A stretch of DNA of 64,000 nt from Mobula hypostoma (taxonomy: Eukaryota): assembly GCF_963921235.1 (NCBI RefSeq), contig NC_086100.1, positions 84,320,001-84,384,000 on the forward strand, given 5' to 3'. Shown here in pieces: positions 1 through 64,000 of the stretch (positions are counted from its first letter, which is position 1; every line of letters starts with the position of its first letter). A program made the translations under genes and the position numbers. The notes under the pieces are model-generated. The model was not told where the DNA came from. It saw nothing but the letters and a program-made list of their open reading frames with translations, and did no database searches.

Positions 1-3000
1 ATTGTGGACAGGATGTGTGGAATGGAGTTTGGTCTGTGGACAGGATATGTGGACTAAGTTTGGATTGTGGACAGGTGTTTGGATTGTGGACAGGAGATTG
101 GATTGTGGACAGAATGTGTGGAGTGGAGTTTCGATTGTGGACAGCATGTGTGCAGTGGAGATTGGTTTGTGGCAGGATTTGTGGAGTGGAATTTGGCTTG
201 TGGACAGGAGGGGTGGAATGGAGTTTGGACTGTGGACAGGATGTGTGGACTGGAGTTTGGATTGTGAACAGGATGTGTGCATTCAAGCTGAAGTTTGTAT
301 TATGGACAGAATGTGTGGAATGGAGTTTGGATTGTTAACAGGATATGTGGTGTGGAGGTTGGATTGTGGACAGGCTGTGCGGAGTGGAGTTTGGCTTGTG
401 GAAAGGATGTGTGGAATGGAGTTTGGACTGTGGACAGGATATGTGGAGTAGAGTTTGGATTGTGGACAGTATATGTGGACTGAGTTTGGATTGTGGACAG
501 GTGTTTGGATTGTGGACAGGAGATTGGATTGTGGACAGAATGTGTGGAGTGGTGTTTCGATTGTGGACAGGATGTAAGGAGTGGAGATTGGATTGTGGCA
601 GGATTTGTGGAGTGGAGTTTGGCTTGTGGACAGGAGGTGTGGAATGGAGTTTGGACTGTGGACGGGATGTGTGTACTGGAGTTTGGATTGTGGAATTGAT
701 GTGTGGATTCAAGCTGAAGTTTGGATTATGGACAGAATGTGTTGAATGGAGTTTGGTTTGTGTACAGGCTGTGTGGACTGGAGTTTGGATTGTGGACAGA
801 ATGTGTGGAGTGGAGTTTGGATTGCTAACAGGATATGTGGTGTGGAGTTTGGATTGTGGACAGGATGTGTGGAGAGGTGTTTGGATTGTGGACAGAATGT
901 GTGGAATGGAGTTTGGACTGTGGACAGGATGTGTGGACTGGAGTTTGGATTGTGGACAAGATTTGTGGAGTGTAGTTTGGCCTGTGAACTGCATGTGCGT
1001 AATGGAGTTTGGATTGTGGACAGGATTTGTGGAGTGTAACTGAAGTTTGGATTGTTGACAGGGCGTGTTGAATGGAGTTTGTATTGTGGACAGGATGTGT
1101 GGCCTGGAACTGACGTTTGGATTGTTGACATTATGTGTGGAGTTGAGTTTGGCTTGTGGAAAGGATGTGTGGAATGGAGTTTAGACTGTGGACAGGATGT
1201 GTGGACTGGAGCTTGTATTGTGGATTGGATTTGTGGAGTGGAGTTTGTATTGTGGACAGGATTTGAGGACTGCAGTTTGGATTGCGGACAGGATGTGTGG
1301 ACTGGAACTGGAGTTTCGACTGTGGACAGTGCATGTGGACTGGAACTGGAATTTGGATTTTGGACAGGATGTATGGACTGGAGTTTGGATTGTGGATAGG
1401 ATTTGTGGAGTGGAGTTTGTATTGTGGACAGGATTTGAGGACTGAAGTTTGCATTGCGGACAGGATGTGTGGACTGGAACTGGAGTTTGGATTGTGGACA
1501 GGACATGTGGACTGGAACTGGAATTTGGATTTTGGATAGGATGTGTGGACTGAAGTTTGGACTGTGCAGAGGATGTGTGGACTGGAGATTGGATTGTGGA
1601 CAGGATTTGTGGACTGAAGTTTGGATTGTGGACAGGATGTGTGGACTGGAACTGGAGTTTAGATTGTGGACAGGAAATGTTGGCTGGAACTGGAATTTGG
1701 ATTGTGGATAGGATGTGTGGACTGGAGTTTGGATTGTGGACAAGATTTGTGGACTGGAGTTTGGCCTGTGAACTGCATGTGCGGAATGGAGTTTGGATTG
1801 TGGACAGGATGTGTGGACTGGAGTTTGGATTGTGGACTGGATGTGTGGAGTGAATTTTGGAATGTGGACAGGGTTTGTGGAGTGGAACTGGAATTTGGAT
1901 TGTGGACAGGATTTGTGGACTGGAACTGGAGTTTATATTGTGGACAGGACATGTGGACTGGAACTGGAGTTTGGATTGTGGACAGGATGTGTGGACTGGA
2001 GATTGGCTTGTGGACAGGTTGTGTGGAGAGGAGTTTCTATTGGGGATAGGATTTGTGGACTGGAACTGAAGTTTGGATTGTGGACATGATTTCTGGAGTG
2101 GAGTTTCGATTGGGGACAGGATTTGTGGACTGGAACTGACGTTTGGATTGTGGACATGATGTGTGGAGTGGAGTTTGGATTGTGGACAGGATTTGTGGAG
2201 TGGAGTTTGGCTTGTGGACAGGATGTGTGGAATGGAGTTTGGATTGTGGACAGGGCTTGTTGAATGGAGTTTGTTTTGTGGACAGGATGTGTGGACTGGA
2301 ACTGAAGTTTGGATTGTGGATATTATGTGTGGAGTGGATTTTTGATTGTGGACAGGCTGTGTGGAGTGGAGTTTGGCTTGTGCAAAGGATGTGTGGAATG
2401 GAGTTTGGACTGTGGACAGGATGTATGGACTGGAGATTGGATTGTAGACAGGATGTGTGGACTGGAGTTTGGATTGTGGACAGGTTGTGTGGAGTGGAGT
2501 TTGTATTGTGGACAGGATTTGAGGACTGAAGTTTGGATTGCGGACAGGATGTGTGGACTGGAACTGGAGTTTGAATTGTGGACAGGGCATGTGGACTGGA
2601 ACCGGAATTTGGATTTTGGACAGGATGTATGTACTGGAGTTTGGATTGTGGATAGGATTTGTGGAGTGGAGTTTGTATTGTGGACGGGATTTGAGGAGTG
2701 GAGTTTTGCCTGTGGACTGCATGTGCGGAATGGAGTTTGGATTGTGGACAGGATGTGTGGACTGGAGTTTGGATTGTGGACAGGATGTGTGGAGTAAAGC
2801 TAGAGATTGGATTGTGGACAGGATGTGCGGAGTTGAGCTGCAGTTTGGATTGCGGACAGGATGTGTGGAGTGGAGTTTGGATTGTGGACAGGATGTGTGG
2901 AATGGAGTTTGGTCTGTGGACAGGATATGTGGACTAAGTTTGGATTGTGGACAGGTGTTTGGATTGTGGACAGGAGATTGGATTGTGGACAGAATGTGTG

Positions 3001-6000
3001 GAGTGGAGTTTCGATTGTGGACAGCATGTGTGCAGTGGAGATTGGTTTGTGGCAGGATTTGCGGAGTGGAATTTGGCTTGTGGACAGGAGGGGTGGAATG
3101 GAGTTTGGACTGTGGACAGGATGTGTGGACTGGAGTTTGGATTGTGAACAGGATGTGTGCATTCAAGCTGAAGTTTGTATTATGGACAGAATGTGTGGAA
3201 TGGAGTTTGGATTGTTAACAGGATATGTGGTGTGGAGGTTGGATTGTGGACAGGCTGTGCGGAGTGGAGTTTGGCTTGTGGAAAGGATGTGTGGAATGGA
3301 GTTTGGACTGTGGAGAAGATGTGTGGACTGGAGATTGGATTGTGGACAGGTTGTGTGGAGTGGAGCTTGGATTGTGGAAAGGATGTGTGGAATGGAGTTT
3401 CGACTGTGGAGAGGATGTGTGGACTGGAGATTGGATTGTGGACAGGTGTTTGGATTGTGGACAGGAGATTGGATTGTGGACAGAATTTGTGGAGTGGAGT
3501 TTGGTTTGTGGACAGGCTGTGTGAACTGGAGTTTGCATTGTGGACAGAATGTGTGGAGTGGAGTTTGGATTGTTAACAGGCTATGTGGTGTGGAGGTTGG
3601 ATTGTGGACAGGCAGTGTGGAGTGGAGTTTGGCTTGTGGAAAGGATGTGTGGAATGGAATTTGGACTGTGGAGAAGATGTGTGGACTGGAGATTGGATTG
3701 TGGACAGGTTGTGTGGAGTGGAGCTTGGATTGTGGAAAGGATGTGTGGAATGGAGTTTCGACTGTGGAGAGGATGTGTGGACTGGAAATTTGATTGTGGA
3801 CAGGTTGTGTGGAGTGGAGTTTGTATTGTGGACAGGATTTGTGGACTGGAGTTTGGATTGTGGACAGGATGTGTGGAGTGGAGTTTGGATTGTGGACAGG
3901 ATGTGTGGACTGAAGTTTGTATTGTGGACAGGATGTTTGGACTGGAGTTTGGATTGTGGACAGGATTTGTGGAGTGGAGTTTGGATTGTGGACAGGATGT
4001 GTGGAATGGAGTTTGGTCTGTGGACAGGATATGTGGACTAAGTTTGGATTGTGGACAGTTGTTTGGATTGTGGACAGGAGATTGGATTGTGGACAGAATG
4101 TGCGGAGTGAAGTTTCGATTGTGGACAGCATGTGTGCAGTGGAGATTGGATTGTGGCAGGATCTGTGGAGTGGAATTTGGCTTGTGGACAGGAGGTGTGG
4201 AATGGAGTTTGGACTGTGGACAGGATGTGTGGACTGGAGTTTGGATTGTAGACAGGATGTATGGACTGGAATTTGGATTGTGGACAGAATGTGTGGATTC
4301 AAGCTGAAGTTTGGATTATGGACAGAATGTGTGGAATGGAGTTTGGTTTGTGGACAGGCTGTGTGGACTGGAGTTTGGATTGTGGACAGAATGTGTGGAG
4401 TGGAGTTTGGATTGTTAGCAGGCTATGTGGTGTGGAGGTTGGATTGTGGACAGGCTGTGTGGAGTGGAGTTTGGCTTGTGGAAAGGATGTGTGGAATGGA
4501 GTTTGGACTGTGGAGAAGATGTGTGGACTGGAAATTTGATTGTGGACAGGTTGTGTGGAGTGGAGTTTGTATTGTGGACAGGATTTGTGGACTGAAGTTT
4601 GGATTGTGGACAGGATGTGTGGACTGGTGTTTGGATTGTGGACAGGATTTGTGGACTGAAGTTTGTATTGTGGACAAGATGTTTGGACTGGAGTTTGGAT
4701 TGTTGACAGGGCGTGTTGAATGGAGTTTCTTTTGTGGACAGGATATGTGGACTGGAACTGAAGTTTGGATTGTGGACATTATGTGTGGAGTGGAGTTTGG
4801 CTTGTGGAAAGGATGTGTGGAATGGAGTTTGGACTGTGGACGGGATGTGTGGACTGGAGATTGGATTTTGGACAGGATGTGTGGAGTGGAGCTTGGATTG
4901 TGGAAAGGATGTGTGGAATGGAGTTTCGACTGTGGAGAGGATGTGTGGACTGGAAATTTGATTGTGGACAGGTTGTGTGGAGTGGAGTTTGTATTGTGGA
5001 CAGGATTTGTGGACTGAAGTTTGGATTGTGGACAGGATGTGTGGACTGGAGTTTGGATTGTGGACAGGATTTGTGGACTGAAGTTTGTATTGTGGACAGG
5101 ATGTTTGAACTGGAGTTTGGATTGTGGACAGGATTTGTGGAGTGGAGTTTGGATTGTGGACAGGATGTGTGGAATGGAGTTTGGTCTGTGGACAGGATAT
5201 GTGGACTAAGTTTGGATTGTGGACAGGTGTTTGGATTGTGGACAGGAGATTGGATTGTGGACAGAATGTGCGGAGTGGTGTTTCGATTGTGGACAGCATG
5301 TGTGCAGTGGAGATTGGATTGTGGCAGGATCTGTGGAGTGGAATTTGGCTTGTGGACAGGAGGTGTGGAATGGAGTTTGGACTGTGGACAGGATGTGTGG
5401 ACTGGAGTTTGGATTGTGAACAGGATGTGTGGATTCAGGCTGAAGTTTAGATTATGGACAGAATGTGTGGAATGGAGTTTGGTTTGTGGACAGGCTGTGT
5501 GGACTGGAGTTTGGATTGTGGACAGAATGTGTGGAGTGGAGTTTGGATTGTTAACAGGCTATGTGGTGTGGAGGTTGGATTGTGGACAGGCTGTGTGGAG
5601 TGGAGTTTGGCTTGTGGAAAGGATGTGTGGAATGAAGTTTGGACTGTGGAGAAGATGTGTGGACTGGAAATTTGATTGTGGACAGGTTGTGTGGAGTGGA
5701 GTTTGGATTGTGGACAGGATGTGTGGACTGGTGTTTGGATTGTGGACAGGATTTGTGGACTGAAGTTTGGATTGTGGACAGGATGTGTGGACTGGTGTTT
5801 GGATTGTGGACAGGATTTGTGGACTGAAGTTTGTATTGTGGACAGGATGTTTGGACTGGAGTTTGGATTGTTGACAGGGCGTGTTGAATGGAGTTTGTAT
5901 TGTGGACAGGATATGTGGACTGGAACTGAAGTTTGGATTGTGGACATTATGTGTGGAGTGGAGTTTGGCTTGTGGAAAGGATGTGTGGAATGGAGTTTGG

Positions 6001-9000
6001 ACTGTGGACGGGATGTGTGGACTGGAGATTGGATTGTGGACAGGATGTGTGGAATGGAGTTTGGACTGTGGACAGGACATGTGGAGTAGAGTTTGGATTG
6101 TGGACAGGATATGTGGACTGAAGTTTGGATTGCAGACACGATGTGTGGACTGGAACTGGAGTTTGGATTGTGGATAGGACATGTGGACTGGAACAGAAAT
6201 TTGGATTTTGGACAGGATGTGTGGACTGGAGTTTGGATTGTGGATAGGATTTGTGGAATGGAGTTTGTATTGTGGACAGGATTTGAGGACTGAAGTTTGG
6301 ATTGCGGACAGGATGTGTGGACTGGAACTGGAGTTTGGATTGTGGTCAGGACATGTGGACTGGAACTGGAATTTGGATTTTGGACAGGATGAGTGGACTG
6401 GAGGTTGGATTGTGGACAAGATTTGTGGAGTGGAGTTTGGCCAGTGAACTGCATGTGCGGAATGGAGTTTGGATTGTGGACAGGATGTGTGGACTGGAGT
6501 TTGGATTGTGGACTGGATGTGTGGAGTGAATTTTGGATTGTGGACAGGATTTGTCGAGTGGAACTGGAATTTGGATTGTGGACTGGATGTGTGGAGTGAA
6601 TTTTGGATTGTGGATAGTATTTGTGGAGTCGAACTGGAATTTGGATTGTGGACAGGATTTGTGGACTGGAACTGGAGTTTAGATTGTGGACATGTCATGT
6701 GGACTGGAACTGGAATTTGGATTTTGGACAGGATGTGTGGACTGAAGTTGGGATTGTTGACAGGATTTGTGGAGTGGAGTTTGGCCTGTGGACTCCATGT
6801 GCGGAATGGAGTTTGGATTGTGGACAGGATGTGTGGACTGGAGTTTGGATTGTGGACTGGATGTGTGGAGTGAATTTTGGAATGTGGACAGGGTTTGTGG
6901 AGTGGAACTGGAATTTGGATTGTGGACAGGATTTGTGGACTGGAACTGGAGTTTATATTGTGGACAGGACATGTGGACTGGAACTGGAGTTTGGATTGTG
7001 GACAAGATGTGTGGACTGGAGATTGGCTTGTGGACAGGTTGTGTGGAGAGGAGTTTCTATTGGGGATAGGATTTGTGGACTGGAACTGAAGTTTGGATTG
7101 TGGACATGATTTCTGGAGTGGAGTTTCGATTGGGGACAGGATTTGTGGACTGGAACTGACGTTTGGATTGTGGACATGATGTGTGGAGTGGAGTTTGGAT
7201 TGTGGACAGGATTTGTGGAGTGGAGTTTGGCTTGTGGACAGGATGTGTGGAATGGAGTTTGGATTGTGGACAGGGCTTGTTGAATGGAGTTTGTTTTGTG
7301 GACAGGATGTGTGGACTGGAACTGAAGTTTGGATTGTGGATATTATGTGTGGAGTGGATTTTTGATTGTGGACAGGCTGTGTGGAGTGGAGTTTGGCTTG
7401 TGCAAAGGATGTGTGGAATGGAGTTTGGACTGTGGACAGGATGTATGGACTGGAGATTGGATTGTAGACAGGATGTGTGGACTGGAGTTTGGATTGTGGA
7501 CAGGTTGTGTGGAGTGGAGTTTATATTGTGGACAGGATTTGAGGACTGAAGTTTGGATTGCGGACAGGATGTGTGGACTGGAACTGGAGTTTGAATTGTG
7601 GACAGGGCATGTGGACTGGAACCGGAATTTGGATTTTGGACAGGATGTATGTACTGGAGTTTGGATTGTGGATAGGATTTGTGGAGTGGAGTTTGTATTG
7701 TGGACGGGATTTGAGGAGTGGAGTTTTGCCTGTGGACTGCATGTGCGGAATGGAGTTTGGATTGTGGACAGGATGTGTGGACTGGAGTTTGGATTGTGGA
7801 CAGGATGTGTGGAGTAAAGCTAGAGATTGGATTGTGGACAGGATGTGCGGAGTTGAGCTGCAGTTTGGATTGCGGACAGGATGTGTGGAGTGGAGTTTGG
7901 ATTGTGGACAGGATGTGTGGAATGGAGTTTGGTCTGTGGACAGGATATGTGGACTAAGTTTGGATTGTGGACAGGTGTTTGGATTGTGGAAAGTAGATTG
8001 GATTGTGGACAGAATGTGTGGAGTGGAGTTTCGATTGTGGACAGCATGTGTGCAGTGGAGATTGGTTTGTGGCAGGATTTGTGGAGTGGAATTTGGCTTG
8101 TGGACAGGAGGGGTGGAATGGAGATTGGACTGTGGTCAGGATGTGTGGACTGGAGTTTGGATTGTGAACAGGATGTGTGCATTCAAGCTGAAGTTTGTAT
8201 TATGGACAGAATGTGTGGAATGGAGTTTGGATTGTTAACAGGATATGTGGTGTGGAGGTTGGATTGTGGACAGGCTGTGCGGAGCGGAGTTTGGCTTGTG
8301 GAAAGGATGTGTGGAATGGAGTTTGGACTGTGGAGAAGATGTGTGGACTGGAGATTGGATTGTGGACAGGTTGTGTGGAGTGGAGCTTGGATTGTGGAAA
8401 GGATGTGTGGAATGGAGTTTCGACTGTGGAGAGGATGTGTGGACTGGAGATTGGATTGTGGACAGGTGTTTGGATTGTGAACAGGAGATTGGATTGTGGA
8501 CAGAATTTGTGGAGTGGAGTTTGGTTTGTGGACAGGCTGTGTGGACTGGAGTTTGGATTGTGGACAGAATGTGTGGAGTGGAGTTTGTATTGTGGACAGG
8601 ATGTTTGGACTGGAGTTTGGATTGTGGACAGGATTTGTGGAGTGGAGTTTGGATTGTGGACAGGATGTGTGGAATGGAGTTTGGTTTGTGGACAGGATAT
8701 GTGGACTAAGTTTGGATTGTGGACAGGTGTTTGGATTGTGGACAGGAGATTGGATTGTGGACAGAATGTGCGGAGTGGTGTTTCGATTGTGGACAGCATG
8801 TGTGCAGTGGAGATTGGATTGTGGCAGGATCTGTGGAGTGGAATTTGGCTTGTGGACAGGAGGTGTGGAATGGAGTTTGGACTGTGGACAGGATGTGTGG
8901 ACTGGAGTTTGGATTGTGAACAGGATGTGTGGATTCAAGCTGAAGTTTGGATTATGGACAGAATGTGTGGAATGGAGTTTGGTTTGTGGACAGGCTGTGT

Positions 9001-12000
9001 GGACTGGAGTTTGGATTGTGGACAGAATGTGTGGAGTGGAGTTTGGATTGTTAACAGGCTATGTGGTGTGGAGGTTGGATTGTGGACAGGCTGTGTGGAG
9101 TGGAGTTTGGCTTGTGGACAGGAGGTGTGGAATGGAGTTTGGACTGTGGATGTGTGGACTGGAAATTTGATTGTGGACAGGTTGTGTGGAGTGGAGTTTG
9201 TATTGTGGACAGGATTTGTGGACTGAAGTTTGGATTGTGGACAGGATGTGTGGACTGGTGTTTGGATTGTGGACAGGATTTGTGGACTGAAGTTTGTATT
9301 GTGGACAGGATGTTTGGACTGGAGTTTGGATTGTTGACAGGGCGTGTTGAATGGAGTTTGTATTGTGGACAGGATATGTGGACTGGAACTGAAGTTTGGA
9401 TTGTGGACATTATGTGTGGAGTGGAGTTTGGCTTGTGGAAAGGATGTGTGGAATGGAGTTTGGACTGTGGACGGGATGTGTGGACTGGAGATTGGATTGT
9501 GGACAGGATGTGTGGAATGGAGTTTGGACTGTGGACAGGACATGTGGAGTAGAGTTTGGATTGTGGACAGGATATGTGGACTGAAGTTTGGATTGCAGAC
9601 ACGATGTGTGGACTGGAACTGGAGTTTGGATTGTGGATAGGACATGTGGACTGGAACTGAAATTTGGATTTTGGACAGGATGTGTGGACTGGAGTTTGGA
9701 TTGTGGATAGGATTTGTGGAATGGAGTTTATATTGTGGACAGGATTTGAGGACTGAAGTTTGGATTGCGGACAGGATGTGTGGACTGGAACTGGAGTTTG
9801 GATTTTGGTCAGGACATGTGGACTGGAACTGGAATTTGGATTTTGGACAGGATGAGTGGACTGGAGTTTGGATTGTGGACAAGATTTGTGGAGTGGAGTT
9901 TGGCCAGTGAACTGCATGTGCGGAATGGAGTTTGGATTGTGGACAGGTGTTTGGATTGTGGACAGGAGATTGGATTGTGGACAGAATGTGCGGAGTGGTG
10001 TTTCGATTGTGGACAGCATGTGTGCAGTGGAGATTGGATTGTGGCAGGATCTGTGGAGTGGAATTTGGCTTGTGGACAGGAGGTGTGGAATGGAGTTTGG
10101 ACTGTGGACAGGATGTGTGGACTGGAGTTTGGATTGTGAACAGGATGTGTGGATTCAAGCTGAAGTTTGGATTATGGACAGAATGTGTGGAATGGAGTTT
10201 GGTTTGTGGACAGGCTGTGTGGACTGGAGTTTGGATTGTGGACAGAATGTGTGGAGTGGAGTTTGGATTGTTAACAGGCTATGTGGTGTGGAGGTTGGAT
10301 TGTGGACAGGCTGTGTGGAGTGGAGTTTGGCTTGTGGAAAGGATGTGTGGAATGGAGTTTGGACTGTGGACGGGATGTGTGCACTGGAGATTGGATTGTG
10401 GACAGGATGTGTGGAATGGAGTTTGGACTGTGGACAGGACATGTGGAGTAGAGTTTGGATTGTGGACAGGATATGTGGACTGAAGTTTGGATTGCAGACA
10501 CGATGTGTGGACTGGAACTGGAGTTTGGATTGTGGATAGGACATGTGGACTGGAACTGAAATTTGGATTTTGGACAGGATGTGTGGACTGGAGTTTGGAT
10601 TGTGGATAGGATTTGTGGAATGGAGTTTATATTGTGGACAGGATTTGAGGACTGAAGTTTGGATTGCGGACAGGATGTGTGGACTGGAACTGGAGTTTGG
10701 ATTTTGGTCAGGACATGTGGACTGGAACTGGAATTTGGATTTTGGACAGGATGAGTGGACTGGAGTTTGGATTGTGGACAAGATTTGTGGAGTGGAGTTT
10801 GGCCAGTGAACTGCATGTGCGGAATGGAGTTTGGATTGTGGACAGGATGTGTGGACTGGAGTTTGGATTGTGGACTGGATGTGTGGAGTGAATTTTGGAT
10901 TGTGGACAGGATTTGTGGAGTGGAACTGGAATTTGGATTGTGGACTGGATGTGTGGAGTGAATTTTGGATTGTGGACAGGATTTGTGGAGTGGAACTGGA
11001 ATTTGGATTGTGGACAGGATTTGTGGACTGGAACTGGAGTTTAGATTGTGGGCAGGTCATGTGGACTGGAACTGTAATTTGGATTTTGGACAGGATGTGT
11101 TGACTGAAGTTGGGATTGTTGACAGGATTTGTGGAGTGGAGTTTGGCCTGTGGACTCCATGTGCGGAATGGAGTTTGGATTGTGGACAGGATGTGTGGAC
11201 TGGAGTTTGGATTGTGGACAGGATGTGTGGACTGCAGTTTGGATTGCGGACAGGATGTGTGGAGTGGAGTTTGGATTGTGGACAGGATGTGTGGAATGGA
11301 GTTTGGACTGTGGACAGGATATGTGGAGTAGAGTTTGGTTTGAGGACAGTATATGTGGACTGAGTTTGGATTGTGGACAGGTGTTTGGATTGTGGACAGG
11401 AGATTGGATTGTGGACAGAATGTGTGGAGTGGTGTTTCGATTGTGGACAGGATGTGTGTAGTGGAGATTGGATTGTGGCAGGATTTGTGGAGTGGAGTTT
11501 GGCTTGTGGACAGGAGGTGTGGAATGGAGTTTGGTCTGTGGACGGGATGTGTGGACTGGAGTTTGGATTGTGGACAGAATGTGTGGAGTGGAGTTTGGAT
11601 TGCTAACAGGATATGTGGTGTGGAGTTTGGCTTGTGGAAAGGATGTGTGGAATGGAGTTTGGACTGTGGACAGGACATGTGGAGTAGAGTTTGGATTGTG
11701 GACAGGATATGTGGACTGAAGTTTGGATTGCGGACACGATGTGTGGACTGGAACTGGAGTTTGGATTGTGGATAGGACATGTGGACTGGAACTGAAATTT
11801 GGATTTTGGACAGGATGTGTGGACTGGAGTTTGGATTGTGGATAGGATTTGCAGAGTGGAGTTTGTATTGTGGACAGGATTTGAGGACTGAAGTTTGGAT
11901 TGCGGACAGGATGTGTGGACTGGAACTGGAGTTTGGTTTGTGGTCAGGACATGTGGACTGGAACTGGAATTTGGATTTTGGACAGGATGAGTGGACTGGA

Positions 12001-15000
12001 GTTTGGATTGTGGACAAGATTTGTGGAGTGGAGTTTGGCCAGTGAACTGCATGTGCGGAATGGAGTTTGGATTGTGGACAGGATGTGTGGACTGGAGTTT
12101 GGATTGTGGACTGGATGTGTGGAGTGAATTTTGGATTGTGGACAGGATTTGTGGAGTGTAACTGGAATTTGGATTGTGGACTGGATGTGTGGAGTGGATT
12201 TTGGATTGTAGACAGGATTTGTGGAGTGGAACTGGAATTTGGATTGTGGACAGGATTTGTGGACTGGAACTGGAATTTGGATTTTGGACAGGATGTGTTG
12301 ACTGAAGTTTGGATTGTTGACAGGATTTGTTGAGTGGAGTTTGGCCTGTGGACTGCATTTGCGGAATGGAGTTTGGATTGTGGACAGGATGTGTGGACTG
12401 GAGTTTGGATTGTGGACAGGATGTGTGGAGTAAAGCTAGAGATTGGATTGTGGACAGGATGTGCGGAGTTGAGCTGCAGTTTGGATTGTGGACAGGATGT
12501 GTGCAATGCAGTTTGGACTGTGGACAGGATGTGTGGAGTAGAGTTTGGATTGTGGACAGTATATGTGGACTGAGTTTGGATTGTGGACAGGTGTTTGGAT
12601 TGTGGACAGGAGATTGGATTGTGGACAGAATGTGTGGACTGGTGTTTCGATTGTGGACAGGATGTGTGCAGTGGAGATTGGATTGTGGGCAGGATTTGTG
12701 GAGTGGAGTTTGGCTTGTGGACAGGAGGTGTGGAATGGAGTTTGGACTGTGGACGGGATGTGTGGACTGGAGTTTGGATTGTGGAATTGATGTGTGGATT
12801 CAAGCCGAAGTTTGGATTATGGACAGAATGTGTTGAATGGAGCTTGGTTTGTGTACAGGCTTGGTGGACTGGAGTTTGGATTGTGGACAGAATGTGTGGA
12901 GTGGAGTTTGGATTGCTAACAGGATATGTGGTGTGGAATTTGGATTGTGGACAGGATGTGTGGAGAGGTGTTTGGATTGTGGACAGAATGTGTGGAATGG
13001 AGTTTGGACTGTGGACAGGATGTGTGGATTGGAGTTTGTATTGTGGACAGGATGTGTGGACTGGAACTGAAGTTTGGACTGTGGAGAGGATGTGTGGACT
13101 GGAGATTGGATTGTGGACAGGTTGTGTGGAGTGGAGTTTGTATTGTGGACAGGATATGTGGACTGAAGTTTGGATTGTGGACAGGATGTGCGGACTGGAA
13201 CTGGAGTTTAGATTTTGGACAGGACATGTTGGTTGTAACTGGAATTTGGATTGTGGACAGGATGTGTGGACTGGAGTTTGGATTGTGGACAAGATTTGGG
13301 GATTGGAGTTTGGCCTGTGAACTGCATGTGTGGAATGGAGTTTGGATTGTGGACAGGATGTGTGGACTGGAGTTTGGATTGTGGACTGGATGTGTGGAGT
13401 GAATTTTGGATTGTGGACAGGATTTGTGGAGTGGAACTGGAATTTGGATTGTGGACAGGATTAGTGGACTGGAACTGGAGTTTAGATTGTGGACAGGACA
13501 TGTGGACTGGAACTGGAATTTGGATTGTGGACAGGATGTGTGGACTGGAGATTGGATTGTGGACAGGTTGTGTGGAGTGGAGATTGTATTGGGGACAGGG
13601 CTTGTTGAATGGAGTTTGTTTTGTGGACAGGATGTGTGGACTGGAACTGAAGTTAGGATTGTGGACATTATGTGTGGAGTGGATTTTGGATTGTGGACAT
13701 GCTGTGTGGAGTGGAGTTTGGCTTATGCAAAGGATGTGTGGAATGGAGTTTGGACTGTGGACAGGATGTATGGACTGGAGATTGGATTGTGGACAGGATG
13801 AGTGGTCTGGAGCTTGGATTGTGGACAGGTTGTGTGGAGTGGAGTTTGTATTGTGGACAGGATTAGAGGACTGAAGTTTGGATTGCGGACAGGATGTGTG
13901 GACTGGAACTGGAGTTTGGATTGTGGACTGGATCTGGAATTTGGATTTTGGACAGGATTTATGTACTGGAGTTTGGATTGTGGATAGGATTTGTGGAGTG
14001 GAGTTTGGACTGTGGACAGGATTTGTGGATTGGAGTTTGGCTTGTGGAAAGGATGTGTGGAATGGAGTTTGGACTGTGGAGAGGGTGTGTGGACTGGAGA
14101 TTGGATTGTGGACATGATTTGTGGACTGAAGTTTGGATTGTGGACAAGATTTGTGGACTGGAGTTTGGCCTGTGAACTGCATGTGCGGAATGGAGTTTGG
14201 ATTGTTGAGAGGGCGTGTTGAATGGAGTTTGTATTGTGGACAGGATGTGTGGACTGGAACTGAAGTTTGGATTGTGGACATTATGTGTGGAGTGGAGTTT
14301 GGCTTGTGGAAAGGATGTGTGGAATGGAGTTTGGACTGTGGACAGGATATGTGGAGTAGAGTTTGGATTGCGGACAGGATATGTGGACTGAAGTTTGGAT
14401 TGCGGACACGATGTGTGGACTGGAACTGGAGTTTGGATTGTGGATAGGACATGTGGACTGGAACTGAAATTTGGATTTTGGACAGGATGTGTGGACTGGA
14501 GTTTGGATTGTGGATAGGATTTGTGGAGTGGAGTTTGTATTGTGGACAGGATTTGAGGACTGAAGTTTGGATTGCGGACAGGATGTGTGGACTGGAACTG
14601 GAGTTTGGATTGTGGACAGGACATGTGGACTGGAACTGGAATTTGGATCGTGGACAGGATGTGTGGACTGGAGTTTGGATTGTGGACTGGATGTGTGGAG
14701 TGGAATTTGTATTGTGGACAGGATTTGTGGATTGAAGTTTGGATTGTGGACAGGATGTGTGGACTGGAACTGGAGTTTAGATTGTGGTCAGGACATGTGG
14801 ACTGGAACTGGAATTTGGATTTTGGACAGGATGAGTGGACTGGAGTTTGGATTGTGGACAAGATTTGTGGAGTGGAGTTTGGCGAGTGAACTGCATGTGT
14901 GGAATGGAGTTTTGATTGTGGACAGGATGTGTGGAGTAAAGCTAGAGTTTGGATTGTGGACAGGTTGTGCCGAATGGAGTTTGGACTGTGGACAGGATAT

Positions 15001-17893
15001 GTGGAGTCGAGCTGGAGTTTGGATATTGGACAGGATGTGTGGAGTGGAGTTTGGATTGTGGACAGGATGTGTGGAGTAAAGCTAGAGTTTGGATTGTGGA
15101 CAGGATATGCGGAATGGAGTTTGGACTGTGGACAGGATATGTGGATTCGAGCTGGAGTTTGGATATTGGACAGGATGTGCGGAGTGGTGTTTGGATATTG
15201 GACAGGATGTGCGGAGTGGTGTATGGATTGTGGACAGGATGTGTGCAGTGGAGTTTGGATTGTGGGCAGGATGTTGTGGAGTGGAGTTTGGCTTGTGGAC
15301 AGGAGGTGTGGAATGGAGTTTGGACTGTGGACTGGAGTTTTGATTGTGGACAGGTTGTGTGGAGTGGAATTTGTATTGTGGACAGGATGTGTGGATTGGA
15401 GTTTGGATTGTGGACAGGATGTGTGGACTGAAACTGGAGTTTGGATTGTGGACAGGATGTGTGGAGTGGAGTTTGGCCTGTGGACTGCATGTGCGGAATG
15501 GAGTTTGGATTGTGGACAGGATGTGTGGACTGGAGTTTGGATTGTGGACTGGATGTGTGGAGTGAATTTTGGATTGTGGACAGGATTTGTGGAGTGGAGT
15601 TTGGATTGTGTACAGGATGTGTGGAGTAAAGCTAGAGTTTGGATTGTGGACAGGATGTGCCGAATGGAGTTTGGACTGTGGACAGGATATGTGGAGTCGA
15701 GCTGGAGTTTGGATTGTTAACAGGATATGTTGTGTGGAGTTTGGATTGAGGACAGGATGTGTGGAGAGGAGTTTGGATTGTGGACAGAATGTGTGGAATG
15801 GAGTTTTCACTGTGGACAGGATGTGTGGATTGGAGTTTGGATTGTGGACAGGATGTGTGGAGTGGAGTTTGGATTGTGGACAGGATGTGTGGATTGGAGT
15901 TTGGACTGTGGACAGGATGTGTGGAGTAGAGTTTGGATTGTGGACAGGATGTGTGGACTGAACTGAAGTTTGGATTGTGGACATGATGTGTGGAGTGGAG
16001 TTTGGATTGTGGACAGGCTGTGTGGAGTGGAGTTTGGATTGTGGACAGGATGTGTGGAATGGAGTTTGTATAGTGGACAGGATGTGTGGACTGGAACTGA
16101 AGATTGGATTGTGGACATGATGTGTGGAGTGGAGTTTGGATTGTGGACAGGATGTGTGGACTGAAACTGGAGTTTGGATTGTGGACTGCATGTGTGGAAT
16201 GGAGTTTGGATTGTGGACAGGATGTGTGGACTGGAGTTTGGTTTGTGGACAGGAAGTGTGGAGTGGAGTTTGGATTGTGGACAGGATGTGTGAAGTAAAG
16301 CTAGAGTTTGGATTGTGAATAGGATGTGCGGAATGGAGTTTGGACTGTGGAAAGGATATGTGGAGTCGAGCTGGAGTTTGGATATTGGACAGGATGTGTG
16401 GAGTGGAGTTTGGATTGTGGACAGGATGTGCGGATATGAGCTGCAGTTTGGATTGCGGACAGGATGTGTGGAGTGGTGTTTGGATTGTGGACAGGATGTG
16501 TGGTATGGAGTTTGGACTGTGGACAGGATGTGTGGAGTAGAGTTTGGATTGTGGACAGGATGTGTGGAGTAGAGTTTGGATTGTGGACAGGATGTGTGGA
16601 CTGGAGTTTGGATTGAGGGCAGGATGTGTGGATTGGAGTTTGGATTGTGGACAGGATATGTGGACGAAGTTTGGATTGTGGACAGGTGTTTGGATTGTGG
16701 ACAGGAGATTGGATTGTGGACAGAATGTGTGGAGTGGAGTTTGGATTGTGGACAGGATGTGTGCAGTGGAGTTTGGATTGTGGGCAGGATTTGTGGAGTG
16801 GAATTTGTCTTGTGGACAGGAGGTGTGGAATGGAGTTTGGGCTGTGGACAGGATATGTGGACTGGAGTATGGACTGTGGAAAGGATATGTGGAGTGGAGT
16901 TTGGATTGTGGACAGGATGTGTGGATTCGAGCTGAAGTTTGGATTATGGACAGGATGTGTGGAGTGGAGTTTGGATTGTGGACAGGCTGTGTGGACTGGA
17001 GTTTGGAATGTGAACGGGATGTCTGAACTGGAGTTTGGATTGTGGACATAACGTGTGGATTGGAGTTTTGATTGTGGACAGGATGTGTGCAGTGGACATT
17101 GGATTGTGGGCAGGATTTGTGGAGTGGAGTTTGGCTTGTGGACAGGAGGTGTGGAATGGAGTTTGGACTGTGGACAGGATGTGTGGCTGGAGCTTTGATT
17201 GTGGACAGGATGTGTGGAGTGGAATTTGGATTGTGGACAGGATGTGTGGAGTGGAATTTGGATTGTGGACAGGATATGTGGAGTCAAGCTGAAGTTTGGA
17301 TTGTGGAAAGGATGTGTGGACTGGAGTTTGGACTGTGGACAGGATGTGTGGAGTGGAGTTTGGATTGTGGACCGGATGTGTGGAATGGAGTTGGATTGTG
17401 GGCAGGATGTGTGGAGTGAAGTTTGGATTGTGGACAGGATGTGTGTACTGGAGTTTGGATTGTGGACAGGATGTGTGGAATGGAGTTTGGACTGTGAGCA
17501 GGTTGTGTGGACTTGAGTTTCGATTGTGGACAGGATGTCTGGATTGGAGTTTGGATTGTGGACAGGATGTGTGGAGTGGAGTTTGCCTTGGGGACAGGAT
17601 GTGTGGAATGGAGTTAGGATTGTGGACTGTATGTTTGGAATGGAGTTTGGATTGTGGACTGGATGTGTGGACTGGAGTTTGGATTGTGGACAGGATGTGT
17701 GGACTAGAGATTGGATTATGGACAGGATGTGTGGACTGGAGTTTGGACTGTGGACAGGATGTGTGAAATGGAGTTGGATTGTGGACAGGATGTGTGGACT
17801 CGAGTTTGGATTGTGAACAGCATGTGTGGAATGGAGTTGGATTGTGGACAGTATGTTTGGAATCGAGATGGAGTTTGGATTGTGGTCAGGATA
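1..17893. repeat. Tandem satellite array, ~32-bp monomer (TGGAGTTTGGATTGTGGACAGGATGTGTGGAV) with 19-, 31- and 38-bp variants; runs off the left edge of the window
   Basis: Continuous repetition of the monomer. The 38-bp variants carry an extra ACTGGA. The + strand is G/T-rich and CpG-poor. Abrupt change to unique sequence at ~17895. Confidence 0.97.
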
Positions 17894-18361
17894 TACATGA
17901 CAGACGTGCAGGATAACTGTATCTCAGCATGTTCTGACACACTGAACCACACAATTCAGACCAACATAGAAGTTCTAAGTAGTTATCAATTCCTCTATTG
18001 AAATGCAATGCTTGCACTATGGTGCTAGTTTTTTTTCTGATTTCTGTGTCTCAGCGTACCACCCCTTCCACAGAATAACGACCCTGTGTCTGTCAATTGC
18101 TGTAAAGTAGTGTGGTATATGCTCAGACCATGAAAGGCTGAGCTTAAATGCAGCAATTTTTTTTCTTATATCTTAATTCACCAAGTTTAAACTCAAAACA
18201 ATTTTCACAGGTGAAATTTATGATATTCGATTATGCTTTACTGATGTGCTTTACAGGCAAGGAGGATTCATATTTAACAGTGCAACACACGATAAATTGA
18301 GTTAAACATTGATAGAGTCTGACAACCCTGGGGACTACATGAATTTTGTTTTCTTGTAGGA

Positions 18362-19399
18362 TTAACATGAGGGTTCTATCTGATGCACATCTTTCACGAA
18401 GATGAAAGATTTGATAGCCTTTGCTAATTCTCTGTATCTTATCGCGTACAGGTAGGGAGCCAGGGCTTTTGGACCCATCATTATTACATTAGACAGGGCC
18501 CAAGTGATGAAAGTTCCCTTTTCGAACTTAATCATGCCACAATAATATAAAATCCTTTCAATTATAATCAGTAGCATTGCACCAAAGTAAAAAACGAAGA
18601 CAAGAGAGTGCATTAGAAAGGTGAGTCTTGCCCTGGAGGTAAACCCTCTCCATATCCTGGAATTCCTCGTCTTCCAGTACAACATGAAGTGACAGCCCAG
18701 CAGTAAGCATACACATGACAGCAACAGGGTAATGAACATCCCATAAAAAAGGTGAGCAAGCACAGCACCGTTTGGAACAATTAGGAAAATATAGTCCAGC
18801 TGACACATTCCCAGCTTGCAAAATGGAGACTGTTGTGTAGCTAACATTAGCACGGTGATGGTAAACTGCGGCAAAGTAACCAAGATCCATATGAAGATCA
18901 CCAGTTTGATCGTCCTGGAGGGAGGGAGCAGTATGATATAATGCAGAGACCAGTTGATAGCTAAGTAGGTGTCTATTACCATGGCTGTGATTGTCATAAT
19001 TCCACCACAACATGAAGACGCTAGAGTGAAAAGCAACAACTCACAAACCACCTTGGCTAAGCTCAGATGGAAAGCGTTACAAAGCTGGACGCAGAAGTTT
19101 ATCACCATGTAAATCAAGTCACTGAGCAAAGTGTTGCTAAGCAGCAGGTATCTGGATTCTTGGCGGAGGCTGCTTTTGGTGAAAATGGTCAGTAAGGTTA
19201 GTGGGCTGGCTAGCAAAGATGCAAAGAAGCAGATTCCTCCTGGGATGATGATAAGCCCGCTTTGACCCCGTAACAAAGCTTCAGCCCATCGTAGGTTAAT
19301 TTCAGCAATGGTACTGGAGGTGAATGTGGAGTTTGGGATCTCTATTGATGACTCATTGGAGTAGAAAATAAAAGTACACTCGGCACCAAGTGAAGCCAT
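18362..19399 (-). CDS. GPR148: GPR148-like orphan 7TM GPCR, copy 1 (345 aa, intronless CDS)
   Basis: Seven hydrophobic segments. Motifs LRQESRYLLLSNTLLSDLIY, TAMVIDTYLAI..LHY, IWRGFTSRARLTFLMHS and MMGPKALAPYLYAIRYREL match GPR148 as I recall it (LRQEPHYLL, HTYLAV, SRARGTLLIHS, YLYLLRYRQL). N-terminal sequons NES and NST. Which copy is the true ortholog is not resolved. Confidence 0.85.
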   Translation of the reverse strand: MASLGAECTFIFYSNESSIEIPNSTFTSSTIAEINLRWAEALLRGQSGLIIIPGGICFFASLLASPLTLLTIFTKSSLRQESRYLLLSNTLLSDLIYMVINFCVQLCNAFHLSLAKVVCELLLFTLASSCCGGIMTITAMVIDTYLAINWSLHYIILLPPSRTIKLVIFIWILVTLPQFTITVLMLATQQSPFCKLGMCQLDYIFLIVPNGAVLAHLFYGMFITLLLSCVCLLLGCHFMLYWKTRNSRIWRGFTSRARLTFLMHSLVFVFYFGAMLLIIIERILYYCGMIKFEKGTFITWALSNVIMMGPKALAPYLYAIRYRELAKAIKSFIFVKDVHQIEPSC

Positions 19400-20619
19400 C
19401 TTGCTGCATTTAGTGAAGATTCACAAATCATTTATCTTTATAATCTTCTGGTAAAAGGGGAAGTGATCTCAAACAGTTAGAATCTCTTCTTTTCCTTCCT
19501 GAATTTTATTCAGTTCCAGTATTCTTCCTAGATAGTTTTAACCCACTGGAAGGAGTTAATTGAGAACCAAATCCTTTAGCAGTCAGAGCAAATCACAGGG
19601 AACACTGCAGCCCCTATCCTCCTATGTGCGTCCAAAATCCAGATCTCTCACTTCCTGAGCACTCGCGCTTTGACCTCTCAATAAAACAGCATGGTCCCCC
19701 ACCTCTACATCAGGGTTAATTAGCTCTGGAACAGCATTCATCTCTGCCTCCCTCTGAGACTTCAGAGCAAATATTAGCTCTTGAAATCAGCCACAACTGA
19801 TTCCCTTCCCTTCAGGTGTGTGGTGGTGAGCAGATGGAACAGTCAAAGTCAAATCACTGGATTACTGCTAATGCAAACATTCCACTTTCCCTAATGGGCT
19901 ACTTAGGGCAGCAGGAGAGGCCTGACAACAACAAGTTATCCGTTCAGATAACAATGATTTATTACCTGTTAGCTTATCTGACCCTTTTTCTGAGAATGAC
20001 TAAAATATCCTTTGTAGCCTTTCTTTCACACCTTCTAGATTTGAGGCAATTGACCGAACGAAGAGAGGAGTTTCATTTACAAATTTAACCCTGACTGCAA
20101 TAGACAACCGAGGTTGAGAGACTACTAATATTATGAGTTAGTTAGCAGCTGTGCAAAGAGAAACAGATTTACATCACTGGCCCACTACTCTTTGGGACTT
20201 TGTTTTTCTTTCCATCGACGTTACCTGACCCACAGAATGTTTCCGGCATTTTCTTTTTTTTTTGTGTCGGATTTCTAGCATCTGCAGTTTTGTTTTGTCC
20301 TAATTTCATCAGTTTAGCTTTCAAGTATTAAATATCTGTACATGACATTCTCCATTTACCGTTTTAGTTGGTGTATTTGCCAGGTCACTGTAGGATCTGT
20401 AGGGTCATGCTCAGGCAAAGAAACAGATCTTGAATTTCCATTCAAAACAGCCCAAGTATTTATCTACCAAAATCAATCAGCTCAATTTTCAATTGACTAA
20501 CATCATAGTCACTGGTGATATGGGCCCAAAATTTCCTTTTGCACATGTTTCTCAGTCAATATAACTTTTCTGTGTGTCAGCCTGAAACACCAGTGTCTCT
20601 TTTTTGGAAATACTAACCT

Positions 20620-21200
20620 TTTTTATATCAAAATAAAAACTATTCATAATAGTATTTATAAGAATAAATGGTGCAATGCCTTTTCATTCTTAGATTGCCA
20701 GTCAATGTTTTAAGTAGTGTTCAATACCAATAGGGTTGTTGCCACTCATATGGCTCCTTGGGGAGGTTCGCCACAGTAACTGAGGTGCTTCCTCACCCAA
20801 CCTGTCCAGTACTGGAAGGACCCTATATTGCGGTCCTTCCCCACTGAGTTCTTGCAATGACTGCACCAAGCTTCTGTGCATCCCTCAGCACGTACCCCTG
20901 CAGCTCAGAATGTGCCAACTGGCAGCGTTCCTCTATGGACCTCTTGACGTGTTGGCAATCCAACAGATTTTGGGCCGACCGAAGGGCGTCTTTCTCTGAG
21001 TTGATGATCTGCCAGCATTACTTGATGGCCATCTGTGTGTCCGTCCCTGGGTACAGCCTGTAGATCAGAGTCCTCTGTCATGTTACCCGTAACACAGGCC
21101 CTCACAGCTTTCTCCGCAGGTGTTGTGTTGGAGCAAGAGCGGCCGCAGGGGATTTTTGGGTCGAGCAGAAGCTCTGCCAGACACCTTACATATGCGGTGT
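20620..21200 (-). mobile_element. Degenerate Tx1/L1-clade LINE 3' fragment
   Basis: The minus strand encodes CQLAHSELQGYVLRDAQKLG, resembling the ORF2 C-terminus of fish/shark Tx1-like elements. A-rich tail near 20620. Confidence 0.55.
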
Positions 21201-21534
21201 TATTGGGCTGGAAACAACCTTACTCTTGTACTTTCAGAAGTAGCATTTCATCAAATAAAGCCAATCTTTCACCCCAGTGGTAAAACTGAGTCTCTGTAGC
21301 ATAGTCTTTATAGATAAGATTGGGTTTAAATTTTAAAAATATCCCACACTGATTTACAATTCAGTGAGGAGCTAGAGAGATTGGACATCAGTGGGATTCT
21401 GCGTTGCCTTGCATCTTCCCTATGTTCATGTTGGGGCCTTAATTACAGCCATAAGTACCTCCCCACCTTTTGGACAGCTGATGTTGGGACCAAAGTAGTT
21501 GCTGACAAGTATTAGCTACATATATTAATAAATA

Positions 21535-22191
21535 GAAGGAGGAGAAGATGGCTGCGCGACGGCAGCGTGTGCGGCCTCTTCGGTGATGAATATCTGTTAC
21601 CTGTCAAGTAGAGTACCGTGCACAATTCTGATTTGATGGAGACAGACGTGAAGGTACAGAGGAACATCTGGAAAACTTCTGAAATGTCCGCTTTGCTGCC
21701 GCTGCTGCTGTGTGGTAACCGGAATCTCCGGAGCAGAAGGCCCCGAATCCTCAGCTTTGCTTGTTTCAGCGGCTGGGGCTAGGTCAAAGGCGCTCGGCAG
21801 AGGATGGGGCTCGGGAGGCTGTATCGGAGGGGTTGGTCGGACGGATAGGCTCAGTGTCGGCTGTGGTCGGCTGCTTCCAAGTCATCGGCAAGTAGACGGT
21901 GCCTGGAGGTTTATGGCAGGGAGTTTCTCCCTTTTGCCGCCTGCTATCGGGGACTCAGGAATCGATCGACTCAGGGACTTTTGAGACCTTATTTACCATG
22001 CCCATGGTTTGTTCTTCATCAAATTATGGTATTGCTTTGCACTGCTGTAACCATATGTTATAATTATGCGGTTCTGTCAGTGTTAGTCTTTGGTTTGTCC
22101 TGTTTTCTCTGATATCACTCCAGAGAAATATTGTATCATTTCTTAATGCATGTATGACAATAAAAGAGGACTGAGTGTTCTCATAATCTAA
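21535..22191 (+). mobile_element. ~650-bp non-autonomous retroposon, copy A
   Basis: Collinear with 61697-62366. Head is GAGGAGAAGATGGC; tail is AATAAAAGAGGACTGAGTGTTCTCATAATCTAA. Confidence 0.8.
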
Positions 22192-22217
22192 ATACTATGG
22201 TGCCTCATGGGTTAAAA

Positions 22218-22514
22218 GGGCAGCACACTAGCGTAGTGGTTAGCTACGTAGTGGTTTACAGTACAACTGGCCCTGGTTCAATTCCCACCACTGCCTGTCG
22301 GGAGTTTGTACATTCTCCCCATGACCGCGTGGGTTTCCTCCGGGTGCTCCAGTTTCCTCCCACAGTCCAAAGATGTATCAGTTGGTTGGTTCATCGGTCT
22401 TTGTAGATTGTCCTGTGATTAGGCTAGGATTAAATCGGGGGGTTACTGGGTGGTGTGGCTTGAAAGGCCAGAAGGGCCTATTCCGTGCTGTATCTCAATA
22501 AATAAATAAATAAA
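22218..22514 (+). mobile_element. tRNA-derived V-SINE (HE1-like) with CR1/HER1-type tail
   Basis: Box A-like TAGCGTAGTGG, box B-like GGTTCAATTCC, V-domain GGGTTTCCTCCGGGTGCTCCAGTTTCCTCCCACAGTCCAAAGA, and tail GGGCCTATTCCGTGCTGTATCTC(AATA)n. Confidence 0.85.
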
Positions 22515-23249
22515 ATGATATTGTTTTAATTCAGCTTTCATCACTCATTTTTGAGGAGCTAGTCAATGCCAAGGCAGAGGAGGGAAGCAGATGTCTTGCT
22601 TGAAGGGTATTAGTGAACCAGATAGATTCTTTTTAATGACAATCGAATAGTCTGTGGTCATTATTACTAACTTTGGTTGTTATTCCAAATCACCACTGGA
22701 TCCAAATTCCACCATTACCATGGCAGAATTTGAACTCAGATGTGGTGACAGAGTCCAGGCCTTCTGTTCCTGGTCCAGTAACTTAAACTCATTGCCGCCG
22801 TCGCTATTCTGAGATTGCGTTGCTACAGTAATTACTTCTGCTTCTGAAGGGGGCACTTTATAAACAAAGTTACCATCGCTTACTAAACTGAGCTTATGGT
22901 CACCTACCTCATCTAGAAACAGTAGTCAGTAAATAACTTGTGGGAGCTTATTCTCTGTCACTAAACTGTATCAACTTACCTGCAATTAAAATTTCCTCTC
23001 AGCGGTAATGTAGACACAACCTGTGTGCAAGCGACTCTTGTACACAAGTTATGCCTACATTAGTCACCTGCAGTTTATGTAACAGAGATAAGCCATCCAC
23101 CCTATCATCTGTGCAGCTGATTCCTCTGTTGATGAGCATCGAAAAAGCTGGATGTTACTTTTCTAGGCTGCATGAATCGTTCTCTTCCTCACAATTTAGC
23201 CTTGTTCAATGTTTTGGTGATAACACCTCACCTCTCAGGTACCAAGCTT

Positions 23250-23360
23250 GGGCCCGAAACGTCGACGGTTTGTGCCCTTCCATAGACGCTGCCCCTCTTG
23301 CTCAGTTCCGCCTGCATCTTGAAGGTATAGCTCAAGATTTCTGGCATCTGCCGATTCTCC
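23250..23360 (+). mobile_element. Penelope terminal-repeat remnant
   Basis: GGCCCGAAACGTCGACGG...GATTTCTGGCATCTGC is similar to the end of the Penelope copy at 56490-56600. Confidence 0.6.
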
Positions 23361-23739
23361 AGTGTCACTAATGGAGGACTCTGGCTGGGTTCCAACCTGT
23401 GTTAGTGTAAATCCTTCTACCTTCTCAAGTCAGCTCTCTGAAGTTGATAGTTCATTGGCCTATGAACTCTCTATTTGCAGCTATCAACCAGCTTTCAGTG
23501 ATGCATGTGTGCACGGACCACATGATCTCTTTGCCCTTCAGTCACCTCTCTTACCATTCAGGCCTGGTCTTTTCCTCTCGGGTAAAGTAGGATTACCGCA
23601 ACCCTCCCCAGATTTTCCACAGACTTTCCCAGTCAGTTATTGTATCTGTCTAACTTCTTTCCAACTAGGCTACTTTCAACAAATTTGGAAATACAATCAA
23701 TGTTATTCATAAAAATATTGTGTGTGTGGGGGTAGGGTA

Positions 23740-24077
23740 TAGGATAGATGGTCAGAGATTTTCCTCGGGTGCGGTAGTTTAAAACTAAAGGTCATAGATT
23801 TAATATGAGAGGAGAAGCATTTCAAGGACCTCTGACGACAAGCTTCTCACGTAGACAGCAGTGGTCGTGTGCAACAAGTCACCAAAGGAACTGGTAGAGG
23901 CTGATACAATGATAGCACTCCACTGGCATTTTTGACAGGTACTTGCATGGGAAAGAACTGGAGCAACATGGGCAAATACAGGAAAATGGAATTAGTGTGG
24001 ATAGGCATTGTGGTTCGCACAGATGAATTGGGTCAAAGGGCCTATTTCCCCACAATGTAACTTTATGATTCTATGAA
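23740..24077 (+). mobile_element. CR1/HER1 LINE 3' fragment
   Basis: Similar to the 3' ends of other CR1 copies in this window; ends in GGGTCAAAGGGCCT...TATGATTCTATGA. Confidence 0.7.
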
Positions 24078-24199
24078 CCTCTCAGATGCACAGAGCCTTC
24101 TGACCGACTACTTGCAGAAACTCCAGTAATTAGTGTATTTTTCAAATAGTTAAACCACGTCAGTTAATTTATAAACTATTGATTATCTATTCACTGCTG

Positions 24200-25790
24200 A
24201 TTATACTTTATACTTTATTGTCGCCAAACAATTGATACTAGAACATACAATCATCACAGCAATACTTGATTCTGTGCTTCCCGCTCACTGGATTACAAAT
24301 ATTAAATATTAAAAATATTAAAATAGTAAAAATTAGTAAATAGAAAATAGAAAAATAGAAAGTGAGGTCGTGCAAAAAAACCGAGAGGCAGGTCGAGATG
24401 TTTTGGAGGGTACGGCCCAGATCCAGGTCAGGATCCGTTCAGTAGTCTTATCACAGCTGGAAAGATGTCACACTGGGGGGGCACTGGGAGCAAGGGTGGA
24501 CCCAAATGCAGGACACATCTTGTGAGGCTACTTAGATTTAGTTTATTGTTTGATACCAGGAGAGCAAGGCAGGAGCAGGAAATAGCGAACTGGACAAGGA
24601 CTCAGGACTACGACTAGGCTGGAACGAGGGGTCTGGGCTTGGACTCAGAATCAGCTCCCAGAACTAGAGGAGACATGAAGAGGCTAGGGTATGGACTCTG
24701 AGCCCGAGACTGGGCAAGGACCCAGTACTTGGGTCTTGCCTCGGGCTCGGACCCCAGAACCAGGCATGGACATGACATGGGCTCGGGAGAGGAGGAACAT
24801 GGGAACACAGAGCCTCGCTCTCGGGGAGCAGGTACATGGAACCATAGACACATACACAGAACAGAGAGCCGGGACCCCTCCTTGGGTACAGAACATAGGG
24901 CCAGGACTCATGACCCTCCGCGGGGCAACGGCAAGATAGCCTGACTTACCCTAAGGAGGCGAGGACAAGACGAGCCAAGACATGACTCTCCGCGGGGCAA
25001 CAGCAAGACGGCCAGACTTACCCCACGGAGGTGAGGACAGGACAAGACCAACACGAACGCACACCAGACAGCACCTATCTAGCTCCGGCGATAGAACTAG
25101 ACCGAAGTGCAGGCAGGGGCTGCAGACGAGGGCTAGAGGTGAGAGGGGCAGAGAAGGGATTCAGACAAGGGGGTAGGACAGGAATCACAGACTGCCAGGG
25201 CCAGGACTTGACTCAGAACTGGGAAGCCGCCAGGGCCAGGACTTGACTTGGTGCTAGAACGCCGCCAGGGCCAGGACTTGACTTGGTGCCTCTGGGTAGT
25301 GGCGAGCTCTCGACTCGGCCCGGGAACAGTAGACAGCAGTTCTTGATTCCCTCCGGCGGATTAACTGACGGACTCATCTCAGTGAGGAAACTTTGCAGGC
25401 TCGCTTTGGTGAGGTAACTGGACAGGGTTGCTCCAGTGAGGAAAAGGCGAATTACCGGCACTCGCTTCAGCAGAGACTAGACTTGCTCCGGCCAGATAAC
25501 ATCGGCACACAGTACCTTAGATGACCTTGCAGACGCTCCTGCACCGAACGGCTGAAAGCCGGAGACTATAAACTATTGGTTCTGCCGAGTGTTAATTGCC
25601 TCTAATCACCAAAGTCGAGGGACACGGGAAAACAGGGAATCAACGGTCCGGATCATAACGTAAACAAGCTAAATTTAAAGGGACCCCGATCCGGACCATG
25701 ACAAAAGAAGCTGTTCCCAAATCTGGCCATATGAGTCTTCAAGCTCCTAAGCCTTCTTCCGGAGGGAAGAGGGATGAAAAGTGTGTTGAC
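24200..25790 (-). mobile_element. Rex1/Babar LINE 3' fragment split by a solo LTR
   Basis: Host sequence CAGCTGGAAAGAAGCTGTTCC is restored when 24466-25708 is removed. It resembles the Rex1 3' region at ~33390-33480. Confidence 0.6.
24466..25703 (-). mobile_element. Solo LTR (1238 bp), Gypsy/BEL-like
   Basis: TGTCA...TGACA termini. 5-bp TSD AAAGA at 24461-24465 and 25704-25708. Minus-strand AATAAA at ~24542. Internal short tandem repeats; no coding domain. Confidence 0.8.
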
Positions 25791-25925
25791 CAGCACTCAT
25801 TTTTCTGAGTGCTCTGTCACTGAGTCCATGGTAAGTTTTTGGTAACTTCCCTGTGATGGGTATTAGAAGGTAAACAAATAAAACTACAGATGAAAGAAAA
25901 AGAAAAATAAATACTGGAAGAACTC

Positions 25926-27165
25926 ATCCCATTGTTGTTTGTCATCTATATCAATGGTTTGATTAAGAATGTACAAGGCATGGTCAGTAAGTTTGCAGAT
26001 GACACTAAAATAGGTGGTACAGTGAACAGAGAAGAAGATTATCAAAAATTATTTATTTATTGAGATACAGCACAGAGTATGCCCTTCCAGTCCTTCGAGC
26101 CTCACTGCCCAGCAATTCCCGATTTCACCTTAGCCCCAGGACAATTTACAATGACCAATTAACCTTCCAACTAGTTGGTCTTTGGACTGTGGGAGGAAAC
26201 TGGAGCACCCGGAGGAAACCCATGCGATCACGGGGAGAACATACAGCCTCCTTACAGGCAACAACAGGAATTGAAGTCGGGTCACTGGTACTGTAAAACA
26301 TTGTGCTAACCACTACACTACCTTGTTATAGGGCGATCTGGATCAGTTGAATAAGTAGGCGAAGGGTTGGCAAATGGAGTTTAGCTTGGAGAAGTATGAG
26401 GTACTGCAGTTTGGAAAGTCCAGGAACAACTTTCACAGTGAACAACAGGACCTAGAAAGTGTTGTAGAAAAGAGGGATCCTATATCTTAGAGTACAAGTA
26501 CATGGTTCACTGAATGTGGAGTCACAGGGAGACAGGATAAAGAAAGCTTTTGGTGTGTTGGCTTTCATAAGTCAGGAATATGAGTATAACAGTTGGTGTG
26601 GAGGTCATGGTGGGGATGTACAAGACTCTAGTGAGGTTGCATTTGGAGTATCGTGTTCAGTTTTAGTCTCCATGCTAAAGAAAGGATGTTATTAAACTGG
26701 AAAGGGCGCAGAAAAGATTGATAAGACTGCTGCCAAAACTTGAGGAACTGAGTCATAGGGAGAAGTCAGACTGGCTCAGACTCAATTCCTTGGAGCGTAG
26801 GGGACCTGAGAGGTGATTTTATAGAGATGTGTAAAACCATAGGCAGGGTAAGTGCGTTCGGTCTTTTTCCCAGGGTTGGAGTATCAGGAAGTAGAGGACA
26901 CAGGTTCAAAGTGATAGGGGAAGGATTTAAGAGGAACTTGAGGGGAAACTTTTTTTACACAAAGCGTGGTATCTACGTGGAATCAGCTGTCAGAGAAAGG
27001 TACAATAACAACTTTTAAAAGACAGTTGGACAAGTACATGGATAGGAAAGGTTTAGAAGATAATGGGCCAAGTGCTAGTAGATGGGAATAGACTGAATGA
27101 AGCATCTTGGTCAGCATGACCACTGGGCCGAAAGGCCTGTTTCTGTGCTGTATGACCCTATGACT
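25926..27165 (+). mobile_element. 5'-truncated CR1 LINE (RT C-terminal half plus 3' UTR)
   Basis: AAGTTTGCAGATGACACTAAA encodes KFADDTK; also LEYRVQF. Ends in GGGCCGAAAGGCCTGTTTCTGTGCTGTATGAC. Confidence 0.85.
26050..26322 (-). mobile_element. V-SINE (HE1-like) nested in the CR1
   Basis: Reverse complement of the V-domain (GTCTTTGGACTGTGGGAGGAAACTGGAGCACCCGGAGGAAACCC); (TTTA)n tail at ~26050. Confidence 0.85.
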
Positions 27166-27539
27166 TATTACTCAAGCAGCACCTGTGGAAAGAGGAACCA
27201 GATCAAAGACCTTTCATCAGAACGGATACAGTACTCAATATACCAGTTTGCACTGACTTCATTTCTTATTTCCTTCCTTCTTATCTAACGCTGCAGCATT
27301 TGCAATAGTCAAATCCAATGCTGCAACTCCCAAGTTAGGGCTTGGAAAAAATTGACCAATGCATCTGCATTATCTTGTAGTAAATAGATCAAATAACTTC
27401 TGGAAAATGAGTGTAAGAATTTCTGGAGAGGGTGATAATTGAGAGACCAGGGAGAATGTCTTGTGGTGGGGTGCTGAGTAAGTAGTCAAGATAGCAATTA
27501 CTTTAAAAACTGGCAGGTGGGGACAGAAATGAAGAAGAA

Positions 27540-27810
27540 ACATTAAGATATACTTACTTCAATGGAGAGACCAGAATAAAGGAGAGGTTACACAAAATTG
27601 TTAAATTGAGAGCCTCAATGTACTCAGACAAAAAATGAGGCGCTGTTCCATGACCTTCTGTTGGACGTTGTTGGAGTAATGTGTAAGGTCAAGGTTAGAG
27701 TGGCCAGGATGGGAATAGGGCAGAGAATTAAAGCAGCAAGCGATGGGCAGTTTAGGATTATCTATGTGGTCTGAATGATATTCTGCAACATGGTCATCCA
27801 TCCATGTTGT
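27540..27810 (-). mobile_element. Degenerate Penelope GIY-YIG C-terminal remnant
   Basis: ORF 27601-27801 (LPIACCFNS...EQRLIFCLSTL) parallels LPVATHFNS...EQHLIFRLGSL in 55853-56179. Confidence 0.6.
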
Positions 27811-28149
27811 TTTTTTTCTTATTAGAGTTTTTAGTCCAAACCATTAGATTGGAAGAAGTGCAAATGTACTTGGAAGGTCTGTTTGGGTTACACTAAATTG
27901 GAAGAAGTGCAGTAGACTCCTCGAGGGTGAGGTACATTTCTCTGTAAGGTTTGTGATGAATGTACTCCTTTGATGTTAACAAGAGGATGATGATACATGG
28001 TATCATTGTGAAGTACTCCCTTTTTACCATTCAGGAAAGGGGATGTACTTATGGCTCCCTGGCCTGCTGTCCCCTCTCCACCAACATTGTCTATTTTACA
28101 TCAACTTCCCATGCAAACGCGGGGAATGCAACCCCTCTTCCCATCCTGC

Positions 28150-28640
28150 CATCCAGAATATTGCACGGATTGATGATGGACATGCTCTTTATGATCAGAT
28201 TTGGTTTTGGGGAGGGAATTAGGACTTGGATCCAATAACTCAACACGGGCATCAGTAGTGCCATCCAAATTAATGGAGGAGAAACAGAGGGCTTCCCCAT
28301 CATCTGGAGTCAGGCTTGCTGCTCAGTCTCTTGTGCCTTGTCCCTGTATTGTATCAAGCCTTTTACCAAATCCAGCAGAAAGGACATAGGTAATGATGCC
28401 AGGCATTCGGGACATTCAGGACAAGGCCTCAGTGAACATGAGTGACGTCAGTGTCTTCTGCTTGGACCCACAACCTGTCAATGCCTTGCAGATGCATTGT
28501 TAAAGGAGGAAGCAAGACATGCCCTGACACATTGTAAGATAATATATTAAACTGATGCTACAATGAATGCAGAAAGTAATGTTCCAAATGAATTTGCTGT
28601 ATATATTATGAATGAAGTATATTTTTGATATAAAAAGCTG
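28150..28640 (+). mobile_element. Degenerate Tx1/L1-clade RT fragment
   Basis: Encodes FGFGEGIRTWIQ and SGVR, resembling the RT of L1/Tx1 elements. The tail resembles the reverse complement of 20620-20660. Confidence 0.5.
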
Positions 28641-29513
28641 TAATGTTAAACGCATCTCATCATCCATCAATTAAATATTTCCCTCCAGTGTCCTCTGCTT
28701 TTGAAGTGCTTTGAGCTCCTGTATCCAGTTTTCCACACCAGGAAAATGCTGCAGCTTTTGGCGTTAAATGGTCATCTTTTGAGATTGCTTACAGAAGGTG
28801 TTTCTGAAATTACAAAACTGTAATTGAAAATTGATTGTTCAAGTTCATATCCTGTCCATTATGAATATGTCCTAAACCAAATAATGTACATACAGAGGCT
28901 GGTCTGAGAAAACAGAACATATTGTTCACTTGAATTGGTCATGCACAGTGTGTGTGAACTGAAGCGTCAAATCAAATAGTTAGTCAAAGGTAATAATGGA
29001 CAGGGATTCAAAAGCAGTAAGTTGAACTGAGGTTCTGCTGAAATCTCATCTCATTTGAAAGTGAACCCTATTGCAGTACTCACAACATTTCTGTGAGGAT
29101 TGTGCTCAATGTTATTCATATGAAGAAGGTGGTGTTTTGTACTCAGATGGAATGAGACTGAGTGGCACTGCGAAAAATCTGAATCTCTGCTTTTTTCAGC
29201 TTCTACGAACTGACTTTTAAGCACGTTGCTTGGGAAACTAACCGAGAAATGTTTCAAAATTAGGTTGGTGCCTCATGCAGAATGTGCATGGTTTCTGCAA
29301 TTTTCTTTGGAAGTATTTACTTTTTTTGGTGTTCAAGGAACTTACAGGTGTAACTTATATCTGGCAGTTGGCATATCTGCAGAAAATATTCAGACAAAGA
29401 CTTGGCTACAGTCAGAACTTTAAAATAAGTGAAAGACGCTGAAAACCATTGGAATTCTGGATACAAGCAAGCACAAATCTTTGGAACTGTGAACTTACAT
29501 TAATCTGCACAAA

Positions 29514-30569
29514 ATGAATATATCTAAATGTGAAAATTGTGATGCTTCCAATGTGATGTCTCTTCTGGGGGAAGAAGTGGCTACAGTGCAGTACTCCATA
29601 AACGTGTCCCACACTGCAGAACTCCGTGCCTTACGTAACCTGGCCCAGAAATCATTTCTTACTATGTCTCAGCAGGGAATGAATGGTTTGGACATTCTTC
29701 TTGTAATCTGTCTTTTTGCCTCACTGCTGGCCACTCCCCTGGTCCTGATGGCCATCTTTTCAAACAGCAGTCTTCGTCGGGAGACCAGGTACCTTCTGCT
29801 TGCCAACACTATGACGAATGATTTAATCTATTCAATATTGAACACCTTTGTTGCTGTCCTTAATACAGTGAGAGCTGCAATGCCCAAAGTAATTTGTGAA
29901 TTGATCTTGTTCCTGTTAACTGTGGCATATTCAAATGGAATTCTAACAATCACTGCTATGGTGGTGGACACTTATGTGGCCATTGGCTGGCCTCTTCACT
30001 ATCCGCTACTTTTATCCCGTTCTAGAGCAATCAAGATCATTGCTTGCATATGGGTTATCTCTGTCAGCCTTTCTTCTATCTTGCTCATAGTAATGCTGTG
30101 GACACAGGACGATCCATTTTCCTTGTTCACAGTGTGTGTGGCACCCTTGGTGCTTTTGTCTTCTCCATTTGGAACATTTTTGTTAAAATGTTCATTTGGC
30201 ATTGTATTTCTTTATTTTCTAACATGCTTAGTATTAATATCAAGTTTCTATATATTGTTATACTGCAAAACAAAGACATTGGGGATATGGGTGAACAACT
30301 CAAGGGCAAAACAGACCTATCTCATCCATTCAATGCTGTTACTTCTTTATTTCTCTCCTCTGGCTGTGCTGGTAGTCGGGATAGTGATTTATGGAATGCA
30401 CCCAGCTGAGACCCAGGAAGCAATCTGGATCATTGTGTCAGTAAATGATATTCTGATGTTACCAAAGGCCGTGAGCCCCTATGTTTACGGGCTGAGATAT
30501 CGAGAGATTACAAACACAATCCGATCATTCTTCCCTCTGAAGTCAAAAACTCAAGTAAGGCCACTGTGA
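29514..30569 (+). CDS. GPR148-like orphan 7TM GPCR, copy 2 (351 aa, intronless CDS)
   Basis: 7TM. Motifs LRRETRYLLLANT..NDLIY, TAMVVDTYVAIGWPLHY, SRAKQTYLIHS and MLPKAVSPYVYGLRYREI. Paralog of copies 1 and 3. Confidence 0.88.
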   Translation: MNISKCENCDASNVMSLLGEEVATVQYSINVSHTAELRALRNLAQKSFLTMSQQGMNGLDILLVICLFASLLATPLVLMAIFSNSSLRRETRYLLLANTMTNDLIYSILNTFVAVLNTVRAAMPKVICELILFLLTVAYSNGILTITAMVVDTYVAIGWPLHYPLLLSRSRAIKIIACIWVISVSLSSILLIVMLWTQDDPFSLFTVCVAPLVLLSSPFGTFLLKCSFGIVFLYFLTCLVLISSFYILLYCKTKTLGIWVNNSRAKQTYLIHSMLLLLYFSPLAVLVVGIVIYGMHPAETQEAIWIIVSVNDILMLPKAVSPYVYGLRYREITNTIRSFFPLKSKTQVRPL

Positions 30570-32189
30570 AGCAATTTGAGCAGAAAGGTTTGTAGCTGCG
30601 ATGCACTTGGTTTTCCCTCCTTATGTTACCCTGATCAGGGTTTTGCACAAGTAATACCCACTCTGCATTGTATAATGCACAGTACTTGGACCATGGCAGA
30701 GTCTGTCTGACGGATGCCCTAGAATCTGGAGTAGAGACAGGCTAGTCAGCTCGCCAGGTTTATCATCGTAGCACCCACACCTCAAAACTGTCTAAGTTAT
30801 TATTGTGGAATTAAATCTTCAAATATTTAAAATTAAAAACACAATCGTTACATTGCCCAATCAGTACTTCTGATTTCTGACAGCTTCTCTTTTGAGTTTT
30901 AGTCCCTTTAAGTTAAAGGTCTACGGCAGATAGTTTTGGAAATCAGATTGCGATGGACAGCTATCGCCCACACTGGAGTCCATTCATTGCAACAGGAACA
31001 GCCTGTTGTGAAATATCAGTATCTGAGCAGGGAGGCGCAACTTTCAACATTCACCTGCATGTTTTGGTGGTTGAATCTCTGTAACTAGATGCTGAAGAGA
31101 CTCATTGTGTTGGGGCGCTGCTTGGTGTTTCTGAAGCATTTGCAAAGTTTTGGGTGAGGAACAGCCATTGTTTATTTTTATATGGGATGACATTCACATT
31201 GGGGAAGGTGAGTGTTTTTCAGAGGAGCTTAAACCTTAGATATGCAATGAATGAAAGAGCATTTCCTTTAGGGGCGAAAAGTTAAATCTGTGTCTCCCCG
31301 GTAGAAATAAAGTCTGCATCCCAAATTGCAGCCACCTATCCTGGGGTCTTATAATGGCAGCCAAATTGTCTGTTTGAATCAGGAGACATTATTGTTGAAT
31401 GCAAATCAATACTCCTACTATGTATGTACTAAGTGGACTGTGATCCATTGAAACAGACTCAGTGAAAACCTCTTAGAATCACAGGAGATACTCACTATGG
31501 TAAATGGAGCATACCTCTACAGGAATAAAGTGTACAGCATTAACTCAGGCTCTGTGTCCCCAAGATTATGCTCGCCTAACATGCTTACACTATGGGGAAC
31601 ATGTTTGCAATAGAATGTTATTAAAGCCCAGCCTGCAAAATAGACTTAAAACCAAATGCTGAGAATAAAATCTTGAGCAGCTTAGATAGCATCGGTGGGA
31701 AAAGAAACTACTAATATTTCAAGTCCAGGAGTTTTCATTAAAACTGTTGAATTCACTGTCACTTTCCTCCTGTGATGGCAGTGTTGAAGAAGTTATACTC
31801 TGTTCTCCAGCAGTAGTTCCGATTTCCTGTTTTTTTTAATTTCAGATTTTCAACACTTGGAGCGAGAGTGATTTTCATTTATTGCAAATTCGACTCCTGA
31901 CAAGAAGACAAAAGGGCGGGGCAGGGGGTGGGTGGGTGCGATGCTGGAACAGATTCTTAGCAGGACTGTGCAAGACTATAGCAGATAACCTTCCTGTTAT
32001 CTCTTTGTCTCTCTCTCTCATTGATTTTGTTTGAGAACTTTGTTTTCCTGTCTTGAGATTTTTAGTCCAATTCCATGCTCTTCTTTTGTTTGTGGCTTTG
32101 CTTCCTGTTGTTGGGAGTAAACTCTCTGCAATGCTCATCAAAATGACAACTATATGCTCAGGGAAAGCCCTTCAGCAAGGAATGTGCAG

Positions 32190-32400
32190 TTAGAATCAGA
32201 ATCAGGTTTAATATCGCTGGCAAAAGTCGTGAAATTTTTTGCACTGCAGCAGTAATACATTGCAATACATAATAATAAAAAGCTATAAATTACAGTGGTG
32301 TGTATATTTGTGTATATATAAATATGATGGTGCTGGCTGAGTTTGCAACTTTCTGCAGCTCTTTCTGATTCTGTGCAGTCTGCCATAAATTACAGACTGT
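32190..32400 (-). mobile_element. Short Rex1-type 3' end
   Basis: AGAATCAGAATCAGGTTTAATATC tail, as at 33140-33170. Confidence 0.55.
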
Positions 32401-33137
32401 ACCTGCTCCTCTTCCCAACAGAATTTTGAAAATAGAAAAAAACAATAAAAATGATTCACAATTGTTCATAGTATTCTATTTTTCCCTATCAAGGTTTCTT
32501 TGTTGTGCGAATGGTTAGTCATCAAACATTCCGTTCTTAATCAGTATGTGTCCGCGTGGTAGGCAAACAGTTGTAGTCATCAGGCTATCACGAGTGTGAT
32601 TTTTGTAATATGAAGCAAGAAGTGCCCAGGACACACTTTAACAACTTGCGTGAAGTTTAAAACAGAACTGTAATTCATTCCAGGTTATTTCCCGGGTGAT
32701 TTATGAGCAAAGTCATTGAAAGCTACAGAGTAGTATTTACAGATAGAGAACAGCTTGAGGATGAACTGTGGGCACAGATGATCATGTGTACAATGTCAAA
32801 CAGAAGTATTTATGAATAGATATAATCAATTATGTGAAATATATGTTAGGTAGAGAAAACAGATCATTTGTACAACAGTTTAAAGTTTTTTACATATCTT
32901 TAATTTCAGAAAATGTCTTATTGTTTATTATTTGTAGTGTTTGTACACATTATTTTATATGTTGTATGATTGTTTTTAATAAATGTTTCAGAAGAACTCT
33001 GGGCTGTGGTGATCTGTGAGCCTTGACTAGGATTTTTTTTTAACTTGGATAAATTCAGGTTGAACCCAGTGGACAGGTATGAAACCACCTACAGTACGGA
33101 GCACGATCTGGAACTCAGTAAATCTGAATGGTTGCTC

Positions 33138-34355
33138 ATCAGAATCAGAATCAGAATCAGGTTTATTATCACTGCCATGTGTCGCGAAATCTGTTAGCTT
33201 AGCAGCAGCAGTTCAATGTAATATATAATATAGAAGAAGAAAAAGAATAAAATAATAATAATAAATAAGTAAATCCATTACAGTATATGTGTATTGAATA
33301 GATTAAAATCGTACAAAAAAACACAAATAATATATATTAAAATAGTGAGGTAGTGTTCACGAGTTCAATATCTATTTAGGAATTGGATGGCAGAGGGGAA
33401 GAAGCTGTTCTTGAATCACTGAGTGTGTGCCTTCAGGCTTCTGTATCTCCTGCCTGATGGTAACAGTGAGAAAAGGGCATGCCCTGGGTGCTGGGGGTCC
33501 TTAATAATGGATGCTGCCTTTCTGAGACACCGCTCCTTGAAGATGTCCTGGGTACTTTGTAGGCTACTGCCCAAGATGGAGCTGACTAGATTTACAACCT
33601 TCTGCAGCTTCTTTCGGTCCTGCGCAGTAGCGCCCCCCCCCGCCCCATACCAGACAGTGATGCAGAATGCTCTCCACGGTACATCTATAAAAGTTGTTGA
33701 ATGTTTTTGTTACCATACCAAATCTCTTCAAACTCCTAATAAAGTATAGACGCTGTCTTGCCTTCTTTAAAACTGCATTGATATGTTGGGACCAGAGATC
33801 TTGACACCCAGGAACTTGAAACTGCTCACTCTCTCCACCTCTGATCCCTCTATGTGGATTGGTATGTGTTCCTTCGTCTTGCCCTTCCTGAAGTCCACAA
33901 TCAGCTCTTTCATCTTACTGAAGTTGAGTACCAGGTTGTTGCTGCAACACCACTCCACCAGTCGGCATATCTCACTCCTGTACACCCTCTCGTCTCCATC
34001 TGAGATTCTACCAACAATGGTTGTATCATCAGCAAATTTATAGATGGTATTTGAGCTATGCCTAGCCACACAGTCATGGATATAGTGAGAGTATAGCAGT
34101 GGGCTAAGCACACTCCCCTGAGGTGCACCAGTGTTGATCGTCAGCGAGGAGGAGATATTATCATTAATCCACACAGATTGTGGTCTTCCAGTTAGGAAGT
34201 CGAGGATCCAATTGCAGAGGGAGGTACAGAGGCCCAGTTTCTGTAACTTCTCCATCAGGATTGTGGGAATGATGGTATTAAATGCTGAGCTATAGTCGGT
34301 GAACAGCATCCTGACGTAGGTGTTTGTGTTGTCCAGGTGGTCTAAGGCTGCGTGA
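33138..34355 (-). mobile_element. Rex1/Babar-clade LINE, 5'-truncated
   Basis: ORF 33767-34309 encodes [25 protein letters not shown] and [10 protein letters not shown] (Rex1-type RT). (TTCTGA)n 3' tail. Confidence 0.85.
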
Positions 34356-34662
34356 AGGCCGCATTGAACTCATTCTGAGCTATAGACTTTTGACAAGTGG
34401 AGCCCACTGCCTGGATTCCCCACTTGGAATCCCCGTTCCCCCGCATTTACCTGAATCAGATCTGAAAGTTTGAACGTGCAGGCTGAAGGCATCCCGAACA
34501 TGTCCTGTGGTGCCAGAAGTTCATGTCGAGTTCAATTACAGAATGCACTGACAAAGTTTCAGGCTCTGATCTGTCACCAGCTTTGCGATTTCATCTCTGT
34601 ATCCACAGTATATGGAGATCAAAGCACATTGGAGCACTGTGCTTAATTATTTCAATTGCTTT

Positions 34663-35225
34663 AAGAACGTAAGACATAGGAGCAGTGTATGGCCATTTGG
34701 CCCATTGAGTCTGCTCTGCTATCATGGCAGATTTATTATCCCTCTCAACCCCATTCTCCTGCCTTCTCCCCGTAACCTTCGACACCCTAGCAAATCAAGA
34801 ACCTATCAATCTCCCATTTAAATATACCCAAATGACTTGGCCTCCAGAGCCCTCTGTGACAAGGAATTACTCAATTTTATCACCCCCTGTCTTACGAAAT
34901 TCCTCCTCACCTCTGTTCCAAATGGACACCCTTCTATTCTGAGGCTGGTATTGGAGTCCTCCACTATAGAAAACATCCTCTCCACATCCACTCCATCTAG
35001 GCCTTTCAATATTCAATAGGTTTCAATGAGATTCCCCCTCATTCTTCTAAACTCCAGCAAATTCAGGCCCAGAACCATCAGGCACTCCTCATACATTAAC
35101 CCTTTCATTCCTGGAATCATTCTTGTGAACTTCCTCTAGACTCTCTCCAATGCCAGCATAATACTCCATGTGGTCTGACCAATGCCTTATAAGGCTTCAG
35201 CATTATATCCTCGCTGTAATGTTCT
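34663..35225 (-). mobile_element. CR1 LINE 3' fragment
   Basis: Encodes MKGLDGVDVERMF and YKALVRPH; the 3' end matches 49700-49872. Confidence 0.8.
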
Positions 35226-35979
35226 AGTCTTAAACCATGGATACTCATAGATGGTGGATTACACAATCTTACTAAAAAGTAATTGGTGATGAATTCATTT
35301 TCAGTAATTAATAAATAAAAGGCACTAGGCAACACAGGGCATCATGACTGTGTAGTGGTTAGCTAAATTAATGACTGAAATCCATTTAACAACTTAAACT
35401 ACAAAGGATTCAAGTTTTTAATGTTTCTTTACAAAGCTATTAAGTTGCTTTGTAATTCTTTCTTGCTAAATAGTTAATGAAGAATCCAGCTCCTAGTCAT
35501 GTATGAAAATGATTTATTGGTTACAAATAAGTCATCTGTATTCTGATGCAAAAACAAATAAATAATTGAATATAATGAAAATTATTTAGCATCTCAATTG
35601 CAAAGCATTGACAGACACTGTCACACAACTAAATGAGCAGTAAACATTAAACAGGCTATTTGAAGTATCAGCTTGAAAAATCAGCTTTAACGGATACTGA
35701 GCATAACCATCCAGTAATAACCAAAAATGTGGCTATAGTTTGGGTAAACTGATTTAATATCAATTCCTTAAATTACAGACTCAAAGCTTTTAAGAGCCAA
35801 TTCATGAATGTGTGTGTGTGTGTGTCCATGTGTAAGATAGAGAGAGATGCATATATGTAAACAAAACATATGCATCTGTGAGCGAGAGACTAACTGTGTG
35901 AGAGAGAGCTATGTGCAAGCGTCAATGAGAGGATTCCTCTGTCTCTTATATTTTGGTAATGGTTAAAAAAAAATCCAAG

Positions 35980-36380
35980 AGGACCACCACTTGTCGTGGT
36001 TTGGGGGCTTTTGTGCCTCAATGAGCCAGAAAGCTATGTGTTGGCTGGAGTCAGGGCTTTATGTTTTGGCTCTTGGTAGAGTTGCCCATGCCAACAAGGT
36101 CAAAGGGTAGAGGGCAGACTAAAAGTGGTCCACCCATACTCTGGGTTTGGGGTTCAGCTCAGGCTAACAACACTGACAGGTGAAACAAAATCGTTATGGA
36201 AACTATACGAAGAATCCTTCTGCATATGAGTGCAATGGTGTTCCTGAGTCTCCACCAGGGACTTGCATGACAGACAGTAGTAAAAACCGAAAGAAAGCTA
36301 CTGACTCGATGAACACTGCCAGACATGGAGGACTGTCATTGCTGCCCTAAACACCAGCAGCATTACAGGCAGTAAGTAAC
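35980..36380 (+). mobile_element. RTE-type non-autonomous retroposon (probable)
   Basis: GGTCAAAGGGTAGAGGGCAGAC...GGCTAACAAC head and GCTGCCCTAAAC...(TAAG) tail resemble RTE-derived SINEs. Recognised from memory only. Confidence 0.45.
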
Positions 36381-36394
36381 GGGAAAGAAAAGGC

Positions 36395-37085
36395 AATCAC
36401 CTAAACGAGTGAAGTGTGGAAGGACCTTAGCGTTCTAGTGCATGAATCACAAAAACTTCGCTGGCAGGTCCAACAAATAGCTAAGAAGGCATTTTGGCCT
36501 TTATTGCCAATGGACTGGAGTTTACGAACAGGGAGGTTTTGTTACCGTTGAATATGGTGTTGGTAAGCCTGCACCTGGAATACTATGCACATCTCTGGCC
36601 CTCTTAAATAAAAAAGGACATAGTAACATTGGAGGCATTTTTCAAAGGAGATTCACCAGGCTAATTCCCGGAATGAAAAGGTGTTCATATCATGAGACAG
36701 TTTCAGCCTTTATTCCTGGGAGTTTAAGAAATGATGATGATCTTATTGAAGCACACATGATTCTAAGCAGGCTAGACAGGTAGATGTTGGGTTGATTTCA
36801 CGAGTGGGACAGATACAAACAAGATATCATACTGACAAAATAAGGGAATGGTCATATAAAATTGAGGTGCATAAAAATTTCATCTTTTAGGGAAAAGTGA
36901 ATTTTTGGAATCATCTACCACAGACAATGCCATGTCATAAAATATTTGAAATATCATGCAACTGAGGGTCAAGGGATAATAGAGGAATTGAGGCCAGCAT
37001 AATCAGCCATGGTAATATTGAATGATGGGGCAGGGGTTGAAGAGTCGTGTGGCTTACTACTGCACCTATTTTCCTGTGTCTTTCT
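36395..37085 (+). mobile_element. Old CR1 3' fragment
   Basis: Degenerate similarity to 49190-49870 (GGACCTTAGCGTTCTAGTGCA, CACCTGGAATACT, AGATTCACCAGG). Confidence 0.65.
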
Positions 37086-37109
37086 TGTGAATGAGAGAGC
37101 AAGATGTTC

Positions 37110-37124
37110 ATGTGTATGTGTGTA

Positions 37125-37186
<62 letters not shown>
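37110..37186. repeat. (GT)n(GA)n microsatellite
   Basis: Seen directly. Confidence 0.95.
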
Positions 37187-37187
<1 letters not shown>

Positions 37188-37464
37188 TGCAAGTATAAGT
37201 GGGAGAGAAATCCAAGTGTGAGGGATACATATGTATGAAAGAGGTGTGCATGTATGAAACTGATGTGAATATGTGAAAGACACATGCGACAGCAAGAGAA
37301 ATGTGCATGAATTAGTGAGAGGGAAAGCTGTGCAAGTGAACGAGGCGAGCACATGTGTGTGAGAGTGTGTTTCAGTTGTGCTATGTTTCGTAACTCCCAA
37401 AATTTAAATTAATAGAAAGCAAAACACGGACCAGGATAATTTGTGTGTTTTAGTTTCGTTTTTA

Positions 37465-37988
37465 CGAGAGGCGATTGATAAGTTTGTGGCCTAAGGTAGA
37501 AGGAGTCAATTTTAGAAAATCTAGCACATTTATTTTTCAATATAGTCCCTTCCTACATATACGCACTTAGTCTAGCGGTCATGGAGCATACGGATTCCTT
37601 CTTTGTTGAAGCTGGTGTCTCGGACCTCCAGAAAGTGGGCCACAGCAGGGGTGATTGATAAGTTTGTGGCCTAAGGTAGAAGGAGATAAGTTATATAGCT
37701 CTTGTTACATGCACGTGCAGTTCAACTCTTTGAGTGATTATGCAGAAAGTTTGAAGTTAATAACTCACCTGCTTCTACCTTAGGCCATGAACTTATCAAT
37801 CATCCCTGCTGTGGGCACTTTCTGGTGGTCCAAGACGCCAACTTCTACAAAGAAGGGAACTGTATGCTCCACGACCGCTGGACTAAGTGTGTAAATGTAG
37901 GAGGGGACTATGTTGAAAAATAAATGTGTTAGGTTTCCTAAAATTGACTGCTTCTACCTTAGGTGACGAACCTATTAATCACCCCTCG
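37465..37988. mobile_element. Palindromic Tc1/mariner MITE inserted in the Gypsy 3' LTR
   Basis: TA TSD at 37463-64 and 37989-90; the other LTR has the empty site. Long inverted arms. The right arm encodes a mariner-like C-terminus (FYKEG..LHDRWTKCVNVGGDYVEK*). Confidence 0.85.
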
Positions 37989-38185
37989 TACTTTAAGCAA
38001 GGCACACATGTATGACATGGTGGTGTGATGATGTATGCTATTCAAACATTTTTACATATAACACACAATGATTTATTTAAATAAACAAAGAATGCTTAAT
38101 CGAACAATACGTTTACAATGTTACTCAAATATTAAATACACAACACTCCTCCCTGCTTAGCTATAAACTCCAACTCAATAGAGAA

Positions 38186-38840
38186 TATAGAACATAAAAC
38201 ATAGAATAGTACAGAACATTACAGGCCCTTTGGCCCACAATATTGTGCTGACCCTCAAACCCTGCCTCCCATATAACCTCCCACCTTAAATTCCTCCATA
38301 TACCTGTCTAGTAGTCTCTTAAACTTACTAGTGTATCTGCCTCCACCACTGACTCAGGCAGTGCATTCCACGCACCAACCACTCTCTGAGTAAAAAACCT
38401 TCCTCTAATATCCCCCTTGAACTTCCTACCCCTTACCTTAAAGCCATGTCCTCTTGTATTGAGCAGTGGTACCCTGGGGAAGAGGTGTTTGCTATCCACT
38501 CTATCTATTCCTCTTATTATCTTGTACACCTCTATCATGTCTCCTCTCATCCTCCTTCTCTCCAAAGAGTAAAGCCCTAGCTCCCTTAATCTCTGATCAG
38601 AATGCATACTCTCTAAACTAGGCAGCATCCTGGTAAATCTCCTCTGTACCCTTTCCAATGCTTCTACATCCTTCCTATAGTGAGGCAACCAGAACTGGAC
38701 ACAGTACTCCAAAGTGTGGCCTAACCAGAGTTTTATAGAGCTGCATAATTACATCGGGACTCTTAAACTCTATCCCTCGACTTATGAAAGCTAACACCCC
38801 ATAAGCTTTCTTAACTACCCTATCTACCTGTGAGGCAACT
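38186..38840 (-). mobile_element. CR1 LINE 3' fragment nested in the Gypsy element
   Basis: ORF 38308-38712 encodes LEYCVQFW...LERVQRRFTRM...TRGH; A-rich microsatellite tail at ~38190-38215. Confidence 0.88.
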
Positions 38841-41800
38841 GAACTATCTACCTGTGAGGCATCTACCTGTGAGAATGCATCTCAACTTATATAAATATCT
38901 ACTGTATTATACAACTCTATAAAGACATCCACAGCATAGTAAATTTTAAATTGCGCCATTCAGGCCTAAAGATTTCAGCTCTGTGGAAGATTTCTTACTC
39001 TTGTGGCATAATGTCTTTCCTGACAAGGGAGGTCACTTTGTTGGGCCGATGAGAGTTGTGGCTGTGAAACAATCTCAGGTTCTGGGGCCTCCTCCGTGGT
39101 GTTTGTAGGAGATGATTATAGAAATGCAGGAAGTGGTTTTGACAGTTCTGGATACCTTTCTTCTGGATGTGTTGCCATCCCAAAGGGTGCATGGCAAGCT
39201 TCACTGGATGATACGGATCATAATGTGTGAGTACAGTGTCTGACATCACCATTTCTTTCACCTTTTCGAAAATCACCTCACACTGCTTTGTCCATTGCCA
39301 TTTCTTCCTGATCTGTAGTAATGAGTTCAAGATGTGGAACACAATAGCCCGGTTTGGCAGGAACCTGTTATAGTGATTGACAAATCCTAAAAAGGACTGC
39401 AACTGTGCCATGTCCTTTGGCATTGGGGGTATCCATCACTGCTTGAATTTTCTCAGCGCACTTGTTTAATCCTTGTGCATCACAATAGGTGATGAGGTGA
39501 TGCTTGGTTTAAAGAATTCACACTTGTTGCATGATGCTCTGAGTGCATAATCTTTTTTACACTGTCTTGAAATTTTGGAGATGTTCCTTGTCATCCTCAC
39601 TAGTAATAACAATGTCATTCAGGTAACACTATGAGCCTGGGCAGCCTTGCAGTACTTGGTCCATTGCTTTCTGCCAGAATACAGGTGCAGATGCTACTCC
39701 AAAAATAAGCTTATTATAGTGACGAAGTCCTTTGTGAGTGTTTATGGTGAGAAAACACCATCTCCATCTGTAGTTAAGCCTCAGCTAGGTCCACTTTGCT
39801 GAAGTGTTTCCCTGCAGAAAGGTTTGCAAAGATAGCCTCTATCCCGGGCAGAGGGTATTGATTTCCTTTCAGTACTGGATTAATGGTGACCTTAAAATCA
39901 CCAGACATCCTGTCAGACCCATTCTTCTTGGCTACTGCCCATGGGCTCGACTCAACTTAGAAAAGAAATCCTTCAGCCTCCATGTGATCCAGCTCACTGG
40001 CTACTTTATTAAGGATTGTATAAGGAACCTGTTGGGCTTCACAAAACTTGGGTGCGACATTTTCATTTAGCACTATTTTACCCTTAATATGTTTGAGTTT
40101 TCCAATGTCATCCCTGAACACTACTGTGACATCATCCAATACCTTTCTTAATTCGCTTCTAGTTGACTCTATTACAGGAAATGAGGCATGTAAGTAGTAC
40201 ATGGATCTCCAATTAAGCTGCAGTTGTGTCAGCCAATTAAGCCCCCACAATACTGGCCCTCCTATTTTGACCACATATAAGCCCAAATTGGCTTGTTGGT
40301 TGTTGTATCTCACTGTTGCAAATGTCATTCCCACAGGAAGTAACTTTTCTCCAGCTCTTAGTTGGACATCTGCAGGCTTCAGTCCAGTATCTTTGAAATG
40401 CCGCTCAAACTCATTTTGTAGAACGACTGTAACAACCAAGCCGGAGTCCAATTCCATCTTAATTAGTTTGTTGTTCACTTCTGGTGTAAGCCATGTTGTT
40501 TGTCTACTGTTAGTTTTCACATTGTAAATCCCATGGCTAATCAATCCTGTGCCATTCACTTCATTGTCAGATTTTACAACATCTGACGCAGATTAGTGCT
40601 TTTTTTAAAGCTGCAATTTGACTTTTTATCCTTTTCTTTTCCCTGTGCAGTTCATTTATTTTTGTCTGCCCAACATGCTTTTTGTATGTTTCTTACTTTG
40701 CTGCATTTTCTGCAAGTTTCGCCTTTAAACCTGCATGAGTCTGCTGTAGGCGAACCCCTGCCACAACAGTAAAATAATCTGTTTGGCCAGGGTGTTTTCT
40801 GTTTAGATATAGCAATTTTGTTCACGCTCACTTTCATTCCTGACTTCAACTCAATTGCATCTCTCTCTGCTGTTTCCTTTGATATAGCTATTTTAACTGC
40901 TCTTTTAAATGTAAGTTGCACTTCAGTTAGGAGGCAGTTTAAATGTTTTGTTGTAAAATTCCACAAACTAAATGATATCTCAGTGCATCGTTAAGCCCAC
41001 TACTGAACTGACAATGCTCACTCGACAACTTCTTCAATTCAGTCATGTAAACTGAAAGGAACTCCCCTTCCTTTTGATTCTGCTTATGAAGCCTAAAGCA
41101 ATTAACAATGGGTTCGTTCTAAATATTCCTGCATTACTTTCACAGTGAAGCTAATTTTGGCTGATTTACTTCTGGTAAAATGGTGGTGCATGCAAACGCA
41201 GTGGCCTCTCAGGAGCCAACCAATGGTGCTTTGTTCTCTGTAAAATTTGTTTTTTACAATCCAAAGACTATTCTACTCCAAGAGCTTCAGGCACTGCAGG
41301 GCTAATCCATCAGTGAGCTGCTCGTTGATGCTCTTTTAAAAAAAATTATCATTATTATCACCCGGTACTCGCTGTTTATGAACTTGTGAATTCTTCCATT
41401 TTCTGCCTTTTTTTTTAAAACTCTAATTTCTCACTGCGCTTCAACAGGTAGGTAGTCACCTCGGGTTCATTTCAAACTTTCTCATCACCATTGTTATCGT
41501 TTGTAACTCCAAAATATTAAACTATTTGAAAACAAAACACGGAGCCAGGATAACTCATGTATGTTACTTCCGCTTTTACTTTAAGCCATATGCGCATGTA
41601 TCACGCAATGACGTATGCCATTCACATATTTTTACATATAACCCATAATTAATTATTTAAATGAACACGAATGCTTAATCAAACAATATATTTACAATAA
41701 TACTCAGATATTAAATACACAAGTTATGCATGTGTGGATGTGTGAGAAAGAGAGATATACATGTATGTGTATGTATGTGATATGTACTAGTGAAGGATAG

Positions 41801-42694
41801 GTGAATAATGTTTTGTGTTCTGGAAACCTTGTCCTCATATTAATTACTTTCCTGTCATGTATGCAAGTTGCATCAGTGTTGAGTTGTGAACATCCTTCCA
41901 GCAAAGTTAATTGTTTTGTCCACTGGTTCCAAATAAATTTACCTTACACTACTGTGTTATCTGAGCTTGTTTCTCTCTAAGATTACTTGCAGTTAGATGA
42001 CTCTTAGACTGTACCACTGACTAGTTAGTTCCTAAATTAGCCTCTAACCTCTGTCCTTAAAAAAGCTAGAAATTGTACCTCATTACATTTGTAAATCAAC
42101 TAATTAACAGAAGAATAAATTAAATAAAGAAATCTTCTTCAAAACAGGAGGTAGAACCATTTTTGAACAACCCACATCCTGGATAGATTCACCCATTTTG
42201 TGCCATTTATCCACAATAAGACAGTAATGAAACATGGTTTTTCCAGTTTGGATGATTACTAGTACTTTTAAGGATAGAGGCTAGAAACTGATTTGTGGCT
42301 TAAATTGTTATTTGGACATTCTATGAGTGTTATTTAATTGCAAATAATCCAAGAGGAAAACTATCTCAAATACCAACACTGTGTAAAGTGCATTCATTTG
42401 GAATCAGAGTGCAAATAAAACAGGTAACATTGCTGGAAAGAAGTTCATAAATCATCTCTGGAGCTAAGTTTTGTGCCAGGAAATTAAAGACATTAGTGTG
42501 TGGCACACAAAAGCTATATGGAATCATTATTCATTCATGAATTACTAAGAGGTTCATCACTTTAGTTCAGCCAACAATAATGAAGTAGGGATCCTAAATG
42601 CAAGCCATTGGCAGTTTTCCTATGGTTGAAAGTTTTGTTTGAATGAATCAAGTATCAGTAGATTTGTTTGAATGAATCAAGTATCCTGATGGTG

Positions 42695-43753
42695 CTAATC
42701 AGTGGGGTTTATACGCCTAATATGTCTCAGCAATGGTAAAGTTTGGATTGACTTAGTCACCTCTCGGTACCGCAGTGCATAAACATATGGGGAAACTGCT
42801 CTAGGTAACATCATAAGGAAATTTGTCATTGACCTATTGATCCAGAGTACTGTCACATAGGAAATCAGGTCCATTTCTTGGAGTGCACCCCCTGCCACTA
42901 GACCAAGCAAGGGAATGAAGTAAAAGAATAGCAGCATTGACTGAATAAAGTAAGTCTGCCTTGCCCTGGAGTTGCCAGTCCATATTCCTGACGTCTTAGT
43001 TTTGCAGTATAACATGACATAGCTACTGGAAATCAGTACTAAACATATTAGAAAGTAAATTACTGTAAAACTGTAATACATTTTTAAGATAGGTAATCGA
43101 AGGAAAGAAAACATGAATATTAAAGGTAAAATACAAATCGATAACGTGGACAATGGATTCTGTTGAGTTCCTAGTGTTATTATAAAAATGACAGATGGAG
43201 CTGCGGCAGAAACAATACAAATACAGATAATGATTTTCAGGGCCCTGGATCGAGGTAAAAGTGAGGGATAACGAAGCGGCCAGCTAACAGCCACATAAGT
43301 GTCCACCACCATTGCAGTGACTGTCAGAATGCCATTACAATAAGACACGGTTAACACATACAATAGTGTTTGGCAAACAACTTTAGGCATCCCGACACCT
43401 GCAGCATTAAGGATGTCGATGAAGGTGTTCAGTACTGAATAAATTAGATCATTAACCAAAGTGTTGGCAAGCAGCAGGTACCTGGTTTCCTGATGAAGGT
43501 TGTTGTTTGAAAAGATGGCAATCAAGACAAGAGGTACAGCCAACAATGAGGCAATAAGGCAAATTATCAGAGGAATCATCAAAATATGTGTTTTGGAGTG
43601 TCCCAAAGCATTCACCCATGCTTGGATGTCTTCGTGCTGAAGAAAATCCATGGAATGGGACGCATTTGCAGGGAACTGCACAGTAACGTGTTCTTCAGCT
43701 AGAAGAGACATCTCATTGTGGTCGGCACGATGATTGCAATTATATAAATTCAT
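42695..43753 (-). CDS. GPR148-like orphan 7TM GPCR, copy 3 (352 aa, intronless CDS)
   Basis: 7TM. Motifs LHQETRYLLLANTLVNDLIY, TAMVVDTYVAVSWPLRY, KTSGIW..NSRARQT and MMLPRAVSPYVYALRYREV. Closest to copy 2. Confidence 0.88.
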   Translation of the reverse strand: MNLYNCNHRADHNEMSLLAEEHVTVQFPANASHSMDFLQHEDIQAWVNALGHSKTHILMIPLIICLIASLLAVPLVLIAIFSNNNLHQETRYLLLANTLVNDLIYSVLNTFIDILNAAGVGMPKVVCQTLLYVLTVSYCNGILTVTAMVVDTYVAVSWPLRYPSLLPRSRALKIIICICIVSAAAPSVIFIITLGTQQNPLSTLSICILPLIFMFSFLRLPILKMYYSFTVIYFLICLVLISSSYVMLYCKTKTSGIWTGNSRARQTYFIQSMLLFFYFIPLLGLVAGGALQEMDLISYVTVLWINRSMTNFLMMLPRAVSPYVYALRYREVTKSIQTLPLLRHIRRINPTD

Positions 43754-44583
43754 TACATACCACTTGAAATCAACTCATGACCACAAATTAGTGTTTGCTT
43801 TCATCCAGTACAGCAATGGCCTTCAACTTGATTTGGTCATTTTGATCAAAATCCCTTCAGGCTTACTGCAGATAATACTTGTACTCATGTGATCCTGTAT
43901 ATTCTTGAAACGTAAAGAAGAAAAATCCTCCTCTTCAAATGTAAAAGGAACCATTCTTCACGCAATTCCTATATGCAGCTCGGAGCTGGTGCAGTATGTG
44001 CTTTCTTATTTTCATAAACATATTCATACAAATAAATCTTGCAGAGGCTGAAACCAAGATCCAGACAAATGGAATTTTATCTTCATTTGATTAAAAAAAA
44101 TTCTCTACCAAAAATGATGTTCAAATGGAATTGGTTTAGTGCCCTAAAAATCAGCACAGCACCAAATCTGTGGCTTGTAGCAGAGCAGAGACACACTGCC
44201 ACTTCATTTGCCAGGAGACAGGTTGTTGATTTGACACTCATTGGACACACTGTTTGATTTGACACTCATTGGACACGTTTTATCTGATCAATGCCAGCGA
44301 ACAGAAGGATTTCATTAATTAAAACAGATTCTAAATGAGTAACAGCTCCATCTCGCAGCTAACACTAAACCACATTTGTCACTTCTCATGCTCCAATGAC
44401 TGAATTTGTTTTTAATAGCAATATCATTATTGGTTTTGTACAGAAAATCCTATTAGTAACCTGTTATAATAATGCGACATTGGTACTGCAGTCATCTGAA
44501 TAAACTTACCCAAGTAGATCACCTTGCAGTTTTTGACCTATTACATTGCCCAACTATTGATCGACACCTCATTCCTGTAAGTG

Positions 44584-44728
44584 GCCACCCCGAGCACGCT
44601 TTCCATCCGTGCCGGGTTGAGTGTCGAGCTAGCCACTCAGCCTCGTAAAAAATACAAGGATCGAGTCAGGAACGTTCATAATGTGACCCAATTAATCCTG
44701 ACACCATGTGCCAGACAAGAAAAAAAAA
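44584..44728 (+). mobile_element. Short poly(A)-tailed retroposed insertion (truncated SINE)
   Basis: 13-bp TSD ATTCCTGTAAGTG at 44571-44583 and 44729-44741; A-run tail. Confidence 0.75.
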
Positions 44729-44869
44729 ATTCCTGTAAGTGTTAAGTTTGCCTCACGGGCACAGGATGGGAATGTTGGGAGAACACACACCAGACCTTTT
44801 TGAGCGGTAGGTGGTTGAGATGACCAACCTCTAGATCCCGAGCACCATCAACTCAGATGATCTCAAAGA

Positions 44870-45038
44870 TGAGAAAATCTTCAGATGCTGGAAATCCGAA
44901 GCAACACACACAAAATGCTGGAGGAACTCAGCAGGCCAGGCAGCATCTATGGAAAAGAGTAAACAGTCGATGTTTCAGGCCGAGGCCCTTCCTCAGGATT
45001 GCCTGTTGTATTCCTCTAGCATTTTGTGTGTGTTGCTT
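44870..45038 (-). mobile_element. Penelope terminal-repeat foldback containing a hammerhead-like core
   Basis: 38-bp inverted arms at 44899-44936 and 45001-45038. The minus strand of 44963-45000 reads CTGAGGA-AGGGCCTCGGCCT-GAAAC-ATC-GACTGT. Confidence 0.7.
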
Positions 45039-46564
45039 TGTCTCAGATGGTCTATTTTGGGCCCAACACATTGATGAGGGTGGCATGCCAGCAGCTCTTC
45101 TTTGTCATAAGTCTGAGGAGATTTGGTATGTCACCAGAAGACCCTTGAATATTTCTAGATACATTCAGTGGGCACTTTATTAGGTATCTCTTAATATTGT
45201 GATCTTCTGCTGCTGTAGCCCATCCATTTCAAGGTTCAGCATATTGTGCATTCAGTGTTGCAACTGAACATAACATTTAGTGCTGCCCTTCTGCACATCA
45301 CTGTTGTAATGCATGATTATTTTGAGTTACTGTCACTTTGGACACAGTATTTAGTTACACACAGCACACATAACTACGGTAAACTTCAATACAGACACAA
45401 AATAGTATTAGCACCAGTCCTCGAGTTGGATGGCATGAAGATTGATGGTGCACAGTATTTGTGGCAATTATACGTTTTTGCACAGTTCTGCTGCTACAAA
45501 ACAAAGTTCACCTCAACTAAGTCAGTGACAATAAATTTGATTCTGATTGCCAATAACTTATTCTTATGATGTCCCAGGAGTTCACTGATAACCTATTTTC
45601 AATCTGATGGTGTGGGTTCTGAGGTGGCTAACGAAGCCACCAATGACAACTCCTGACACTTCTGCAGACAGGGCATCTGGTGTTAGAAAGTGTGGGTGGC
45701 TCGCGAGGAGATAAGTTTCATTTACTGCTTTTGCAAGTCTGATGCATGGTTTTAGTTCTCAACACCATCCAGGATACTTCTTCCCCACTTGGAATTTGCT
45801 TGTTATTGACACATGTACTGATGTATAGTGAAAAAATTGTTTTGCATGTCACCCCTACAAATCATTTCATCATATCAGTACACTGAAGTCATACATGGAA
45901 AAGCAACAAGAGCTTGCAGAATAAAGTGTTAGTTACAGAGAATGTGCAGTGCAGGTGGACAATAAGGTAGATAGTGGGGTCAAGACTCGATCTCATCATG
46001 CTAGGAACCACTTTAGCAGTGGGATAAAGCTGACCTGCGCCTGGTGGTACATGCTTTAAGGACAATATTTTCCTCTGTCTCACTGGTAATCTTTTCCCAT
46101 TTTGAGCTCAGAATGGAGGGTCAGCTATGCTAATGATGTGAATTGTTTAGTATTCAGTCCAACTAAGACCTTTTGGGTTAGGGTCTAATCTGTTATTTAA
46201 CTGTTTTTTATGCTTGCTCACATTTATATAATCCCGTATTTGTAATTTCAGTGAATTTTCAGTAATTTACACTATCTTCCTTATTGCAGCCTGTGTCATG
46301 CCATAAATAGAACTGTTTCATAGGGTGATCTTATAAAGGAATTTCCTTCCATGTCTAGCTTGAACTAGTTTTCAGTATTATGAAAGACCACAAGGAAGAT
46401 CATTTATTAGAGGGAGCTGGTTAGAGTTAGTTACCTGTTGCTGTGTTACTCACTCACAGTACCTTACTGTTATTGCTTTCTTTTCAGCATCTAATAAACA
46501 GCTGCGACTGCATGATTTGCACCTCATTCTTGCCTTCTGGACAATATTATCTCCAGATCCAGCA

Positions 46565-49500
46565 AGAGAAAATCTGCAGATGCTGGAGATTCGAGCACCC
46601 CACACATAATACTGGAGGAACTCAGCAGGCCAGGCACCATCTATGGGAAAAAGTACAGTTGACTTTTCAGGCTGAAACCCTTCAGCAGGGCTGGAGAAAA
46701 AAGCTGAGGAGTAGATTTAAAAGGTGGGGGGGGGGGTGCGGGAGAGAGAGAAACACTGGGAGTGGGGGGGGGATGAAGCAAAGAGCTGGGAAGTTGATTG
46801 GTGACAGAGACAGGCCATGGAAGAAAGAAATGGGGGGGGGGAGAGGAGGAGCACCAGAGTGAGGCAATGGGCAGGCAAGGAGATGAGGGAGAGAGGGAAA
46901 AAGGGGAATAATGAAGGGGGGGGTTTGGGGGGCATAACTGGAAGTTTGAGAAATTGATGTTCATGCCATCAGGTTGGAGGCTACCCAAACAGAATATAAG
47001 GTGTTGTTCCTCCAACCTAACTCTGCAGGTGATGGGGCAAATTTGCAGCCATTGGAGTGAGTTGCAGTGCAATCAAAGCAAAAAGTACCAAATACTGGTC
47101 TTAAGGTGTTATACTTAAATGCACGCAGCATAAGGAATAAGGTGGATGATCTTGTCGTACAGCTACAGTTTGGCAGGTATGATATTGTGGGATAGGCAGG
47201 TAGGCAGAGGGGGTGGCGTGGCTTTATTGGTAAGAAATGATATTAAATCATTAGAAAGAGATGACATAGGTTCAGAAGGTGTAGAAACTTTATGGGTTGA
47301 GCTAAGAAATCGCAGGGGTAAAAGGACCCTGATGGCAGTTATATACAGGCCTCCAACTAGCTGCAGTGATGTGGACTACAAATTACAACAGGAAATAGAA
47401 AAGGCTTGTCAGAAGGGCAGTGTTATGATAATTGTGGGGGATTTTAACATGCGAGTTGATTGGAAAAATCAGGTCGTCACTGGATCTCAAGAGAGAGAAT
47501 TTGTAGAATGTCTGCGAGATGGTTTTTTAGAACAGCTTGTTGTTGAGCCCACTAGGGGATCGGCTGTACTGGATTGGGTATTGTGTAATGAACCAGAGGT
47601 GATTAGAGAGGTTGAGGTGAAGGAACCCTTAGGAGGCAGTGATCATAACATGATTCAGTTCACTGTGAAATTTGAGAAAGAGAAGCCGAAATCCGATGTG
47701 TCAGTATTTCAGTGCAGGAAAGGAAATTACAGTGGCATGAGAGAGGAACTGGCCAAAGTTGACTGGAAAGGGACGCTAGCAGGAAGAATGGCAGAGCAGC
47801 AGTGGCTGGAGTTTATGCGAGAAGTGAGGAAGGTGCAATACAGATATATTCCAAAAAAGAAGAAATTTTCGAATGGAAAAAGGTTGCAACTGTGGCTGAC
47901 AAGAGAAGTCAAAACTAAAGTTAAAGCAAAGGAGAGGGCATACAAGGAAGCAAAAATTAGTGGGAAGACAGAGGATTGGGAAGTTTTTAAAAGCTTACAA
48001 AAGGAAACTAAGAAGGTCATTAAGAGGGAAAAGATTAACTATGAAAAGAAACTAGCAAATAATATCAAAGAGGATACTAAAAGCTTTTTCAAGTATATAA
48101 AGAGTAAAAGACAGATGAGACTAGATATAGGACCTATAGAAAATGATGCTGGAGAAATTGTAATGGGAGATTAGGAGATGGCGGAGGAACTGAACGAGTA
48201 TTTTGCATCAGTCTTCACTGAGGAAGACATCAGCAGTATACTGGACACTCAAGGGTGTCAGGGAAGAGAAGTGTGCACAGTCACAATTACGACAAAGAAA
48301 GTACCAAGGAAGCTGAATAGTCTAAGGGTAGATAAATCTCCCAGACCAGATGGAATGCATCCTCGTGTTCTGAAGGAAGTAGCTGTGGAGATTGCGGAGG
48401 CATTAGCAATGATCTTTCAAAAGTCAATAGATTTTGGCATGGTTCTGGAGGACTGGAAGATTGCAAATGTCACTCTGCTGTTTAAGAAGGGGCAAGAAGC
48501 AAAAAGGAAATTATAGACCAGTTAGCTTGACATCGGTGGTTGGGAAGTTGTTGGAGTCGATTGTTAAGGATGAGGTTACGGAGTGCCTGGAGGCATACGA
48601 CAAGATGGGCAGAACTCAGCATGGTTTCCTTAAAGGGAGATCCTGCCTGACAAACCTATTGCAATTTTTTGAGGAAATTACAAGTAGGCTAGATAAGGGA
48701 GCTGTAGTGGATGTTGTATATTTGGATTTTCAGAAGGCCTTTGACAAGGTGCCATACATGAGGCTGCTTAACAAGGTGAGAGCCCATGGAATTAAGGGAA
48801 AGTTATATATGTGGATAGAGCGTTGGCTGATTGGCAGGAAACAGAGAGTGGGAATAAAGGGATCCTATTCTGGTTGGCTGCCGGTTACCAGTGGTGTTCC
48901 ACAGGGGTCCGTGTTGGGGCTGCTTCTTTTTACGTTGCACATCAACAATTTTGATTTTGGAATAGATGGCTTTGTGGCTAAGTTTGCTGATGATACAAAG
49001 GTAGGTTGAGGGGCCGGTAGTGCCGAGGATACAGAGAGTCTGCAGAGAGACTGGGATAGATTGGGAGAATGGGCAAAGAGGCAAATGAAACACAATGTTG
49101 GCAAGAGTATGGTTATGCACTTTGGCAGAAGAAATAAACGGGCAGACTATTATTTAAATGGGAAGAGAATTCAAAGTTCTGAAATGCAACGGGACTTGGG
49201 AGTCCTTGTGCAGGATACCCTTAAGGTTAACCTCCAGGTTGAGTCGGTGGTAAAGAAGGCAAATGCAATGTTGGCATTCACTTTTAGAGGAATAGAGTGT
49301 AGGAGCAGGGATGTTATGTTGAGGTTCTATAAGGCACTGGTGAGACCTCACTTGGAGTACTGTGGAGTTTTGGGCTCCTTATTTAAGAAAGGATGTGCTG
49401 ACGTTGGAGAGGGTTCAGAGAAGATTCACTAGAATGATTCTGGGAATGAGAGGTTTAACATATGAGGAACGTTTGTCCGCTCTTGGACTGTATTCTTTGG

Positions 49501-50520
49501 AGTTTAGAAGAATGTTGAAAGGCATGGACAGAGTGGATGTGGTAAAATTGTTTCCCATGATGGGGGAGTCTAGTACGAGAGGGCACGACTTAAGGATTGA
49601 AGTGTGCCCATTCAGAATAGAGATGTGAAGAAATTTTTTTAGCCAGAGGGTGGTGAATCTATGGAATTTGTTGCCATGGGCGGCATTGGAAGCCAAGTCA
49701 TTGGGTGTATTTAAGGCAGAGATTGATAGGTATCTGAGTAGTCAGGGCATCAAAGGTTATGGTGAGAAGGCGGGGGAGTGGGACTAAATGGGAATGGATC
49801 AGCTCTTGATAAAATGGCGCAGCAGACTCAATGGGCTGAATGGCTGACTTCTGCTCCTTTGTCTTATGGTCTCATCATCTCAATGGAGGAGGCCATGGAT
49901 GGGTATATCATAATGAGAATGGTTAAGTGGAATTAAAATGGGTGGCTACTCGGCGATCACATTTGTTCTGGCAGACGGAGCGAAGATGCTCGGCAAAGCA
50001 GTCTCCCAATCTACATCGGGTCTCACCGACGTACAGGATGCCACATGGGGAGCACCAGACACAATAAATGACCCTAACAGACTGACAGGTGAAGTGTTGC
50101 CTCACCTGAAAGGACAGTTTAGGACCCTGAATGGTAGTGAGGGAGGAAGTGTAGCACTTGTTCTGCTTACAAGGGCCAGGAGGGAGATCAGTGGGGAGGG
50201 ACAAATGACAAAGGAGTCACGTAGGGAGCAATCCCTGAGGAAAGCAGAAAGTATGAGGGGTGGGGTGGAGGGAAAGATGTGCTTGGTGGTGGGATCCCGT
50301 TGGAGGTGACGGAAGTTTCGGATAATTGTGTGCGGAATCGGGGGCTGGTAGGGTGGTAGATGATAACAAGAGGAACCCTATCCCTGGTAGGGTGGCAGAA
50401 AGATGGGGCAAGAGCATACGTGTGTGAAATGAAAGAAATGCAGTTGAGGGCAGTATTGATGGTGGAGAAAGTTTGAAAAAGGAGGACATCTACTTCGTTC
50501 TAGAATGAAAAGCCTCATCT
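46565..50520 (-). mobile_element. Penelope-like element (RT end, GIY-YIG, terminal repeat) split by a CR1 insertion; pieces 46565-47020 and 49873-50520
   Basis: VIYCVWCSPCGILYVGET (49923-50204) and RLEEQHLIFCLGSLQPDGMNI (within 46641-47072) join up as in the copy at 55853-56179. Confidence 0.85.
47026..49872 (+). mobile_element. CR1/HER1 LINE covering most of ORF2 (APE endonuclease + RT), inactivated
   Basis: APE motifs YLNARS, GGGVAL, IYRPP, VGDFN, GSDHN; RT motifs YLDFQKAFD, GVPQGSVLG, KFADDTK. Stop at 48172 plus frameshifts. Ends in CTCCTTTGTCTTATGGTCT. Confidence 0.93.
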
Positions 50521-51059
50521 TGATCCTGATCGTCATCCAGATCCAATAAGCCTTGTTGCAGCAGATGTTAATGCGAGAGAAGAACAAGGTCGATTCACTT
50601 GTCCTTCCAGTGAATTTGGAAAACTTAGTCAAGAACACATTGGTGCTAACATTCCAGTGCTTTAGGATGCCGGCTGCATGTGGTCCCAGTCTCAGAATTT
50701 TAAATGAGAACAGGGATCGATTTCTGACAGCACATCATCTTCACACTTGTTAAGCTGTTCTTACTCCAACTTGTATACAAGTCCTCTTAAATGTTTGTGC
50801 TGTTTCCAATGATCTGTATGGACGGCATGTATAACAAAGTAGCTGCTACAATAATACATGAATTAACCAACCTCAAGAAACTGCAGTGACACAAAGTACA
50901 AAATTTAAAATACAATAATAATGCAAAATATTCACATAAAATCCATTTCTACCACCAAACAATAATAGAATAACTATAATTTTGATGGCTTCAAAGGAAA
51001 ACAAATTAATTTTAATTTTGAATGACCTGCAGAATGGGAACTTCCCTCTCATCCTTATT

Positions 51060-51600
51060 CAACCCAAACCCCCTCTTCACTCCACAACCCAAACCCCCTA
51101 AATCCCACAACCCTCTTCCCCTACACTCCCAACTGCTCTTCCCCATGACCCTCCAAATCCCCTCTTCACCTATGACCCTCCAAACCCCCTCTTTCCCATG
51201 ACCCTCCAAACCCCTTCTTCCCCAAGACCTTCCAACCCCCCTCTTCCCCATGACCCTCCAACCCCCCCTTCCCCCATGACCCTCCAACCCCCCTCTTCCT
51301 CTATGCTCCCAAACTCTCTCTTCCTCTATGACCCTCCAACACCCCTCTTCCCCATGACCCTCCAACCCCCCTCTTCCCCATGACCCTCCAACCCCCCTCT
51401 TCCCCCATGACCCTCCAACCCCCCTCTTCCTCTATGCTCCCAAACCCTCTCTTCCCGTATGACCCTCCAACCCCCCCTTACCCTATGACTCGCCAACCCC
51501 CTTTTTCACCTATGACCCTCCAACGCCCCTCAAACCACCCTCTTCACCCAATGCCCCCAAACCCCCCCTTTCCCTTACGCTCCCCAACGCCCTTATTCCC
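51060..51600. repeat. C-rich minisatellite, ~28-bp unit (ATGACCCTCCAACCCCCCTCTTCCCC)
   Basis: Seen directly. Confidence 0.9.
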
Positions 51601-51619
51601 CAAACTCCAGTCCCGCCAC

Positions 51620-51709
51620 CCCCATCCCCATCCCCATCCCCATCCCCATCCCCATCCCCATCCCCATCCCCATCCCCATCCCCATCCCCATCCCCATCCC
51701 CATCCCCAT
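51620..51709. repeat. (CCCCAT)15 hexamer microsatellite
   Basis: 15 perfect copies. Confidence 0.95.
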
Positions 51710-52110
51710 CCCGATCCCGGCTTCACAGCACGCGCACGCGCACGCGCACACACACAAACGCGTCTCCGCCTTTATGAACATGGTCTCTCGGCCCTGCCCT
51801 CACCGGAAATCACTTGACGTACCGGAAGTGAACACCAACAAGCATGGCGTCTGTGTGCTGTGCGGCGGCTGTTTCCCGGCTCCTGAGGGCGGGGAGTGCC
51901 CGGGGCAGCAGGTATGAGGGCGACCTGGGAAGGCCAGGATTTCACTGGAGTGCGGGTGGCAGAGATCCAGTGTAACAGAAGCAGAATCGGGCGGCGTTGT
52001 ACAAGTTTCTGCGGCCGATATGCCGTCCCGGTGTCCCCATCGCACTCCTTCCCCGCTCACTCTCCATTTTCCGGAGCCCACACCTTCTCTCCCCGCACCC
52101 TTCCCAAACG
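51710..52110 (+). promoter_or_regulatory. CpG-rich PARL promoter/first exon with ETS (GABP), NRF1-like, CRE-half and YY1-like motifs
   Basis: CpG-dense island in a CpG-poor background. Motifs: GCGCACGCGC repeats (51728-51748), CCGGAAAT (51803), TGACGT (51815), ACCGGAAGTG (51821), and CATGGCG at the ATG. Confidence 0.75.
51844..51911 (+). CDS. PARL: PARL coding exon 1 (mitochondrial presequence MASVCCAAAVSRLLRAGSARGS)
   Basis: Kozak AGCATGG. Arg/Ala/Ser-rich peptide with no acidic residues. Donor CAG|GTATGA in phase 2, matching exon 2. Confidence 0.8.
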
Positions 52111-52531
52111 CATACCTTGCCCATATCCCCATCTCACCTTCCTCCAACCCGCTAAAGCCCGCACTCCTTACAACCCATATCTACCTGCCAACGCCACCTC
52201 CACCTGTCTGCTATACTTCCAGCACCTAGATCCCCACCCAGCCATTCAGTACCAACCTCCTCCATCTTCTACTTTCTAGGCTGCTTTTCTCCCCTCTTCC
52301 TCCTTTGCCCAGTGCCTCTTGTTCTGCTTTGCTTCACCCCCTTTCTATTCTGCATCTTTTTTTTTGTCCCCATCACTACATTTTGGAATGAAGAATCCAA
52401 GAAGTCACAATCTCAAAAGGGACGCAAGAACAGGGAGGTCTTTGGTGTTTCTGTTTAATTTGTTGTAATTGGTAGGAAAACAGCAGGGGAACCCTTTAAT
52501 TGTTCAAGTTTGTAATACCATTCATCTAGAT

Positions 52532-52609
52532 CAGGGGTTGCCAACCTGGAGCCCACGGACCTCTTTAATGGTAGGGGTCCATGGCATAAAAAAAGGTTGG
52601 GAACCCCAG
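52532..52609. mobile_element. 78-bp hAT/Charlie-type MITE
   Basis: TIRs CAGGGGTTGCCAACCT / AGGTTGGGAACCCCAG; 8-bp TSD ATCTAGAT on both sides. Confidence 0.85.
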
Positions 52610-52619
52610 ATCTAGATTG

Positions 52620-53700
52620 TGGCTGACCCACCTCATCCTCATTGTCCTCTCCCTTAGATTCCCCTAAAATCCAGAAATCTGTTGACCTCTTTTATTGATT
52701 GAACTTGATGCCTGAGACCCATGGACATCCAGAGTAGAGAATTTAAAATATTCACTTCCTCAATAGGAAGATCCTCCTTTCCGGTCCATGCTAAGTGCCC
52801 TGCTCTCGATTCTAAGAGTGTGATCCATGAGTCTAAATGATCTACTTATCTGTTCTGTGCACCAAAATAAGTGAATGACTTCATGCTTTTCCATATTATG
52901 CTGCCCCTGACATTTCTTCCATACTTAATGTGATTATACCACAATTAGTGTTTTTTCATCCTACCTTCCCAACTAACCAGAATTATCAGACAACTTATTT
53001 GGTACCCCGGTCAAGTCATTGACGTAGATTGTAAACAGTTGGGCTTGAGGACTGATCTGTGTTGTACTCCAAGAGTCCGTGCCCATGAATCCAAGAACAA
53101 TGATTTTTCACGCTCTGATTTTGTCAGATAACTAATTCATAATCCATGTAATACTATAAAATACTTACGATGACCCCATTTGTAGTATGGCTGGCTCACT
53201 GCACTAGCAACTTGGGTTCAATCCTGGACTCTGACGTTTAGTGTAGGATTGGGATTACCATGCTTGTCAGTCTGGGCTGAAGGGTCCATTTCTCTGTAGT
53301 TTGACTATTGACCCCCAGATCTGCATTCTTTAACTTTACTAACCAACATCACCCATGGGACTTTTGAACTCCAAATGGATCACATCGACTGGTTCTCCTT
53401 TGGATCTATTCTATGAGTCACATTCTTAAAGAAATAAATATTATTAAATATTATTTTTTGTTTCATAAGTCCATTCTGACTCTAATGGTGTTCTAAATGC
53501 CATCCCTTCCACTGAAGTTAGGCTAACACATAATTAGTTCCATGCATTGTCCCTCATCTCTTTTTAAATATTAGGGCTACATTTGCTATCTTTGAGGTCA
53601 TAAAAACAGATCCAGAATCTGGAATTTTGGTAGATCATAGCCAAAATGCTCACAACAGCCACATCCTTTAAACTGTTGAGATATTGATCATTAAGTTATT
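52620..53700 (-). mobile_element. Highly decayed CR1 remnant
   Basis: Patches such as CAAGTCATTGACGTAGATTGTAAACAGTTGGGCTTGAGGACTGATC are the reverse complement of the CR1 RT region (GVPQGS...INDL). Confidence 0.45.
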
Positions 53701-54456
53701 GGGCTTATCTGCTTTTAGACTCACTAACTTTTGCATTCTTTTCTAATGCATATTCCCTTGATTTTATGGCATTTTGGGCAAGTATTTTTATTTAATTAAT
53801 TCCTCTCTGCTTTCCTTATTCTCCTTTATAAAATCACTGTCTAGAAGAGATCCATGTTAGTTCTTTCCCTGTTTTATGTCTAACAGAGCTCTAGTATTTA
53901 ATAGCATGTATATCTTCCGTGTGAATCGCACATGGTCGACATTTCCTCTGGGCTTTTTGTGCCTAATGTTTTGCAGCAAATCATGTACATCATAACTTCC
54001 AATGCATTTTTCAAATCATCAAGATTCAATTCACTTCAAACCTTCAATTGAATTGCTCAAGCTCTGTAAAATTTAATCACTAAGAACATGCTTCCTAATG
54101 GCCCTTTTAGGGTGATTGTCAATTTCTCATTGCACAAAATGAGATTCAAAATAGCTTTTCCTCTTCAATATTGACTCAGAAATATACTTGTGTGACATGT
54201 TTCATGAATTCATTCCCCACCTTATTACCTCAATTTGACTTGTCCAATGTATGTAGTTTGATGTTTTCTGATTACTTTACTACATCGTGTTCCTTTCACC
54301 TGATTTATATCATATTCAATATAACAAACATTATTGGCAACATATTCATAACTCTTTAGTATTCTTTGCCATTCCCTTTGTAATTAAATCATACTCTTTA
54401 ACTTCTATTTGTGCCATTAAGAAAGCAGTTAGGGGGGAAAAAAACAAGATCTTGCC

Positions 54457-56611
54457 GAGGCACAGCGACAACTCGCGGATACCTCCTCTTATTTACCTCT
54501 CGATCGTGACCCCACTAAGGAGCACCAGGCCATTGTCTCCCACACCATCACTGACTTTATCCGCTCAGGGGATCTCCCATCCACTGCTACCAACCTTATA
54601 GTTCCCACACCCCGCACTTCCCGTTTCTACCTCCTACCCAAGATCCACAAGCCTGCCTGTCCTGGCAGACCTATTGTCTCAGCTTGCTCCTGCCCCACCG
54701 AACTCGTTTCTGCATACCTTGACACGGTTTTCTCCCCCCTTGTTCAATCCCTTCCTACCTATGTTCGTGACACTTCTCACGCTCTTAAACTTTTCGATGA
54801 TTTTAAGTTCCCTGGCCCCCACCGCTTTATTTTCACCATGAATGTCCAGTCCCTATATACTTCCATCCCCCATCAGGAAGGTCTCAAAGCTCTCCACTTC
54901 TTTTTGGATTCCAGACCTAATCAGTTCCCCTCTACCACCACTCTGCTCCGTCTAGCGGAATTAGTCCTTACTCTTAATAATTTCTCCTTTGGCTCCTCCC
55001 ACTTCCTCCAAACTAAAGGTGTAGCTATGGGCACCTGTGTGGGTCCTAGCTATGCCTGCCTTTTTGTTGGGTTTGTGGAACAATCTATGTTCCGTGCCTA
55101 TTCTGGTATCTGTCCCCCACTTTTCCTTCGCTACATCGACGACTGCATTGGCGCTGCTTCCTGCACGCATGCTGAGCTCGTTGACTTCATTAACTTTGCC
55201 TCCAACTTTCACCCTGCCCTCAAGTTTACCTGGTCCATTTCCGACACCTCCCTCCCCTTTCTAGATCTTTCTGTCTCTATTTCTGGAGACAGCTTATCCA
55301 CTGATGTCTACTATAAGCCTAGTGACTCTCACAGCTATCTGGTCGATTCCTCTTCTCACCCTGTCTCTTCCAAAAATGCCATCCCCTTCTCGCAATTCCT
55401 CCGTCTCCGCCGCATCTGCTCTCAGGATGAGGCTTTTCATTCCAGGACGAGAGAGGTGTCCTTTTTTAAAGAAAGGGGCTTTCCTTCCTCCACCATCAAC
55501 TCTGCTCTCAAACGCATCTCCCCCATTTCACGTACATCTGCTCTCACTCCATCCTCCCGCCACCCCACTAGGAATAGGGTTCCCCTGGTCCTCACTTACC
55601 ACCCCACCAGCTTCCGGGTCCAACATATTCTCCGTAACTTCCGCCACCTCCAACGGGATCCCACCACCAAGCACATCTTTCCCTCCCCCCCCTCTGCTTT
55701 CCGCAGGGATCGCTCCCTATGCGACTCCCTTGTCCATTTGTCCCCCCCCCCATCTCCCTCCTGGCACTTATCCTTGTAAGAGGAACAAGTGCTACACATG
55801 CCCTTACACTTCCTCCCTTACCACCGTTCGGGGCCCCAGATAGTCCTTCCAGGTGAGGCGACACTTCACCTGTGAGTCGGCTGGGGTGATATACTGCGTT
55901 CAGTGCTCCCGATGTGGCCTTCTATACATTGGCGAGACCCGACGCAGACTGGGAGACCGCTTTGCTGAACACCTACGCTCTGTCCGCCAGAGAAAGCAGG
56001 ATCTCCCAGTGGCCACACATTTTAATTCCACATCCCATTCCCATTCTGACATGTCTGTCCACGGCCTCCTCCACTGTAAAGATGAAGCCACACTCAGGTT
56101 GGAGGAACAACACCTTATATTCCGTCTGGGTAGCCTCCAACCTGATGGCATGAACATTGACTTCTCTCACTTCCGCTAATGCCCCACCTCCCCCTCGTAC
56201 CCCATCTGTTTTTTTTTTATATACATACATTCTTTCTCTCACTCTCCTTTTTCTCCCTCTGTCCCTCTGACTATACCCCTTGCCCATCCTCTAGGTTCCC
56301 CCCCTCCCCCCCCCATCTTACTCCCTGGGCCTCCTGTCCCATGATCCTCTCGTATCCCTTTTGCCTATCACCTGTCCAGCTCTTGGCTCCATCCCTCCCC
56401 CCCTGTCTTCTCCTATCATTTTGGATCTTCCTCTCCCCCTCCCACTTTCATATCTCTTACTAACTCTTCCTTCAGTTACTCTTGACGAAGGGTCTCGGCC
56501 TGAAACGTCGACTGTACCTCTTCCTAGAGATGCTGCCTGGCCTGCTGCGTTCACCAGCTACTTTGGTGTGTGTTGCTTGAATTTCCAGCATCTGCAGAAT
56601 TCCTGTTGTTT
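54457..56611 (+). mobile_element. 5'-truncated Penelope-like element (RT + GIY-YIG + terminal repeat) in PARL intron 1
   Basis: RT: FYLLPKIHK, GRPIVS, GVAMG, RYIDD. Then a Cys linker and VIYCVQCSRCGLLYIGET. 11-bp TSD AAGATCTTGCC at 54446-54456 and 56612-56622. Frameshift near 55750; TAG at 55841. Confidence 0.93.
56476..56516 (+). ncRNA. Minimal type-I hammerhead ribozyme motif (mutated) in the Penelope terminal repeat
   Basis: TTGACGA-AGGGTCTCGGCCT-GAAAC-GTC-GACTG; the first C of the CUGANGA core is replaced by U. Confidence 0.55.
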
Positions 56612-56724
56612 AAGATCTTGCCCTGTAGAGTACAACAGCAGGGAAGTCACTACAAGCTTTATGAAACAGTGGTTTGATAACAACTAGAATACTGTGTCTG
56701 GGAACTGTTCATTAGGAAAGATAG

Positions 56725-58560
56725 GCTCATACACAACAGAAAGAGGCTCTTTTAACGCAGCATGTCCATGCTACTTGCTGTACCTACTTTAAATTTTATT
56801 TACCCATTTTAGACTGTAGTCTTCTATGCTTTGTTGAGTTAGGTTCTTGTCTAGATGCTTTTTCATGTCGTGAAAGTATCTGCAATATACCTCTTCAAGC
56901 TATGCTGTTTCTGCTCAACTCTCTGAGCTATCACTTTAAACCTCTTGCCTCACCCTCCCACCATGGAATCCATCTACCCTATCGCTCCCATTCATACTTT
57001 AAATAACTCTTTCAAGTCACCAGTCTCCTCTCCTCAAGGGGAAACAAACCCATTCATCTCAATCTCTCCTTATAACTGTAATGCTCCAATTCATGCAATA
57101 TCCTGTTGAATTTGCTCCACCACAGTCATATCTTTCCTGTTGTATGGTGACTAGAACTGTACATAATATTTCATATGTGGCCTAACCACATTTTATGGGT
57201 CTGAAACATGACATTCTAGCTCTTATATTCCATGTCATGAGTACCAATATGCCTTCTTCACTACCTTATTCATCTGCATTGTAAATTCCAATGATCTTTG
57301 GGTGTATCCCAAAGTCTCTCTGCTCGTCAACACTTCATAGGGTTTGTCACTTGTCTCAGCTTACCATAGAGGACCTTGTTAAAGGTCCATTTAGTAATGT
57401 ATACAACATCTACTACACTTACTCATTAATATGCTTAGTTGCCTTCTCAAAGAATTCTATCAAATTTGAGTGACCGTATTTCCCATGAACAAGGCTATCC
57501 TTAATCAACCCCAGTCTTTCCTGGTAAAGATAAATTCAGTACATTGGAATTTTTTTCAATAATTTCTGTGCTACTGAAAAGTCTAGCATGTAGTTTCCAG
57601 ATATCCTTGCTTCCCTTTTTGATTAAAAGAACAATATTTGCTAATCTCCAGTCATACAGTACTTTGCAGCTAATGAAAATGCCGAAGTACCTGTTAAGGT
57701 CCCAGTAGCCTCCTTTACCTCCCTCAGCAGCCTGGGCTACATTTCATCAGGCTCTGGGGACTTGCCCACCTTCATGTGTCCCAACACATCTAGCACTTCA
57801 TCCTTCCTAATGCTGACATGCTGCTGAACATCACTATTGTTTTTTCTAAACTCTCATTGTACCATGACTTTCTGGCTGAATGCAGAGAGAAGTATTTATC
57901 TGGGACATCCCCTTATCCTTTGGCTTCACACTCAGATTTCCCCTATAATCCCAAAGGGGCCTGGTCTTTTTCAGATTACTCTTAAGAATACCTTGGAATT
58001 CACTTAATCCTGTCTTTTCATGACCTCTTTTTGCCTGCTAATTTACTTTCTAACACCCTCTATCTTCATAATTATGCCATTTGCCATTGCTTATACCACA
58101 ATTTCAGGCCAAGACCCTTCATTAGTAATGGAAAGGTCCTTTCCATCCCTGAACCCAACCTGACTTGCAGAGTTCGTTAAGCATCTTGTGTATGTTGCCT
58201 ATCTATTAGATGCTGTTTTACTCAGAATCAGCTGCTCCTAATTTATCAGGTCCTGCTTAAGTTATTGAAATCACTTTCCCCCAATGAAAGCCTCTAATTT
58301 GCAGACCATACTTCTCACTCACCATAACAGCCTGAAACTTACAGAATTACAAATTCTGTTCCTGAAATACTCATCACTGACTCTTACGCTACTTGCCAGG
58401 CTGTTGGCCTATCTTCCTCCCTCTGTTAGGGGGTTCTGGCAGGGGCACTATAATATAACCCCACTAAAGAGATAGCCACTTCATTATTTATGTCTCTTTG
58501 GCAGAGCCTTCCAAGTCCTCCTTCCTGTCTACTACAGTGATGTTTTCTGTAAGCGATCGT
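56725..58560 (-). mobile_element. Old, internally deleted CR1, with a Penelope terminal remnant at ~58095-58200
   Basis: Patchy reverse-complement similarity to 47100-49870 and 38200-38840. Confidence 0.55.
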
Positions 58561-58749
58561 ATGATGCATCACAGGCTCCTTGTATTAAAATCGGTGCGCT
58601 TATGTTTTATCACACACCCATCTGCTCTTGGGAAAATAATTCCAATGTATTTGGGCTGGAGATTCTGGTGATTTCTCTGTGCCAATGGAAAACAATTGCA
58701 AGGAAGTCTAACGGGTAGTTAAGGTCATGTAGCTGGAGCAAAACTTTGC

Positions 58750-58935
58750 ATTGCAGGGGATCAAGAACTAGAGGATGTAGAATGAAGGTGACTGGCAAAA
58801 GCACCAAACCCAACATGAGGAAAAGTTTTTTACAGCGAGTGTTCAGGGTCTGCAATTCACTGCCAGCGATTGTTGTGGAGGCAGATTCAGTTAGGCATTC
58901 AGAGGGGAGTTGGATAAGTATCCGAGAGGGAATTA
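58750..58935 (+). mobile_element. CR1 3' fragment
   Basis: Encodes SRTRG...KSFLQRVFRVCNSLPAIVVEADS. Confidence 0.65.
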
Positions 58936-59626
58936 TTTACAATGGAGTTAGTTCTATCGTATTGTTACTAGAACCCTTAAACACCTTTCAATGCTGTAAA
59001 TATTATAATTTATTCAGAGATCCCTTTAACCAATTTAACTCTTCGCCAGTTTACAAGTCTGTAAGTTTATACACTTCAGTTAAATCTATGGTCATTGTCT
59101 GTCTCTGTGCATTTGGGCGGCTGATGAACTGATTACTCGGGCTCTGATTTCGGGTCCACTAACAAAGTGCTTCTTTGCATCCAGTTCCTCGTCCACAACT
59201 GCTGTTGACTTGAGCCATTGCTGTTTATCTTTTCACTGTCTGGCCTCTCTGAGCAGAGCTGAAGATTTATTTTCCATCCATATTCACTGCCATCCAGTTG
59301 ATATAATAATTTATTTTCATTAGTGTGTCAAAGATTTGTAATTTATTTGTGCAGTATAATAGTCGTGAGTATTTACATGATCTGGAGGCTCGCTGGTTTT
59401 AAATGGTTTAAAATGGTTTCGATTAGTAAATGTTGTCATGTTCAGTTACTAATTTCAGTAAGTAACTGAGATTAGCCTGGCCGTTTGTACGCTGTAGGTC
59501 AATTTAATCTGGCAGCATTTCCCTCATTGCAGCACTTGGTGCCACCAGTAATGCAGCCCTGACGCAATGTGTGGTGAGCTTTATCAAGTGCTGCGTTTCT
59601 CAACAGTTCTGATCTTTATCTTCCAG

Positions 59627-59846
59627 GTTAATTTTTTATACTGTATCTAGACGTGGGTTTAGAAAAGCACCAAAGAAAAATGAACCTCGGAAAGTGGAAC
59701 CAGAGAAAACGGCTCAGAAAGATTTATCTTCGAATGTGAACCAGAAGAGCAAAAGCAGCCTGACCCCAATGCTGGAAGAGCCGTTCCCATCTAAATCAGC
59801 ATTGTCATTCAGGCGACTCATCAAACCCTTCGTGTTTACTGTAGGG
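59627..59846 (+). CDS. PARL: PARL coding exon 2
   Basis: Acceptor TCTTTATCTTCCAG| and donor GGG|GTAAGT. Encodes (R)LIFYTVSRRGFRKAPKKNEPRKVEP...LTPMLEEPFPSKSALSFRRLIKPFVFTVG, matching recalled human PARL GFRKAPRKVEP...LIPPVEE...IRSLIKPLFFTVG. Exon 3 not found in the window. Confidence 0.9.
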
Positions 59847-60104
59847 GTAAGTTGACATTGCTTGAAGATAAATTCGTACCACTTCTGAAATAGTTGAGAT
59901 ATGCTGAGATATTCTTTCATGGGTACTGGCTACCTCTTGGTTTTGTTCGAGTTCCTCTGGAGTTAACATCAACAGGCCATAAATTGTCTGTAGATTCTGT
60001 CTTTCCCACTGTACTTGTGTAGACTCACTCTACAGAAGTCACGATAAGGAATGCTGATTGGTTTAAGTTTTAGACATGGAGGTTAACTGTTCCACACAAT
60101 CAGG

Positions 60105-60760
60105 AAAGCTCACCAACGTCTGTACTTTCTGAGGAGAGCTGGACTATGCATACCTATACTCACGACCTTCTGCAGATGTGCATTAGAGAGCATTCTAACA
60201 AGCTACATCACTGTATGGTACAGAAGCTGCTCTGCAGCGGACAGGAAGGCTCTAAAATGGGTAGTCAAAACTGCCCAGTTCACCAGCAGCACCAGCCTAC
60301 TCACCATCAAGGACATACTGTGTGTGTACAGAAAGGTGCTGGAAAGGGCCCAGTTTCACCATGGAGGATCCCACCCTTCATGGACTGTTTCTCCCACTCC
60401 CATCAGGGAGGAGGCTATATAGCATCTGCAGCAGTTCCACCAGACTAAGAAACAGTTACTTTCCTCAGGCAGTAAAGGCTGATCAACATCTCTAGCCACA
60501 TCCCCACCACCACTGCTTTTATCATTTCTTGTCAGCCGCCTTATGTATAAATACTTCTGTGCCTAGCATCACTTTATGGACATACAATCAATTTATGTAT
60601 CAAACCTATCTTGTGCATTTATATATATCTTGTTATTGTGTTCTTTATCTTACTGTGTTTTTTTGTGTGTGCTGCATTGTATCCAGAGTAACAATTAGTT
60701 TTTTTTTTCTCCTTTACACTTGTGTACTGGAAATGACATTAAACAATCATGAATCTTCAG
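60105..60760 (+). mobile_element. Rex1-type LINE 3' fragment
   Basis: Degenerate ESILTSYITVWY and PSGRRL motifs; tail GGAAATGACATTAAACAATC. Confidence 0.65.
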
Positions 60761-61696
60761 GATTGTTGATCAGGCAATGAACACAGTGAACTGGCTTTAA
60801 AATTTTGTTTGCCACATTAGCACTATGTCTTTGATTTCAATTTCTCATTGTCTTTTATTTTCTGTTCCACAATTCTGTTGCCTCTTTATCATTTGTAATC
60901 TGGTATGGTGCATTCCATGGTCTCATTATTTTTAGCTGCAAGTTTATTCTCATACAGTGTCATGTTATTTATGTATTTCATTACAGAAGGAGATAATCTA
61001 TCTTTTCAGATCTATGCTAACTCCCAACAGAACAGAGTCCCAGTCGCTTCCACTGTTCACCCTGTTATATCCTCATAGCTCTATCATATAGCCATCAATT
61101 CCTCTGTGGTTCTTTTATATTTTACCTACATTAAGGGATAATTCACAATAGTTAATTAACCTATCACAATGTCTGGGAAGGATGAGGATACTAGAACACT
61201 CAGAGGGAACCCAGTGCAAACTCCACATAGATTTCACTTTAACTCTTTTTCATCTATATTACTCTTTTTTTAAATAGTAGTGTAATGTTTTCTACCCTGC
61301 AATCTGCAGGGACCATTTAGGATCTGTGGAATTTTGAAAGATGATCAAATCATCTATCATCAGTCACTTCTTCCAAAATTCTGCAATGTAGATCCAGTCC
61401 TTAGGATTTATCATTTTATGGACAGTATTTCTATTATTTCCCTGGACGTACCTTCTCTATTTTGCATAGCCATTAGCCAGAAGAGTCCCAGGAATCAGTG
61501 GGGAGTCAGTCTTTGTATATTCATGGCCTTTTCTTCTGTCTTCTTGGTAATCTCTTCTCATTTAAAGGTTCAGAATACAGTGCTTATTTTGGAAGTCATT
61601 GTGAATGAGATGACTTGCCTAATATATCCAATTGTGTAACTGCAAAGTTGTGAGAAAAAGACTGGACAAAAGTACTGGGGCAATTACACATCCTAA

Positions 61697-62366
61697 GGAG
61701 GAGGAGAAGATGGCGGCACGACAGCAGTGCGCACGGCCACTTTGGTGGTGACGTCCGTTATCCGTCAAGTAGGGGACCGTGCACAATTCTGATTTGTTGG
61801 AGACAGACATGAGAGTACAGAGGAACATCTGGAAAAGTTCTGAAATGCCTGCTTCACTGCCACTGCTACTGTGTGGTAACCGGAATCTCCGGAGCAGAAG
61901 GCCCCAAAATCCTCGGCTTTGCGTGTTTCAGCGGCCTGGGCGAGGTCGAAGGCGCTCGGCAGAGGATGGCGCTCGGGAGGCTGTATCGGAGAGGCTGGTC
62001 GGAAGCTCGAAGTTTTTGGACGGATGTACTCAGTGTCAGCTGTGGTCGGCTGCTTCCAAGGCATCAGCAAGTTGACAGTGCCTGGAGGTTTATGGCAGGG
62101 AGTTTCTCCCTTTTGCCGCCTGCTATCGGGGACTCGGGGACTTTTGAGACTTTATTTACCGTGCCCATGGTTTGTTCTTCATCAAATTATGGTATTGCTT
62201 TGTATTGCTGTAACTATATGTTATAATTATGTGGTTCTGTCAGTGTTAGTCTTTGGTTTGTCCTGTTTTCTGTGATATCACTCCGGAGAAACATTGTATC
62301 ATTTCTTAATGCATGTGTGCATTTCTAAATGACAATAAAAGAGGACTGAGTGTTCTCATAATCTAA
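61697..62366 (+). mobile_element. ~670-bp non-autonomous retroposon, copy B
   Basis: Collinear with 21535-22191; perfect AAGATGGCGGC in the head. Confidence 0.8.
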
Positions 62367-63064
62367 TTTGATATTGGTTTGTACTGAGGCAGACTGTTAT
62401 AGATGCCTTAGTATAGTGGTTTGCATGCCATCATGGTGATGTGTTTCTATTGGCATCCAAACATGAAGACTTTTGGTTGGGTTGAGTTGTTCTCCGATCT
62501 TGCTAATCCATTTGCAAATGTTTCATTGCCATATGAGGAGACATCACAATTGAACAGCACACTGAAGATGTCTCTTCATATGGCAACAAAAAATTTGCAA
62601 ATGGATTGCCAAGATCAGAGATCAATTCAACCCAACCATCAACCACCCAAGCTACACATTTTCTTAGTTGTTTCCATGAAGACTTTTTTCAGCCTCTTGA
62701 ATCTACGTGGCCTCTTGGTTGAGCAATTTAGTCATCTCGTTTGCTAGCTATTTCTCATGTGTCTGTTGACCTTCCGTTTGGAAACATTGGTCAATTCTGT
62801 TCAAATAGCCCTACAGTTAATGAGTTCTGAATTGTAGCTACTCTCTTTTAAATAAGTTTTTTCTCCTTTTAGACCTCTTGCATTTTTGTTCAAAATTTTG
62901 GATTTGTTTTTGCTGGTCATTGAATTGCTGTCAGTGCAGACCTTGCTGATCTTTGACGTATATAAAGGCCGGCAGCACTGTTGATTGATAGATTAACCTT
63001 TGATTAACCTTTGATTAATCACTGTTGATTAACCTTTTTTTGGTTAAAAGGCAGAAAGCAAAGC

Positions 63065-63645
63065 TCAAAGTGAATTTTAATATCAAAGTACACGTATGTC
63101 TCCATATACAACTCTGAGCTTCATTTTCTTGTGGGCATACTCAACAAATCTATAGTGTAGTAACTATAATAGAATCAATGAAATACTGCCCAACTAGGGT
63201 GTTCAACCAGAGTGCAGAAGACAACGAACTATGCAAATATAAATAAATACCAGTAACTAATGAGAACACCAGACAGAGAGTCCTTGAATGTGAGTCCTTT
63301 GGTTGTGGAACATTTCAGTGTGGAGCAAGTGAAGTCGAGTGAAGTTATCCCCTTTTGTTCAGGAGTCTGATGATTGAGGCTGGTGGTGTGAGTCCTGAGG
63401 CTCCTGTACCTTCTTCCTGATGGCAACAGTGAGAAGAGAGCATGACCTGGGTGGGAATCCCTGATGATGGATGCTGCTTTCCTACGACAGCATTTCATGT
63501 AGATGTGCTCAGTGGTTAGGAAGGCTTACCCATGATGGTCTGGACCAAATCCACTACTTTTTATAGGATTTTCCATTCAAGGGCATTGGTGTTTTCATAC
63601 CGGGCTGTGATACAGCCAGTCAATGTACTGTCCAATACATGTCCA
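63065..63645 (-). mobile_element. Rex1-type LINE 3' fragment
   Basis: ORF 63229-63498 encodes KAASIIRDSHPGHALFSLLPSGRRYRSLRTHT. Confidence 0.75.
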
Positions 63646-63789
63646 AGGTTCTGAGAATTCCTATATTGGTGTTCCCTAAGGGCCAGTGCTTTTTTGAAAT
63701 TTATTATTTCCCTGGATTTGGGTATGCAGGTTTAAGGTTACTGATTTGTAGATTAGATTAGATTTGTAGATGTATTGAGCACTGTTGTT

Positions 63790-64000
63790 TGGTTTTGCTA
63801 GGCTACTGCTGTGCATGTAACTGCAAGAAAGTGCAGAGAGTTGTGGGCTCATCTTAGCACATCATGGAAACCATTCTTTCCTCTAAAGACTCTTTCTTGC
63901 TACCTTGGTAAAGTAGCCAATGTAATCAAAGACCACACCACCCCAGATATTCTCTGTTCTCTCTTATTCCATTGCACAGAAGATATTGAAGCCCGAAAGC
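63790..64000 (+). mobile_element. Rex1-type fragment running off the window
   Basis: Degenerate similarity to the same ORF end (IIKDHTTP..SLFS). Confidence 0.45.

Follow-up and report, generated by a model that had tools for sequence, protein, structure and literature searches.

Receptor genes and their surroundings

The 64-kb window, the whole stretch of DNA analysed, is free of any N and carries three single-exon genes for class A GPCRs: c1 (18362..19399, minus strand, 345 aa), c2 (29514..30569, plus strand, 351 aa) and c3 (42695..43753, minus strand, 352 aa), which are orthologues of the catshark genes OR9, OR7 and OR8, respectively. All three reading frames run unbroken from ATG to stop in the ORF listing, and their Pfam 7tm_1 matches (46.6, 60.6 and 49.2 bits for c1, c2 and c3) exceed the curated cutoff of 30.5 bits, confirming the coordinates, lengths (345–352 aa) and orientations (−, +, −) of the three intact 7TM ORFs described in a first-pass annotation. 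The copies are paralogous yet diverged, as also claimed there: pairwise identity is 51% for c2 and c3, 40% for c1 and c3 and 37% for c1 and c2, with c1, arranged head-to-head with c2, being the most diverged member. Because an N-terminal extension of c2 (MNISKCEN) is conserved in its orthologues, the real product is probably the long ORF rather than the alternative 337-aa model, P0001.

The AF2 model of c1 (pTM 0.80, pLDDT 80.8) shows seven long helices plus helix 8, and its fold matches in the PDB were class A GPCRs only. By sequence, the closest solved structures were aminergic receptors (E ~1e-11), and no close relative was found among solved structures. Searching Swiss-Prot AlphaFold models with the c1 structure returned human GPR148 as the best match (25% identity in the structural alignment), followed by odorant receptors (ORs). 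The 7TM fold together with the 7tm_1 matches identifies c1, c2 and c3 as class A (rhodopsin-like) GPCRs.

Conserved sequence extends beyond each coding region. The c1 gene with its flanks (18247..19905, minus strand; ~115 bp on the 3' side and ~500 bp on the 5' side) aligns to little skate at 79.5% (blastn, L001:9537-11149), the corresponding region of c2 (28608..31474, plus strand) at 72.6% (L003:16519-19427), and that of c3 (42412..44346, minus strand) at 76.6% (L003:9366-11319); the c3 region also had a word share of 0.14–0.61 in DNA runs of seven other organisms (B–H). The conserved flanks of c2 span ~900 bp on either side and are probably UTR or promoter sequences. Between the receptor genes lies retroelement debris, consisting of RVT_1 fragments, an RT_RNaseH_2 fragment and LINE endonuclease and reverse transcriptase ORFs, so the description of intact genes amid decayed transposons holds.

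The 5' part of a rhomboid-family gene occupies 51803..61655 on the plus strand, where we found colinear blastn and tblastx blocks and where relatives encode a Rhomboid domain (PF01694). Going by its N-terminal exon, this neighbour may be PARL; a protein-atlas search with that exon gave no match. A tblastn search of the 64 kb with the three proteins and shark paralogues as queries yielded neither a fourth copy nor a pseudogene, and the number of other OR-like genes in the window was likewise zero. An orthologue of OR6, the catshark GPR148 gene, was found neither in the window nor in the 10 kb beyond c1 in skate, but OR6 lies 33 kb after OR9 in catshark, and loss therefore does not follow; in the window, an 18-kb satellite comes next after c1.

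Orthologues, synteny and selection

Sharks, skates and rays have separate 1:1 orthologues of each copy. Those of c1 occur in Leucoraja, Narcine, Heptranchias, Heterodontus, Pristiophorus, Scyliorhinus, Carcharodon and Rhincodon (65–80% identity), and those of c2 in Narcine, Pristiophorus, Heterodontus, Cetorhinus, Mustelus and Leucoraja (L003:17500-18555), while c3 shares 92% identity with its counterpart in Hypanus sabinus, 87% with that in Pristis, 81% with those in skates and 71–76% with those in sharks. The receptors have intact ORFs in more than ten species, and gene trees within the c1, c2 and c3 groups largely mirror the species tree. The little skate locus holds the rhomboid gene (−), c3 (+), c2 (−) and c1 (+) inside 21.6 kb, a mirror image of the window with which it is colinear by blastn, non-coding blocks included. 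Rhomboid (PF01694) genes adjoin the c3 orthologue in Hypanus and Leucoraja and neighbour the related receptor gene of Callorhinchus, such that the rhomboid gene, itself outside the receptor family, marks the edge of the cluster in all three lineages (skate, stingray and elephant shark) and serves as a synteny anchor.

The closest described counterparts are in catshark, whose or9, or7 and or8 (345, 351 and 353 codons) are direct orthologues of c1, c2 and c3, with amino-acid identities between window genes and shark orthologues of 65–76%. The catshark cluster lies at 68.71–68.75 Mb on LR744042.1 in the same gene order as the window and skate, and OR8, OR7, OR9 and OR6 fall inside 75 kb (Syed 2023, SI table 2). 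The first 20 codons of these four genes match P0010-like, P0007-like, P0127 and P0140, respectively; those of Sc-OR9 encode the beginning of P0127.

In a single comparison, with little skate (Leucoraja) only, dN/dS was 0.216 for c1, 0.259 for c2 and 0.238 for c3 (dS 0.43–0.47), far from the value near 1 that would have spoken against the first-pass reading of an old expansion under purifying selection. In contigs from four related organisms that span the c3 coding sequence, no indel falls inside it, and at least 11 synonymous and at least 14 non-synonymous substitutions were seen, which are subset counts and not an estimate of dN/dS. A recent lineage-specific expansion was ruled out by the dS among the three paralogues (1.0–2.8) and by the deep orthologues of each copy. 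These results, together with the synteny, indicate that the trio is ancient and has been kept by purifying selection since at least the split of sharks and rays.

Family motifs and relationship to GPR148

A family alignment of 40 sequences showed no variation at the TM3–ECL2 disulfide cysteines (C119 and C199, c1 numbering) or at Asp2.50 (D94). At the end of TM3 the E/DRY motif is absent and replaced by D-T-Y in c1, c2 and c3, and in TM7 the NPxxY motif gives way to S/A-P-Y-x-Y. Both replacements, DTY and xPYxY, are common to the whole theta family from mammals to sharks, and DTY was invariant across the family alignment; on the aligned sequences, the missing DRY and NPxxY read as a theta-family trait and not as a defect of these copies. 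The absence of Arg3.50 may make coupling atypical, and these proteins may even not signal through G proteins. The ECL2 of c1 additionally has a C-x4-C pair.

We reconstructed maximum-likelihood trees under LG+C20 with ORs as outgroups and 'x5' genes included. In both trees, two sister clades, A and B, were united with 100/100 support against the OR outgroups and 'x5' genes. Clade A (98/93 and 99/96 in the two trees) comprises GPR148 of mammals, caecilian, coelacanth, gar, bichir and teleosts together with shark OR6, P0135 and a 352-aa elephant shark gene (Callorhinchus-352), while clade B (96/92 and 89/89) includes c1–c3 along with frog, bird and long teleost genes. Within clade B, the c1 group (100/100), the c2 group (100/99) and the grouping of c2, c3 and Callorhinchus-350 (99/100) were well supported, and the branching order of bony-vertebrate clade B, the c1 group and the c2–c3 group had support of 81/0. 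AU tests gave p = 0.40 for c1 and bony-vertebrate clade B as one clade and p = 0.066 for Callorhinchus outside elasmobranch c2 and c3, the latter bearing on when c2 and c3 split relative to chimaeras.

Gene order follows the same division. In elephant shark, rhomboid is followed by a 350-aa clade B gene, a 352-aa clade A gene and KLHL, and in pike, mTERF is followed by a 334-aa clade A gene, a 366-aa clade B gene and KLHL; herring has mTERF, clade A and KLHL, and swift has clade B and KLHL. The clade A gene thus adjoins KLHL or mTERF in the fish loci, and clade B genes of bony vertebrates sit at the same locus beside KLHL. The latter, from frog, bird and teleosts, are ~350–373 aa long, carry the automatic name GPR148 and share the C-x4-C of ECL2 with c1. 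They were single-copy in the bony vertebrates examined, in contrast to the three copies of elasmobranchs, and those of teleosts are extended in length and descend from a very long stem branch (1.1–1.2).

These data place c1–c3 in the theta (GPR148) family of type 2 OR-related genes, and c1–c3 show the traits of the theta group, namely stable orthologues, few gains or losses and, within the 64 kb, isolation from other OR-like genes. GPR148 is equated with theta1 by Niimura (2009), in agreement with the first-pass grouping of GPR148 with the theta genes. It resembles c1–c3 in its DTY and xPYxY motifs, single-exon coding sequence and orphan status, and the names of database matches to c1–c3 are all 'probable GPR148', which, with the shared DTY signature and the top rank of human GPR148 among structural matches for the c1 model, could suggest that c1–c3 are chondrichthyan co-orthologues of GPR148 itself, arising from a local theta1 expansion. 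We regard this as extremely improbable given that a separate gene in sharks and elephant shark (OR6/P0140, P0135 and Callorhinchus-352) groups with bony-vertebrate GPR148 in both trees, that c1–c3 group instead with the frog, bird and long teleost genes, that pike has clades A and B side by side, and that elephant shark has one gene of each clade between rhomboid and KLHL. It is catshark OR6, or the 352-aa elephant shark gene, that represents the true orthologue of GPR148 (theta1), whereas c1–c3 are paralogues of GPR148 belonging to the tandem sister clade B. The label 'GPR148-like' accordingly stands for family membership, on best matches and structure, and fails for descent, the three genes not being duplicates of GPR148. 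Clade B is probably Niimura's theta2, given its sister position to theta1 and its occurrence in fish, frog and bird.

Expression and possible function

The receptors had been presented as an uncharacterised family, a description overtaken by work on catshark: OR7, OR8 and OR9 already appear in the catalogue of Syed et al. (2023), and these orthologues have been counted in 11 chondrichthyan genomes and assayed by in situ hybridization (ISH) and RNA-seq (PMC10116579, PMC11979771). Within cartilaginous fishes, each copy is thus a one-to-one orthologue of a described gene, which does not hold for vertebrates as a whole. The trio is a real, selectively maintained cluster that is largely already described.

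An olfactory role had also been raised, and c1–c3 could in principle serve the ray nose as functional odorant receptors, as they fall within the type 2 OR-related radiation (Niimura 2009), ORs were the second-best structural matches, and RT-PCR yielded products from olfactory organ RNA for all catshark or genes (PMC10116579). Canonical ORs share with c1–c3 the class A fold, an N-terminal NxS/T glycosylation site and a single exon, and their MAYDRYVAIC-PL-Y motif resembles the V-D-T-Y-V-A-I-x-W-P-L-x-Y of c1–c3. We nevertheless consider this role very unlikely. ISH was negative in catshark olfactory epithelium for every or gene described by that time (Sharma et al. 2019), a set to which or7 and or8 belong but not OR9, named only in 2023 (PMC10116579); this contradicts olfactory function for that set in catshark, whereas canonical ORs are expressed in olfactory sensory neurons (OSNs). 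In catshark RNA-seq, or8 was weakly and broadly expressed and or9 showed low, stomach-specific expression, olfactory enrichment being absent for both, and or7 was not in the gene model (Mayeur et al. 2024, PMC11979771). Sharks are moreover reported to lack ciliated OSNs. Unlike true ORs, c1–c3 have stable 1:1 orthologues without birth-and-death dynamics, lack the DRY arginine, and gave no match to the Pfam OR model 7tm_4 at E ≤ 0.01 among the window proteins.

We also considered whether the genes are relics that are still intact by chance, or encode decoy- or scavenger-like 7TM proteins that do not signal. Other residues stand in place of Arg3.50 in DRY and Asn7.49 in NPxxY, human GPR148 was ER-retained in HEK cells with no constitutive G-protein coupling seen (bioRxiv 10.1101/2021.02.16.431425), and catshark or8 expression is weak (PMC11979771). 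Searches of sequencing runs (RNA for c1, any type for c3) turned up no RNA run containing either gene, and small, possibly RNA runs of the species had a word share of ~0 for both genes. A dN/dS of 0.22–0.26 at dS ~0.45 in all three copies, together with the breadth of species with intact ORFs, rules out the relic version. Against the decoy version, because DTY is invariant from mammals to sharks, it indicates a conserved, used motif rather than lost function, and we judge the explanation as a whole to be unlikely.

The window very probably holds the batoid version of an ancient chondrichthyan clade B trio (c1 = or9, c2 = or7, c3 = or8), the tandem sister of GPR148. According to this explanation, the ancestral jawed-vertebrate locus would have read rhomboid, clade B, clade A (GPR148) and KLHL, and the clade B gene would have been duplicated to three in cartilaginous fishes, with c1 splitting off first and c2 and c3 separating later. 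All three copies would then have been retained under purifying selection since at least the divergence of sharks and rays. The products are predicted to be ligand-gated 7TM receptors working outside olfactory neurons, with expression putatively divided among the paralogues by analogy with one shark, the catshark, and the ligand may be endogenous or diet-derived. A more tentative and somewhat doubtful extension is that the cartilaginous-fish-specific expansion of clade B represents a subfunctionalised ancient non-olfactory chemosensor, tissue-specific (for example, gastric c1/or9) and signalling without the DRY arginine. If true, elasmobranchs would be the best system in which to deorphanise the whole GPR148 family.

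Automatic annotation labels five different elasmobranch genes 'probable GPR148', and because c1–c3 are paralogues and not the orthologue, the expression and function of human GPR148 should not be transferred to them. The reconstruction of the ancestral locus offers a naming framework across vertebrates and ties shark or6–or9 to Niimura's theta groups. The family is still orphan, and its invariant DTY and very slow turnover make it an interesting, already recognised target for deorphanisation.

Three receptor ORFs and their conservation

We found three single-exon receptor ORFs in the window, c1 (18362..19399, minus strand, 345 aa), c2 (29514..30569, plus strand, 351 aa) and c3 (42695..43753, minus strand, 352 aa), each unbroken from ATG to stop, reproducing the coordinates, lengths and −,+,− orientation of the intact 7TM ORFs in the first-pass annotation. 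Each matched Pfam 7tm_1 above its curated threshold, with no other Pfam domain at E ≤ 0.01, and pairwise identities of 51% (c2–c3), 40% (c1–c3) and 37% (c1–c2) bore out their earlier description as paralogous yet diverged. Neither a further copy nor a pseudogene was recovered from the 64-kb window, which contains no N, by tblastn with c1–c3 and other shark paralogues as queries. Among the sequencing runs listed, no RNA run of Mobula hypostoma contained c1 or c3. The database model of c2 (P0001) has 337 aa and starts at Met15 of c2, but because the N-terminal extension at 29514–29555 (MNISKCEN, with an N-glycosylation site) is kept in skate, Narcine and shark orthologues, the true product is probably the 351-aa ORF.

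Database searches returned three non-overlapping sets of elasmobranch proteins, one per copy, all automatically named 'probable GPR148'. Matches to c1 came from Leucoraja (79%) and from Heptranchias, Heterodontus, Narcine, Pristiophorus, Scyliorhinus, Carcharodon and Rhincodon (67–71%), those to c2 from a Logan protein (80%), Narcine (76%), Pristiophorus (72%) and Heterodontus, Cetorhinus and Mustelus (65–69%), and those to c3 from Hypanus sabinus (92%), Pristis (87%), three skates (~81%) and sharks (71–76%). Nei–Gojobori estimates of dN/dS for each copy against its skate orthologue were 0.216 for c1 (dS 0.47), 0.259 for c2 (dS 0.43) and 0.238 for c3 (dS 0.45), none of them near 1, so each copy is under clear, though moderate, purifying selection. 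In DNA-run contigs of four related organisms, the c3 coding sequence differed by substitutions only (11 synonymous among the 25 listed), every indel lying in the flanks. Synonymous divergence between the paralogues was 1.0–2.8, and the duplications are therefore old, so that the old expansion under purifying selection proposed from the first reading stands.

Placement in the sister clade of GPR148

Relationships were assessed with two maximum-likelihood trees (LG+C20; 60 and 53 sequences), in which the theta/GPR148 group received 100/100 support and divided in two. Clade A (98/93 and 99/96) comprised mammalian GPR148, caecilian, coelacanth, gar, bichir and teleost genes of ~313–344 aa, a shark gene distinct from c1–c3 (P0140, P0135) and a 352-aa elephant-shark gene. 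Clade B (96/92 and 89/89) took in the c1, c2 and c3 groups together with genes from Xenopus, one bird and teleosts (358–373 aa in the teleosts). As c1–c3 fall in clade B and GPR148 in clade A, the window genes are, on this phylogeny, paralogues of GPR148 in its sister clade and not orthologues. The label 'GPR148-like' thus held at the level of the theta/GPR148 group, but the phylogeny proposed as its check put the GPR148 orthologue elsewhere, in clade A. Niimura (2009; PMC2817399) equated group theta1 with GPR148 and described theta2 as its sister group; clade B is probably Niimura's theta2.

Within clade B, c2, c3 and a 350-aa elephant-shark gene formed one clade (99/100), and the c1 group stood apart (100/100). 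For bony clade B, the c1 group and c2/c3, more than one branching order is compatible with the data (support 81/0; AU p = 0.40 for c1 joined to bony clade B), and the c2/c3 split may predate or postdate the chimaera lineage (AU p = 0.066 for Callorhinchus outside elasmobranch c2 + c3). A C-x4-C pair in ECL2 is common to c1 and bony clade B genes and lost in c2 and c3.

A further shark gene automatically named 'probable GPR148' (P0153/P0199, from Heptranchias and Heterodontus, 321 aa) lies on the same chromosomes. It carries a DKY motif and grouped with a Callorhinchus OR rather than with the theta clade; it is no theta member, and the automatic name is wrong.

The locus in cartilaginous fishes and its ancestry

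Gene order in Leucoraja erinacea (CM054020.1), namely rhomboid (−), c3 orthologue (+), a 351-aa 7TM gene (−) and c1 orthologue (+) within 21.6 kb, is the mirror image of that in the window, whose trio occupies 25.4 kb. When the skate loci were aligned to the window by blastn, matches were colinear over the full interval, taking in ~0.1–0.9 kb to either side of every gene as well as several intergenic blocks, and extended into the rhomboid gene at ~51.8–61.6 kb. Skate, stingray and elephant shark share the conserved exons of this rhomboid-family gene (51803–61655, plus strand), which likewise adjoins the c3 orthologue in Hypanus; in Heterodontus, the c1 and c2 orthologues lie head-to-head with 7 kb between them. 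One exon (59613–59852) resembles the N-terminal part of PARL, and the neighbour may be that gene; a protein search with the neighbour's exon returned no match. Three non-coding blocks (22596–23168, 35366–35914 and 49525–49858) are colinear with the little-skate locus at 68–69% identity; they are candidates for elements that regulate the receptor genes.

A tandem satellite (1–17867; 32-bp unit ATTGTGGACAGGATGTGTGGAATGGAGTTTGG, ~539 copies, 78% matches) has a GC skew of ~ +0.7 and yields spurious minus-strand repeat ORFs of 300–650 aa. These ~18 kb adjoin c1, at the place where the catshark Scyliorhinus canicula has the spacer between its OR-like genes OR9 and OR6. The transposon debris noted at first reading was recovered in intergenic DNA, where RT and RT_RNaseH_2 fragments of decayed retroelements (33767–34309 and 38308–40559, minus strand) lie between c2 and c3, the block at ~38.3–40.6 kb making up most of the distance by which the c2–c3 spacing exceeds that of little skate. 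A LINE-like remnant (47146–49009, plus strand), with a 342-aa Exo_endo_phos endonuclease ORF followed by a 191-aa RVT_1 ORF, occupies part of the interval from c3 to the rhomboid gene. A rhomboid intron contains an ORF with a weak RVT_1 match followed by a GIY-YIG domain ORF (54838–56176, plus strand), a domain pair typical of Penelope-like elements.

In elephant shark (Callorhinchus, MU249842.1) the order is rhomboid, clade B (350 aa), clade A (352 aa, 50% identity to catshark OR6) and KLHL, and in pike (Esox, CM021595.1) mTERF, clade A (334 aa, 81% identity to a salmonid clade A gene), clade B (366 aa) and KLHL. The KLHL gene of both loci (BTB-BACK-Kelch, 601–610 aa) adjoins directly neighbouring clade A and clade B genes; herring has mTERF, clade A and KLHL, and swift clade B and KLHL. 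The two clades thus go back to an ancient tandem duplication at one locus, and it was the clade B member that expanded in cartilaginous fishes.

Catshark counterparts and proposed role

Syed et al. (2023; PMC10116579, SI table 2) placed OR8 (68,707,856), OR7 (68,731,770), OR9 (68,748,465) and OR6 (68,782,340) all on catshark LR744042.1. We translated the first 20 codons from their sequence file and compared them with database proteins: OR9 agreed in full with the N-terminus of P0127 (the c1 orthologue of S. canicula) and OR6 with that of the clade A gene P0140, while OR8 matched the S. torazame c3 orthologue and OR7 the Mustelus c2 orthologue. The window cluster is real, ancient and selectively maintained, and its catshark orthologues are already catalogued as or7, or8 and or9, contrary to the 'uncharacterised receptor family' of the first-pass annotation. 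Sharma et al. (2019; PMC6368271) regarded OR7 and OR8 as duplicates of a single elephant-shark gene and noted that OR3–7 had previously been viewed as non-ORs. Counts by Syed et al. ranged from 6 to 13 'or' genes over 11 chondrichthyans, pseudogenes being very rare; in catshark, the or genes then known (without OR9) gave no ISH signal in olfactory epithelium but did give RT-PCR products from olfactory organ RNA. In Mayeur et al. (2024; PMC11979771), catshark or9 expression was low but stomach-specific, or6 and or8 were weak and unspecific, and or7 was missing from the gene model.

An AF2 model of c1 (pLDDT 80.8, pTM 0.80) showed a standard 7TM bundle plus helix 8, best matched among reviewed proteins by human GPR148, then odorant receptors, and in the PDB by generic class A receptors, ORs included; sequence search of solved structures returned no close relative. 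The TM3–ECL2 cysteines and Asp2.50 are invariant across the family alignment, and family-wide, from mammals to c1–c3, D-T-Y replaces DRY and x-P-Y-x-Y replaces NPxxY. Human GPR148 in HEK cells is ER-retained, without constitutive G-protein coupling (bioRxiv 10.1101/2021.02.16.431425). We suggest that c1–c3 would be ligand-activated receptors acting outside the nose, with expression split among the paralogues and possibly non-canonical coupling. What is new here is the correction of orthology, to the sister of GPR148 and not GPR148 itself, together with the reconstruction of the locus.
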